Shown: positions 1-64,000 of the stretch, piece by piece
How positions within the stretch are numbered: the stretch's first letter is position 1
How the letters are laid out: each line of letters starts with the position of its first letter
Source: Trypanosoma brucei
Taxonomy: Eukaryota
Assembly (NCBI GenBank): GCA_000002445.1
Contig: CP000069.1
Coordinates: 32,001-96,000, forward strand
Reading direction: 5' to 3'
Length of the DNA stretch: 64,000 nt
Program-made: the position numbers and the translations under genes
The notes under the pieces: model-generated
Databases searched by the model: none
What the model was told of the DNA's origin: nothing
Seen by the model: the letters and a program-made list of their open reading frames with translations, nothing else

Positions 1-318
1 GAAATCTTATGTCCTAAGGAAGAATATCAAAAGAGGGAAAATAGAAATCAGTAAGATTACACTTCCAGACAGTTGGATGCTATAACAAGTTCCCGACAAA
101 ACCAAAACAATGCTTAAAAAGCAATGAAGGCACGCCAAGGTAGCGAGAGACGACTCGTTTATAATGTCACTGTAAACTGCGAGCAAATGATAGAAAGGGA
201 CAACCGACACGCTGGTGGGAAATGGTGTCACACAAACACGTATATGTATGTCATGTGTGTCGTTGTTTTCTTTGCTACTGACATTTCATTACGAAATATG
301 GATCCGGCTTTGATGTAG
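1..318 (-). repeat. Inverted copy of the conserved ~320-bp GRESAG4 5' flank. It is one arm of an inverted repeat; the partner copies lie at 9385-9700 and 53365-53680.
   Basis: Reverse complement of 1-318 matches 9385-9700 almost base for base. ORF 7..231(-) equals ORF 9469..9693(+), and ORF 124..318(+) equals ORF 9352..9576(-). Similarity stops at ~318/9385. The mirrored start codon would lie ~10 nt before position 1. Confidence 0.85.
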
Positions 319-702
319 TTATCGCATGCTCCATGTGTGTTTGTGTGGCTGCATTTGCTCATGTATAGTTGACCCTTTTAGTTTATTTTGTTGAATCCCC
401 TTAACCACATAACCCTTTTCATCTGTCCTCCATTTTGTAGAGGATACTTGCTTTCATTTGATTCTCTGCTGTTGGCTCCCCATCTGCAGCAGCCACCACA
501 TGATTGTCACAAGACATGCGCTCACTTATCATTTGTTATTACGTGTAATATGGGACAATATTTTTACATATACCACGCTTTAGCAGCCTTTTCCACCGAT
601 GTGCAATTCATCGTTTGTGAATTAAAAAGGGCTCACAATGTGAAAGACGCGAATGGAACATGTGACACCTATGCCATAAGAAGGGATTACGGGCGAAATG
701 TC

Positions 703-3700
703 AGCAAACTAATGGCGACACATTTGTGCATACTCTTACGCTATAGTACACGACATGAACGAAGAAATAATAAAAATAAACGAAAACAAATGAGTGTGCG
801 CTCCATTTAGATGACGAACAAACACTATTTCAGATGGACACACGTATCTGCGTTTGAATATTTGAATAGGTTGGTAGCTTCTGTGTTTGACACTAACACA
901 TTACTCGCAATGTTATCTTAACATCGAATAGTATATGAGTAGAAACAAACTAAATCAGCAATTACGAAATTGCTGTTATCATTACCGTGACACAAATAGC
1001 GCTAATGTTTAGAAGGTAACAACAATGGCAAAGAAGGGATGGAACACAACTACAGATAACAATATCGGCTCAATGACCGCTAAGAAATAAACATAATCAG
1101 TGGTTATTCACATGTTTAACGTCAGTTCCCTTGAGCAGAGGGACAAGAACACTTGGACACATCGCACACTTGCAGTGGAGTACAGGCATGCACACAATGT
1201 GAAGCATTAGCGTTGGCATCTTGTATACCACAATGTATTGTAGGCTATTGAAGTTTCTTTATCTTTAAAGTTTCATGAGCTGCCCATAGTGCTGGCACCT
1301 GCTATTCTGTTCGACACAGGTAGCAGTGTCTCCCATTTTCTCCAACCTTAAATGAGTTAGATACCGCATAATCATACAGATCATGTGCATTCGCTTCCGG
1401 TGTTGGAGGTGAAAGATCACATCTGCTGCACACAATTGCGTGGATTGACCACAAGAAGAAAAAGATATAGCTTGAAGCCACGTGTGCTGCAGCGAAATGT
1501 GTTTGTGTAGGGATACTCCCTTATCGTATGGATTGCCTTCCTATTTCCAAACATAATATTCAATGCTGGTGAATCATATCGTTCCAGTGAAACGCCATTT
1601 TAGCTGTGCAATTTACCTTTTAATTTACCTTCTCCCTCCCTGTGAGTTTATTTCTAACGAGAGAACGAAATTAAACCAAATTCAGCAATGATACACAATA
1701 GTCACTGCATGGAGTGAGATTGTCAGGTAATGTTCTTGAGAGCAATTGCTTCTTATAACGGAGTTACATCAGAGAAAACTCACACATTCATTACAGTGCA
1801 GAGAAAATGAACTGTCAATGAAGTCATCACACTTCATAAATACACTAACATCACAGAAATCAATACAGAGCTCACGAAGAGTACTTCAATGGACTCATTT
1901 CATGTGTAAATTATGCTCAGGAGGGTGAACGCACGGATAAACAAATATGTGTCATACAGACGGTGCCAGATGTGAGGGAACTAACCCTGAGAAATACTGA
2001 TTGCGCCAATCCACAGTAATTAGTGATATATCCGACGGACTCATGGTCAGATGGGGAAAACAATAGCAGCTGATAAATATGGAAGGGATAAGCACATACA
2101 AAGCCTTAAATATATTTGCGAAGTTTGAATAAACAAACAAACATATCAACGCCAATGTGTTTCTTTGTTTTATTGTGCAAAATGTATCAACCGTGATGGT
2201 GGACTAGTGACAAACGTATGACTGTAAATACTGCACCGAACCAGTAGGTGCCAGCAATTCAGTGTATCCATATATTACCACTCACTACCACCTTAGAACC
2301 TAATAACTAAGAAAAGAAGATAGCAATATTCAACATTGTAGAGGATAGACAATGAACATAGAAGCAGAAAAGTTTTTTACACAAACCATTCCCATCAAAA
2401 ACCTACAACTGCGTTAACAGAAGCAAGTACTGCTGCAAACAGGTCAGGACTGTTTCCTTCTTATATTTTTCATGTCGATTACTTTCTTATCACACTATGT
2501 CGTTCACTCACTCCAATATAAGAAAACTGCGACTGCTGTTAAAGTGTCTATCATTTCACATACACAGACTCAATGGTTCGCCTACCACTTGCGCTGTGTT
2601 CCCCATAGTGGCAATCTGTCATTCACAGTAAAGAAAGTTGATCTCGCATTTTTTGTTTCGTATCGACATTGACATCTCGGGTATCCGTGCTATCTTCAAT
2701 TAATGTTATCGCACACATACAAAGACGTTATGTCACAAAGTTCCTTCAACACTAGCATGCATAAGTTCAAGGACGACAATGAGAGCGCCCTGTTATACAG
2801 ACTAGTAAGCTGGCGGTACCTAATGCTGTACATGCACTTAAGGCGAACAGCAATGACTTCGATGTGACTACCATCCCTGTGGTATTCTACAATGTCTCAG
2901 AGGGGAAATTGTGCCCATATTTCATTTACATCATACTCACACTAAAATTTAACAAGCAATTACGGCACTAGAATATCTTCCTCCATTTGTCATCTTTCAA
3001 CAAAACATAACAATCATACTAATTCATGTTCCGAAGAATAAGCATGCACTAACCAAAGTCAATGTAATACATATTGTTCCTGAAACGCACCGAGAAAAAA
3101 TTCCACCCCCTCAGTTCACAAAGTTTCAGTAGACGGAGCACGAATTGTCACACACCAGAAGGTCATGGTCAAATGTTTTGAACCACAGGCTGATCCCTGG
3201 CAGAGCCTGACAATGAGGGCGAACTTCCCTTTGAAGTTTACATTTCATTTTTTGAAAGACAAAATCGACTACGAGCGTGGGTAATCCTTTCATTGGATGT
3301 TACGACCGTTTAAAGAAAAGGTCATCTATACTCAATATCAGGATTTATATTCAACCTTTGGGGTTGTAACAAGTGCGCTCAGTTCGTTTCCCCGTAGCGT
3401 GGCCCCGATCAGACGATTTACCATCAAACTCAGGCGCCCCTTCATCAGAGGGCGGCATGGTGTCCCCTACGCGGGTTCATTCAGTTTCCCTTGTATAAAA
3501 TGAGGAGAATACTCAAGGAGTTTAACGCATCGACCCACCACATGTAAACCACTGCCGCGTATTCTTGATAGGCGCATGTGCATGTAACCTTGCTGTTCCA
3601 CAATTCACGCAGCAACAGAGCTAAGTGACACCATCTCGTATGAATGTCAATGCGACCCTGCGGCACGTGTAGCACAGCCTCACCAAAGTTTCCCTCGCTT

Positions 3701-6700
3701 AACACCCTTTTACCAGCATTTGGCTCTTGTGCCTCGGCGCCACGGTCACCATCCTGCCACAATTATTCGAACCTCTCTCAGCTCTATCTCCGGTGCCTCC
3801 ACTTAGTCCGATTGCAACTTTAGACATTGCAGCTTCAGTTAAAAGTTGTCCTTTGCTCTCTCTGTTTGGAGTCGTCCGTTCGGTCGGGAAAAGGTTTCAC
3901 AGTTCCGCGATCAGACCTAAGTCTTCCAGTTTCAAGAACCTACGTGAAAAATGCGCCCACAGCCCGTGAAGCGATGATCTGCCCCTCACGGTATTTTCCG
4001 CCCCACATTCTTTGCGTAGTGCCTTTTGGGTCTGTCATTGTAGTAAATGCGGGGAAGTTTCTTTGGACCTTATGCCTGGGTTGCGGAATTGCTTTTTCAT
4101 TTTGTCTTCGTGATCGCACTGCTTCTGTTTGGTAAGGGAAGGTCGCTCCATGCATTTTGTCGGGAGGCGCGCGAGTTGGTGCGCCCTCAGAATCGGCCTT
4201 ACCAACTGGAATGTTCCGTCGGCCTCGGCTTTCTCAAGTGTTTTTCTTTCCAGCTTGTCCGCCTCCGGCGTGCGGGTGTGAGCACCGACGAGTGTGCAAA
4301 ATTTCCCCTTCGTTGAGTGTCCATGTGAAGGCGGAACGCCACGGCATCGATGGTATGGCCGCTCACTGGCAGCGTCGGCTGGGGCGAGCGCGCAGAGGTA
4401 ATATCAAAGAGCGCTCCTTCCATTGAATGTACCGGTGGTACTGTGTGCGGTTACTGTGGTTGATTTGCGCTGTTTTAGGGGAGGTTAGGCATGGACGCTG
4501 GATTTTGTTTGGTGCCCGCCTCGAATAGCTCTGAGTGGCAACTTTCCTCCGCTCTGGACATGATAAAGGAATATTCGTGACCATACCGTTATTTTCGTAG
4601 CAATGTGGAGCTCGCCATCGGCACACACACCCGCGTGAGGGATGTATGCGTTCAACGTGGAGTGCTGTCTTAGCTAGCGAGCCATTTTTATCCGGCTCAT
4701 AAGATGCCAGTCTATTATTTTCCCAGTATGTCAAAAAGATGGCTTCCCATCGTAACTATAAAACATTGCTCATCACCTTTGGTGCGGTAGCGGATCGGCT
4801 ATTCGTGTCGTGTGCTGCAGGGTATTTGCGGAACGTAAACAATACTCGTTTGTCTCGATCAAGACAAAAGAGAGAAAATATGACAATGACGGTAACAACT
4901 ATCTGCTTGCGCCATCGATACGCTCTAACTCACTTTGGGGGTGCTGCCGAAGGGTGCAAAAACCAACGGACAATGTAATAAGGTTGTAAATAATGATTAG
5001 AAAGTGAATGACCCAGTTTGTCTAAAATCTTCTGATCGGCCAGCCTCGGTTCAAATTATTTTTTGAGCATTTGGTTAGGGACGGACGATGAACGTAAAGA
5101 CGTTTAGTGCTGGTATAAAGGTACTGTCTGTGTGTGCAATTGGAGCCATATTTTCGCTACGAGGCACTAAGCGCTACAAAACATCATGGTAAAATTTACA
5201 TCCAGTCCCTGCCATGATTGTGAATGAAGCAAGAATGATATTAATTTAGAACTTGGCAGTGATTTACTGGCGGCAGATCTAGCGCTAGTAATTGTGTTAC
5301 TCATGGAGGCAGCGTGTTGTACACCCGTTTTGAGGAAAGTAACTACTCAAGATAATCTCATCAAATATAGGTATCCGTACCAGAATGTTGGTGGGGCTAC
5401 GAATTGCGATGCCTTGCGATGCCCATAAAATAATTTCCCGTGACACTACCTGCAACATGAGGTGATACTCCACTGCTCTCTCCTCGTAAGGGAATTGAGT
5501 ACAAGTTACGGAGAGTTAGTGAGTAATCGCCTTTCGTGGATTGGATAGGTAACAGATGGGCAATACCCAATGTCACTCACGGGATGTTACTGAGATGCCA
5601 TTTATGTCTCTCGATGGCACCTGCCGTTTTGTTGTTGGAGGCTCATTTTTCTTTGCTACCTCGTTGGCAATATTCCCAATTTAATTACCTCCTTCATATG
5701 CCTATAATTTTTTTTACTCCGAGAGACATCCCAATAAATTACTGCCTCTCTTTTTCTTCGCGACAAGCAGCTACCGGCATGTATAAAAGTGAAGAAAGGA
5801 AGAAGCACAAAACAGATACGCATCCCACTTACTGACTTAGAAAGTCATATCGCTTTTTTTTTTTGACTGAAGGTAAGCACCATACACTCAACAGCGCACA
5901 TAATTTTACCGTATGATGCAGCAGTGGGAGAGAGACCAAAAATGGAAAAAGAAAGGAAAAAGCGGATAGGAACTAATGCAGGACATGCCGGCTAACTAAC
6001 AGTGAGAGGACTATTGTTGGAGATGCTATGTGGTTAACAGGACTGTGTGGTAATGTTTAATTCCGATACTTCGAGTTCCTGTGGTTTCTACACTTAGTGA
6101 AACAATGCTTTCTGCACTGCCAAATTCCTCTATGGTTTTAACGCAAGTGTGCTTCTTTGTTGTTATTGTTGCTCTTAAAATATGAGGATAAAGAGAAGAA
6201 ATCAATTGAAAAGTGAATATGCTGAGTCTGTGCGTTTGAGACAAGGTACGACTGTGCTGTAGGTTCTGTGGCACTAGCCTTCCCTCGCTGAGCACAAATA
6301 TTTGCAACCGATGGTTTCAGATGTGACTCGGGGGCTGGTGACCGTAGCTGCAGTTTGTCTCAATGTGTAGGCACTATTTTAAATGACTTATACCGAACAA
6401 GGGATATCTTAAGAAGGAACTAATAGTGTCATAGGGACACATTATTTTGTTGTTGCGCTTATACATTGAATGTTTTGTTGCCGACAATAAAGGCTAACAT
6501 TGTGGAAGCAGTTACTGTAAAGAGATATTGTCCCCAAACGTGTATGCGGCCACTATTGATACGAAATTTGTTTTTCCACTAAAAGGTAAAGGAGCACCTT
6601 ATTCCGATACCCTCAGCTCACCACCGCAAGGTCGATAAACTTTTTAAAAGGTACAGTAAAACACAATGGTCAAATAGGATTTGTGTGTGTTTCGGCCTTT

Positions 6701-9700
6701 GGCTTCTGTATAGTGTGTTTATGCATGAGCGCCTACATCTCTCTCCGTGTGTGTGATAACTGCTCTTGCGTGCAGTACCATCGTTTGGCTGCTTGTCCCG
6801 TAACTCCATTCCGTAATGATCCCTCTGGAGTATTGATAGTATTTCAAACACGGCGTTACATCACGCATACGTTTACATCACACGACCTCCCTATGCTCAT
6901 TCACTCTCTCTGACGATGGAAATAAAGGGGGTATCAGGTATCACTTTTTAGTTACAATTGTTTAAGGCGCTTGTGCGTCGTGCTGCGCTTTGAATTTTGT
7001 GATATTTGCGGTCGCCTATCGATTGAACTGTGGTATTGGGCTGACAGGTCTGAAGGCACTTTCTTGTCCCTCATATTGTTTCCGTTTACTCTTATACCCG
7101 GTTGGGAAATTAACCTCCTTTTGATACTGAACCACAGTAGGATATGTGCTTGGTCGATATGATGGTGTTCCCGTTTCCCCCCCCCCCCCTCTGATATTTC
7201 ATTTGGATTGTTCTAAAGTTTTGTTGTTTTTTTTTTTAATGCCATACACTGCGTGGATACTGCTTTTAATTGTCAAATAGAGCATTTTTCGTTACTTTAG
7301 GTTTCGGTTCTTTTTCCTTTTCGGAGGGAAGCCCGGGTTAGTCTCAGATTAATGGCTGTTGCTTGTACACCGTCACTGCATTGTACACGCTAATGTTGAG
7401 TCTTACATCATACCGTTTTTTGTCCTCTCTATTTTCTGGTGTTGTATCCGATGATTTGTATCACTATGTTTTCTCGGATAGAGCAGTTCCACGCTTCGAT
7501 TTTTGATGGCCCATGCTGCATCGATACATGAGTCTATTTACCTGACATTTTTGTTTCTTCCCGTTGGCACAGCTAGAACAGTGCTCCTTATTCCTTACTG
7601 ATTAAAGGAAGAGACTTACCGGTTTTGTATTTACCCCAGGAGGGAATGACACGTTTCTACTTCCAGTGCTCTTCATGCCATTCAACGCTACCAATATTAC
7701 CAAATTTTTTTTTCGTGGAAATATCCTTATGGTATCATTTTTTTCTTTCTGGGGTTATATGGACTTGTGATCTTGCTTACAAACCCCCCTTTTAACCATT
7801 ACTGGATAGCGAGGTTAGTGTTTCGCCACAAGCGCCTTAGGGGTTTCAGAGATCTACTGCTGATATTCCAAAGCGCTGAGAGTGACAGCAGCAAAGAAAT
7901 GAGCTAAAAAAGAATGAGATGAGTGATGTGACGGAGTTGCCATATTGAGTGATACCTCGCGAGTGTAGCGTTGCAGCTCCTTCACAATTGTTGGGTTTCT
8001 TCTGTTTGAAGCCACAGCAAGGCTCATATACTCTGCGGGATGCTTCTAGGTTGCAGACTTTGCTTCCCACAGGTTTCCTGTAAAATGTTTTGTGTCAGCC
8101 TTGGTAGTCTGACACATGTTTACGAATTCAACAGCGTGTATGTCGCTGCACACGACGACCGATTTTATATTTGGCGATGTGGGAGGGTTGATGTTGCACT
8201 AGGGATACGATATTGGCCAATTCACTAGCCATGCCAAGAGTCACACTGTACAGCATTGTTATCACACTTTTGCCGCACAAGAACGGGACTCGTCACAGCA
8301 CTCCAGTGGCGATTTAAACCATGCTATGTGTAATGGATAGCGGACACGTGATGATGAGCTTCCCTTCTCGCGACAGAAAAAACGAAAAAAAGACGGTTCT
8401 TGGTGACAACGTTGTATTCATCTGCTGTTGAGAATTATATGCGAAACATGCAGAGAACCACAACTTATGCGTATGTGCGTTGTTGCTGTGTTTTTTTTTT
8501 TTGCTTGTGTGCCACAGGCATGTGCGAACAGACGACACAGGTGATCAGCATCCAGTGAGGTACGTTATGCATGTGAAGGTAGCGCTTTCCCTTTGCCGGT
8601 AATCTGCACCGATGAACATACGCAGCGACCACCGCATGCGCCTCGTTCTGCTGCGCTTTCGCAACGATGGATCAGTTGTTGCAGGTGAAGAGAAACGTAA
8701 GGAGATTGCGTGTAGCGAAAATAAGTGTTACGGTTGCGCTCTCTGGGTGCCAACACCGTGGTAGTCAGCGAGGATATAATGGACGGATCCCGTCGTGTCG
8801 GACTGTAAGTTACCCTGCTCTGCAGAAGTGGGTTTGGGAGACGGCGACGGTTACTTATACGGTTTTGCCGCATTGGTCAGGATGTTTCATGAAGTTAGTT
8901 GACCGACGTATGAGTTGTGGGGATGCCGTATGCCAGTACAGATATTCTGCTGCTTTACACTGCTAACGTAAAATGGCGTCCAAAGAATGGAACCAGGCTC
9001 CATCTCACACAAACAGCTGCGGCACTGTTAGACCCACGGAATCGGGTACGATCCAACACATTTCGTACCTGCAGATCGCTGTAGGATGCCTCCGCCACAG
9101 ACAGTTATGACTCATCTACCCTGCAAACGCCTGATCATTCCATGGCTCTGCCGCTACGATATGGCGAGTTGCGCCTTATGTTTTTAGCAATGTGACAGAG
9201 ATGTCCATTAGGTAAGCAAGAAATTCTTTACTCCCATGAAATATGTGCTTGCAACGGAGAGTCTCAAACCCCATCACCATGGTAGGTACAAAGGGAATAA
9301 TAGGTGTCTGAATGCATGAATTTAGTGAATACACCACCAGGGCACTTACGACTATCGTTCTGCCCTCAACTCAAACGAAAGCCACATCAAAGCCGGATCC
9401 ATATTTCGTAATGAAATGTCAGTAGCAAAGAAAACAACGACACACATGACATACATATACGTGTTTGTGTGACACCATTTCCCACCAGCGTGTCGGTTGT
9501 CCCTTTCTATCATTTGCTCGCAATTTACAGTGACATTATAAACGAGTCGTCTCTCGCTACCTTGGCGTGCCTTCATTGCTTTTTAAGCATTGTTTTGGTT
9601 TTGTCGGGAACTTGTTATAGCATCCAACTGTCTGGAAGTGTAATCTTACTGATTTCTATTTTCCCTCTTTTGATATTCTTCCTTAGGACATAAGATTTCA

Positions 9701-12700
9701 CACACGAAAAGTGTCACACATTCCCGAAAATATGAGTTGGCAGGAAGGTGGTGGAAGAGGATGTGTGTACCCCCATGGAAACTGCAGGCGGAACCTTACC
9801 GCAAGGAGCCCTGCAAGGCGTTACAGCAAGTACAAGCACTCACCTGTCATTACTGCTATATCACTGCTACACTTGTTGCCTTTGCTACTCATGTGGATGC
9901 CACCTGTGTGCGCGGAAGCGAGTAATGTGACGGTAAAAGTGCTATCCATGATGTACAGCCTCGGTTTCACCACTCCTGAAGTTAACGCCATTAATGCCGG
10001 CTTTAACGCATCACTGAGTGCCCACAGCTGGAAGACGGGCTCTAATGCGACAATATCTGTCATCCGTCCCCCATCACCCAATGCGACAGTTGAGGAGATA
10101 TTTCAGCATGGAATGAATCAAAGTGAAGGGAAGTTATTAGTTGTATTCGGGCCCCTGGGTACTAATCACGTCGCGTGGGTCAGTGATAAACTAAAGGAAC
10201 ATGATCTTGTTGCCCTAGCTCCCGTTGCGTACTCCAGTGAGGTCCGTGGTTGGAACCCTCACCTCTATTTCATAAGTGTCGAACCCAATGCTGAACTCCT
10301 CGCCCTCATTCGTTATGCTGTTGTTTACCTCCGTGTCCCACGAATAGGTATGATGCACGTGAAGAGCAGCACCGCCAGTATGGGACCGTATGAGTTTACT
10401 CTGCAGATATTGGAAATGATGGGTCGCGAGCTGTGCGGAATGTTCGTTGTGAAGGAGAGTGAAAATCAAAATATCTCTGAGGATGATTTGAACACCAGGT
10501 GGAGACAATTTGTTGCTACGCGCCCGCAGGCTATATTGCTGTTTTCTTCCCTGGGTAATACAGCAAAGTGGTTCATCAAGAAGGTAGCACAGGACAACCG
10601 CACTGCCAATGCGTATCTTCTTTCTACTTCCTTGCAGCAACATTTTTTGATCAAGATGTGGCGTGAGGCATTGGCGTTAGCTAATCGTACATTTACTCCT
10701 GGACAGCTGATCACAACTGGAACAGTGCCGCTCGCTAACGATACTCGGTTTTCACTGATTCGGCACTTCGAGCATGACATGGACAACTACCTCAGTACAA
10801 ACACTGACTGGAACTTTTTTAAGAACCCCGATCACTACCTTGAGGACGACAACGCAGGTGAGATGATGGTGTATGGGTGGCTTGCAGGAGAAGTTCTCTT
10901 CCAGGCTCTGAACAACGCTCCACAACTGACGAACCGTACGTCATTCAGGGAATCTCTATACAAGCAGCGTCGCTACGTGATTGATGACCTTGTGGTTGGT
11001 GACTTTGGTGGTGAGTGCGATGAAGCCGTTGCATTACAGGGTGCCATGTGCAAATGCAATCAAGGTGGCAGTATGGTATATATGAAGAGTATAGTGAATG
11101 GCTTCCGACCAGCGCCTTTGTGGGAAGGACATCTAACGTGGGGTGTATCAGAGTGCTCGAGTGCCAATGTACATGTGGGTGCGCCATTGAGTGGCCTCTT
11201 TTTGCTTCTCGCAGATAATAAAATTGCATTACGTGCGAGCAGGAAGTGGTTCCTTGGTGCCGAGGTTCATGGCAAGGAAGCGGAGAATATTGACAACAGA
11301 ATATTTTTCCATCCCCTAACAGTATCTTCAGAGAATGTGACGCAATCCCTTGAGCAAGTACAGGATAACAGGGATGTATCTGCAGTATTTGGTATCATGC
11401 CTGGAGGGCTTCTGGATCGAAAAGATTTAGTGTTCATCAGTCCTATGACACTTCGACCCCGCATGAAACTGTTTAGGAGAAACGTAATACACTTACTGCC
11501 TGTCCTTGCGCAGCAATTTTATGTGCTTGCTGTGTATCTCTCCAACGCTTCTTCCAGAGGAGTAAATGCATTCATACGTAGTGAGCAAGCAGGGGAGATC
11601 AGTAGCCTGCTGTACAGGTCATTGGTTACGTTTGGTGTGTCGCTTGATTCCAGTAAGACACTTGGTGATGGTGACCCGATGGCGTCGTATCTCTCGGCTA
11701 ATAAAGATGTGTTTACTATTGGACTCACTCTCACTGACGTTGCTGCGGTTGCGCGGCACCTTCAGGCACACCGCAGGGCACGTGTATTCATTCCATTCAA
11801 TGACCTTGCAATGTACTACGATGAGTTTGTGGCTGCGTTTAATGCGAGTAAAGAGTCTGTCGCTAGCTCAGAGCGGCTCCTATTCGCGACGAGTTTTCCA
11901 CACTGGGCGGAGAAGGACACGAAATCAGATGTGGTTGCGAGTTTCCATCGCATTGTGAATGAATCGCATTGGGATCCACTAACGTTCTTAGGTTTTGTTA
12001 CCACTCGGCTGCTTCAAGTGATTCTCCCGAATATGAAGAAAGTGAATGCAGAGCTGCTGGCAGACCGCATTTACACGGAGTCCAACATCAAAGTGGATGA
12101 CATGCGATTTGGACCCTTCAATGATGTGGAATGTGTTTCTGGTACGAGTGTTTCGGCAAATGAGTGTGCCTCAAACTTTGGAGCCACAAACATTTCTGTA
12201 TGGTCGATGGCGCGTGTGCTGAATTCAAGTGTGCCCATATTGCAACGCGGCATGACACCGTCTATGGACTATGTTATTCCGCAAGAGGGTCAACTCACAC
12301 AGTCACAGATAGCTGGAATAATTTCTGGGTGTGTATCCGCCTTGTTATTATTTATTGCCCTAGGTGGGCTCCTACGCATCACCCTGCGGAATGCCCGTGA
12401 TAACAATCTTGCACCCAAGGAACCAACGGACCCTGTGACACTAATATTTACTGACATTGAGAGCAGCACTGCGTTGTGGGCTGCACACCCTGAGCTGATG
12501 CCTGATGCCGTCGCCGCGCATCATCGTATGGTCCGTTCATTGATTGCGAGGTATGACTGCTACGAAGTCAAAACTGTAGGGGATTCGTTCATGATAGCGA
12601 GTAAGAGTCCTTTCGCTGCCGTCCAACTCGCACAGGAACTACAGCTGCGTTTCTTGCATCATGACTGGGGAACAAATGCAGTTGATGATTCTTACCAGCA

Positions 12701-13110
12701 GTTGGAGCAGCAGCGTGCGGAGGAGGGCGAGAAGTACACACCGCCAACTGCACGGCTGGATCCTGAAGTGTACAGCCGTTTGTGGAATGGCCTGCGTGTA
12801 CGTGTTGGAATCCACACCGGGTTGTGCGATATCCGACACGATGAAGTGACGAAGGGATATGACTACTATGGGCGGACTCCAAACATGGCAGCAAGGACAG
12901 AGAGTGTAGCAAATGGTGGTCAGGTGCTGATGACGCGCTCAACATACCTGTCACTGTCAGCTGAGGAGCGTGAGCAAATTGATGTCACTGCACTTGGTGC
13001 TGTTACACTTCGTGGTGTGCCGAAACCTGTGGAAATGTACCAGTTGAATGCCGTGCCTGGTCGCAACTTTGCTGCATTACGGCTGGACCGTGAAATTAAG
13101 GATGAAGACG
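703..13110 (+). repeat. Segmental duplication, copy 1: ORF-poor spacer plus GRESAG4-A ectodomain, TM and most of the cyclase domain.
   Basis: Collinear with 44680-57085 at a constant offset of about 43,975 bp. Examples: ORF 1746..1928 vs 45722..45904, and GTG-ORF starts 9711 vs 53684. Identity is high, with small indels and homopolymer-length differences. Similarity begins near 703/44680 and decays in the C-terminal tail coding region. Confidence 0.9.
9649..9686 (+). promoter_or_regulatory. Polypyrimidine tract followed by AG. Predicted spliced-leader trans-splice acceptor for GRESAG4-A.
   Basis: The sequence ctgatttctattttccctcttttgatattcttccttAG ends 46 nt upstream of the first ATG (9732). 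This is the typical kinetoplastid polyY-AG acceptor geometry. Confidence 0.55.
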
Positions 13111-24900: not shown

Positions 24901-26953
24901 AAAGGTTCTCCTTGAATCTCACTCTTCCAGTTCGGTTACTCAGAAATGATACGCACCACTTCACAATGTGGGGTGATACCTTCATTTTGTGCATTTCCCT
25001 CGCAATTTTGTCGTGGTCCACTGTATCGAATGCCTTCTCGTAGTCGACAAATACAGCACCTGTACGAGATTGGTGCGTGGGACGGCAGAGGGCAGCGCGG
25101 ACGTGCAGGAGTTGTTCGAGCGTTGAGCATCCGGGGCGAAAGCCTGATTGCTGCGGCGTCAGCTGGGACTCAACAGTGTCTCTAAGCCTCGCGGCAATTA
25201 TGCGCTCCATGACTTTGCAGAGACAGCTCGTGAGCGTCACAGGCCTGTAAGAATCGAGGTCCTCCGCCTTTTTTCCGGCCTTCAGGATGGGGATGATAAC
25301 ACCAGTCTTCCATGCAGACGGCACGGCTCCCGTTCGTAGGCTCTCATTGAATAGCCTCAGAACAACATTCAGCGCTGTTCTACCGAGATGTTGCAGTGCC
25401 TCGTTGTGTAAGCAATCAGGTCCGGCTGCGGATCCACTCGGAAGCAGTTTGATCGATCTCCGTAGTTCAGCCATCGTGATGGGACTGAACTCACTCGCTA
25501 TCGTCTTTATGGGTGCCGGTGGGTGTGCGTCGGGGTGCCTTCTTGCGCGGGACGAGTACAGTTTAATGAACCTCTCAGCTTGACGGTAGTCCGTGATGGC
25601 CGCGTTATCAACAAGTACAGCCGGTGTGGTTAGTGGTCCTGGCGCATATACCTTCTTGACAATGTGCCAACTGCAGCGGTCTGACACCGCAAGTCTGGAG
25701 CATAGCGTGCTCCATCTCTTCTTTGTGGTACGGTCCAGGATCTGCTTACGTGTCACTACCAACTTTTCCCTTCGGTGGGAGGGTCCACATCTAGCGATCT
25801 CTTCATCGAGTTTCGCGGGCTCAGGTGTCCAATGTGGTGGCGTTGCTCTGCAGCCACGGGGGACGGAGACCTTCGTCGCAATGCGGATGGCGGAGCTCAA
25901 TTTCTGTTCCAGGGTGTTGACGTTCTTCTCTCTACCAATTTTCCTGCAGTACTCGTCAACCTTGAGACGGAAATTCCTCCAGGCAGCTTTTAGCCATGCG
26001 TACATGGGCTTTCCAAGCCGCGGGCAGCTCAGTGCATCTGTGCCGTCTCCAACGATAACGTCGAAAAATATGTGATGGTGATCGCTATCGGGAGAATACA
26101 GCGATGTCCACGTGTACACTGTGCAATTCCTTGACAGTGTCACATCAGGGGTGGACTCCCCGTGGTGGCGCGCGTACCTGGTGCACTCACCAGTGTTGCA
26201 GACCAGAAACTGGTTGTCAATGCATCACTGTGTGAGGGTTTCACCCTTGGTATTTGGTGGGCTCGCGCGATCCCATGCCAAAGCGTGTGCGTTAGCGTCT
26301 GCACCGATGAGCTGGGCACCGTCAGTCGTCAGAAGCGTATCTAGGTCAGTTGCCGTGAAGGTGTGTTTTGGTGGGATGTATGCCGACGTGACAGTCAGCG
26401 CCGTTCCACGTGCAAGATGAATTGTTGCATGCACTTGTTCAATGCGACCAACAACGGCCATACCGGTCTCGACTGGTAGGTCCTCCCTCACTAGTATTGA
26501 TACACCACCTCCTTTGCAGTTACGAGCTATTCCGTGATGTTGGTAACCAGCAACGCTAAAGCAAGCCGCCTCTCCAGACGTCATCCTTGTCTCGCTCAAC
26601 AGACAAAAGGCGATCCGCTCATCAACAAGGGTTTTGTGGAGTGCTAATCTCTTTCCTTGAGATAGCCCGGCGCAGTTCCACTGCATCCCGCGCAACGACG
26701 GGCCGGGATTCTCTTCCACATAACCGGACAGCAGCATCTTAGTGCGGATGATACTCCTGATGGCACGCTAGCACGTGCCCAGGGACCGACAAATGAAAAA
26801 CGGTGTCCCAGCAAGACGCTGCTGATCCCTGTGTTGCATGATGCCGTAGCCGGAGCACAGCAGTGTTCCCCATGAAAGGAACGCTACTGACTCTTGGCTT
26901 CCCCCGATGATACGGGTTACTGGACCCTGGCACCACGTTGAGGTGGCCGCCAT
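21980..26953 (-). pseudogene. ingi ORF (endonuclease-RT-zinc-finger polyprotein), disrupted by an in-frame stop in the RIME-derived leader plus two frameshifts.
   Basis: In the leader, the RIME codon CAG (Q) is TAG here (…RSLGTC*). There are frame breaks between 26225/26143 and between 23735/23689. Motifs present: MQWNCAGLSQGKRLALHK, LQHGFFADDLTLLARH, and C2H2 fingers (CTLCASKFAVSGRLLHHLRTIHG, CDLCEASFGTRSSLSLHKKFKH). Confidence 0.85.
26699..26737 (-). other. 2A-like ribosome-skipping peptide coding segment at the start of the ingi-1 main ORF (MLLSGYVEENPGP).
   Basis: The motif ExNPGP is the hallmark of 2A/2A-like StopGo peptides and has been reported in trypanosome non-LTR elements. Here the canonical D before VEENPGP is Y. 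Confidence 0.6.
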
Positions 26954-27023
26954 CGCCAGGGACAAAGAAATATAGCCGCCCTCACCAAGGAAATAATGAG
27001 CGACGGTACGTAACTTGTACTAT

Positions 27024-30000
27024 TACACACAATAATGTGCACTTCGTTCCATTATACGCAATAACGTGCATTTATACGCAATAATGTGCATTTATACGCA
27101 GTAATGTGCATTTATACGCAATAATGTGCATTTATACGCAATAATGTGCAATTTGTGCAATTATACGCAATAATGTGAAATTTGTTTAATTATATGCAAT
27201 AACGTGCAATTTGTGCAATTATACGCAATAACGTGCAATTTGTTTAATTATATGCAATAATGTGCAATAATGTGCAATTTGTTTAATTATACGCAATAAT
27301 GTGCAATTTGTGCAATTATACGCAATAATGTGCACTTTCTTTAATTATATGCAATAACGTGCAATTTGTGCAATTATACGCAATAACGTGCAATTTGTTT
27401 AATTATATGCAATAATGTGCACTTTGTGCCATTATACGCAATAATGTGCATTTATACGCAATAATGTGCACTTTGTGCAATTATACGCAATAACGTGCAA
27501 TTTGTTTAATTATACGCAATAATGTGCATTTATACGCAATAATGCGCACTTTGTTTAATTATATGCAATAATGTGCACTTTGTGCCATTATACGCAATAA
27601 TGTGCATTTATACGCAATAATGTGCAATTTGTGCAATTATACGCAATAACGTGCAATTTGTTTAATTATATGCAATAATGTGCAATTTGTGCAATTATAC
27701 GCAATAATGTGCATTTATACGCAATAATGTGCAATTTGTGCAATTATACGCAATAACGTGCAATTTGTTTAATTATATGCAATAATGTGCAATTTGTGCC
27801 ATTATACGCAATAATGTGCATTTATACGCAATAATGTGCAATTTGTGCCATTATACGCAATAATGCGCACTTTGTTTAATTATATGCAATAATGTGCAAT
27901 TTGTGCAATTATACGCAATAATGTGCATTTATACGCAATAATGTGCACTTTGTGCAATTATACGCAATAATGTGCATTTATACGCAATAATGTGCACTTT
28001 GTGCCATTATACGCAATAATGTGCATTTATACGCAATAATGCGCACTTTGTTTAATTATATGCAATAATGTGCAATTTGTGCAATTATGCGCAATAACGT
28101 GCAATTTGTGCAATTATACGCAATAACGTGCATTTATACGCAATAATGTGCACTTTGTGCCATTATACGCAATAATGTGCATTTATACGCAATAATGCGC
28201 ACTTTGTTTAATTATACGCAATAATGTGCATTTATACGCAATTATGTGCATTTATACGCAATAATGTGCACTTTGTTTAATTATATGCAATAACGTGCAA
28301 TTTGTGCAATTATACGCAATAATGTGCACTTTGTTTAATTATACGCAATAATGTGCATTTATACGCAATAATGTGCACTTTGTTTAATTATACGCAATTA
28401 TGTGCATTTATACGCAATAATGTGCATTTATACGCAATAATGCGCACTTTGTTTAATTATATGCAATAACGTGCAATTTGTGCAATTATACGCAATAACG
28501 TGCAATTTGTTTAATTATACGCAATAACGTGCAATTTGTGCAATTATACGCAATAACGTGCAATTTGTGCAATTATACGCAATAACGTGCAATTTGTTTA
28601 ATTATATGCAATAATGTGCAATTTGTGCAATTATACGCAATAATGTGCATTTATACGCAATAATGTGCAATTTGTGCAATTATACGCAATAACGTGCAAT
28701 TTGTTTAATTATATGCAATAATGTGCAATTTGTGCCATTATACGCAATAATGTGCATTTATACGCAATAATGTGCAATTTGTGCCATTATACGCAATAAT
28801 GCGCACTTTGTTTAATTATATGCAATAATGTGCAATTTGTGCAATTATACGCAATAATGTGCATTTATACGCAATAATGTGCACTTTGTGCAATTATACG
28901 CAATAATGTGCATTTATACGCAATAATGTGCACTTTGTGCCATTATACGCAATAATGTGCATTTATACGCAATAATGCGCACTTTGTTTAATTATATGCA
29001 ATAATGTGCAATTTGTGCAATTATGCGCAATAACGTGCAATTTGTGCCATTATACGCAATAATGTGCATTTATACGCAATAATGCGCACTTTGTTTAATT
29101 ATACGCAATAATGTGCATTTATACGCAATAATGTGCACTTTGTTTAATTATATGCAATAACGTGCAATTTGTGCAATTATACGCAATAATGTGCACTTTG
29201 TTTAATTATACGCAATAATGTGCATTTATACGCAATAATGTGCACTTTGTTTAATTATACGCAATTATGTGCATTTATACGCAATAATGTGCATTTATAC
29301 GCAATAATGCGCACTTTGTTTAATTATATGCAATAACGTGCAATTTGTGCAATTATACGCAATAACGTGCAATTTGTTTAATTATACGCAATAACGTGCA
29401 ATTTGTGCAATTATACGCAATAACGTGCAATTTGTGCAATTATACGCAATAACGTGCAATTTGTTTAATTATATGCAATAATGTGCACTTTGTGCCATTA
29501 TACGCAATAATGTGCATTTATACGCAATAATGTGCACTTTGTGCAATTATACGCAATAACGTGCAATTTGTTTAATTATACGCAATAATGTGCAATTATA
29601 CGCAATAACGTGCAATTTGTTTAATTATACGCAATAACGTGCAATTTGTGCAATTATACGCAATAACGTGCAAATTGTGCAATTATACGCAATAACGTGC
29701 AATTTGTGCAATTATACGCAATAACGTGCAATTTGTTTAATTATACGCAATAATGTGCATTTATACGCAATAATGTGCAATTTGTGCAATTATACGCAAT
29801 AATGTGCAATTTGTTTAATTATATGCAATAACGTGCAATTTGTGCAATTATACGCAATAACGTGCAATTTGTTTAATTATATGCAATAATGTGCAATAAT
29901 GTGCAATTTGTTTAATTATACGCAATAATGTGCAATTTGTGCAATTATACGCAATAACGTGCAATTTGTTTAATTATATGCAATAATGTGCAATAATGTG

Positions 30001-30056
30001 CAATTTGTTTAATTATACGCAATAATGTGCACTTTGTTTAATTATACGCAATAATG
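27024..30056. repeat. AT-rich satellite, block 1. The units are a 20-bp unit TATACGCAATAATGTGCATT and 29-bp variants TATACGCAATAA(T/C)GTGCAATTTGTGCAAT and TATATGCAATAA(C/T)GTGCAATTTGTTTAAT. They are arranged in irregular higher-order repeats.
   Basis: Direct inspection shows ~3 kb of head-to-tail units of ~30% GC with point variants. There is no ORF signal. It starts ~60 bp after the ingi-1 5' TSD. Confidence 0.9.
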
Positions 30057-30330
30057 TTCATTTTGTGTATGAAAATACAAAACAAGAAAAATAAGCGGGG
30101 CAACGTTGTAATGGAAGCTGTATCTTGCTGTCGAAGACTTAGAAATATATTTACCATAATGCGATGATGGCAACTCGTTTGGAGAGGGAAAAACAGTACG
30201 TAAGCTGGTTTCATTATAAAATTTATGAAGTTGATCGGGGGATGAAGTATTAGAAGGTGCTTAGTTTTCTCCGCTCCCTTATCGATCGATATTTAGGAGT
30301 GAAGTCGCATTTTAATATGCTGCGGGTGGT
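30057..30330 (+). repeat. Unique ~275-bp array-edge segment, copy 1. It is duplicated at 32421-32700 and is followed directly by the N gap.
   Basis: 30057-30330 and 32421-32695 are essentially identical (ttcattttgtgtatgaaaatacaaaacaag … ctgcgggtggt). Confidence 0.85.
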
Positions 30331-30390
30331 NNNNNNNNNNNNNNNNNNNNNNNNNNNNNNNNNNNNNNNNNNNNNNNNNNNNNNNNNNNN
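30331..30390. other. Assembly/scaffold gap of 60 N.
   Basis: A literal run of n. The flanking sequence changes abruptly from the unique edge segment to satellite. Confidence 0.99.
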
Positions 30391-32420
30391 TTGTGCAATT
30401 ATACGCAATAATGTGCATTTATACGCAATAATGTGCACTTTGTGCCATTATACGCAATAATGTGCATTTATACGCAATAATGCGCACTTTGTTTAATTAT
30501 ATGCAATAATGTGCAATTTGTGCAATTATGCGCAATAACGTGCAATTTGTGCAATTATACGCAATAACGTGCATTTATACGCAATAATGTGCACTTTGTG
30601 CCATTATACGCAATAATGTGCATTTATACGCAATAATGCGCACTTTGTTTAATTATACGCAATAATGTGCATTTATACGCAATAATGCGCACTTTGTTTA
30701 ATTATATGCAATAACGTGCAATTTGTTTAATTATATGCAATAATGTGCGCTTTGTTTAATTATATGCAATAATGTGCACTTTGTTTAATTATACGCAATA
30801 ATGTGCACTTTGTTTAATTATATGCAATAATGTGCGCTTTGTTTAATTATATGCAATAATGTGCACTTTGTTTAATTATACGCAATAATGTGCATTTATA
30901 CGCAATAATGTGCAATTTGTGCAATTATACGCAATAACGTGCAATTTGTTTAATTATACGCAATTATGTGCATTTATACGCAATAATGTGCATTTATACG
31001 CAATAATGTGCACTTTGTGCCATTATACGCAATAATGTGCACTTTGTTTAATTATATGCAATAACGTGCAATTTGTGCAATTATACGCAATAACGTGCAT
31101 TTATACGCAATAATGTGCATTTATACGCAATAATGTGCACTTTGTTTAATTATATGCAATAACGTGCAATTTGTGCAATTATACGCAATAATGTGCACTT
31201 TGTTTAATTATACGCAATAATGTGCATTTATACGCAATAATGTGCAATTTGTTTAATTATACGCAATAATGTGCAATTTGTTTAATTATACGCAATAATG
31301 TGCAATTTGTTTAATTATACGCAATAATGTGCATTTATACGCAATAATGCGCACTTTGTTTAATTATATGCAATAACGTGCAATTTGTGCATTTATACGC
31401 AATAATGTGCAATTTGTTTAATTATACGCAATAATGTGCAATTTGTTTAATTATACGCAATAATGTGCATTTTGTTTAATTATACGTAATAATGTGCAAT
31501 TTGTTTGATTATGCGCAATAACGTGCAATTTGTTTAATTATACGCAATAATGTGCAATTTGTGCAATTATACGCAATAATGTGCATTTATACGCAATAAT
31601 GTGCACTTTGTTTGATTATGCGCAATTATGTGCATTTATACGCAATAATGTGCACTTTGTTTGATTATGCGCAATAATGTGCATTTTGTTTAATTATACG
31701 TAATAATGTGCAATTTGTTTGATTATGCGCAATAACGTGCAATTTGTTTAATTATGCGCAATAATGTGCAATTTGTGCAATTATGCGCAATTATGTGCAT
31801 TTATACTCAATAATGTGCACTTTGTTTGATTATGCGCAATTATGTGCATTTATACGCAATAATGTGCACTTTGTTTGATTATGCGCAATAACGTGCAATT
31901 TGTGCAATTATACGCAATAACGTGCAATTTGTGCAATTATACGCAATAACGTGCAATTTGTGCAATTATACGCAATAATGTGCAATTATACGCAATAACG
32001 TGCATTTATACGCAATAATGTGCACTTTGTGCCATTATACGCAATAATGTGCAAATTGTTTAATTATACGCAATTATGTGCATTTATACGCAATAATGTG
32101 CCATTATACGCAATAATGTGCAATTTGTTTAATTATACGCAATTATGTGCATTTATATGCAATGTGTGCATTTATACGCAATAATGTGCATTTATACGCA
32201 ATAATGTGCAATTTGTTTAATTATACGCAATTATGTGCATTTATACGCAATAATGTGCATTTATACGCAATAATGTGCACTTTGTGCCATTATACGCAAA
32301 AATGCGCACTTTGTTTAATTATATGCAATAATGTGCAATTTGTGCAATTATACGCAATAACGTGCAATTTGTTTAATTATACGCAATAATGTGCAATTTG
32401 TTTAATTATACGCAATAATG
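30391..32420. repeat. AT-rich satellite, block 2 (same 20/29-bp family).
   Basis: Same unit family as 27024-30056. It ends in the unique edge segment 32421-32700, which abuts ingi copy 2. Confidence 0.9.
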
Positions 32421-32700
32421 TTCATTTTGTGTATGAAAATACAAAACAAGAAAAATAAGCGGGGCAACGTTGTAATGGAAGCTGTATCTTGCTGTCGAAG
32501 ACTTAGAAATATATTTACCATAATGCGATGATGGCAACTCGTTTGGAGAGGGAAAAACAGTACGTAAGCTGGTTTCATTATAAAATTTATGAAGTTGATC
32601 GGGGGATGAAGTATTAGAAGGTGCTTAGTTTTCTCCGCTCCCTTATCGATCGATATTTAGGAGTGAAGTCGCATTTTAATATGCTGCGGGTGGTCGAATA
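32421..32700 (+). repeat. Unique array-edge segment, copy 2.
   Basis: Identical to 30057-30330. It continues for a further ~40 bp (32701-32740) before the ingi-2 poly(A). Confidence 0.85.
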
Positions 32701-32740
32701 ACCCCCCTCCGGTATAATAGCACTACTTGAAAGAAAATGA

Positions 32741-35700
32741 TTTTTTTTTTTGGAATTTTCTTCGTGCCTTCGTGAGAGTTTCCCCCCACTGGCGCGGGCA
32801 TCAGCCATCACCGTATAGCCCTGAGATGCTATCGGTCTGGCGACTGTGGCAGAGTCTCCCTTTTTTATTAGGCCTAACACACTCTCTATAATTTTTGTTG
32901 TAGCTCCACAGTTAAACGGAATACAGCAGATGGGGCGAGAAGCCTCCCACCCTGGACTCTCCCAGAGATGTCAATTAGCAATCCTTTTGTTTTGATTTTT
33001 GTTATTCGTTTATTATTCTCTCTCCCTCTTTCTGTTTCTGTTGCTTGTTGACTGCATACCCCCTGTCTTTGAGGGTGTCTGGACTATTCCTGCGTCCGGT
33101 GCTTTTCCTGCTAGCTCCACACTCGGCAATAAGGGGGGAAGTTGTAGAAGGGAGAGTGGGTTGTATGACTGTTACATTAGGTGAGGACTTCACCTGCGGC
33201 CGGCTCCGTTCAACCGCAATGAGAAACTGCGCCAGACTTTTAGAGAAACATATATCCTGCACACACTCACCTTCCACCGCAAACCTGACACGTAACTCCT
33301 TCAAACCGGGACAGCTCATCAAGTGCAGCGACGTTTCTTCGCAGTCGCCGCGTTGGCTGGTAACAGCGCGCTCTACCTTCATACCGTGCATCTTCTTTTG
33401 ATGTAGGGTGAGGCCAGTTTTGCTAGCACACTGCCTTCCGCATGTCGGGCACACCAACATGGATGTGTTTGTATGCGGGGAATCAGTGGCACACAATTTT
33501 GTGCTTTTGCTGCATTCAAGCTCGACTCCCTCACCTTTTTGGAAAGCCTTACAATGTCGGATGAGGGAGTCCCTGCAACTGAGCACTTTTTGGCACACAC
33601 CACACTGCACCTCGCCTTTCCCCGGGACGTCAACGTTTCCCTCACGGGCACGCTTACGAGGGAATTGCACCACCACCACGGTACCGTCCTCCGTCACTAT
33701 GCTCTTATGTTTGAATTTCTTGTGTAGTGACAGGGAAGAGCGTGTACCGAAGCTCGCCTCACACAGGTCACATTGAAACGGCAGCTTCCGTGTATCCTGA
33801 GAGGCTGGCGCTGCTGGGGCTTTACCATCTCCTTGCACTGAGTCCTCGTTCTCTCGCCCCCTTTTCACGCGGCAACTACCGCTACCTATGCCATGTATTG
33901 TTCTAAGGTGGTGTAATAGTCGGCCTGGCACTGCGAATTTGGAGGCACAGAGGGTACAATGAAGCACCTGCGGTCTCATCGGGACTCGTGTGCTCGATGG
34001 TAGAGGAACGATCGCCACCACTGGAGGGGGCTCCGGGGGGATATCCACTGCAGGTGTTGCATCGCCGTATTTGATCCTCCGGAGGGCATCAGCTCGCACA
34101 AAGCCATGTTTGTTTACCATATGCGTTACAGCACTCGAGCGGCATTGGTATGTGGCATCACATTCCGTACATTTGGTCGGTTCGGAGGTTCTCTGAACAG
34201 TGCGTGTCGCAACAGTTGGGACTGTTTGTATTGTTGGTCCTATCGCTGCATGTTGCGGGTTACACCATCGGCACTGTGGAGGCACGCTACACGCGGGTTG
34301 ATCTTTCGCAACATCCATCCATAGTGTCTTGAAGACCCAACCCGAAAGCGTGCCAGTGCCGTTTCTTGTTCCCTCGTCAGTTCTTCTTTATGTTTTGTTG
34401 GAAAGTGGTTGCCCGTGATACCAAACCTATGAGTGTTCTCATGGACTTCTTCCGACCTAAGCACTCGCTTCGCATAAGCAATGATGTCGGGGATCCATGC
34501 GTCTCGCAACTGTGGTAAATCTGCGGCCTTTTTGGCCATTTCATCACAAACCTCATTCCGTTTCACGCCACAATGGCCAAACACAAATTGCAGTCGGATA
34601 CGCAACTTCCTTCTCTGAACGTGAAGCAGAAGCCTCCATAGTCGTCTCAGAATTGGGTCCGTTACGGCTAGGGGGCCTGTCTGCAGTGCTGTTAACATTG
34701 ACAGCGAGTCAGAGAAGATGGACAACCTGCTCGGTGTGCTTCTGTATGCCGGAAGCCATTTCAGCAGCCGTTGCAGTCCTATCTCTAATGCTACGCATTC
34801 CGCTCTGTAACCGCATGAGAGTCCCCCTTCTCCGGTCTTGGGTGCACAAATCAGCGTGTTGTTTCTATAGAGCAGGGCAGCTGCTCCGGACTTATCACCG
34901 AGGGACACGGATCCATCAGTCCACAATTCGTGGTGCTCTCGTCGCGGTGGCTCCTTCCCCCTCCGTGCAAAATGCCGTTCAATCCACTTTTCGGAAGCCT
35001 CCATTTTAACATCGTCGGGGTCATCAGCGCACACAGGCTTTATCTGCATGTGAAATATCGGTCGGCAGCTGTGGCGGAGCGTCGATGTCTCTAGTGGGTG
35101 CTCGTGTGGCTCAATGCGGAGGTGGGGATAGGACCGCATGATGCGGGAATGTAGGGCTCTGACTGGGTGTTTGCTGTGGTATACTTCTTCAGCACTGCGC
35201 CGCAAACATCCGCCTCGTGACTCACACATCAGCATGAATTTCATGCTGCGCACAAGAGTGGTCGTCTTGAGTGGCAGGAGGTTTGCTTCCAGCAGAGAGT
35301 CCTCTTTGCGCGTCCCATGCGGTATGCCAGCTATGATGCGACTGGCTTTGTGTTGTGCTGATGCAAGGAGGTCGCGACTTCGTTCCGAAGCGTCCCAGTA
35401 CCATACCTCAATGCCATACATGGTGTGTGCCTGTACGAGTGCTAGATAAAAAGCTCTCAGTACTTGTCGTCTTGGCCCCCATGTAGAAACTGAGATGGCT
35501 GCTATCTGCAGTAGTCGGAAGTCCATCTTGCGTCTCGTTTCGGTCGCATGTGTTGCCATCCCCTGCAGACACTGGAATGTTACTCCTAGAAGCTTTGGTG
35601 TCCTGTCAGCTCCTATTCTTTCGCTGTCCAGTTGCAATGTAAGGGGGTGGCGCTCTATACACCCGAAGAGTGTGCACTTTGTTTTCGCTACGTTGACAGA

Positions 35701-37724
35701 CATGAAGTACTCTTTTGACCACTGTAACACCACGTTTAGACCGCATTGTAGTGTGTGGTTGATGACATCCCTCTCTGTGTGCCTCGCAAGCATCGTCAGG
35801 TCGTCTGCAAAGAATCCGTGCTGCAGTAACGGCACTTCTGCAAGGCATTGGCTCAACGAGTTCATGACAATAATGAACATGATTGGGCCAAGGACAGTTC
35901 CTTGTGGCACTCCTCGCTCAAATGTTCTGCTTCTGGAGAGCTTCTCCTTGAATCTCACTCTGCCAGTTCGTTTACTCAGAAATGATACGCACCACTTCAC
36001 AATGTGGGGTGATACCTTCATTCTGTGCATTTCCCTCGCAATTTTGTCGTGGTCTACTGTATCAAATGCCTTCTCGTAGTCAACGAATACAGCGCCCGTA
36101 CGATATTGGTGCGTGGGACGGCAGAGGGCAGCGCGGACGTGCAGGAGTTGTTCGAGCGTTGAGCATCCGGGGCGAAAGCCTGATTGCTGCGGCGTCAGCT
36201 GGGACTCAACAGTGTCTCTAAGTCTCGCGGCAATTATGCGCTCCATGACTTTGCAGAGACAGCTTGTGAGCGTCACAGGCCTGTAAGAATCGAGGTCCTC
36301 CGCCTTTTTTCCGGCCTTCAGGATGGGGATGATAACACCAGTCTTCCATGCAGGCGGCACGACTCCCGTTCGTAGGCTCTCATTGAATAGCCTCAGAACA
36401 ACATTCAGCGCTGTTCTGCCGAGATGTTGCAGTGCCTCGTTGTATAAGCAATCAGGTCCGGCTGCGGATCCACTCGGTAGCAGCTTGATCGATCTCCGTA
36501 GTTCAGCCATCGTGATGGGACTGAACTCACTCGCTATCGTCTTTATGGGTGCCGGTGGGTGTGAGTCGGGGTGCCTTCTTGCGCGGGACGAGTACAGTTT
36601 AATGAACCTCTCAGCTTGACGGCAGTCCGTGATGGCCGCGTTATCAACAAGTACGGCCGGTGTGGTTAGTGGTCGTGGCGCATATACCTTCTTGACAATG
36701 TGCCAACTGCAGCGGTCTGACACCGCAAGTCTGGAGCATAGCGTGCTCCATTTCTTCTTTGTGGTACGGTCCAGGATCTGCTTACGCGTGGCTACCAACT
36801 TTTCCCTTCGGTGGGAGGGTCCGCATCCAGCGATCTCTTCATCGAGTTTCGCGAGCGCAGGTGTCCAATGTGGTGGCGTTGCTCTGCAGCCACGGGGGAC
36901 GGAGACCTTCGTCGCAATGCGGATGGCGGGGCTCAATTTCTGTTCCAGGGTGTTGACGTTCTTCTCTCTACCAATTTTCCTGCAGAACTCGTCAACCTTG
37001 AGACGGAAATTCCTCCAGTCAGCTTTTAGCCATGCGTACATGGGCTTTCGAAGCCGCAGGCAACTCAGTGCACCTGTGGCCTCTCCAACGATAACGTCGA
37101 AAAATATGTGATGGTGATCGCTATTGGGAGAATACAGCGATGTCCACGTGTACACTGTGCAATTCCTTGACAGTGTCACATCAGGGGTGGACTCCCCGAG
37201 GTGGCGCGCGTACCTGGTGCACTCACCAGTGTTACATACCAGAAACTGGTTGTCAATGCACCACTGTGTGAGGGTTTCACCCTTGGTATTTGGTGGGCTC
37301 GCGCGATCCCATGCCAACGCGTGTGCGTTAGCGTCTGCACCGATGAGCTGGGCACCGTCAGTCGTCAGAAGCGTATCTAGGTCACTTGTCGTGAAGGTGT
37401 GTTTTGGTGGGATGTATGCCGACGTGACAGTCAGCGCCGTTCCACGTGCAAGATGAATTGTTGCATGCGCTTGTTCAATTCCCCCAACAACGGCCATACC
37501 GGTATCGACTGGTAGGTCCTCCCTCACTAGTATTGATACACCACCTCCTTTGCAGTTACGAGCTATTCCGTGAGGTTGGTAGCCAGCAACGCTAAAGCAA
37601 GCCGCCTCTCCAGGCGTCATCCTTGTCTCGCTCAACAGACAAAAGGCGATCCGCTCATCAACAAGGGTTTTGTGGAGTGCTAATCTCTTTCCTTGAGATA
37701 GCCCGGCGCAGTTCCACTGCTCCA
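32741..37724 (-). mobile_element. ingi retrotransposon, copy 2. It is 5'-truncated (~4.98 kb): it lacks the ~270-bp RIME-type 5' leader and 2A region but has a normal 3' end with a poly(A) tail.
   Basis: The 3' end is GGGGGGAAACTCTCACGAAGGCACGAAGAAAATTCC + A11 (T-run 32741-32751 on the plus strand). Homology to copy 1 is lost at 37724. No recognisable TSD was found. Confidence 0.85.
33002..37724 (-). pseudogene. ingi ORF, copy 2. It has a long 1161-aa segment (endonuclease+RT+RNase-H region) and a 438-aa zinc-finger C-terminus in another frame. This indicates one frameshift and an N-terminal truncation.
   Basis: ORFs 34240..37725(-) and 33002..34318(-) overlap by ~80 nt in different frames. 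The translations are ~95% identical to the copy-1 pieces. Confidence 0.8.
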
Positions 37725-39600
37725 CGTACGGTTTTGCACTTTTGCAACACTCATTTGTGGCAGCTTTTCCGCAAGCAGGGGGAACTCACCACACTGCCAT
37801 GGAAGCAAGATTCTCATTTCCTCACTGGTACACTCCCATCTTCCATTATTTTACCACTGCGACGTCCGGAGACGCGTTCAGGGCCCTTCGGAAAGCAGTT
37901 TCGCGTAGGAGCGACTTGCGCATCCAAGGAAAACACTAGCATGAGGATTGTGCCCCCCGCCCCCAGCCCCTTCGTATTCTTGCGCCCTTCAAGTCCCATC
38001 CGCCACTGAGCACCATGGTTGCTGTGCTTGGGGCTCCGTCCGACATTTCCCACAAGAAGCAGGAGACAGCTGCCTTTCACCCAAGTGCGCTGCCACGGCC
38101 TCCCGCGCCGTCTCGGTTACTTTCCTCATCCCAAGAGTCAGGCAATTCGCAGCACTTTCCGCCCATTCATCAACAGCCCTCCACCAACGTCCTTCAAGTT
38201 TCCCTAAAGAAGGCGCTGGCGCGTAACTTGCTGCACGCACGGATGGCGGCCGTGTGCCAACGCCGCGATGAGGCTTCCGGTGCAACCGAGAGGCGCGGCC
38301 GAAAGTGGGAGCGAGAGCTCTCCCAACTATTTGGGAGGTGGAGTCTCGCCAACGATACTTTGGGTTATCTTTCTCCTGTGGGAATTACTGTCGGAAATGA
38401 CGCCAGCTGCGTCGGCTCGATCGTTCCCCTCAGGACGTTTCATATTCAGAGGAAAACGAACCATGCATCGTTTACGTTGCGCATACGGACGATATGGCCC
38501 TCCGGGCTGTCTGAATCGACCAACGTCGCAAGTGATGCTCGCGAAGTGCGCGGGGGGGGGGGGGTGCCATCCCCCCTTTGGATGTACGATGGAAAGAAAA
38601 AAACCATTTAAGTGTCCGGGTTCCTTCACTTACATGGATGCCGAAAAAACGGTCGATGGGATTCTCCACTTTGCAGATGCCTTTCCCATGAGTGGTGGCT
38701 GCTTATCCCTGAAAAGTGATGCTGGAATACAGTTGCAAACGCCATCGCTGGAGGGAGGTGGTTGCAACTATGGGAAGGAATGTGCCCACCCTTCTCTACC
38801 AACTCGGGCGCATCAGCTAATGTCAACAGCGGGGGAAAAATCTCGGGTTGCTTGCCAGAGGTCTTCTTTTGCGTAGTGGTCCGTGCCTGCGCTTCCCCGT
38901 GAGCACTGCCACTGCACCGACACGGCGATTGTCTCAGCTCCCTCGTTCCGCCTGAGGAGTGTGTGCCACGGCAAAAGCTCACCCCATGCATTTTTGAACT
39001 TTGGGCCCACACACAAAATTGAGGTGGCTTGTAAGGCTGGTTCCCCTTGGTCGCTATTCGCGTGACGGCTTAAAATCCACTAATTATGGCTGTGGTTTCC
39101 GGCAAGCATGAACCAAGCGACTGCCTTGCCACAGTCTTGAAGTTGCAACAACTGCGACAGCTCATTGCACAGCACCTGCTCATGGTAATTGACGGGAAAT
39201 AAATGCGTTGCAACCCGTAAACGTCTTTTCCAACCGTTGTTTCGCTTCTTTGAAACAATTCCCCCTTCACGCGCTCCACTGCAAGTAGCGGGTGCGCTCG
39301 CACCGTGAATCTTTTGGTTGATCGTCCCGAAACACGAAGGGAGCAAAGCCCTTCCCCCCTTCAGGGGAAAGCGAAGCGGCATTTCCAAAAAGTCTAGTTG
39401 CAACTTTCCTTTTGTGTGCAACTAATTCAAAAATGACAGGATGCCATAGTTACCGTGGGGTGGAAACCACAAGAGGTATCATACTCATGCAGGTGAACAG
39501 CTGCGCTGTTACGGTTAATGGCACATCAGCGAAACCGAGGGCAAGATACACAATGCGTGCCTACAAACCCAGAGGTTTCCGTCCACCAGGAAGAGCTGCA
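37725..39600. other. Unassigned GC-rich block abutting the truncated 5' end of ingi-2. It has multiple overlapping medium ORFs with no recognisable domains.
   Basis: Its composition contrasts with the surrounding sequence; it contains G12 at 38555-38566. ORFs 38015..38611(+), 38268..38876(+) and 38626..39012(-) have no motifs I can assign. There is no copy elsewhere in the window. Confidence 0.3.
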
Positions 39601-40195
39601 TCGCATTGCTGTAGTTAGACAGCATATATGTTAATTAGTGTTGAATTAACGGGCAAACTAGCGGCAACATTTGCGCACCAAAGGTAGCGAGAAAAAACAA
39701 AAAGCTAGAAGTAAGAATAAAAGCGTAAAGAGACTTAACGCCATGTGCATGCAAAAAAACTTTCCCCATCCAAGTAGGCGTACCATAGCTGAAAAAACAA
39801 AAACAACGCCACCTGCGATATGTCAATAAACTATTTTTTCTGTTCCGTTGACAGGGTGGTGGTGGAGATTGCGCGTCATTTTGCATCCCTTTGCAAAAAA
39901 AACAACAACGAACAAACAAAAGCAAAGAGAAACAGATTGAGGTTTACTGTAACCGTTCCCTTTCAGTGTTCACAAACACTAAAAATCCGTTTAACGATGG
40001 TATGAGGATAATCAGATATCTTAGAGAGTCATTTTCAACGAGCAAAAGAATAAAAACACCAAATAACAACAAATTGGCTGTTGTGCTTTCTAAAGGTGGT
40101 AAGTGTTGGCCGATACACTTCATTCTACGCATATAACACACGGCCTCAACTGCGAAGACGCAGTTTTGTTGCTGAGGAAGAAGGCTTCGCGTTTT

Positions 40196-43100
40196 TTATG
40201 CCTCATGTTCCGCAAAGTGGTTTGCAATAATAATCAGCGACGCGCTCCTCAGCGTGCTGACTGACCGTTCGGTGCCACTGGATGCGCAGAGATCTACCAC
40301 ACGTCCAACTTTAACCGCGATGCGGCATATGATTTCCTCACAGCATTTATCGTCCCACTTGTCTTTCGCTCCAGCAGGAAACGGCACATGCCAACGCTCA
40401 CACAAGGGAACGAGCAACTTCCGCCGTTGTGCTGCGGCGAATGTGCCCAGAAGAGCTTGTAGAGAACTGGCGATCATCAGCGAAGACCCATTCATTCCTC
40501 CGCGAACGGAGCTTACATCGCTGGCTGTTGCGGAGGAACAATCTGACTTGTCGAAGTACTCGCGGTCTAATTGCAGTGCGGTGAAGACACGACCAGGCAC
40601 GGCATTCAACTGGTACATTTCCACAGGTTTCGGCACACCACGAAGTGTAACAGCACCAAGTGCAGTGACATCAATTTGCTCACGCTCCTCAGCTGACAGT
40701 GACAGGTATGTTGAGCGCGTCATCAGCACCTGACCACCATTTGCCACACTCTCTGTCCTTGCTGCCATGTTTGGAGTCCGCCCATAGTAGTCATATCCCT
40801 TCGTCACTTCATCGTGTCGGATATCGCACAACCCGGTGTGGATTCCAACACGTACACGCAGGCCATTCCACAAACGACTGTACACTTCAGGATCCAACCG
40901 TGCAGTTGGCGGTGTGTACTCACATTCTCCCTCCGTGCATTGCTCCTCAAACTCACGGTAGGAATCATCAATCGCATTTGTTCCCCAGTCATGATGCAAG
41001 AAACACAGCTGTAATTCCTGTGCGAGTTGGACGGCAGCGAAAGGACTCTTACTCGCTATCATGAACGAATCCCCAACAGTTTTGACTTCGTAGCAGTCAT
41101 ACCTCGCAATCAGTGAACGAATCATACGATGATGCGCGGCGACGGCATCAGGCATCAGCTCAGGGTGTGCAGCCCACAACGCAGTGCTGCTCTCAATGTC
41201 AGTAAATATTAGTGTCACGGGGTCAGTTGGCTCTCTAGGTGCACGGTTGTTGTTACGACTTAGGCGCAACAAATACAACATCGTTGCTACCAATGCCGCA
41301 ACGACCGCCAGAGCGATGAGAGCGCCAGCGATAAGGCCTGCAAGTTCGGCGTTCGTGAGTTGGCCTTCTTGAGGATTAAGGTATTTTATCGACGGTGTCA
41401 CTGGCGAGGTAAGTGGCAACACTGAGGCGTCTAACGCCCGAGCCGCGGACCACAGGGAAATGCGCGTCGCGCCGTAGTTAACTATACAGCTTTCCGCGTC
41501 ACTGGCATCCCCACCGAGGGGCTCGGCGCAGGTATCACTGGCAAAGGGGCCATACCGCATATCGTCAACGGCAATGACCGATTGTGCAAAGATGGTCTCG
41601 GTCAGAGTCTTCGGGGTCACCTTTTCCGTGAATTGAAGGACAGTCCTCGTGAACCTTGCGGTAGCGAACCCAAGCAACCTCAGTGGCGTCCAAACGGAAG
41701 GAGCACGTAGCGCAGCGTGGAACCTTCGTACGGTCTCTGATGTTGTGTTGACGTCTGCCCAGTGGGGCAGACTCGTGGGGAAGAGAAGGCGGTAAGCGCT
41801 CGGGCTGCCATTAAATGTGCGCGCGATACCACTGTACATCAAGGCCATGTCAAAGAACGGCACGAATACATACACATCAGGGTTAGCATCAAGGTGATCT
41901 TTAAGCTCTCCGACATCAGCGACGTTGATTCCGATGACAATGGCATATCCGTCTTTCGGAAGCTTCTCTTTCAATGCCGCAACCTTGTCTAACGTAGCAA
42001 ATGAGTCCAGCGAGGTGCCGGTGGCCAAAAACGTTCTTCGAATTGCGTCCTCGACTCCCTGCGCGTTCCTGCCACGAAATAAAACGGACGCTCTTCCAGA
42101 CGCTTTGCGCACCAGATACCCCGAAATCACAAATAACTGCTGTTCCAGCGTTGGTGACAGGTAGATCACATTGCTTCCGTTATGGCGAAGTTCCGGATTT
42201 AGCGTTATAGGGTCAATAAATACGACATCCGCCGTCGCAAGCATTTCTTCACTCACTGCGCCAAATAGAGCCGTAACAACCTTAGTGTCCAACTCGTGCA
42301 TCAGTGCTGAAGATGCAGCGCTTGACGCCGAAGCTCTACCCTGTAAAAACAAGCGGTCGGATTGACCAAACGTTCCATCGCCAGTAAGGACACTAACGCC
42401 ACCGTATATCTCCCCATTGGCTCTTAGTGCAGCCGGGTTATCCCACAAAAGAAATATCAAACCATTCACGGGAGACTCCACTCTCATGCCATCGTAGTAA
42501 CAACTAGACGGATTGAATACAGTTAACCCGTTGCGAATGTCGACCAATGCGTAATCGCTTGATAGAGAGTTCAGGTAAACCACGTTCCCCCCCTGGTTGC
42601 AGTTGCAGGCCGCTCCGTAATCAGCTGCCGCTGACCCGCATTCCCCACCGAAGTCACCAATCACAAGGTCGTTAATGACGTACCGGCGTTGCCTGTAAAG
42701 CGATTCCATGTATTCCTTCCTGCTACTAAGAAACTCGCGATTCGCTAGGGATTGGGACAACACCTCACCAACGATCCACCCGTACATCACTGGCTCTCCG
42801 TCTACACCGTAGAGATCTGTGATATTCAAAGAACTGTACTGGCCCGAGTTGGTGTGGTCGTTTAAGTACGACTCCACATCACTTCGGCAACGACGAACAG
42901 CGGCGTATTCAGTGCTGGTCGGCCTGGGGACGACTCCTGTTAATATCACTTGGTCGGTCTTCAACGTGACGTTGAGAGCATCAGCTGCCCACCGCCACGC
43001 ACTTTCGATTTCAGCCTCATGCGGTAAAGTGGAAAGGAAATGCGCATCCCGTGTGCGGTTATCAACAATCATATTCTTTATGAACTTTGCTGTATCTTCT

Positions 43101-43831
43101 GACAGTGGTGAAAAAATGATCACACCCTGCGGATGCGTTTCTGCAAACCGGTTCCATGCAGTGTCAAATTCGGAAGAATCCGCTTCCCCCGTTACAGAGC
43201 TCTTTACAGTGAACACGCCACACAATTCACGACCCATATGCGACATCAGCTCCACAGCTAGCAAGTACTCGTTGTCCCCAAATGAGACATTCTGCAGGTA
43301 CATGAAACCAATCCGTCGCAAACGCAGTTGTGTTACTGCAAAACGAAGCAGTGTCAGTAACTCAGCAACGGGCGAAACAAATAGAAAGTAGAGATTTGGG
43401 TTCCACCCACGCACAGAGTTTGAACCAGTGTAGGGACCAAGAGTGACCAAGTTTTCCTGTTTAAGCAAAGGCATGAAAGATAATGCGTCAGCGTCATTAA
43501 GGGGCCCAACCGACACAAATAACTCATCCCTGTTTTGTTCTATGGCCGTCTGCAAGCCATCAACGGGTTCGGCGTCGTACGATGACGGATGAACAACTTC
43601 CACACTCACATTCGACTCACGAAGCCACTGCTTTGATGCCATTGATGCATTGAAACCAATGCCGATCGCATCATTGTAATGTGCAGGAACAGCGGCCCCG
43701 TACAACAAATAATATACTTTAACGTGTATATCATCTGCTGCACCAGACAACGATGCCGCTGATACGATCATTAGGAGCACCAAAGACATCATCTTTGTGC
43801 CGGGCATGTGGCGCCACTGCAGGACACACAT
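40196..43831 (-). CDS. GRESAG4: Receptor-type adenylate cyclase, GRESAG4 family, copy B. Its ectodomain is divergent; its catalytic domain is near-identical to copy A at the nucleotide level.
   Basis: ORF-track 40196..43909 starts at TTG. In-frame ATGs lie at 43831, 43807 and 43792/43789. The signal peptide MMSLVLLMIVSAASLSGAADD favours 43792; 43831 is the first ATG. The TM is LAGLIAGALIALAVVAALVATMLYLL. The catalytic block runs from VTLIFTDIESSTALW… to …EMYQLNAVPGR. Confidence 0.88.
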   Translation of the reverse strand: MCVLQWRHMPGTKMMSLVLLMIVSAASLSGAADDIHVKVYYLLYGAAVPAHYNDAIGIGFNASMASKQWLRESNVSVEVVHPSSYDAEPVDGLQTAIEQNRDELFVSVGPLNDADALSFMPLLKQENLVTLGPYTGSNSVRGWNPNLYFLFVSPVAELLTLLRFAVTQLRLRRIGFMYLQNVSFGDNEYLLAVELMSHMGRELCGVFTVKSSVTGEADSSEFDTAWNRFAETHPQGVIIFSPLSEDTAKFIKNMIVDNRTRDAHFLSTLPHEAEIESAWRWAADALNVTLKTDQVILTGVVPRPTSTEYAAVRRCRSDVESYLNDHTNSGQYSSLNITDLYGVDGEPVMYGWIVGEVLSQSLANREFLSSRKEYMESLYRQRRYVINDLVIGDFGGECGSAAADYGAACNCNQGGNVVYLNSLSSDYALVDIRNGLTVFNPSSCYYDGMRVESPVNGLIFLLWDNPAALRANGEIYGGVSVLTGDGTFGQSDRLFLQGRASASSAASSALMHELDTKVVTALFGAVSEEMLATADVVFIDPITLNPELRHNGSNVIYLSPTLEQQLFVISGYLVRKASGRASVLFRGRNAQGVEDAIRRTFLATGTSLDSFATLDKVAALKEKLPKDGYAIVIGINVADVGELKDHLDANPDVYVFVPFFDMALMYSGIARTFNGSPSAYRLLFPTSLPHWADVNTTSETVRRFHAALRAPSVWTPLRLLGFATARFTRTVLQFTEKVTPKTLTETIFAQSVIAVDDMRYGPFASDTCAEPLGGDASDAESCIVNYGATRISLWSAARALDASVLPLTSPVTPSIKYLNPQEGQLTNAELAGLIAGALIALAVVAALVATMLYLLRLSRNNNRAPREPTDPVTLIFTDIESSTALWAAHPELMPDAVAAHHRMIRSLIARYDCYEVKTVGDSFMIASKSPFAAVQLAQELQLCFLHHDWGTNAIDDSYREFEEQCTEGECEYTPPTARLDPEVYSRLWNGLRVRVGIHTGLCDIRHDEVTKGYDYYGRTPNMAARTESVANGGQVLMTRSTYLSLSAEEREQIDVTALGAVTLRGVPKPVEMYQLNAVPGRVFTALQLDREYFDKSDCSSATASDVSSVRGGMNGSSLMIASSLQALLGTFAAAQRRKLLVPLCERWHVPFPAGAKDKWDDKCCEEIICRIAVKVGRVVDLCASSGTERSVSTLRSASLIIIANHFAEHEA

Positions 43832-44679
43832 GACACGCTTACCCGTGTCCAAAATACGCGGCCAGAAGCTCGAAGAAACAAATATACAGTGGCCAGTATC
43901 CTTACTCAATTGTCTTTAACTAGGTGATGGTTCATAATGTCAAAGAATCATGTTAGGCGGAGAAGGATACCGGCGTCGACATAGAGAATTACGATACGGG
44001 GGCGATAGTGATGAACGCAGTAATATTAGGTGGAACTTCCCGTGTTACTGGGAAGTGAGGCGACGTCCCGACAACTGTTTCACACGAATCCCAACAAAGA
44101 GGAAGGGTAATATTTTCAACGACTAAATTATTCTGTCTTTCTCCAGGTTGTCGCACCGCTATTCGACGGAGCATTCTACCTTTAGATTGCTGGGATGCAG
44201 TATGGGTCCTTGAGGCGCGAATAGGCTTCTCGGACATGTAATCACCAGAGACATGTTTCTTCATTTTGTAATTCATCAAGTGTGTGTGCCCTTTGGGAAG
44301 TGTGACATACGCCTACCCAAGATGAACAAATACCCGTGCATGTATGACAATACTAACTAGCATGAATTCGCAATGTTCAAACTCGTTGCCTGCGTTACGC
44401 GCCCCAGTTTTTTCATGGGCAAATGCGCCCTCACATGACATGAACAATGAAAATTGCACTGTGCAAAATACACACCACCACAAAGCGACACGCATCGATC
44501 TAGCACGGAAACGCACCATATTTTAAATCTCTACACACCGACGGACACAAACCATCACCACTCGGCTTCCTCTGCCGTCTTTTACACACAGCTCAACATC
44601 GAGAGTCACCAAATTATCCGGGAGGGAGGGAGGGGGAAACACTAACGATCCACCCAGAACCAACAACACCTACTGTTGG

Positions 44680-47600
44680 GGAAACTAATGGTGACACATT
44701 TGTGCACACTCTTACGCTATAGTACACGATATGAACGAAGAAATAATAAAAATAAAGGAAAACAAATGAGTGTGCGCTCCATTTAGATGACGAACAAACA
44801 CTATTTCAGATGGACACACGTATCTGCGTTTGAATATTTGAATAGGTTGGTAGCTTCTGTGTTTGACACTAACACATTACTCGCAATGCTATCTTAACAT
44901 CGAATAGTATATGAGTGGAAACAAACTAAATCAGCAATTACGAAATTGCTGTTATCATTACCGTGACACAAATAGCGCTATTGTTTAGAAGGTAACAACA
45001 ATGGCAAAGAAGGGATGGAACACAACTACAGATAACAATATCGGCTCAATGACCGCTAAGAAATAAACATAATCAGTGGTTATTCACATGTTTAACGTCA
45101 GTTCCCTTGAGCAGAGGGACAAGAACACTTGGACACATCGCACACTTGCAGTAGAGTACAGGCATGCACACAATGTGAAGCATTAGCGTTGGCATCTTGT
45201 ATACCACAATGTATTGTAGGCTATTGAAGTTTCTTTATCTTTAAAGTTTCATGAGCTGTCCATAGTGCTGGCACCTGCTATTCTGTTCGACACAGGTAGC
45301 AGTGTCTCCCATTTTCTCCAACCTTAAATGAGTTAGATACCGCATAATCATACAGATCATGTGCATTCGCTTCCGGTGTTGGAGGTGAAAGATCACATCT
45401 GCTGCACACAATTGCGTGGATTGACCACAAGAAGAAAAAGATATAGCTTGAAGCCACGTGTGCTGCAGCGAAATGTGTTTGTGTAGGGATACTCCCTTAT
45501 CGTATGGATTGCCTTCCTATTTCCAAACATAATATTCAATGCTGGTGAATCATATCGTTCCAGTGAAACGCCATTTTAGCTGTGTAATTTACCTTTTAAT
45601 TTACCTTCTCCCTCCCTGTGAGTTTATTTCTAACGAGAGAACGAAATTAAACCAAATTCAGCAATGATACACAATAGTCACTGCATGGAGTGAGATTGTC
45701 AGGTAATGTTCTTGAGAGCAATTGCTTCTTATAACGGAGTTACATCAGAGAAGACTCACACATTCATTACAGTGCAGAGAAAATGAACTGTCAATGAAGT
45801 CATCACACTTCATAAATACACTAACATCACAGAAATCAATACAGGGCTCACGAAGAGTACTTCAATGGACTCTTTTCATGTGTAAATTATGGTCAAGAGG
45901 GTGAACGCACGGATAAACAAATATGTGTCATACAGACGGTGCCAGATGTGAGGGAACTAACCCTGAGAAATACTGATTGCGCCAACTCACAGTAATTAGT
46001 GATATATCCGACGGACTCATGGTCAGATGGGGAAAACAATAGCAGCTGATAAATATGGAAGGGATAAGCACATACAAAGCCTTAAATATATTCGCAAAGT
46101 TTGAATAAACAAGCAAACATATCAACGCCAATGTGTTTCTTTGTTTTATTGTGCAAAATGTATCAACCGTGATGGTGGACTAGTGACAAACGTATGACTG
46201 TAAATACTGCACCGAACCAGTAGGTGCCAGCAATTCAGTGTATCCATATATTACCACTCACTACCACCTTAGAACCTAATAACTAAGAAAAGAAGATAGC
46301 AATATTCAACATTGTAGAGGATAGACAATGAACATAGAAACAGAAAAGTTTTTTTACACAAACCATTCCCATCAAAAACATACAGCTGCGTTAACAGAAG
46401 CAAGTACTGCTGCAAACAGGTCAGGACTGTTTCCTTCTTATATTTTTCATGTCGATTACTTTCTTATCACACTATGTCGTTCACTCACTCCAATATAAGA
46501 AAACTGCGACTGCTGTTAAAGTGTCTATCATTTCACATACACAGACTCAATGGTTCGCTTACCACTTGCGCTGTGTTCCCCATAGTGGCAACCTGTCATT
46601 CACAGTAAAGAAAGTTGATCTCGCATTTCTTGTTTCGTATCGACATTGACATCTCGGGTATCCGTGCTATCTTCAATTAATGTTATCGCACACATACAAA
46701 GACGTTATGTCACAAAGTTCCTTCAACACTAGCATGCATAAGTTCAAGGACGACAATGAGAGCCCCCTGTTACACAGACTAGTAAGCTGGCGGTACCTAA
46801 TGCTGTACATGCACTTAAGGCGAATAGCAATGACTTCGATGTGACTACCATCCCTGTGGTATTCTACAATGTCTCAGAGGGGAAATTGTGCCCATATTTC
46901 ATTTACATCATACTCACACTGAAATTTAACAAGCAATTACGGCACTAGAATATCTTCATCCATTTGTCATCTTTCAACAAAACATAACAATAATACTAAT
47001 TCATGTTCCGAAGAATAAGCATGCACTAACCAAAGTCAATGCAATACATATTGTTCCTGAAACGCACCGAGAAAAAATTCCACCCCCTCAGTTCACAAAG
47101 TTTCAGTAGACGGAGCACGAATTGTCACACACCAGAAGGTCATGGTCAAATGTTTTGAACCACAGGCTGATCCCTGGCAGAGCCTGACAATGAGGGCGAA
47201 CTTCCCTTTGAAGTTTACATTTCATTTTTTGAAAGACAAAATCGACTACGAGCGTGGGTAATCCTTTCATTGGATGTTACGAGCGTTTAAAGAAAAGGTC
47301 ATCTATACTCAATATCAGGATTTATATTCAACCTTTGGGGTTGTAACATGTGCACTCAGTTCGTTTCCCCGTAGCGTGGCCCCGATCAGACGATTTACCA
47401 TCAAACTCAGGTGCCCCTTCATCAGAGGGCGGCATGGTGTCCCCTACGCGGGTTCATTCAGTTTCCCTTGTATAAAATGAGGAGAATACTCAAGGAGTTT
47501 AACGCATCGACCCACCACATGTAAACCACTGCTGCGTATTCTTGATAGGCGCATGTGCATGTAACATTGCTGTTTCACAATTCACGCAGCCACAGAGTTA

Positions 47601-50600
47601 AGTGACACCATCTCGTATGAACGGCAATGCGACCCTGCGGCACGTGTAGCACAGCCTCACCAAAGTTTCCCTCGCTTAACACCCTTTTACCAGCATTTGG
47701 CTCTTGTGCCTCGGCGCCACGGTCAACATCCTGCCACAATTATTCGAACCTCTCTCAGCTCTATCTCCGGTGCCTCGACTTAGTCCGATTGCAACTTTAG
47801 ACATTGCAGCTTCAGTTAAAAGTTGTCCTTTGCTCTCTCTGTTTGGAGTCGTCCGTTCGGTCGGGAAAAGGTTTCACAGTTCCGCGATCAGATCTAAGTC
47901 TTCCAGTTTCAAGAACCTACGTGAAAAATGCGCCCACAGCCCGTGAAGCGATGATCTGCCTCTCACGGTATTTTCCGCCCCACATTCTTTGCGCAGTGCC
48001 TTTTGGGTCTGTCATTGTAGTAAATGCGGGGAAGTTTCTTTGGACCTTATGCCTGGGTTGCGGAATTGCTTTTTCATTTTCTCTTCGTGATCGCGCCGCT
48101 TCTGTATGGTAAGGGAAGGTCGCTCCATGCATTTTGTCGGGAGGCGCGCGAGTTGGTGCGCCCTCAGAATCGGCCTTACCAACTGGAATGTTCCGTCGGC
48201 CTCGGCTTTCTCAAGTGTTTTTCTTTCCGGCTTGTCCGCCTCCGGCGTGCGGGTGTGAGCACCGACGAGTGTGCAAAATTTCCCCTTCGTTGAGTGTCCA
48301 TGTGAAGGCGGAACGCCACGGCATCGATGGTACGGCCGCTCACTGGCAGCGTCGGCTGGGGCGAGTGCGCAGAGGTAATATCAAAGAGCGCTCCTTCCAT
48401 TGAATGTACCGGTGGTACTGTGTGCGGTTACTGTGGTTGATTTGCGCTGTTTTAGGGGAGGTTAGGCATGGACGCTGGATTTTGTTTGGTGCCCGCCTCG
48501 AATAGCTCTGAGTGGCAACTTTCCTCTGCTCTGGACATGATAAAGGAATATTCGTGACCATACCGTTATTTTCGTAGCAATGTGGAGCTCGCCATCGGCA
48601 CACACACCCGCGTGAGGGATGTATGCGTTCAACGCGGAGTGCTGTCTTAGCTAGCGAGCCATTTTTATCCGGCTCATAAGATGCCAGTCTATTATTTTCC
48701 CAGTATGTCAAAAAGATGGCTTCCCATCGTAACTATAAAACATTGCTCATCACCTTTGGTGCGGTAGCGGATCGGCTATTCGTGTCGTGTGCTGCAGGGT
48801 ATTTGCGGAACGTAAACAATACTCGTTTGTCTCGATCAAGACAAAAGAGAGAAAATATGACAATGACGGTAACAACTATCTGCTTGCGCCATCGATACGC
48901 TCTAACTCACTTTGGGGGTGCTGCCGAAGGGTGCAAAAACCAACGGACAATGTAATAAGGTTGTAAATAATGATTAGAAAGTGAATGACCCAGTTTGTCT
49001 AAAAACTTCTGATCGGCCAGCCTTGGTTCAAATTATTTTTTGAGCATTTGGTTAGGGACGGACGATGTACGTAAAGACGTTTAGTGCTGGTATAAAGGTA
49101 CCGTCTGTGTGTGCAATTGGAGCCATATTTTCGCTACGAGGCACTAAGCGCTACAAAACATCATGGTAAAATTTACATCCAGTCCCTGCCATGATTGTGA
49201 ATGAAGCAAGAATGATATTAATTTAGAACTTGGCAGTGATTTACTGGCGGCAGATCTAGCGCTAGTAATTGTGTTACTCATGGAGGCAGCGTGTTGTACA
49301 CCCATTTTGAGGAAAGTAACTACTCAAGATAATCTCATCAAATATAGGTATCCGTACGGGAATGTTGGTGGGGCTACGAATTGCGATGCCTTGCGATGCC
49401 CATAAAAAATTTCCCGTGACACTACCTGTAACATGAGGTGATACTCCACTGCTCTCTCCTCGTAAGGGAATTGAGTACAAGTGACGGAGAGTTAGTGAGT
49501 AATCACCTTTCGTGGATTGGATAGGTAACAGATGGGCAATACCCAATGTCACTCACGGGATGTTACTGAGATGTCATTTGTGTCGCTCGATGGCACCTGC
49601 CGTTTTGTTGTTGGAGGCTCGTTTTTCTTTGCTACCTCGTTGGCAATATTCCCAATTTAATTACCTCCTTCATATGCCTATAATTATTTTTTTACTCCGA
49701 GAGACATCCCAATAAATTACTGCCTCTCTTTTTCTTCGCGACAAGCAGCTACCGGCATGTATAAAAGTGAAGAAAGGAAGAAGCACAAAACAGATACGCA
49801 TCTCACTTACTGACTTAGGAAGTCATATCGCTTTTTTTTCTTTGACTGAAGGTAAGTACCATACACTCAACAGCGCACATAATTTTACCGTATGATGCAC
49901 CACTGGGAGAGAGACCAAAAATGGAAAAAGAAAGGAAAAAGCGGATAGGAACTAATGCAGGACATGCCGGCTAACTAACAGTGAGAGGACTATTGTTGGA
50001 GACGCTATGTGGTTAACAGGACTGTGTGGTAATGTTTAATTCCGATACTTCGAGTTCCTGTGGTTTCTACACTTAGTGAAACAATGCCTTCTGCACTGCC
50101 AAATTCCTCTATGGTTTTAACGCAAGTGTGCTTCTTTGTTGTTATTGTTGCTCTTAAAATATGAGGATAAAGAGAAGAAATCAATTGAAAAGTGAATATG
50201 CTGAGTGTGTGCGTTTGAGACAAGGTACGACTGTGCTGTAGGTTCTGTGGCACTAGCCTTCCCTCGCTGAGCACAAATATTTGCAACCGATGGTTTCAGA
50301 TGTGACTCGGGGGCTGGTGACCGTAGCTGCAGTTTGTCTCAATGTGTAGGCACTATTTTAAATGACTTATACCGAACAAGGGATATCTTAAGAAGGAACT
50401 AATAGTGTCATAGGGACACATTATTTTGTTGTTGCGCTTATACATTGAATGTTTTGTTGCCGACAATAAAGGCTAACATTGTGGAAGCAGTTACTGTAAA
50501 GAGATATTGTCCCCAAACGTGTATGAGGCCACTATTGATACGAAATTTGTTTTTCCACTAAAAGGTAAGGGAGCACCTTATTCCGATACCCTCAGCTCAC

Positions 50601-53600
50601 CACCACAAGGTAGATAAACTTTTTAAAAGGTACAGTAAAACACAATGGTCAAATAGGATTTGTGTGTGTTTCGGCCTTTGGCTTCTGTATAGTGTGCTTA
50701 TGCATGAGCGCCTACATCTCTCTCCGTGTGTGTGATAACTGCTCTTGCGTGCAGTACCATCGTTTGGCTGCTTGTCCCGTAACTCCATTCCGTAATGATC
50801 CCTCTGGAGTATTGATAGTATTTCAAACATGGCGTTACATCATGCATACGTTTACATCACACGACCTTCCTATGCTCATTCACTCTCTCTGACGATGGAA
50901 ATAAAGGGGGTATCAGGTATCACTTTTTAGTTATAATTGTTTAAGGCGCCTGTGTGTCGTGGTGCGCTTTGAATTTTGTGATATTTGCGGTCGCCTATCG
51001 ATTGAACTGTGGTATTGGGCTGACAGGTCTGAAGGCACTTTCTTGTCCCTCATATTGTTTCCGTTTACTCTTATACCCGGTTGGGAAATTAACCTCCTTT
51101 TTATACTGAACCACAGTAGGATATGTGCTTGGTCGATATGATGGTGTTCCCGTTCCCCCCCTGATATTTCATTTGGATTGTTCTAAAGTTTTATTGTTTT
51201 TTTTTTGATGCCATACACTGCGTGGATACTGCTTTTAACTGTCAAATAGAGCATTTTTCGTTACTTTAGATTTCGGTTCTTTTTCCTTTTCGGAGGGAAG
51301 CCCGGGTTAGTCTCAGATTAATGGCTGTTGCTTGTACACCGTCACCGCATTGTACACGCTAATGTTGAGTCTTACATCATACCGTTTTTTTGTCCTCTCT
51401 ATTTTCTGGTGTTGTATCTGATGATTTGTATCACTATGTTTTCTCGGATAGAGCAGTTCCACGCTTCGATTTTTGATGGCCCATGCTGCATCGATACATG
51501 AGTCTATTTACCTGACATTTTTGTTTCTTCCCGTTGCCACAGCTAGAACAGTGCTCCTTATTCCTTACTGATGAAAGGAAGAGACTTACCGGTTTTGTAT
51601 TTACCCCAGGAGGGAATGACACGTTTCTACTTCCAGTGTTCTTCATGCCATTCAACGCTACCAATATTACCAAATTTTTTTTTTCGTGGAAATATCTTTA
51701 TGGTATCATTTTTTTTCTTTCTGGGGTTATATGGACTTGTGATCTTGCTTACAAACCCCCCTTTTAACCATTACTGGATAGCGAGGTTAGTGTTTCGCCA
51801 CAAGCGCCTTAGGGGTTTCAGAGATCTACTGCTGATATTCCAAAGCGCTGAGAGTGACAGCAGCAAAGAAATGAGCTGAAAAAGAATGAGATGAGTGATG
51901 TGACGGAGTTGCCATATTGAGTGATACCTCGCGAGTGTAGCGTTGCAGCTCCTTCACAATTGTTGGGTTTCTTCTGTTTGAAGCCACAGCAAGGCTCATA
52001 TACTCTGCGGGATGCTTCTAGGTTGGAGACTTTGCTTCCCACAGGTTTCCTGTAAAATGTTTTGTGTCAGCCTTGGTAGTCTGACACATGTTTACGAATT
52101 CAACAGCGTGTATGTCGCTGCACACGACGACCGATTTTATATTTGGCGATGTGGGAGGGTTGATGTTGCACTAGGGATACGATATTGGCCAATTCACTAG
52201 CCATGCCAAGAGTCACAGTGTACAGCATTGTTATCACACTTTTGCCGCACAAGAACGGGACTCGTCACAGCACTCCAGTGGCGATTTAAACCATGCTATG
52301 TGTAATGGATAGCGGACACGTGATGATGAGCTTCCCTTCCCGCGACAGAAAAAACGAAAAAAAGACGGTTCTTGGTGACAACGTTGTATTCATCTGCCGT
52401 TGAGAATTATGTGCGAAACATGCAGAGAACCACAACCTATGCGTATGTGCGTTGTTGCTGTTTTTTTTTTTGCTTGTGTGTCACAGGCATGTGCGAACAG
52501 ACGACACAGGTGATCAGCATCCAGTGAGGTACGTTATGCATGTGAAGGCAGCGCTTTCCCCTTGCCGGTAATCTGCACCGATGAACATACGCAGCGACCA
52601 CCGCATGCGCCTCGTTCTGCTGCGCTTTCGCAACGATGGATCAGTTGTTGCAGGTGAAGAGAGACGTAAGGAGATTGCGTGTAGCGAAAATAAGTGTTAC
52701 GGTTGCGCTCTCTGGGTGCCAACACCGTGGTAGTCAGCGAGGATATAATGGACGGATCCCGTCGTCTCAGACTGTAAGTTAGCCTGCTCTGCAGAAGTGG
52801 GTTTGGGAGACGGCGGCGGTTACTTATACGGTTTTGCCGCATTGGTCAGGATGTTTCGTGAAGTTAGTTGACCGACGTATGAGTTGTGGGGATGCCGTAT
52901 GCCAGTACAGATATTCTGCTGCTTTACACTGCTAACGTAAAATGGCGTCCAAAGAATGGAACCAGGCTCCATCTCACACAAACAGCTGCGGCACTGTTAG
53001 ACCCACGGAATCGGGTACGATCCAACACATTTCGTACCTGCAGATCGCTGTAGGATGCCTCCGCCACAGACAGTTATGACTCATCTATCCTGCAAACGCC
53101 TGATCATTCCATGGCTCTGCTGCCACGATATGGCGAGTTGCGCCTTATGTTTTTAGCAATGTGACAGAGATGTCCATTAGGTAAGCAAGAAATTCTTTAC
53201 TCCCATGAAATATGTGCTTGCAACGGAGAGTCTCAAACCCCATCACCATGGTAGGTACAAAGGGGATAATAGGTATCTGAATGCATGAATGTAGTGAATA
53301 CACCACCAGGGCACTTACGACTAGCGTTCTGCCCTCAACTCAAACGAAAGCCACATCGAAGACAGATCCATATTTCGTAATGAAATGTCAGTAGCAAGGA
53401 AAACAACGACACACATGAAATACGTATACGTGTTTGTTTGTGTGACACCATTTCCCACCAGCGTGTCGGTTGTCCCTTTCTATCATTTGCTCGCAATTTA
53501 CAGTGACATCATAAACGAGTCGCCTCTCGCTACCTTGACGTGCCTTCATTGCTTTTTAAGCATTGTTTTGGTTTTTTAGGGAACTTGTTATAGTATCCAA

Positions 53601-56600
53601 CTGTCTGGAAGTGTAATCTTACTGATTTCTATTTTCCCTCTTTTGATATTCTTCCTTAGGACATAAGATTTCACACACGAAAAGTGTCACACATTACCGA
53701 AAATATGTGCTGGCAGGAAGGTGGTGGAAGAGGATGTGTGTACCCTCATGGAAACTGCAGGCGGAACCTTACCGCAAGGAGCCCTGCAAGGCGTTACAGC
53801 AAGTACAAGCACTCACCTGTCATTACTGCTATGTCACTGCTACACTTGTTGCCTTTGCTACTCATGTGGATGCCACCTGTGTGCGCGGATGACAGTGCTG
53901 TGACGGTAAAAGTGCTATCCATGATGTATAATCCGGATTATACAGATAATGAAATTAACGCCCTGAATGCCGGTTTTGACGCATCACTGAGTGCCCACAG
54001 CTGGAAGACGGGCTCTAATGCGACAATATCTGTCATCCGTCCCCCATCACCCAATGCGACAATCGAGGACATATTTCAGCAGGGAATGAATCAAAGTGAA
54101 GACAAGTTATTAGTTGTATTCGGTTCCCTGGGTACTGATCACGTCTCGTGGGTCCGTGATAAACTAAACGAAAATGATCTTGTTGGCCTCGCTCCCGTTG
54201 CGTACTCCAGTGAGGTCCGTGGTTGGAACCCTCACCTTTATTTCATAAGTGTCGAACCCAATGCTGAACTCCTCGCCCTCATTCGTTATGCTGTTGTTTA
54301 CCTCCGTGTCCCACGAATAGGTATGATGCACGTGAAGAGCAGCACCGCCAGTATGGGACCGTATGAGTTTGCTGTGCAGATATTGGAAATGATGGGTCGC
54401 GAGCTGTGCGGAATGTTCGTTGTGAAGGAGAGTGAGAATCAAAATATCTCTGAGGATGATTTGAACGTCAGGTGGAGACAATTTGTTGCTACGCGCCCAC
54501 AGGCTATATTGTTGTTTTCATCCCTGGTGGATGGCAGCATCACGTGGTTCATCAAGAAGGTAGCACAGGACAACCGCACTGCCAATGCGTATCTTCTTTC
54601 TACTTCACTACAGCAGGGTCCTCTTATCAACATGTGGCGTGAGGCATTGGCGTTAGCTAATCGTACATTTACTCCTGGACAGCTAATCACAACTGGAACA
54701 GTGCCGCTCGCTAACGATACTCGGTTCTCACTGATTCGGCACTTCCAGCGTGATGTGAACAACTACCTGAAGACAAAAAGTGACTGGAAGGGCTTTGCGA
54801 AACCCGATCACTACCTTGAGGACGACAACGCAGGTGAGATGATGGTGTATGGGTGGCTTGCGGGAGAAGTTCTCTTCCAGGCTCTGAACAACGCTCCACA
54901 ACTGACGAACCGTACGTCATTCAGGGAATCTCTGTACAAGCAGCGTCGCTACGTGATTGATGACCTTGTGGTTGGTGACTTTGGTGGTGAGTGCGATGAG
55001 GCCGTTGCATTACAGGGTGCCATGTGTGAATGCAATCAAGGTGGCAACTTGGTATATATGAAGAGTATAGTGAATGGCTTCCGACCAGCGCCTTTGAGGG
55101 AAGGGTTCCTGACGTGGGGTGTATCAGAGTGCTCGAGTGCCAATGTGCAAGTAAGCGCGCCATTGAGTGGCCTGTTTTTGCTTCTCGCAGACAATGAAGT
55201 TGCATTACGTGCGAGCAGGAAGTGGTTCCTTGGTGCCGAAGCTCATAGTAAGAAGGTGGATGATATTGACAATAGAATATTTTTCCATCCCCTAACAGTA
55301 TCTTCAGAGAATGTGACGCAATCCCTTGAGCAAGTACGGGATAACAGGGATGTATCTGCAGTATTTGGTATCATGCCTGGAGGGCTTCTGGATCGAAAAG
55401 ATTTAATGTTCATCAGTCCTATGGCACTTGGTCCCCGAATGAACTGGTTTAGGAGAAACGTGATACACATACTACCACTTCTTGCGCAGCAACTTTATGT
55501 GCTTGCTGTGTATCTCTCCAACACTTCTTCCAGGGGAGTAAATGCATTCATACGTAGTGCCCACGCCATGAAGGTGGAGGATGCACTACACAAGTCATTG
55601 GACACGTTTGGTGTGCCGCTTGATTCCAGCAAGACACTTGGTGATGGTGACCCGATAGCGTCATATCTCTCGGGTGATGGAGATGTGTTTACTATTGGAC
55701 TCACTCTCACTGACGTTGCTGTGGTTGCGCGGCACCTTCAGACCCACCGCAGGGCACGTGTATTCATTCCATTCAATGACCTTGCAATGTACTACGATGA
55801 GTTTGTGGTTGCGTTTAATGCGAGTAAAGAGTCTATTGCTAGCTCAGAGCGGCTCCTATTCGCGACGAGTTTTCCACACTGGGCGGAGAAGGACACGAAA
55901 TCAGATGTGGTTGCGAGTTTCCATCGCATTGTGAATGAATCGCATTGGGATCCACTAACGTTCTTAGGTTTTGTTACCACTCGGCTGCTTCAAGTGATTC
56001 TCCCGAATATGAAGAAAGTGAATGCAGAGCTGCTGGCAGACCGCATTTACACGGAGTCCAACATCAAAGTGGATGACATGCGATTTGGACCCTTCAGTGA
56101 TGTGGAATGTGTTTCTGGTACGAGTGTTTCGGCAAATGAGTGTGCCTCAAACTTTGGAGCCACAAACATTTCTGTATGGTCGATGGCGCGTGTGCTGAAT
56201 TCAAGTGTGCCCATATTGCAACGCGGCATGACACCGTCTATGGATTATGCTATTTTGCAGGAGGGTCAACTCACACGGTCACAGATAGCCGGAATAATAG
56301 CCGGGTGCGTAGTCGGATTGATATTGTTTATTGTCCTTGGTGTGCTCCTACGCATCACCCTGCGGAATGCTCGTGATAACAATCTTGCGCCCAAGGAACA
56401 AACTGACCCCGTGACACTAATATTTACTGACATTGAGAGCAGCACTGCGTTGTGGGCTGCACACCCTGAGCTGATGCCTGATGCCGTTGCGACACATCAC
56501 TATTTGATTCGTTCACTGATTGGGAGGTATAAGTGCTACGAAGTCAAAACTGTTGGGGATTCGTTCATGATAGCGAGTAAGAGTCCTTTCGCTGCCGTCC

Positions 56601-57085
56601 AACTCGCACAGGAACTACAGCTGCGTTTCTTGCATCATGACTGGGGAACAAATGCACTTGATGAGTCCTACTGGGAGTTCGAGCAGCAGCGTGCGGAGGA
56701 GGACGAGAAGTACACACCGCCAACTGCACGGTTGGATCCTGAAGTGTACAGTCGTTTGTGGAATGGCCTGCGTGTACGTGTTGGAATCCACACCGGGTTG
56801 TGCGACATCCGACACGATGAAGTGACGAAGGGATATGACTACTATGGGCGGACTCCAAACATGGCAGCAAGGACAGAGAGTGTAGCAAATGGTGGTCAGG
56901 TGCTGATGACGCATGAGGTTTACCTGTCACTGTCAGCTGAGGAGCGTGAGCAAATTGATGTCACTGCACTTGGTGATGTTGCACTTCGCGGCGTGAATGA
57001 TCCTGTGGAAATGTACCAGTTGAATGCCGTGCCTGGCCGCAACTTTGCTGCATTACGGCTGGATCGCGAATTCTTTGATGAAGAC
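44680..57085 (+). repeat. Segmental duplication, copy 2: spacer plus GRESAG4-C.
   Basis: See copy 1. The same set of spurious short ORFs recurs (47274/3297, 48340/4363, 50005/6026, 52534/8565 and others). Confidence 0.9.
53621..53659 (+). promoter_or_regulatory. Polypyrimidine tract + AG. Predicted SL trans-splice acceptor for GRESAG4-C.
   Basis: Same sequence and position relative to the ATG (53705) as upstream of copy A. Confidence 0.55.
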
Positions 57086-57469
57086 GAGGATGGCACGACA
57101 ACCTCCACAAGCGACCACAGTTCTTCACGTGCCGAGCTGAGTGAATCAGCACAATCGATATTGAACTCACTGCAGTCTGTTTTCCGAACTTTTAAAGCAG
57201 CGCAACGGGGGAATCTTCTGGCGTCGCTTTGTGAGCGTTGGCGTGTGCCTCTTCCCCGTGAAGCCGCATTCGAGTGGGATGACGCCTACTGTGAGGAAGT
57301 GGTGCGTCGCATTGCAGTTAAGGTTGGGCGTGTCGCTGACCGTAGCGCTCAAAGTGGAAGCAGTGAAGCTTCTGTGAGTACTGAAGAGGGCTCAATCATA
57401 ATTGTTCCATTCGTTGGTTCACATTTCAGGGAAGGCCACTTTGGGTGTCCGCTTCCGTCGTTACATTAG
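53705..57469 (+). CDS. GRESAG4: Receptor-type adenylate cyclase, GRESAG4 family, copy C. Its ectodomain is ~90% identical to copy A; its catalytic domain and C-terminal tail are divergent.
   Basis: ORF-track 53684..57469 starts at GTG; the first ATG is 53705. Same architecture as A. Catalytic-domain substitutions relative to A and B include ATHHYLIRSLIGRYKCYEVK, MTHEVYLSLS and LGDVALRGVNDPVE. Confidence 0.9.
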   Translation: MCWQEGGGRGCVYPHGNCRRNLTARSPARRYSKYKHSPVITAMSLLHLLPLLLMWMPPVCADDSAVTVKVLSMMYNPDYTDNEINALNAGFDASLSAHSWKTGSNATISVIRPPSPNATIEDIFQQGMNQSEDKLLVVFGSLGTDHVSWVRDKLNENDLVGLAPVAYSSEVRGWNPHLYFISVEPNAELLALIRYAVVYLRVPRIGMMHVKSSTASMGPYEFAVQILEMMGRELCGMFVVKESENQNISEDDLNVRWRQFVATRPQAILLFSSLVDGSITWFIKKVAQDNRTANAYLLSTSLQQGPLINMWREALALANRTFTPGQLITTGTVPLANDTRFSLIRHFQRDVNNYLKTKSDWKGFAKPDHYLEDDNAGEMMVYGWLAGEVLFQALNNAPQLTNRTSFRESLYKQRRYVIDDLVVGDFGGECDEAVALQGAMCECNQGGNLVYMKSIVNGFRPAPLREGFLTWGVSECSSANVQVSAPLSGLFLLLADNEVALRASRKWFLGAEAHSKKVDDIDNRIFFHPLTVSSENVTQSLEQVRDNRDVSAVFGIMPGGLLDRKDLMFISPMALGPRMNWFRRNVIHILPLLAQQLYVLAVYLSNTSSRGVNAFIRSAHAMKVEDALHKSLDTFGVPLDSSKTLGDGDPIASYLSGDGDVFTIGLTLTDVAVVARHLQTHRRARVFIPFNDLAMYYDEFVVAFNASKESIASSERLLFATSFPHWAEKDTKSDVVASFHRIVNESHWDPLTFLGFVTTRLLQVILPNMKKVNAELLADRIYTESNIKVDDMRFGPFSDVECVSGTSVSANECASNFGATNISVWSMARVLNSSVPILQRGMTPSMDYAILQEGQLTRSQIAGIIAGCVVGLILFIVLGVLLRITLRNARDNNLAPKEQTDPVTLIFTDIESSTALWAAHPELMPDAVATHHYLIRSLIGRYKCYEVKTVGDSFMIASKSPFAAVQLAQELQLRFLHHDWGTNALDESYWEFEQQRAEEDEKYTPPTARLDPEVYSRLWNGLRVRVGIHTGLCDIRHDEVTKGYDYYGRTPNMAARTESVANGGQVLMTHEVYLSLSAEEREQIDVTALGDVALRGVNDPVEMYQLNAVPGRNFAALRLDREFFDEDEDGTTTSTSDHSSSRAELSESAQSILNSLQSVFRTFKAAQRGNLLASLCERWRVPLPREAAFEWDDAYCEEVVRRIAVKVGRVADRSAQSGSSEASVSTEEGSIIIVPFVGSHFREGHFGCPLPSLH

Positions 57470-60400
57470 TGGTAGTGTTGCACGTCATAAAGCGTACAAA
57501 TATCTTAGTTTTACTCGGCGGAAAAGTTAATTAGCATACCGATTGTAGTAGTTGTTAGTGAATTTTAACGTAGTCTCGGTAGGGTTTGTCTTTTGTATCT
57601 ATTTTTATCTTTTGCCATCTATTTATTATTACATTTTTTACATTCTATTTTTGGTGGCTGCTGCCTCTGCATTAAAGCACATACTAATCTTAAGAGGGAA
57701 CATGCCCTCTGTTAGATTACACGTGCGTTGTCTTTCAAGACACTGAATTAACACATGCATGTGTTTTGCCGTGCCAGCGCCGGTTGGTTTCTTACTGTTC
57801 CAAATCCGACCCTTATGGAAGACAGGACGGCTCAACATTTCTTCTAATTTAACCAAAACGTTTTTGTTCTGTGAGTAATCACAAAACGGGATTAGCTATG
57901 TACTTTCCCTAAGGGCTCTCTTTTTTATTTGTGTCCTTGCCATTTGAGGCTTTAAGAAAAGTAAGGTGAAACATTTCTTTTTCAACACGTCTGTCCTTAA
58001 GCGTGCGAGTGCATGACTATTTTATTTTTTTAAATTCCACCTCTCACGCCCAATCCCGCAACCTTTTGGGTACAAAACTGTGTTTCCGTGTGTGTCTGTG
58101 TCACGTTTTTCTTTTTGAATCCACTTAATGCTAGCGGTGTCTTTAAATATTTTTTCATAATGAGTGTTATGTTGCATGTGTGTTTGTATGTGTTGGGTGT
58201 TATGTGGGCTGTTGTATCTCTCTCTTCGGATATACAACCCTTATCACCCTCTGCATTGCTGATGTTATATGTTGTTTCACCAGTTGCATGCTTTCTTTCC
58301 CTTCACTCATTTGTGTTGCCGTAAGGATTTAAGGTATGTGATTGCCTCCATTCCCTCCAGAGTGTGATGTCGATGCATGAGCTTAGTTATGTACTGAAAC
58401 CCGCGTTGCCTCGCAGTATAACAAAGTTCCCCCACCGTCACAGTTATTGCAGCTTATACTAATTATTGTATTGTGAGGGAGTTTTGTAACACGTTCACTC
58501 TGTTAATATTGCTGAGCCTATAATATCCTTCTGTTATTTACAACACTGTTTGGACACTCGAGGGGAGTGCAGAAATGCCGCTCCTTTATAGGGGCAAACC
58601 TCATTTATCCGTATTTTGTGGTAATTCAAGACTGAACCCTTGACATTTTAACTGTGCGATGAGGAGCTACGGCGAGTTGTGGCGGGAGGGAGCGTCTACG
58701 TCGCTGCAGTGTGTAACCTCAACTGAGCATTTGGCATACCTGTTACATGCTTCCCTTTACATCATGTGTGTTTGCGTGCATGGGCTCTGATTGTTACTTG
58801 CGCATATCTGCCGCCCTCACTTGGGGCTTTTCCCCCCATGCAGGAGTGTACGCACTGGCAGCCGCTTTGGAATATCAAAAATACTGCTACGTGCTGAAGA
58901 TATTATTTGGGAAGGGAACAAATGGAGGGAAACACTGTCGACCTTCAGGGGGAAAGGATAAACTCACCTGAATCGCAGCGGAACTCGTGCGGCTGCAGGC
59001 ATCCAACCTTTTTCCCTCAAGGACAATTGTTATCCCTGAGCGGGTTGTTTTATTAATTTTCCAGCCCTGTATGGCCGGAGTGCGTGCGGTCGCGATGTTT
59101 ATGTAACTCCTTTTGTTACATCACTTTCCTTCTTTTGTAAACCCCCGTAGTCGCCGGACGCCTCGTGCCGCATGCGGGCCCGATTAATTTTTTGGTTTGG
59201 GAATGAGATTGGAGGCACAAACTCTGATGAGGTCCACTGGCTGATCGCTGCTGCGTTGCTTAGATGCGTTTTTATCATTTCTTACTTCTTTCCAACGCTA
59301 CGTGGAGAAGGTGTGGTGACGGTGGCAGCAACCATTGGAAGTGCGAAAAAGAGGGCTCAATCATTTCAAAGTGGAAAGGGGCCCATTACCCGGAATTGAA
59401 ACTCGTCTGATCGCGAACGGCGTTTGGGTTGCGACCAGGAAATGAAATTTGTGTTACGGTCCAAATACGAAACTTGTTGGGTGGACCCAAGGAAAGAAAT
59501 AAAATGGATAAATACATGCTCTCTGCTGCATGAGACTCGGAATATGAGGAAAATGGTGCGAATGGATGTGGAGGGTGTGTCTAACCGGATGAGTGAGTGA
59601 CGACGCAACAACACGAAGATGAATGAAGGAAAAGGGAGGAGTGACAATGCATCCCAAAAGGCAGATGATTGATGTCATAAGAGGGGACCAAGTGTTTCCA
59701 CATGATTGCGGCGTCTGCAAGTAAAGTAGGGTACAAAGGAGAAAAAAAAAGAGAAAGCGGAACTGGATGAGATTCGGTTCTTCCGTCGCGCATGTTCTTA
59801 CGCCCTTCTTCCACTGCATGTGCTATGCGACATTCGTGCCCAAGGGGAAACTTTTCCTGTCTGGAAAGCGCCTTTAAGAAGTATATGAGAGGAACAGCCA
59901 GCCAGGCAGCCACACAAAAGGCGAAGGGCACAACAGAAATTATTAAGAGCCGAGACGCATTAGCCGAGGTAGAGGCTGGCGGAAACAAAACAACAAACAA
60001 GCGACTGCGGCACTGAAATAAGAAACAATCCAAACTCTTGCCCCACATCACACTTAAATACTTCCTTGCAGGAAAGAAGCAGCAACGCACATGAAATACA
60101 TATACGTGTTTGTTTGTTTGTGTGTGTGTGCTAATGTGCCATTGATCCTGTTCTTTCTTTCATTGGGGAATGACGAGAGCGGTTGCGGTGAGCTTCCTTG
60201 TGAGTGGGATAAGTTAGCAGCAACTTGCGGGGTTGCACGGATATTTATAACTCACCAACAGCCTGCCCGAGTTAAGGTGATAAAATAATACTCATTTTCT
60301 TACATACCCCATGCCGAAAAAAAAAATGGTGAGGAAACGATAAGCAGACTGCTCTCGTAAATTGAACAACAGTGGACCCGTTTGCTGAAAAAGAAATGGT

Positions 60401-61989
60401 AAATCAATATGTTATGTTAAGGATTTTAGTTACGGCAAGGAATTGCTGAAAGCGTGTGCTTCACCTGCCCCACACCCTTTCGCAACTTCTGGGCATAACC
60501 GTCCCGCCCGAAGAAATGCCGTCTGCGGGGTTGTCTGTCGATGCAACGTCGCCCCAGCTGACCACGATATTTCCCTCCAGCAATGTTTTGTTCACGAGGC
60601 GCGTTCCACTTGCCGAAACATCGAAATGTGTATTTCATTCTTTTCATGACGTGCTTGGCCGTGGCGTGTTACCAACGCATACGTAAAGCATTTGGGAGCG
60701 GGTTTCCTTCAAGGGTTTGTAATTTCAAGTCTACTGCTCTCGCCTCCACCTGCGAAACACAAAAATGTGGTTGTGCCCACTGGTCCTCCTGGGGCTCATA
60801 GCTTCCCACTAACCCTAAACGGTATTGCTTCCCAATCTTTCATTGAGGTGCCTGCGAATAATTTGGATGGTGTTGGTAAATAACTCGGTGAATTGACATA
60901 CTCGCTGTTAAGAAATATATTAAGCCACTGTTGTTTTCTCTTCATGGAATGCGATGAAAGGTGAGTCGAATCAGTTTCCTCCAATAATCATGTATTGAGC
61001 TTTAAAGGTCGTCGGCGCACCATCTTCAAAAAGAGATAATGTTGTTGGAATAGAGAATTTCCTCGTACGTCTGCCGTGTACATCATGCGGGATATTATGT
61101 TCTTCAACTGTTTTCTCGTTTTTGTTTTTTCCATCGAAGAGGCCTTCATGAGTTTTCCTACTCTCATTTTTCTATGGAAGACCAAGTGGCAACATATTTT
61201 TCTCTTGTGATAAATGTGAACCCATATGAAATTGTATTCTGCGAAGAGTTTGCTCTTCCCCACCATGGCACTGTATTGTACCATATGCTCCCTTATCATT
61301 ACACTCCAACTCCTTGATGACTTTCTGTAATACACTTTATGCGAATGTTATAAGTTCGCACATGTTTTTAGCGATGCGGTGCGGCACATTTTCGTTAAAC
61401 CACTTCTGTGTCTCTTTCCGGGGCCTGAGTATAATCGTGTGTAGGATGTCCTGAACCATATTCATGACCCATTGAAAGATGGATTGGTTCCACAAGTTTT
61501 CCACTCTTCGTTTGGCAACCGGAGACATGCGCAAATATACGCTACAAGTTCCACCTGAAAGAAAGAAACGGAGCCTTTGAGTCAAAGATGAATGCTGCAG
61601 CTTTATTGCAAACTGCGCCCAAATAACGGGACACGTGCTCTAATGAAGCCATGGTTTCATAATTATCATGGTTATTTATCAGCTTTGGCCGTGTGATAAA
61701 ACATCTACTCGTGACTTGGTTTCCCCTTCATCACTGTAAAGCTGGCACTACCCATCCCATGATGAGTCTCCAAAATAAATGCATCTACTTTGGAAACAGT
61801 CAATTTCGGTTATTGTTCCCAATCTTCCTACGCTTCGGGGCTTTACGCGTAATTTGCTACATTTCATCATATCGCCGTCGAGACTGGATGTTAGGTCTCT
61901 CTCCCTAACCCAATGCAGTGATAACCTAGTCGCATCTATCTGTTGTACCGGAAAGTTCTGCTGCTGCTGAGTCTCCGAAGTCACTTTAA

Positions 61990-64000
61990 TTTAATGAGCA
62001 AATAACAAAATGCTGAGCCTCTGGAATGGAGACACGTGTCCCGCTACTTTCCTCGTGGGCTGTGAAATCATCTACGAGAAAGCTGCCCATTCATCAAATA
62101 TCTTTACATTAGTGCTGTTAAATTTCCTGAACCGTTTCATACGTCAGCCCGCAACTCGAGATGGCGAGCGGTGTTGCGAGGAAATCCCTTGGTGTTTACA
62201 TGCTTTCACATTTCTGCTAAAATGCGGGATTCCAAATCGTTCTCTATTGCGACTACTGCTGTTGCGTGAAGGTGAAAGTTCTCCCCTTTTTGTTGAAGGC
62301 GCCGTCATTCCGTAAGGTTTTAGTGTCTTTTTGACAAATTGACTGCTGAGTGCCGTTATTCTTTCCCACACACTCAAAAACTTTTTGATATCCCCCAACT
62401 GCGATAACCGCGTGCCTCACACTGCCCTGCACGGATCAGTATTGAAAGTTATTGTGAGAGCTCCCTAATCCACAATGATGGCATCCTTGTCATGAAGATG
62501 TGCGATAAGATTTTCCTTCCGCAGTAAAGCTATATCCCTTTCCACCAACTGGTAGTAATCCAAACCAAATGCATGACTGCTCGATTTCTTACGTTGTCCA
62601 GTGAATCGCATTTTGGATGGATTTCCCATTTCTGCATTGGCTGGGTTTGTTTTACTGGAGATTCCGCGGCTTTTCTCTGTAGAACTGAAAGATGCATATG
62701 AACTGGCGTTGCTCTGGCCGCCATCATTTACAATAAAGTTCCTGTATGCTGCGTTGTAATGTTTTTTGCGAATTGCATACTCACAATAAAGAGAAGACAG
62801 GGCCTAACCTATTCTAACTCTAAATTGGGCTTTCTCGAGAAATCGCAGGACCTTCTCGGTATCGGAGCCACATGTTCTCATGTTGGCTGCGTCCAAATGC
62901 ATTTTGCGATGTGATTTGTCTCTGAAACCCACAGCACAGTAACCGGATCATGACTCAGAGGTTTTACTATAATGATCATGACGTTTACCAGTGTCTTTGT
63001 TGGCTGGAGAGATTTAGAGTACGTTCCTTTATTTATTGTTTTCATGGGATCTAAAACCACATCCAATTGCCCTCTTTCTATTCCGTAACCCACGCACTTG
63101 AGGGTTTCGGATTTTTATATTCATGGGTATGGATTCCAATACTCTCTCGGAACTCAGCTTTCATTGTTTCCGTGGCCAAATCCCACCTTTCGGCTGCTAA
63201 AGTATTTTCCTTTCCTTGGCATAAAATGTAGAACCATAATAATTTAACTTTCCACAGCTATAGCGTCAAACTCTACTAACCAGGAGAATGGATTTTTTTT
63301 CTCTCTCAAATACGGTTGGTAAAAAGCATCGGGTTGTACATCCTTCCTCCCATTTACATACTTCCTTCTGTGAAGCCAACTGTATTATTGTGCGGTGCCG
63401 TTTGTAAATGGGCAATCGTTTTCCAATGATTCATCTCAGGTATTGATGATTCGTTTATCTCTTCTAATCTATCTATATACGAATGCACATGATCCAACTC
63501 TTCTCTCAATTGAAAAATTCCCCTGCCTTATTCTACAATTCTCAACATTAATTCCTATCAACTGAGTTTGAATGCGCCAGCGCCTGTCACCCATTCGTGC
63601 CGTATCATTTCATACTTCTGGAATAGAACTGATTTATTTTACTCAAGCACCATTCATTTATTTCAAAACGTCACTCGGGCTTCTTCAAAAGACCGTAAAA
63701 AATACAGCGCTTTGGGGCATATTGAAGGACACCAATGAATTCCGTAGGTAAATGAAGTTCACTTCCTTATTTTCAAAGAATACTTGAAACTCCCCATTTT
63801 CCAATTTCAACATACCGTCTGCGTGCGACGTGAAGTTTCTTAGCGACGAACCATTTCCAATTGAAAATGGGGTTTGTTCCCTCCTTTATACAAAAGCTTT
63901 TGTTTATGTCAAGGCCTTTGTCCATTCTACATCCAGAATGGTCTGTGGAGTTGCCGTTGACATATCTGTGAAGCTTACATTCGCAAGAAAAATTTAAGTC
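61990..64000 (-). repeat. Inverted copy of the GRESAG4-A 3'-flank segment (13961-15960). It runs off the window end.
   Basis: See feature 13961-15960. Position 64000 corresponds to 13961. Projecting the alignment places the 3' end of a minus-strand GRESAG4 ~420 bp beyond the window. Confidence 0.85.

What the first reader, a model, noticed from the sequence alone, without database searches (positions are those of the whole stretch)
1..64000. GRESAG4 genes alternate in orientation, separated by large duplicated ORF-poor spacers; further copies are implied just outside both window ends
Two head-to-head pairs are visible. The inverted 5'-flank arm at 1-318 implies a minus-strand gene just upstream of the window, paired with A(+) across a spacer of about 9.4 kb. 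B(-) and C(+) are paired across a similar ~9.8-kb spacer. Tail-to-tail arrangements follow (A ... B; C ... an inferred minus copy beyond 64000). The arrangement probably arose by inverted duplications around the centromere-like region. The ~9-kb head-to-head spacers are unusually long for trypanosome intergenic regions. They would behave as divergent strand-switch (transcription start) regions. The resulting gene-by-gene strand alternation is unusual for kinetoplastid polycistronic organisation.
Basis: inference. Interest (0 to 1): 0.55.

Follow-up and report, generated by a model that had tools for sequence, protein, structure and literature searches.

The report
Alternating adenylate-cyclase genes beside a trypanosome centromere
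Beside the chromosome 6 centromere of Trypanosoma brucei, adenylate-cyclase genes do point in alternating directions across two copies of a 9-kb non-coding stretch that is transcribed outward both ways, but the layout is already visible in published data, arose mostly by a direct rather than inverted duplication, and one predicted gene copy is not there.

Summary
The window is T. brucei TREU927 chromosome 6, positions 32,001-96,000. It holds the centromeric ~29-bp AT-rich array, which contains an assembly gap.

**Confirmed**
- Three intact GRESAG4 genes: A(+) Tb927.6.180, B(-) probably Tb927.6.190, C(+) Tb927.6.200.
- Two ORF-free head-to-head spacers of about 9.8-9.9 kb between start codons.
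- A minus-strand GRESAG4 (probably Tb927.6.170) starting about 33 nt left of the window.

**Not confirmed**
- No GRESAG4 lies within 3.5 kb beyond the right end. A near-identical contig shows a degenerate leucine-rich-repeat pseudogene on the minus strand instead.

**Origin**
- The two spacers belong to one 12.4-kb direct duplication (spacer plus gene, 96.6% identical) placed on both sides of the centromere.
- B is an old paralogue (47% amino-acid identity), not an inverted copy of A or C.
- Only the 4.5-kb gene unit, a 2.1-kb tail segment and a gene-converted cyclase-domain patch are inverted.

**Function**
- Published RNA-seq places spliced, polyadenylated non-coding transcripts running outward on both strands from a roughly 4-kb GC-rich core in each spacer.
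- The divergent strand-switch reading is therefore supported.
- However, these two sites are absent from the published list of Pol II transcription units.
- The region downstream of C is the published convergent unit CTU18, a strong siRNA source.

The finding is real but largely ordinary and already documented.

The parts
1..324 (-). 5' flank (polypyrimidine tract, splice acceptor, start of 5' UTR) of a GRESAG4 gene lying just left of the window, probably Tb927.6.170 / XP_845148. It is the inverted arm of 9376-9699.
   Evidence: 98.8% complementary to 9376-9699; the arm contains the polyY tract and AG; in T. b. equiperdum locus L003 a full GRESAG4 starts 33 nt beyond window position 1.
156..2306 (-). 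Three processed non-coding transcripts in the left spacer: Tb6.NT.5 (156-740), Tb6.NT.6 (881-1653), Tb6.NT.7 (1766-2306).
   Evidence: Kolev 2010 Table S7. All three 5' ends follow polyY plus AG in the window.
2307..6585 (.). Core of the left spacer with no listed transcript. It holds a GC-rich island (about 3500-4500, GC 0.50-0.54) and the switch in G+T strand bias. Inferred bidirectional Pol II start zone.
   Evidence: G+T fraction 0.44-0.47 to the left, 0.52-0.61 to the right. (skews). Position lies between Tb6.NT.7 and Tb6.NT.8. Initiation here is inferred, not shown.
6586..9544 (+). Two processed non-coding transcripts in the left spacer: Tb6.NT.8 (6586-7701) and Tb6.NT.9 (7752-9544).
   Evidence: Kolev 2010 Table S7. 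The NT8 5' end follows AG; NT9 is not directly preceded by AG.
706..13120 (+). Left copy of the 12.4-kb direct segmental duplication (spacer plus most of the gene).
   Evidence: 96.6% over 12,431 nt to 44682-57096; spacer part about 98.5% identical, coding part about 93%.
9732..13538 (+). GRESAG4 gene A, probably Tb927.6.180, a receptor-type adenylate cyclase.
   Evidence: Pfam domains; 100% identical to XP_845149. Tb927.6.180 is a GRESAG4 flanking the array (Obado Table 1; PMC8648117).
13906..15966 (+). 2.1-kb non-coding segment X downstream of A. It overlaps transcript Tb6.NT.10 (13925-14720) and is repeated in inverted orientation at 61984-64000 and beyond.
   Evidence: 98% identity. for Tb6.NT.10.
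18350..21591 (-). Truncated LSU rRNA fragment (3' 57% of the Rfam model), interrupted by a RIME element at 19404-19916 (+).
   Evidence: RF02543, 972 bits, model positions 1460-3399. for the RIME halves and A14 tail.
21700..26961 (-). ingi non-LTR retrotransposon, copy 1.
   Evidence: RVT_1, RNase_H, zf-C2H2; 96.9% to copy 2. RIME-like ends.
27058..32433 (.). Centromeric AT-rich ~29-bp tandem array of chromosome 6, with a 60-N scaffold gap at 30331-30390.
   Evidence: TRF. (gap). Echeverry 2012 Table 1 coordinates 59066..64433 equal window position plus 32,000. Obado 2007 Table 1.
32741..37725 (-). ingi non-LTR retrotransposon, copy 2, in the same orientation as copy 1.
40196..43831 (-). GRESAG4 gene B, probably Tb927.6.190, a divergent paralogue. 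A gene-converted patch at 40590-41257 covers the cyclase domain.
   Evidence: 47-48% amino-acid identity to A and C; the patch is 91-94% identical at nucleotide level, with third-codon-position identity 0.89-0.93 against 0.3-0.4 elsewhere; 100% identical to a protein on independent contig L004.
43832..53704 (.). Right head-to-head spacer. From 44682 onward it is a direct copy of the left spacer. It carries Tb6.NT.11-13 on the minus strand at 44028-46282. The G+T switch and GC island lie at about 47500-48500.
   Evidence: Contigs L004 and L001 confirm the B-to-spacer and spacer-to-C junctions.
53705..57469 (+). GRESAG4 gene C = Tb927.6.200.
   Evidence: Kolev Table S13: poly(A) site at 90158 with a 689-nt 3' UTR puts the stop at window 57469; 99.9% identical to the protein on contig L001.
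56300..64000 (.). Published convergent transcription unit Tb927_06_v4_CTU18 (chromosome 88,300-97,500; it continues to about window 65,500). It includes Tb6.NT.14 (58326-61218, +) and the inverted copy of X (61984-64000).
   Evidence: Tschudi 2012 Additional file 3: 9,102 siRNA reads, DCL2-dependent, fourth highest of 49 units..

Best explanation
The window is the pericentromeric region of T. brucei TREU927 chromosome 6 (32,001-96,000). The GRESAG4 adenylate-cyclase genes here sit in very short, often single-gene, RNA polymerase II units of alternating direction.

The two 9-10 kb 'spacers' are two copies of one divergent strand-switch region. Transcription leaves a roughly 4-kb GC-rich core in both directions. 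It first yields spliced, polyadenylated non-coding RNAs and then the flanking GRESAG4 mRNA.

The second copy arose when a 12.4-kb block (spacer plus its downstream gene) was duplicated in direct orientation to the other side of the centromere, next to an unrelated old paralogue (B). The left pair (.170/.180) is an inverted duplication of the 4.5-kb gene unit only.

Later gene conversion among paralogues reshuffled the coding regions. This is why the coding sequence is more diverged than the spacer, and why the cyclase domain of B is nearly identical to that of A and C.

Where units meet tail to tail (downstream of C), overlapping transcription produces DCL2-dependent siRNAs.

- Shown: gene identities, repeat geometry, transcript positions, and the published siRNA locus.
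- Inferred: initiation inside the core, and the order of duplication events.
For: - **Identity and coordinates:**; the array coordinates in Echeverry 2012 match with an exact 32,000 offset; the Tb927.6.200 poly(A) site and 3' UTR length reproduce C's stop codon exactly.
- **Geometry:** the direct 12.4-kb duplication, the 324-nt arms, the inverted 2.1-kb X segment and the 670-nt patch.
- **Independent contigs:** L004 matches window 51290-31298 at 99.69% in a single alignment. L001 matches 51404-64000 at 99.54%. T. b. equiperdum L003 matches window 1-9953 at 98.1% with a full GRESAG4 on the far side.
- **Divergent transcription:** Kolev 2010 Table S7 transcripts NT5-7(-), NT8-9(+) and NT11-13(-). 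Eight of ten 5' ends abut polyY plus AG in the window. Strand composition switches at the spacer centre.
- **Non-coding nature:**
- **Gene conversion:** spacer copies 98.5% identical against about 93% for the coding sequence, with dS 0.09-0.2. Third-position identity between B and A is 0.9 only in the cyclase domain.
- **Convergence and siRNAs:** CTU18.
Against: - Kolev 2010 Table S14 is said to list every divergent unit with 5'-triphosphate tag enrichment. On chromosome 6 it starts at Tb927.6.300/.310 and omits the .170/.180 and .190/.200 pairs. This may reflect multi-mapping in duplicated sequence, or a real lack of strong initiation.
- No histone-variant or Pol II ChIP data could be examined.
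- The plus-strand transcripts are listed only for the left spacer copy.
- A scaffold gap lies between the two halves, and the true array is about 55 kb.
- The sequence beyond the right end comes from a contaminant contig of unknown strain filed under Schistosoma mansoni.
Confidence: 0.75

Rival explanations
1. Palindromic origin: the alternating orientation arose by inverted duplication of the flanks around the centromere, so that the left and right sides are mirror images.
For: Some inverted segments exist. These are the 324-nt arms, the 4.5-kb gene unit in the .170/.180 pair, segment X at 13906-15966 against 61984-64053, and the 670-nt cyclase patch between B and A/C.
Against: The dominant repeat across the centromere is direct: 706-13120 matches 44682-57096. 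Both ingi copies and both array halves share one orientation. B, the gene facing A across the centromere, is 47% identical in protein and has no nucleotide similarity outside the converted patch.
Confidence: 0.07
2. Assembly artefact: the two 12.4-kb copies, or the strand alternation, result from mis-joined or collapsed repeats or alleles around an unclosed centromere gap.
For: A 60-N gap lies inside the array. The array is really about 55 kb against 5.4 kb assembled. The left contig end at 30063-30330 repeats the flank at 32432-32700 (family D12).
Against: Two independent shotgun contigs reproduce array, ingi2, B(-), spacer and then C(+) with its tail, to within a 113-nt join. A T. b. equiperdum chromosome-scale assembly reproduces GRESAG4(-), spacer, A(+). 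The copies differ by 1.5% in the spacer and about 7% in the coding sequence, and they have different left junctions (1-705 against 43910-44681). They are therefore not collinear alleles. The published transcripts and CTU18 fit this layout.
Confidence: 0.08
3. The spacers are inert decayed DNA (old genes or retroelements) without promoter activity. The listed transcripts are processing products of read-through or antisense transcription entering from neighbouring units.
For: The two spacers are not in the published list of Pol II start regions. Transcript abundances are low, 0.27-2.9 in the abundance column of Table S7.
Against: Transcripts on each side run outward, and the strand-composition switch sits between them. 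Read-through would have to cross a full antisense GRESAG4 gene on each side. No relic of ingi, LRRP or GRESAG4 coding sequence is detectable in the spacer. The spacer copies are better conserved than the adjacent coding sequence.
Confidence: 0.1

Closest known systems
Broad divergent strand-switch regions (Pol II transcription start regions) of T. brucei (Siegel 2009; Kolev 2010; Wedel 2017; PMC9508842)
   Same: Head-to-head flanking genes, several kb without ORFs, processed non-coding transcripts running outward on both strands, and a strand-composition (G+T) switch at the centre.
   Different: They drive units of one gene, or very few genes, rather than tens of genes. They are present as two 98.5%-identical copies within a segmental duplication. 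They are not in Kolev's Table S14. Chromatin marks were not examined.
T. brucei centromeric domains with AT-rich arrays, ingi/DIRE elements and rRNA genes (Obado 2007; Echeverry 2012)
   Same: A ~29-30-bp AT-rich array of the chromosome 1/6 class, flanking ingi elements, an adjacent rRNA fragment, and a position between oppositely oriented gene clusters. The coordinates equal the published chromosome 6 array.
   Different: Nothing substantive. This is that locus, and the GRESAG4 and spacer duplication flanking it was not discussed in those papers.
Convergent transcription units as siRNA sources (Tschudi 2012, CTU18 and CTU19)
   Same: The tail-to-tail region after gene C is CTU18 itself (chromosome 6, 88.3-97.5 kb).
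   Different: CTU18 also contains an inverted copy of a transcribed segment found downstream of A (segment X, transcript NT10). This could add dsRNA formed in trans. That idea was not tested.
Tandem GRESAG4 arrays evolving by gene conversion (Jackson 2010, for example Tb927.6.760-800)
   Same: Same gene family, with segmental duplication and clear gene-conversion tracts.
   Different: The copies here are arranged head-to-head and tail-to-tail with their own start regions, rather than head-to-tail within one polycistron.

Membership tests
GRESAG4 receptor-type adenylate cyclase | Extracellular periplasmic-binding-protein-like domains, one transmembrane segment and a class III cyclase catalytic domain. 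| tested here: met
   PF25495, PF25493 and PF00211 in A, B and C with E-values from 1e-43 to 1e-133. Hydrophobic segments lie before the cyclase domain in the translations.
GRESAG4 receptor-type adenylate cyclase | Identity to annotated T. brucei GRESAG4 genes. | tested here: met
   A is 100% identical to XP_845149. C equals Tb927.6.200 by its poly(A) site and 3' UTR length. B's nearest TREU927 relatives in the search are 55-56% identical GRESAG4 genes.
T. brucei divergent strand-switch / Pol II start region | Flanking genes head-to-head on opposite strands. | tested here: met
   for the left pair. for B/C.
T. brucei divergent strand-switch / Pol II start region | Transcripts diverging from the region on both strands. 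| tested here: met
   Kolev Table S7 coordinates mapped to the window and checked against polyY plus AG. Plus-strand transcripts are listed only for the left copy.
T. brucei divergent strand-switch / Pol II start region | 5'-triphosphate RNA tag enrichment (listed in Kolev 2010 Table S14). | tested here: inconclusive
   Neither pair is in Table S14. Duplicated sequence may have been excluded by unique-mapping rules.
T. brucei divergent strand-switch / Pol II start region | H2A.Z, H2B.V, H4K10ac, BDF3 or RPB9 enrichment. | not testable with these tools
   No ChIP-seq tracks were available.
T. brucei divergent strand-switch / Pol II start region | G+T-rich sense strand on each side (GT-rich promoter context). 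| tested here: met
   plus-strand G+T fraction is 0.44-0.47 left of about 4,000 and 0.52-0.61 to the right. The same switch occurs at about 48,000. This is a weak, compositional criterion.
T. brucei centromeric domain (chromosome 1/6 class) | Single AT-rich ~30-bp tandem array flanked by ingi/DIRE elements and rRNA sequence. | tested here: met
   The coordinates equal the published chromosome 6 array.
T. brucei centromeric domain (chromosome 1/6 class) | Topoisomerase-II cleavage or kinetochore protein binding. | not testable with these tools
   Published for this locus (Obado 2007) but not re-examined here.
Centromere-spanning palindrome (inverted duplication) | Large arms on opposite sides of the centromere in inverted orientation. 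| tested here: not met
   The 12.4-kb repeat, the ingi pair and the array halves are all direct. Only 0.3-2.1 kb pieces are inverted.

The most novel reading that the evidence does not exclude
The 9-kb spacer is a portable bidirectional promoter cassette that is copied together with a GRESAG4 gene. Pericentromeric cyclase genes would then each have their own monocistronic Pol II unit, opening a route to gene-specific transcriptional control that trypanosomes are thought to lack. The resulting tail-to-tail collisions, such as CTU18 with its inverted transcribed segment X, would supply siRNAs that help define pericentromeric chromatin on chromosomes whose ~30-bp arrays make no siRNAs themselves.
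Probability: 0.1. Interest if true: 0.6.

Novelty: new member of a known kind. Interest (0 to 1): 0.25.

Why it matters
The practical value is mainly annotation.
- It adds two likely Pol II start regions that are missing from the published list, probably because they are duplicated.
- It shows that the pericentromeric GRESAG4 copies on chromosome 6 form single-gene units, as seen next to centromeres on chromosomes 1, 4 and 7.
- It corrects the origin story from a palindrome to a direct segmental duplication followed by gene conversion.
- It exposes T. brucei contamination in the S. mansoni RefSeq assembly.

It would matter more only if these cassettes give individual cyclase genes their own transcriptional control.

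Tried and rejected
- **Spacers as rDNA units.** I tested this because rRNA genes adjoin this centromere. Rfam finds only one truncated LSU fragment at 18350-21591 and nothing in the spacers. No tRNAs were found.
- **Spacers as decayed genes or retroelements.** tblastn with the window's ingi ORFs, the GRESAG4 proteins and a T. b. gambiense LRR protein found nothing in the spacers.
- **Direct retrieval of TREU927 flanks.** Exact-protein look-up failed for A, C, P0001 and P0002. I used near-identical contigs from other records instead.
- **T. b. gambiense locus L002.** This turned out to be a different GRESAG4 locus, near the HpHbR and procyclin genes, without the spacer.
- **Published long inverted repeats.** The siRNA-producing inverted repeats of Tschudi 2012 include none on chromosome 6.
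- **Literature on this arrangement.** Searches for a discussion of this specific GRESAG4 layout found none.
Full report
**What the window is**

The three long ORFs at 9732-13538 (+, A), 40196-43831 (-, B) and 53705-57469 (+, C) encode receptor-type adenylate cyclases. Each carries the trypanosome-specific periplasmic-binding-protein-like domains and a class III cyclase domain.

A is 100% identical to T. brucei brucei TREU927 XP_845149, which lies on the 1,618,915-bp chromosome 6 record.

A 5.4-kb AT-rich tandem array with a 29-nt period lies at 27058-32433. Two ingi non-LTR retrotransposons in the same orientation flank it, at 21700-26961 and 32741-37725 (both minus strand). A truncated LSU rRNA fragment lies at 18350-21591 on the minus strand.

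Echeverry et al. 2012 place the chromosome 6 centromeric array at 59066..64433 in Tb927 v4. This equals the TRF coordinates plus exactly 32,000. The window is therefore Tb927_06 positions 32,001-96,000.

Obado et al. 2007 place the array between Tb927.6.180 and Tb927.6.190 and note an unclosed gap. The window carries that gap as 60 Ns at 30331-30390. Restriction mapping puts the true array at about 55 kb.

Kolev et al. 2010 Table S13 gives Tb927.6.200 a poly(A) site at 90158 with a 689-nt 3' UTR. That places its stop codon at window 57469, which is C's stop. My gene assignments are:
- A = Tb927.6.180 (inferred)
- B = Tb927.6.190 (inferred)
- C = Tb927.6.200 (shown)

**Checking the observation**

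The 324-nt inverted arm is real. Positions 1-324 match 9376-9699 at 98.8% and 53345-53672 at 93.9%. The arm contains the polypyrimidine tract and splice-acceptor AG that precede A's 45-nt 5' UTR, and the window edge cuts it 13 nt past the mirrored AG.

Three lines of evidence put a minus-strand GRESAG4 immediately to the left:
- The arm is truncated by the window edge.
- XP_845148 is 95.7% identical to A and is numbered directly before it. Kolev Table S6 groups Tb927.6.170 with four near-identical GRESAG4 genes.
- In the T. b. equiperdum chromosome-scale assembly, window 1-9953 aligns in one piece at 98.1%, and a complete 1,272-aa GRESAG4 starts 33 nt beyond window position 1 on the opposite strand. 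A second, degenerate copy follows it on the same strand.

The right-hand prediction fails. Contig L001 matches window 51404-64000 at 99.54% and runs 3.47 kb further. This contig is filed under Schistosoma mansoni but is clearly T. brucei DNA. In it:
- The inverted copy of A's downstream segment ends 53 nt past the window end, which corresponds to a point 368 nt short of A's stop codon.
- tblastn with A, B and C finds nothing beyond that point.
- The next ORFs are frameshifted leucine-rich-repeat fragments on the minus strand.

A minus-strand unit does converge there, but its first element is not a GRESAG4.

**How the arrangement arose**

The two spacers are not independent. Positions 706-13120 and 44682-57096 form one direct repeat of 12.4 kb at 96.6% identity. 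It comprises the spacer plus most of the downstream gene. The left junctions differ: 1-705 against 43910-44681.

B shares only 47-48% amino-acid identity with A and C. It has no nucleotide similarity to them except a 670-nt tract in the cyclase domain. In that tract, third-codon-position identity is 0.89-0.93, against 0.3-0.4 elsewhere. This is a gene-conversion signature rather than mere purifying selection.

The spacer copies are about 98.5% identical. The A and C coding regions are only about 93% identical, with dS of 0.09-0.2, and identity drops at about 9500, near the 9376 start of the 4.5-kb GRESAG4 gene unit. The coding regions were therefore overwritten by other paralogues after the block duplicated.

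The ingi elements and both halves of the array are in direct orientation. Only three kinds of segment are inverted:
- the gene unit in the .170/.180 pair
- a 2.1-kb non-coding segment X (13906-15966 against 61984-64053)
- the conversion tract in the cyclase domain

The 'inverted duplications around the centromere' model is not supported.

**Is the assembly sound?**

Contig L004 aligns to window 51290-31298 in a single 20,028-column alignment at 99.69%. It links the array, ingi2, B and 7.4 kb of spacer. L001 picks up 113 nt later and carries the rest of the spacer, C and its tail. The equiperdum locus supports the left pair.

The remaining weak point is the scaffold gap inside the array. The relative orientation of the two halves is supported only by the common orientation of the repeat units and the ingi elements.

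**What the spacers do**

They are non-coding:
- The longest ORF is 140 aa.
- Stop-codon density is random-like in all six frames.
- There are no Rfam families or tRNAs.
- There are no relics of ingi, LRRP or GRESAG4 coding sequence.

They are, however, transcribed. Kolev 2010 Table S7 lists novel spliced, polyadenylated transcripts that map as follows in window coordinates:

| Transcript | Window position | Strand |
|---|---|---|
| NT5 | 156-740 | - |
| NT6 | 881-1653 | - |
| NT7 | 1766-2306 | - |
| NT8 | 6586-7701 | + |
| NT9 | 7752-9544 | + |
| NT11-13 | 44028-46282 | - |

I verified the mapping. Eight of ten listed 5' ends fall immediately after a polypyrimidine tract and AG in the window sequence.

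Transcription therefore runs outward from a core of about 4.3 kb with no listed transcript. That core contains a GC-rich island and the point where G+T strand bias flips. This is the anatomy of a broad divergent strand-switch region, a recognised class (>4 kb; PMC9508842).

There is an important caveat. Kolev's Table S14 of Pol II units defined by 5'-triphosphate tags starts on chromosome 6 at Tb927.6.300(-)/.310(+), which is itself another head-to-head GRESAG4 pair. It does not list the two pairs in this window. Initiation inside the core is therefore inferred, not shown.

**Tail-to-tail regions**

Chromosome 6 positions 88,300-97,500 (window 56,300-65,500) are Tschudi et al.'s convergent transcription unit CTU18. 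It yields 9,102 Argonaute-bound small RNAs from both strands, falling to 0.28% of wild type without DCL2. It ranks fourth of 49 such units. CTU19, at 115-122 kb, shows that the alternation continues beyond the window.

**Comparison with what is known, and novelty**

Everything here belongs to known categories:
- a mapped centromere
- GRESAG4 paralogues shaped by duplication and gene conversion
- divergent and convergent strand-switch regions
- centromere-adjacent single-gene units, also listed for chromosomes 1, 4 and 7

What I did not find described is that the two chromosome 6 spacers are copies of one start-region cassette that was duplicated along with a gene. They are also missing from the published list of start sites. 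I rate the finding as a new member of a known kind, with low interest.

Noticed in passing
window 31298-64000; loci L001 and L004: Two scaffolds of the Schistosoma mansoni RefSeq assembly GCF_000237925.1 are T. brucei chromosome 6 pericentromeric DNA. NW_017386306.1 (20,024 bp) is 99.69% identical to the window, and NW_017386323.1 (17,444 bp) is 99.54% identical. Their 'S. mansoni' proteins, such as Smp_112590, are GRESAG4 genes B and C. This is contamination that has spread into protein databases.
   Followed up: partly
window 19404-19916 (+), inside 18350-21591 (-): A RIME element interrupts the truncated LSU rRNA fragment. It consists of the two ingi end-halves joined together, with an A14 tail. 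ingi copy 1 truncates the same rRNA fragment at about 21,600-21,700.
   Followed up: partly
window 30063-30330 and 32432-32700: The non-repeat sequence just left of the 60-N gap duplicates, at about 94%, the flank just right of the array. The unit of array plus flank, and perhaps ingi, may therefore be repeated within the real roughly 55-kb centromere.
   Followed up: no
window 706-9500 vs 44682-53480; 9732-13120 vs 53705-57096: The non-coding spacer copies (about 98.5% identical) are much better conserved than the adjacent coding sequences (about 93%, dS 0.09-0.2). The break lies at about 9500, near the start of the 4.5-kb gene unit. The coding sequences appear to have been replaced by gene conversion after the block duplicated.
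   Followed up: partly
window 40590-41257 vs 12396-13063 and 56371-57039: There is a sharp gene-conversion tract covering the cyclase catalytic domain between otherwise saturated paralogues. Third-codon-position identity is 0.89-0.93 inside the tract and 0.3-0.4 outside.
   Followed up: yes
window 13906-15966 and 61984-64000; CTU18: Segment X is transcribed on the plus strand downstream of A (Tb6.NT.10). It recurs inverted inside CTU18 downstream of C. Plus-strand read-through there would make RNA complementary to NT10, which could explain why CTU18 is among the top siRNA-producing convergent units.
   Followed up: no
outside the window (literature tables): Combining Kolev 2010 Table S14 with Obado 2007 Table 1 shows single-gene Pol II units directly abutting the centromeric arrays. 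The cases are chromosome 1 (Tb927.1.3670), chromosome 4 (Tb927.4.3750) and chromosome 7 (Tb927.7.6850 and .6860), as with Tb927.6.180 here. This may be a recurring feature of T. brucei centromere borders.
   Followed up: no
protein database hits for B and C: Genes B and C have GeneDB identifiers and detectable transcripts. C is listed at 6.28 RNAs per cell in Kolev Table S6. Yet the protein searches returned no TREU927 entry close to B or C. The only near-identical entries (100% and 99.9%) are the contaminant 'S. mansoni' proteins.
   Followed up: no

Follow-up and report, generated by a model that had tools for sequence, protein, structure and literature searches.

Domain-level mosaicism among three GRESAG4 adenylate cyclase genes on Trypanosoma brucei chromosome 6: a case for segmental gene conversion

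The stretch of DNA analyzed here, referred to below as the window, comprises 64,000 nucleotides of chromosome 6 of Trypanosoma brucei brucei TREU927 and, as the original prediction had it, contains three intact open reading frames (ORFs) for GRESAG4 receptor adenylate cyclases, denoted copies A, B and C (Table 1). All three combine two periplasmic-binding-protein/Venus flytrap-like domains (PF25495 and PF25493, E-values from 1e-50 to 1e-133), a single transmembrane (TM) helix, recognized by eye in the translation as the one hydrophobic stretch of 22-26 residues per copy, and a class III cyclase domain (PF00211, E ~1e-44 in Pfam) that matches the structures 1FX2 (GRESAG4.1, E = 3.5e-137) and 1FX4 (GRESAG4.3, E = 8e-130). 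Residues 92-137 of the query, which canonical class III cyclases leave unaligned, represent the trypanosome-specific insert (Delta-subdomain). The proteins of copies A and B match XP_845149 and XP_845150, respectively, without a difference; both entries carry the annotation 'GRESAG 4, putative' and belong to the 1.62-Mb chromosome 6 of TREU927. The three genes lie outside a telomeric VSG expression site, which identifies them as GRESAG4 and not ESAG4. Among the window ORFs of at least 150 amino acids, Pfam matches are limited to the three cyclases and ingi elements. The window is rich in repeats: besides a duplication of 12.4 kb and a tandem array of 5.4 kb, it contains inverted repeats and two ingi elements. 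A and B are 27 kb apart in inverted orientation, with retroposons between them.

Table 1. Features of the GRESAG4 locus, in coordinates of the window.
Feature	Position	Strand	Description
GRESAG4 copy A	9732..13538	+	XP_845149.1; two PBP-like domains and Guanylate_cyc by Pfam
GRESAG4 copy B	40196..43831	-	XP_845150.1; ORF and Pfam
GRESAG4 copy C	53705..57469	+	ORF and Pfam
TM helix of A (IAGIISGCVSALLLFIALGGLL)	12309..12374	+	read from sequence
TM helix of B	41344-41267	-	read from translation
TM helix of C	56285-56350	+	read from translation
Catalytic tract in A (residues 897-1111)	12420..13063	+	95.0% nt identity to B, 92.7% to C
Catalytic tract in B	40590..41233	-	A/C/GRESAG4.1-type cassette between ectodomain/TM and tail of B's own lineage
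Catalytic tract in C	56396..57039	+	same clade, with C-specific patches
Divergent island	12701..12735	+	inside the tract, in the trypanosome-specific insert of the cyclase fold
Sub-tract probably exchanged most recently	12736..13063	+	A/B differences 3/328 nt
A-type C-terminal tail	13096..13535	+	history unrelated to those of the C and B tails
12.4-kb direct segmental duplication, copy 1	706..13111	+	spacer and gene A to the catalytic-domain end
12.4-kb direct segmental duplication, copy 2	44682..57087	+	spacer and copy C to the catalytic-domain end
Antisense ORF, 121 codons, GTG start	12589..12954	-	within the A catalytic region
Equivalent antisense ORF	40699-41064	+	copy B
Equivalent antisense ORF	56565-56930	-	copy C

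Protein relatives were collected with full-length queries, a C-terminal-third query having yielded short fragments alone; the comparison DNA was a limited set of paralogues from T. b. gambiense, T. equiperdum and T. congolense, with TREU927 represented by the window copies. Copy A (100% identical to P0096) joins a GRESAG4.1-like ectodomain and catalytic domain to a tail that we term A-type. Copy C, whose tail is of the GRESAG4.1/T. congolense type, corresponds in structure and position to the single chromosome-6 gene of T. b. gambiense (P0099), the locus of which (L003) matches window positions 53359-57360 and 58048-58495; the T. b. gambiense gene adjoins the haptoglobin-haemoglobin receptor and procyclin genes, and the similarity of the T. 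b. gambiense locus to the window begins at 9388. Copy B forms a lineage of its own. Genes A and C, as far as the end of the catalytic domain, are the 3' parts of the two copies of the 12.4-kb duplication, which are 96.7% identical and whose 3' end coincides with that domain boundary. Each copy carries a ~9-kb ORF-poor spacer upstream of the GRESAG4 gene, with no ORF of at least 150 amino acids and hence no LRR gene like that of T. b. gambiense and T. congolense, where the chromosome-6 gene of the former and P0102 of the latter show the same LRR-gene-GRESAG4 arrangement.

A sliding-window comparison of A and B departs sharply from uniform divergence: nucleotide identity is generally 45-55% and reaches 96-100% per 100-nt window solely over A 12413-13063. 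The prediction that the ectodomains differ at most positions (~38% amino acid identity) and that the shared stretch measures ~650 bp is borne out by this profile. The catalytic regions had also been described as nucleotide-identical, which they are not: the tract of 644 nt (A 12420-13063 = B 41233-40590) contains 32 A/B differences, with a longest exact match of 155 nt; self-BLAST aligns 12402..13063 with 41251..40590. Nor does the similarity start directly after the TM helix. The juxtamembrane segment of 15 codons that follows the helix of A (12375-12419) is still divergent; the differences private to B end at A 12419 and restart at A 13064, placing the 5' breakpoint at 12419/12420, at the first residues of the crystallized domain. 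The tract covers approximately residues 8-222 of the 235-residue 1FX2 (GRESAG4.1) catalytic-domain construct. The 34-mer originally quoted as its beginning is found in A alone, because position 12434 is T in A and C in B. On the 3' side there are two separate breakpoints, that between A and B at 13063/13064 and that between A-type and C-type sequence at ~13095.

Synonymous and nonsynonymous differences (pS and pN, Nei-Gojobori) follow the same modular pattern. For A and B, pS drops from 0.76 (ectodomain) to 0.11-0.13 (catalytic domain) and rises again to 0.83-0.88 (tail). Of the 4-fold degenerate sites, 7/104 (7%) differ in the tract; the corresponding figures are 119/171 (70%) for the ectodomain and 15/18 (83%) for the tail (Fisher p = 1e-28). 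Between distinct lineages, T. congolense counterparts included, the catalytic pS is saturated at 0.61-0.83 and 51-70% of the 4-fold sites differ, as against a pS of 0.11-0.15 and 7-8% for B versus the A clade; the catalytic pS is 0.77 for A and T. congolense P0102 and 0.68-0.79 for B and its own ectodomain relatives, and control pairs of lineages show 71-73% catalytic nucleotide identity with exact matches of at most 29 nt. Given that synonymous sites saturate in the catalytic domains of other lineages, conservation at the protein level does not explain the A-B tract. Of all intra-brucei protein pairs whose ectodomains are less than 45% identical, 344 in number, A-B shows the highest catalytic identity (94%, median 74%), and B is a member of each of the six top-ranking pairs. 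Deep lineages are poorly resolved by the catalytic domain at the protein level, the pN of A being 0.145 to T. congolense P0102 versus 0.126-0.160 to other lineages. A parallel case comes from the chromosome-4 array of T. b. gambiense, where the catalytic domain and the tail are identical between copies a and d (pS 0.000) but the ectodomain pS is 0.29. For P0105/P0139-type genes, whose catalytic domains are 83-84% similar to the A clade in amino acid sequence, the synonymous sites gave no evidence of a recent exchange as the cause, the pS of 0.63-0.71 being near saturation.

The phylogenetic position of B changes along the gene. In neighbor-joining (NJ) trees, the leaf nearest to its ectodomain (100/100 bootstraps) and to its tail (99/100) lies in the chromosome-4/T. 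congolense P0110 group, but the leaf nearest to its catalytic domain lies in the A/C/GRESAG4.1 clade (98/100). The 48 informative sites of the tract in five sequences give an Rm of at least 10 and a PHI-type permutation p = 5e-5, and a runs test shows that site patterns are clustered in blocks (p = 1e-5); the NJ-bootstrap, permutation and four-gamete tests were our own implementations, in place of GENECONV/RDP/GARD. With G for the T. b. gambiense copy, the blocks are AG/BC at 12428-12699, AC/BG at 12708-12732 (twelve consecutive sites) and AB/CG at 12830-13061. The tract itself is therefore a mosaic of several events. Its divergent island concentrates 14 of the 32 A/B differences in 35 nt and occurs as two haplotypes, one in A and C and the other in B, T. 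b. gambiense P0099 and a T. equiperdum fragment (Teq6_frag), with 14/35 differences for A-B, 2/35 for A-C and 3/35 for B-Tbg6_99. Farther downstream, the block 13000-13063 is shared by A and B only, and the variant at 13000-13025 (GAVTLRGVPKP) is unique to these two copies. The A-B tract as a whole is ~5% diverged, similar to A-C, so that most of it does not reflect a very recent event.

Copy C does share the ectodomain of A, at 89.2% amino acid identity (~90% had been estimated). Its catalytic sequence was predicted to be clearly different, and it carries the variant motifs THHYLIRSLIGRYKCYEVK and MTHEVYLSLS, yet it belongs to the same clade at 92-93% nucleotide identity (53 differences from the B tract). 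Its divergence from A and B lies in discrete patches and not throughout (in A coordinates, 12512-12557, 12937-12944 and 13000-13025), which recur in other paralogues and strains. The C-terminal tails, held to be unrelated in all three copies, align at 33-48% amino acid identity and have a CERW motif in common, although their synonymous sites are saturated and they fall into different tail lineages. The A tail is related to that of a paralogue from chromosome 4 whose ectodomain differs (T. b. gambiense P0139, and P0105); it is 67.6% identical in amino acid sequence to the P0105 tail and 89.8% to that of P0097, and between A and P0139 the tail pS is 0.41 and pN 0.19, with an ectodomain pN of 0.42. 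P0139 and its neighbor have the ectodomain and catalytic domain in common but not the tail. The tail is thus a third module with its own history.

The antisense ORFs in the catalytic regions of A and B, reported as identical over ~80 amino acids, both exist; their products are identical at 107/121 positions, and 3 of the mismatches fall within the first 74. We rule them out as genes: they have GTG starts in a eukaryote, recur in all three copies and track the identity of the sense strand. They are a by-product of the conserved sense sequence and play no part in the mechanism.

Could the tract, with no recombination involved, be simply a domain that purifying selection, or constraint on codons or RNA, has kept much more uniform than the ectodomain and tail? 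At the protein level, no other part of these cyclases is indeed as conserved as the catalytic domain, which is 66-81% identical even to genes of T. cruzi and T. vivax and 83-87% conserved among T. brucei isoforms (PMC6027212). However, its synonymous and 4-fold sites are saturated in all other lineage pairs and not in B versus the A clade, the B catalytic domain groups apart from the relatives of the B ectodomain and tail, and incompatible sites are clustered in space, so that we give this explanation practically no credence. The repeat-rich locus would also lend itself to an assembly artefact, in which near-identical catalytic reads of neighboring paralogues were collapsed or mis-joined into a chimeric B; this, too, is highly improbable given that the B tract differs from every window copy (32 differences to A, 53 to C) and has its own combination of haplotype blocks, that the B frame is intact, that the full B protein occurs without a single mismatch in a separate 20-kb contig labelled Schistosoma mansoni, evidently trypanosome contamination, and that similar mosaics are present in independent assemblies of T. 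b. gambiense and T. equiperdum.

More serious consideration is due to an origin of B by gene fusion, whereby an A-like duplicate acquired a new ectodomain and, separately, a new tail, or unequal or illegitimate crossovers joined three fragments. The cluster is duplicated and rearranged, and the 12.4-kb duplication stops exactly at the end of the catalytic domain; T. equiperdum has, downstream of an A-type gene, a truncated GRESAG4 copy made up of a partial catalytic domain and a C-type tail; and tails clearly swap between lineages. Against this, fusion requires that ectodomain and tail were replaced independently and yet both by the same foreign lineage (nearest to the chromosome-4/T. congolense P0110 group), where conversion needs a single internal tract, and the flanks of B have no similarity to those of A and C. 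Accordingly, we regard fusion as improbable. It would still amount to domain mosaicism driven by recombination and differs from the favored explanation only in route.

Very probably, then, copy B is a chimera, and homology-limited gene conversion between paralogues is the best explanation of the A/B/C mosaics. The original reading, segmental conversion with breakpoints at both ends of the catalytic region, is supported by the discontinuity in identity, the homogenization of synonymous sites, the incongruence of the trees, the clustering of incompatible sites and the separate histories of the tails, all of which are directly observed. In the proposed history, the ectodomain, TM helix, juxtamembrane segment and tail of B would derive from one old GRESAG4 lineage, nearest to the chromosome-4 array and T. 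congolense P0110, and the 644-nt catalytic domain would have been overwritten through homologous recombination, the partner being a member of the GRESAG4.1-like clade on chromosome 6 (A, C and their relatives) and the mode most likely non-reciprocal gene conversion. Prior to the exchange, usable nucleotide homology was probably confined to the catalytic domain (~72% between lineages versus ~50% elsewhere), so that tracts would start and stop at its edges and breakpoints would match the domain boundaries; homology is thus the likely cause of their placement. Later short conversions within the clade would account for the block-by-block change in the sequence nearest to B (C, the T. b. gambiense copy or A), with the latest exchange joining A and B over the last 328 nt of the tract; the tail would have been exchanged independently. 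Parsimony points to B as the recipient, as one odd gene against at least six of the A clade, to a member of that clade, without specifying the copy, as the donor, and to a non-reciprocal exchange. A pre-exchange B, a reciprocal product or a B orthologue in another strain did not emerge from the full-length protein search, in which the next relative is 56% identical overall, and the event is therefore neither directly dated nor polarized; a comparison of the flanks of B with the intergenic regions of the T. b. gambiense, T. equiperdum and T. congolense loci gave matches in coding regions only. For classical RAD51-dependent conversion, an identity of 72% between lineages with exact matches of at most 29 nt is low, and microhomology or an unsampled intermediate paralogue may have been needed for initiation.

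Gene conversion and mosaics in tandem GRESAG4 arrays of TREU927 have been published (Jackson 2007, BMC Evol Biol 7:54, PMC1855330, Fig. 4; Jackson et al. 2010, PLoS NTD 4:e658, PMC2854126, Table 2). In these studies, partial, mostly non-reciprocal exchanges between paralogues were detected with GENECONV, SISCAN, RETICULATE, PHI and GARD, all six of the six GRESAG4 arrays tested gave PHI p < 0.001, and ectopic conversion with family members outside an array was very rare (PMC1855330, PMC2854126). The family, genome and process are the same here. However, those arrays consist of near-identical tandem duplicates, whereas A and B are inverted and belong to deeply diverged lineages, and their tract, unlike the exchanges in the arrays, matches one protein domain. 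We found no published account of the A/B event or of segmental conversion of the catalytic domain in this family in the open-access literature. The boundaries fit the known receptor adenylate cyclase architecture of a variable ectodomain, a conserved catalytic homology domain and a variable C-terminal tail (Bieger & Essen 2001, 1FX2/1FX4; Salmon 2018, PMC6027212): the tract approximates the crystallized domain, the switch between A-type and C-type tails coincides with the end of the construct, and the island falls in the trypanosome-specific insert. Catalytic conservation is read as functional in the literature, whereas the additional similarity of B to the A clade reflects ancestry shared through recombination, because synonymous sites are homogenized. 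Thus, A, B and C are a new instance of a published kind of gene conversion and not a new phenomenon.

Mosaic VSG genes of T. brucei are assembled within the expression site in the course of an infection; their donors are silent genes, often pseudogenes, and antibodies exert the selection. These mosaics resemble the present genes in their short, homology-guided tracts between diverged paralogues, in mosaicism at the domain and sub-domain levels (PMC2854126 and established knowledge) and in the separate histories of the N- and C-terminal domains. In contrast, the GRESAG4 partners are all intact and chromosome-internal, the timescale would be evolutionary, and the module that seems to have been copied is the conserved and not the variable one.

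A broader reading, in which the family is a combinatorial three-module system (a sensor ectodomain, a cassette for catalysis and dimerization, and a tail with a role in localization or regulation) with cassettes homogenized among otherwise unrelated receptor lineages for compatibility in heterodimerization, tails reshuffled to re-target the receptors and breakpoints at domain edges favored by selection beyond the limits set by homology, is rather unlikely in our judgment. The extreme position of B among the 344 pairs and the swapping of tails between lineages faintly hint in this direction, as does, at the protein level only, a second tier of similarity, in which ESAG4 (P0108) and GRESAG4.3 are 84-89% identical to the GRESAG4.1 clade in the catalytic domain and 35-43% in the ectodomain.

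The current picture of gene-family evolution in trypanosomes, in which such mosaics are already established, is unchanged by these findings. In practical terms, because ectodomain, catalytic domain and tail have separate histories, trees of whole proteins or of catalytic domains alone mislead for the ~80-member adenylate cyclase family of T. brucei, and RNAi or probes designed against the catalytic region of any one of the three copies would strike them all, together with the GRESAG4.1 group. With respect to the evolution of the family, conversion can bridge deeply diverged receptor lineages within a cluster, beyond tandem near-identical copies, and offers a way of keeping the signalling module uniform as the sensing modules diverge.

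Alignment of the three GRESAG4 (receptor adenylate cyclase) genes A, B and C in 100-nt windows shows that A/B identity rises from 45-55% over the ectodomain to 96-100% at approximately A 12413-13063, and then falls to 25-55%; divergence along the alignments is thus not uniform but drops abruptly at a discrete tract. B-specific differences end at 12419 and restart at 13064, and the tract corresponds to approximately residues 8-222 of the 235-residue 1FX2 construct, the crystallised catalytic domain of GRESAG4.1. Its 5′ edge therefore lies 15 codons past the transmembrane helix (12309-12374), not immediately after it as predicted. Nor are the A and B catalytic regions nucleotide-identical, as had been claimed: 32 of 644 positions differ (95.0% identity), with 14 of the differences in a 35-nt island (12701-12735) and only 3 in the final 328 nt; the longest stretch without a mismatch measures 155 nt, and the 34-mer quoted in the original prediction is found in A only. 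As proposed, C has the ectodomain of A (89.2% amino acid identity, against a predicted ~90%) and carries the variant catalytic motifs ascribed to it. The antisense ORFs, described as identical for ~80 aa, exist; they match at 107 of 121 positions, have GTG starts and are also present in C, which marks them as by-products. The A/B/C observation is therefore confirmed in part: it is real, although its wording was overstated.

Features of the GRESAG4 cluster and its surroundings (window coordinates)
Feature	Position	Strand	Basis or remark
Long ORF A	9711-13538	+	ORF scan, Pfam-type domain content
Long ORF B	40196-43909	-	ORF scan, domain content; B gene given as 40196-43831
Long ORF C	53684-57469	+	ORF scan, domain content; C gene given as 53705-57469
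ingi-type non-LTR retroposons, two copies	21707-26688 and 32741-37723	-	96.9% identical
AT-rich tandem repeats, ~5.4 kb	27012-32431		between both ingi copies; periods 29, 49, 107 nt; unit TGTGCAATTATACGCAATAATGTGCAATT; 72-79% matches
12.4-kb direct duplication	706-13111 and 44682-57087		96.7% identity, window self-comparison
Duplicated ~9-kb spacer	316-9384 and 44682-53353		no ORF of at least 150 aa
316-nt segment directly 5′ of ORF A	9384-9699; also 53353-53672		inverted at window start, 1-316, 99.7%
2-kb segment 3′ of A	13959-15966		inverted 3′ of C, 61984-64000, 98%

Each of the three genes encodes a pair of periplasmic-binding-protein-like domains, a single hydrophobic helix and a class III cyclase domain. 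The A-B interval holds both ingi-type retroposons, the second retaining intact long ORFs for endonuclease, reverse transcriptase and RNase H followed by C2H2 zinc fingers and the first split into shorter ORFs, plus the AT-rich array. The direct duplication extends from the ORF-poor spacer into the gene and ends where the catalytic domain ends. The inverted 316-nt copy points to a head-to-head A-like gene left of the window, probably XP_845148. Members of the pairs (left gene, A) and (B, C) point apart across the duplicated spacer, which is a possible divergent strand-switch region; the T. equiperdum version of this spacer is reversed with respect to the GRESAG4 gene compared.

When neighbour-joining trees of 45 family proteins were bootstrapped separately for each region, the nearest leaf of B fell in the group of chromosome-4 proteins and T. 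congolense P0110 for both ectodomain (100/100) and tail (99/100), and in the A/C/GRESAG4.1 group for the catalytic domain (98/100). Of the 344 intra-brucei pairs whose ectodomains are less than 45% identical, A-B ranks first in catalytic identity (94%; median 74%), and B is a member of all six highest-ranking pairs. The most parsimonious account is a single internal replacement within B. Protein searches found no close relative of B elsewhere, the next match being 56% identical.

A variable ectodomain, a conserved catalytic domain and a variable tail constitute the textbook layout of the family. The key rival is that strong selective constraint alone makes the catalytic domains look alike, this being the conserved part of the adenylate cyclase family (PMC6027212), with amino acid identity still at 66-81% when T. 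cruzi and T. vivax genes are compared. Comparison DNA came from T. b. gambiense (its chromosome-6 counterpart and two arrays on chromosome 4), T. equiperdum (two loci) and T. congolense (two genes, of which P0102 shares the LRR-gene-GRESAG4 arrangement of the T. b. gambiense chromosome-6 gene). In between-lineage control pairs, however, catalytic synonymous sites saturate freely (Nei-Gojobori pS 0.61-0.83), with 71-73% nucleotide identity and exact matches of at most 29 nt, whereas the catalytic pS of B against A, C and the T. b. gambiense and T. equiperdum copies is only 0.11-0.16. Outside the tract, the same method gives the A-B ectodomains a pS of 0.76 and their tails one of 0.83-0.88. At 4-fold degenerate sites, counted only in codons with the first two bases identical, A and B differ at 7 of 104 positions in the tract, 119 of 171 in the ectodomain and 15 of 18 in the tail (Fisher p = 1e-28), a tract-versus-flank contrast that the control pairs lack. 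Protein-level selection cannot yield this pattern and, because of the control pairs, pure selective constraint is excluded.

Synonymous-site homogenisation, tree incongruence and clustered incompatible sites all support the segmental gene conversion originally predicted, and conversion between cluster paralogues is the best-supported mechanism. It would be limited to the catalytic domain, the sole stretch with appreciable between-lineage nucleotide homology, so that heteroduplex would be unable to spread into the flanks; we infer this homology limit, along with the direction and non-reciprocity of the conversion. Conversion without crossover would keep the 27-kb interval between the mutually inverted A and B intact. 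The weak point of the account is the low starting homology (72%), which suggests either microhomology initiation or an unsampled intermediate donor. A fusion route to B is possible but needs two events. That misassembly made B a chimera is unlikely, given the unique haplotype combination of its tract, the recurrence of the whole B protein in a separately assembled contig labelled Schistosoma mansoni, and similar mosaics in other assemblies. The S. mansoni-labelled proteins identical or nearly so to B and C (XP_018644076.1, Smp_112590 = XP_018644553.1, XP_018644084.1 and Smp_186530; P0133, P0098, P0154 and P0159 among the family proteins) sit on 5-20 kb contigs and look like T. brucei contamination of that assembly. 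The 90% identity cluster of C contains no TREU927-named protein.

The A/B tract is mosaic in its own right. Site partitions among A, B, C and the T. b. gambiense chromosome-6 copy (G) fall into blocks (runs test, p = 1e-5), namely AG/BC at 12428-12699, AC/BG at twelve consecutive sites (12708-12732) and AB/CG at 12830-13061; with the T. equiperdum copy added, 48 informative sites imply at least 10 recombination events by the four-gamete test (PHI-type p 5e-5). The C patch at 12512-12557 recurs in a T. equiperdum A-type gene and the TREU927 protein P0097, and the island haplotype of B is shared by the T. b. gambiense copy, GRESAG4.1, GRESAG4.3 and a T. equiperdum fragment; only A and B have the 13000-13025 variant. 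Differences between the A and C ectodomains cluster strongly too (index of dispersion 4.9, p = 1e-4), with A, C and the T. b. gambiense copy each in turn being the odd one out. A truncated GRESAG4 copy in T. b. equiperdum (L006, CM010677.1, 17492-21010), 3.7 kb 3′ of an A-type gene, begins within the catalytic domain at the counterpart of C 56558, runs on through a C-type tail and the C downstream flank at 97.4% (BLAST), and combines the B island haplotype with the C patch at 12937-12944. The sole residue differing in the contaminant-contig C, Arg to Cys at window position 56624 (C codon 981, equivalent to A 12648), lies at a site that switches between paralogue haplotypes, with T in B and the T. 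b. gambiense copy, and could be allelic or a further micro-conversion.

Calling the three C-terminal tails unrelated goes too far: they share homology, although their lineages differ. A-type and C-type tails diverge at ~13095, where the 1FX2 construct ends, 31 nt 3′ of the 3′ breakpoint of B. C shares its tail type with T. b. gambiense, GRESAG4.1 and T. congolense P0102, whereas the A tail is related to that of P0139 from T. b. gambiense chromosome 4 (pS 0.41, pN 0.19), whose ectodomain is unrelated (pN 0.42) and whose tandem neighbour has its ectodomain and catalytic domain in common with it but not its tail. These histories make the tail a third module that is exchanged on its own. In the T. 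b. gambiense chromosome-4 array L002 (FN554967.1), the catalytic domains and tails of copies a and d are identical (pS 0.000) with an ectodomain pS of 0.29, and the catalytic domains of copies b and c are identical as well, so the 3′ part of the gene is homogenised in another GRESAG4 array too. Expression-site ESAG4 (P0108) and GRESAG4.3 (P0111) show 84-89% catalytic identity to the GRESAG4.1-like clade (P0096-P0101), at the protein level only and above the intra-brucei median of 74%, against just 35-43% in the ectodomain; this may reflect cassette sharing of an older date.

Gene conversion has been shown in TREU927 GRESAG4 arrays, with ectopic conversion judged rare (Jackson, 2007; PMC1855330), and all six GRESAG4 arrays compared subsequently proved significant by PHI and had multiple breakpoints by GARD (Jackson et al., 2010; PMC2854126). 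In contrast to those arrays, the exchange in B spans deep lineages and matches one domain, and the cluster is non-tandem and retroposon-disrupted. The case of B is a new instance of the same kind of process.

What the first reader, a model, noticed from the sequence alone, without database searches (positions are those of the whole stretch)
30057..32700. N gap plus duplicated unique edge segment: the satellite array is probably collapsed or mis-joined
The same ~275-bp unique sequence occurs twice. One copy sits immediately before the 60-N gap (30057-30330). The other sits at the true array edge next to ingi-2 (32421-32700). A contig ending in the edge segment followed by a gap and more satellite is the classic signature of an unresolved tandem array. 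The real array size and the order of the two blocks are therefore uncertain.
Basis: seen in the sequence. Interest (0 to 1): 0.5.

Follow-up and report, generated by a model that had tools for sequence, protein, structure and literature searches.

The report
Unclosed gap in trypanosome centromere satellite
This is the documented, never-closed assembly gap inside the centromeric AT-rich satellite of Trypanosoma brucei TREU927 chromosome 6; the repeated 298-bp edge piece is most likely one physical array boundary written twice, and the real array is at least ten times longer than assembled.

Summary
Window 30033-30330 is identical, 298 of 298 bases, to 32397-32694. Copy 1 stops exactly at a 60-N run (30331-30390). 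Copy 2 runs on for 46 bp into the poly(A) end of a minus-strand ingi retrotransposon.

The window is T. brucei TREU927 chromosome 6, 32,001-96,000. The satellite is that chromosome's centromeric ~29-bp AT-rich array.

- Obado 2007 lists this array as containing a gap of unknown size.
- Echeverry 2012 sized the region at 315 kb against 253 kb predicted, giving an array of at least 55 kb against 5.4 kb assembled.
- A Nanopore assembly of strain Lister 427 gives 103.7 kb for the chromosome 6 centromere.

An independent assembly of the same DNA, a contaminant scaffold in the Schistosoma mansoni genome, reproduces the satellite-edge-ingi-2 order for copy 2 only.

Copy 1 is most likely a contig-end redundancy: overhanging reads, an unmerged clone overlap, or the other haplotype. 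A real second copy, for example from ingi-ingi unequal crossover, is not excluded (about 0.12).

Interest is low. This is a known reference-assembly defect at a known centromere.

The parts
21706..26963 (-). ingi-1, a full-length non-LTR retrotransposon left of the array. Poly(A) appears as T12 at 21706-21717. The 5' end (CCATCGCCAGGGAC, reverse complement of the conserved ingi/RIME start) is at 26950-26963. A near-perfect target-site duplication is CAAAGAACTA (21696-21705) / CAAAGAAATA (26963-26972).
   Evidence: 96.9% identity to ingi-2 over 4987 bp; RVT_1, RNase_H and zf-C2H2 hits.
27020..30056 (.). Pre-gap block of the centromeric AT-rich satellite (about 3.0 kb). Basic period 29 bp with 20-bp variants (49, 78, 107 bp). 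GC 0.30. It contains long exact internal duplications: 27622-28111 = 28558-29047 (490 bp) and 28244-28620 = 29111-29487 (377 bp). This is a higher-order unit of about 0.9-1.0 kb.
30057..30330 (.). Edge segment copy 1: 274 bp of non-satellite sequence, cut off by the gap. With the preceding 24 bp of satellite it is 298/298 identical to copy 2.
30331..30390 (.). 60-N placeholder: the unclosed sequence gap inside the chromosome 6 centromeric array.
   Evidence: PMC1868937 Table 1 footnote.
30391..32420 (.). Post-gap block of the same satellite (about 2.0 kb). Its first 293 bp are identical to 27950-28242 of the pre-gap block. It carries variants absent from the pre-gap block (TTGATTATGCGC at 31505-31875; GTGCGCTTTG at 30745 and 30832).
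   Evidence: Positions 31298-32420 are reproduced in the independent scaffold L001.
32421..32694 (.). Edge segment copy 2: the array boundary supported by a second assembly.
32695..32740 (.). 46-bp unique spacer (CGAATAACCCCCC...AAAATGA) between the edge segment and the poly(A) end of ingi-2. There is no counterpart after copy 1, because the gap begins there.
32741..37723 (-). ingi-2, a non-LTR retrotransposon right of the array. Poly(A) appears as T11 at 32741-32751. It is 5'-truncated or replaced beyond 37723. It carries the SfiI site (34525-34537) used in the published mapping.

Best explanation
The region is the centromeric ~29-bp AT-rich satellite of T. brucei TREU927 chromosome 6. It lies between two directly repeated ingi retrotransposons and next to an rRNA gene fragment. 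In the Sanger-era clone-based reference it was never closed.

Two contigs were placed in series with a 60-N placeholder. The left contig is ingi-1, a collapsed array, and a short run-out into the right-hand flank. The right contig is array, edge, then ingi-2.

There is one physical array-edge boundary per chromosome. Copy 1 of the edge segment (30033-30330) is that same boundary represented a second time at the end of the left contig. Possible causes are overhanging or misplaced reads, an unmerged overlap between neighbouring clones, or the junction of the other homologue.

The true array is roughly 55-100 kb, built from many near-identical higher-order units of about 1 kb. The assembly keeps about five of these.

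Shown: the identity and position of the locus, the duplicate, the gap, the higher-order structure, and the published physical size. Inferred: that copy 1 is redundant rather than a second physical copy, and which assembly step produced it.
For: 1. Locus identity.
2. The gap is documented in print as being of unknown size.
3. The PacI fragment is 315 kb against 253 kb predicted, while the SfiI fragment to the right is as predicted (160 vs 167 kb). About 60 kb is therefore missing at or left of the array. The Lister 427 Nanopore chromosome 6 centromere is 103.7 kb, full length, 70% AT.
4. Copy 1 ends exactly at the gap. The shared stretch (298-333 bp) is shorter than one Sanger read.
5. There are 0 differences in 298 bp. 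Real paralogues in the same window differ by 1.9-3.3%. The chance of no difference at 3.1% divergence is about 8e-5. Allelic or same-locus sequence fits this well.
6. The repeat graph is visibly ambiguous. The first 293 bp of the right contig equal 27950-28242, after which the two contigs continue differently. The left contig has exact internal repeats of 490 and 377 bp.
7. Scaffold L001 reproduces the order satellite, edge, 46 bp, ingi-2, GRESAG4 at 99.7%. It disagrees by a net 17 bp inside the satellite (32221-32275). So even the 'resolved' satellite is not reproducible between assemblies.
Against: No reads, read depth or second assembly were available for the end of the left contig, so redundancy of copy 1 is inferred and not observed.

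The satellite immediately upstream of the two copies differs in monomer order beyond 59-88 bp, with one C/A difference at 30032. Two distinct junction sequences therefore exist in the data. That is what a real second copy would also give.

The published mapping localises the missing ~60 kb only to chr6:18,830-66,533, because the upstream side could not be sized separately. The authors state they cannot prove the missing DNA is all tandem repeat.

Lister 427 is a different strain.
Confidence: 0.82

Rival explanations
1. There is a real second copy. The centromere holds at least two satellite blocks, each ending in the edge segment. This could arise by unequal crossover between the directly repeated ingi-1 and ingi-2, which would produce a tandem [array-edge-46 bp-ingi] unit. 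The gap would then hide the 46-bp spacer, a hybrid ingi and the left part of the second block.
For: Two ~5-kb ingi copies, 96.9% identical and in direct orientation, bracket the array and are good substrates for unequal crossover. The two array-edge junctions differ upstream of about 88 bp and at 30032. About 60 kb is missing and is not proven to be pure satellite. The Nanopore centromeres of Lister 427 are described as very variable in sequence content.
Against: There are 0 differences in 298 bp, where the ingi pair has 3.1%. Copy 1 stops exactly at the contig end, so no distinct right flank is seen. Only the copy-2 context is reproduced in the independent scaffold. If the duplication were recent enough to leave the unique part identical, more than 59-88 bp of the adjoining satellite would be expected to be shared.
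Confidence: 0.12
2. The left contig is a truthful, complete short array. One homologue, or a rearranged BAC insert, really reads ingi-1, 3.0 kb of satellite, edge. The right contig comes from the other homologue or clone.
For: The left contig runs from a unique left flank through satellite into the unique right flank. Homologues of other T. brucei chromosomes differ in array length, for example 20 vs 65 kb on chromosome 1. AT-rich tandem arrays are prone to deletion in E. coli clones (general knowledge).
Against: PacI mapping shows one band of 315 kb for chromosome 6 and no band near the 253 kb that a ~3-5 kb array would give. If a clone had spanned the array, the contig would have continued into ingi-2 and no gap would have been left.
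Confidence: 0.04

Closest known systems
Centromeric AT-rich repeat arrays of T. brucei megabase chromosomes, ~30-bp class of chromosomes 1 and 6 (Obado et al. 2007, PMC1868937)
   Same: It is this very locus, at chr6 59,066-64,433. It has ~30-bp units and 70-71% AT. It is flanked by ingi/DIRE retroelements and lies next to rRNA genes. The array is listed as containing a gap.
   Different: Nothing differs. The duplicated 274-bp edge segment at the gap is not mentioned in the passages of these papers that I read.
Under-assembled centromeric arrays of the TREU927 reference (Echeverry et al. 2012, PMC3292466)
   Same: Chromosome 6 is one of the eight arrays shown by long-range restriction mapping to be far longer than in the sequence: 5.4 kb assembled against at least 55 kb.
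   Different: For chromosome 6 the upstream flank could not be sized separately. The excess is therefore assigned to the array by inference.
Lister 427 chromosome 6 centromere in the Nanopore assembly, tig00000648 (PMC11739655)
   Same: It is on the same chromosome and has the same AT content (70%). It is 103.7 kb, scored full length, and shows the array can be traversed with long reads.
   Different: It is a different strain. It is reported to give many matches to the 177-bp and 59-bp repeat motifs.
Generic collapsed tandem repeat with redundant contig ends in Sanger/BAC assemblies
   Same: There is an N placeholder inside the repeat. A unique flank is repeated at a contig end with 100% identity. 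There are branching exact overlaps between contigs.
   Different: Read-level evidence (depth, mate pairs) could not be examined here.

Membership tests
T. brucei centromeric AT-rich satellite (chr 1/6 ~30-bp class) | Tandem array of ~30-bp AT-rich units (66-71% AT) | tested here: met
   TRF period 29, with 49 and 107. Autocorrelation peaks at 29 bp (0.72). GC 0.30.
T. brucei centromeric AT-rich satellite (chr 1/6 ~30-bp class) | Sits at the published chromosome 6 coordinates | tested here: met
   27066..32431 plus 32000 gives 59066..64431, against the published 59066..64433. The SfiI cut is at 66533. There is no PacI site. A TREU927 GRESAG4 protein is 100% identical.
T. brucei centromeric AT-rich satellite (chr 1/6 ~30-bp class) | Flanked by ingi/DIRE retroelements and adjacent to rRNA genes | tested here: met
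   ingi-1 and ingi-2. LSU rRNA fragment at 18350-21591.
T. brucei centromeric AT-rich satellite (chr 1/6 ~30-bp class) | Topoisomerase-II cleavage, kinetochore protein binding, early replication origin | not testable with these tools
   Experimental. Reported for this chromosome in PMC1868937 and PMC11739655.
Collapsed / unresolved tandem array at an assembly gap | N placeholder inside the repeat, with a contig end repeating a unique flank | tested here: met
   60 N at 30331-30390. 298/298 identity ending at the gap.
Collapsed / unresolved tandem array at an assembly gap | Physical size larger than the assembled size | tested here: met
   From the literature, not recomputed here. PacI fragment 315 vs 253 kb, array at least 55 kb vs 5.4 kb. 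103.7 kb in Lister 427.
Collapsed / unresolved tandem array at an assembly gap | Excess read depth over the satellite and single-copy total depth over the edge segment | not testable with these tools
   No read data were available.
Real segmental duplication of [array-edge(-ingi)] | Each copy has its own distinct flank on both sides | tested here: inconclusive
   The left (satellite) flanks differ beyond 59-88 bp. The right flank of copy 1 is missing because the gap begins there.
Real segmental duplication of [array-edge(-ingi)] | Divergence between copies comparable to other paralogues of the region | tested here: not met
   0/298 differences, against 1.9-3.3% for the other duplications in the window.
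ingi non-LTR retrotransposon (flanking elements) | Endonuclease, reverse transcriptase, RNase H and C2H2 domains; poly(A) tail; target-site duplication | tested here: met
   Pfam hits. T11-T12 runs at 21706 and 32741. The ingi-1 target-site duplication matches 9 of 10 bases. ingi-2 lacks its 5' end, so its duplication could not be checked.

The most novel reading that the evidence does not exclude
The edge segment is truly present twice on TREU927 chromosome 6. Unequal crossover between the two directly repeated ingi elements would have tandemly duplicated an [array-edge-ingi] module. The centromere would then be a set of satellite blocks punctuated by retroelements rather than one continuous array, and the gap would hide a hybrid ingi. 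This would make retroelement-mediated recombination a driver of centromere expansion in trypanosomes.
Probability: 0.12. Interest if true: 0.35.

Novelty: already known. Interest (0 to 1): 0.1.

Why it matters
The importance is mainly practical. Anyone mapping ChIP-seq, MFA-seq, siRNA or variant data to the TREU927 reference at the chromosome 6 centromere should know three things:
- The array is under-represented about 10-20-fold.
- The 2364-bp spacing of the two edge copies is an artefact of a placeholder.
- Reads from the single real boundary will split between two identical targets. This halves apparent depth or gives zero mapping quality at the true array edge.

It adds nothing new about centromere biology unless the second copy proves to be real.

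Tried and rejected
1. I looked for independent assemblies of the edge segment by exact look-up of the ORFs that cross it (58 aa, 32402-32578; 88 aa, 32614-32880). Neither is on record.
2. A homologue search with the 88-aa ORF at E<=10 found nothing.
3. An exact 35-mer from the end of the shared segment was scanned against the metagenome contigs. There were 0 hits.
4. Look-ups of the neighbouring GRESAG4 genes gave mixed results. The first-ATG version of 40196-43831 and the TREU927 protein P0021 are not on record. The homologue search led to P0001 and the S. mansoni contaminant scaffold L001. L001 covers only copy 2 and ends at 31298, before the gap.
5. I tested whether the right contig is a colinear 'bubble' of the last 2.4 kb of the left contig. 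Global alignment gives about 95% identity in aligned columns. Other registers of the satellite score almost as well (1571 vs 1478-1546), so the test does not discriminate.
6. I looked for cloning-site signatures at the contig ends. There is no EcoRI, HindIII or BamHI site, and the nearest GATC is 46 bp away. This was uninformative.
7. The 177-bp minichromosome repeat primer sequences, recalled from memory, have no match within 3 mismatches.
8. The bacterial genome, phage, plasmid and E. coli collections were not searched, because they cannot contain this DNA.

Full report
**1. What is in the sequence**

The window holds a single N run of 60 bases at 30331-30390. The 30 bases before it recur once, at 32665-32694. 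Extending leftwards at a constant offset of 2364 gives 298 identical bases: 30033-30330 = 32397-32694. One C/A mismatch follows at 30032/32396. Identity then continues to 29998, after which the two sequences part.

Of the shared stretch, 274 bp (30057-30330 and 32421-32694) is non-satellite DNA with GC 0.38. It has no other copy in the window at blastn word size 7. Copy 1 is cut by the gap. Copy 2 continues for 46 bp (CGAATAACC…AAAATGA) into a T11 run. That run is the poly(A) tail of a minus-strand retroelement.

The shared part of copy 2 ends at 32694, not 32700.

**2. The surroundings**

The satellite has two blocks:
- The pre-gap block, about 27020-30056.
- The post-gap block, 30391-32420.

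Both have a 29-bp basic period with 20-bp variants, and GC 0.30.

Two ~5-kb elements bracket the satellite in direct orientation: 21706-26963 and 32741-37723. They are 96.9% identical. They encode endonuclease, reverse transcriptase, RNase H and C2H2 finger domains, which is the ingi architecture.
- ingi-1 is full length, with a 9-of-10 target-site duplication.
- ingi-2 loses homology at 37723.

A partial LSU rRNA gene lies at 18350-21591. Receptor-type adenylate cyclase (GRESAG4) genes lie at 9711-13538, 40196-43909 and 53684-57469.

**3. Where the window comes from**

Four independent checks place it on T. brucei brucei TREU927 chromosome 6, bases 32,001-96,000:
- The ORF at 9711-13538 is 100% identical to a GRESAG4 protein of TREU927 that lies on a 1,618,915-bp contig.
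- Echeverry et al. 2012 give TRF-defined coordinates for the chromosome 6 centromeric array of 59066..64433. My TRF limits, 27066 and 32431, differ from these by 32000 and 32002.
- Their SfiI site '2.1 kb downstream of the array' is at 66533. The window has GGCCTTTTTGGCC at 34525-34537, which cuts at 34533.
- Their PacI sites (18830 and 271659) lie outside the window, and the window has none.

**4. What is already known about this array**

- Obado et al. 2007 list chromosome 6 as having ~30-bp units, 71% AT, size 'unknown'. [quoted passage not shown] They map etoposide-induced topoisomerase-II cleavage, a centromere marker, to these arrays.
- Echeverry et al. 2012 found a PacI fragment of 315 kb where 253 kb was predicted. 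The SfiI fragment to the right was as predicted (160 vs 167 kb). [quoted passage not shown]
- They note two limits. The upstream side could not be sized separately. They also cannot prove that all missing DNA is tandem repeat.
- A Nanopore assembly of strain Lister 427 reports a full-length chromosome 6 centromere of 103.7 kb with 70% AT.

**5. Internal evidence for collapse**

- The pre-gap block contains exact internal repeats of 490 bp (27622-28111 = 28558-29047) and 377 bp (28244-28620 = 29111-29487). The offsets of 936 and 867 bp point to a higher-order unit of about 0.9-1.0 kb.
- The first 293 bp of the post-gap block equal 27950-28242, after which the two contigs continue differently. 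This is a branch in the repeat graph that Sanger reads cannot resolve.
- A ~55-100-kb array built from such units would collapse in exactly this way.

**6. An independent assembly of part of the locus**

The homologue search returned a protein 100% identical to the GRESAG4 at 40196-43831 but labelled Schistosoma mansoni. Its 20,024-bp RefSeq scaffold is NW_017386306.1, locus L001 here. It aligns to window 31298-51290 at 99.7%.

It is T. brucei DNA that contaminates the S. mansoni assembly. It reproduces the order satellite, edge, 46 bp, ingi-2, GRESAG4, so copy 2 is the corroborated array boundary.

Inside the satellite it differs from the window by a net 17 bp at 32221-32275. Even the 'finished' satellite is not reproducible between assemblies. 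L001 stops at 31298 and says nothing about the gap or copy 1.

**7. What copy 1 is**

I commit to the reading that it is the same physical boundary written twice (confidence 0.82). The reasons are:
- It ends exactly at the contig end.
- The shared stretch is shorter than a Sanger read.
- It shows no difference in 298 bp. Genuine paralogues in the same window differ by 1.9-3.3%, so the chance of no difference at 3.1% is about 8e-5.
- Only the copy-2 context is reproduced elsewhere.

Which step produced it cannot be decided here. The candidates are overhanging reads attached to the collapsed left contig, two overlapping clone sequences concatenated instead of merged, or the junction of the other homologue in this 'haploid mosaic' reference.

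The satellite upstream of the two copies differs in monomer order beyond 59-88 bp. This fits the haplotype or mixed-consensus variants. It also fits a real second copy. A global alignment of the two contig tails is not clearly better than other registers.

**8. Rivals**

A real duplication of an [array-edge-ingi] module by unequal crossover between the two direct ingi copies is mechanistically plausible and is not excluded (0.12). It predicts a hybrid ingi inside the gap, two SfiI fragments with an edge probe, and 2x depth over the segment.

A genuinely short (3-kb) allele is unlikely (0.04), because only a 315-kb PacI band was seen.

**9. Dead ends**

- Exact look-ups of the ORFs that cross the edge found nothing.
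- A homologue search with the 88-aa ORF found nothing.
- A metagenome scan with a 35-mer found nothing.
- Cloning-site inspection at the contig ends was uninformative.
- The 177-bp repeat primer sequences, recalled from memory, have no match.

**10. Verdict**

- The feature is a known defect of a reference assembly at a known centromere.
- Interest is low (0.1).
- The only open point is whether a second physical edge copy exists. Long reads or simple depth and k-mer counts on TREU927 data would settle it.

Noticed in passing
window 31298-51290 (locus L001 1-20024) and window 53684-57469: Two Schistosoma mansoni RefSeq scaffolds are T. brucei chromosome 6 DNA. The first is NW_017386306.1 (20,024 bp). 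The second is the 17,444-bp contig that carries Smp_112590. NW_017386306.1 is 99.7% identical to the window. Smp_112590 is 1253/1254 identical to the GRESAG4 at 53684-57469. Both proteins are named as S. mansoni proteins in public databases. This is cross-project contamination.
   Followed up: partly
window 706-13111 vs 44682-57087: There is a 12.4-kb direct duplication at 96.7% identity. Each copy carries a GRESAG4 adenylate cyclase gene, and the two copies bracket the whole rRNA-ingi-satellite-ingi centromeric region. A 2-kb inverted repeat, 13959-15966 vs 64000-61984 (98.1%), runs off the window end.
   Followed up: no
window 19655-19907: A 254-bp piece is 92.5% identical to the 3' end of ingi. 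It lies inside the span of the LSU rRNA match (18350-20831, minus strand). It looks like a RIME/ingi-derived insertion in or next to the rRNA gene fragment.
   Followed up: no
window 40196-43909 (minus): This is an intact 1197-1211-aa GRESAG4 ORF. The only identical database protein returned is the one labelled S. mansoni. No TREU927-named protein above 56% identity came back, so the gene may be unannotated or marked as a pseudogene in the TREU927 record.
   Followed up: no
window 21696-21705 and 26963-26972; 37723: ingi-1 has a near-perfect target-site duplication (CAAAGAACTA / CAAAGAAATA). It therefore inserted as a simple event about 55 bp from the left end of the satellite. ingi-2 loses homology 275 bp before the expected 5' end and is followed by unrelated GC-rich sequence.
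   Followed up: partly
window 27020-32420; Lister 427 Chr6_core_Tb427v10 139-3344: In Lister 427 the chromosome 6 centromere gives very many FIMO matches to the minichromosome 177-bp and 59-bp repeat motifs. There are 1307 and 244 in tig00000648. Some listed hits in Tb427v10 are offset by 29 bp. This suggests that the 29-bp satellite here is related to the 177-bp repeat at motif level. The recalled 177-bp primer sequences do not match the window.
   Followed up: partly
window 31505-31875: A run of variant monomers (TTGATTATGCGC, six copies) occurs only in the post-gap block. A GCAATAATGTGCAATAATGT variant occurs only in the pre-gap block, near its left end (about 27249) and just before edge copy 1 (about 29878 and 29975). 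The two blocks are therefore compositionally distinct sub-domains of the array.
   Followed up: partly
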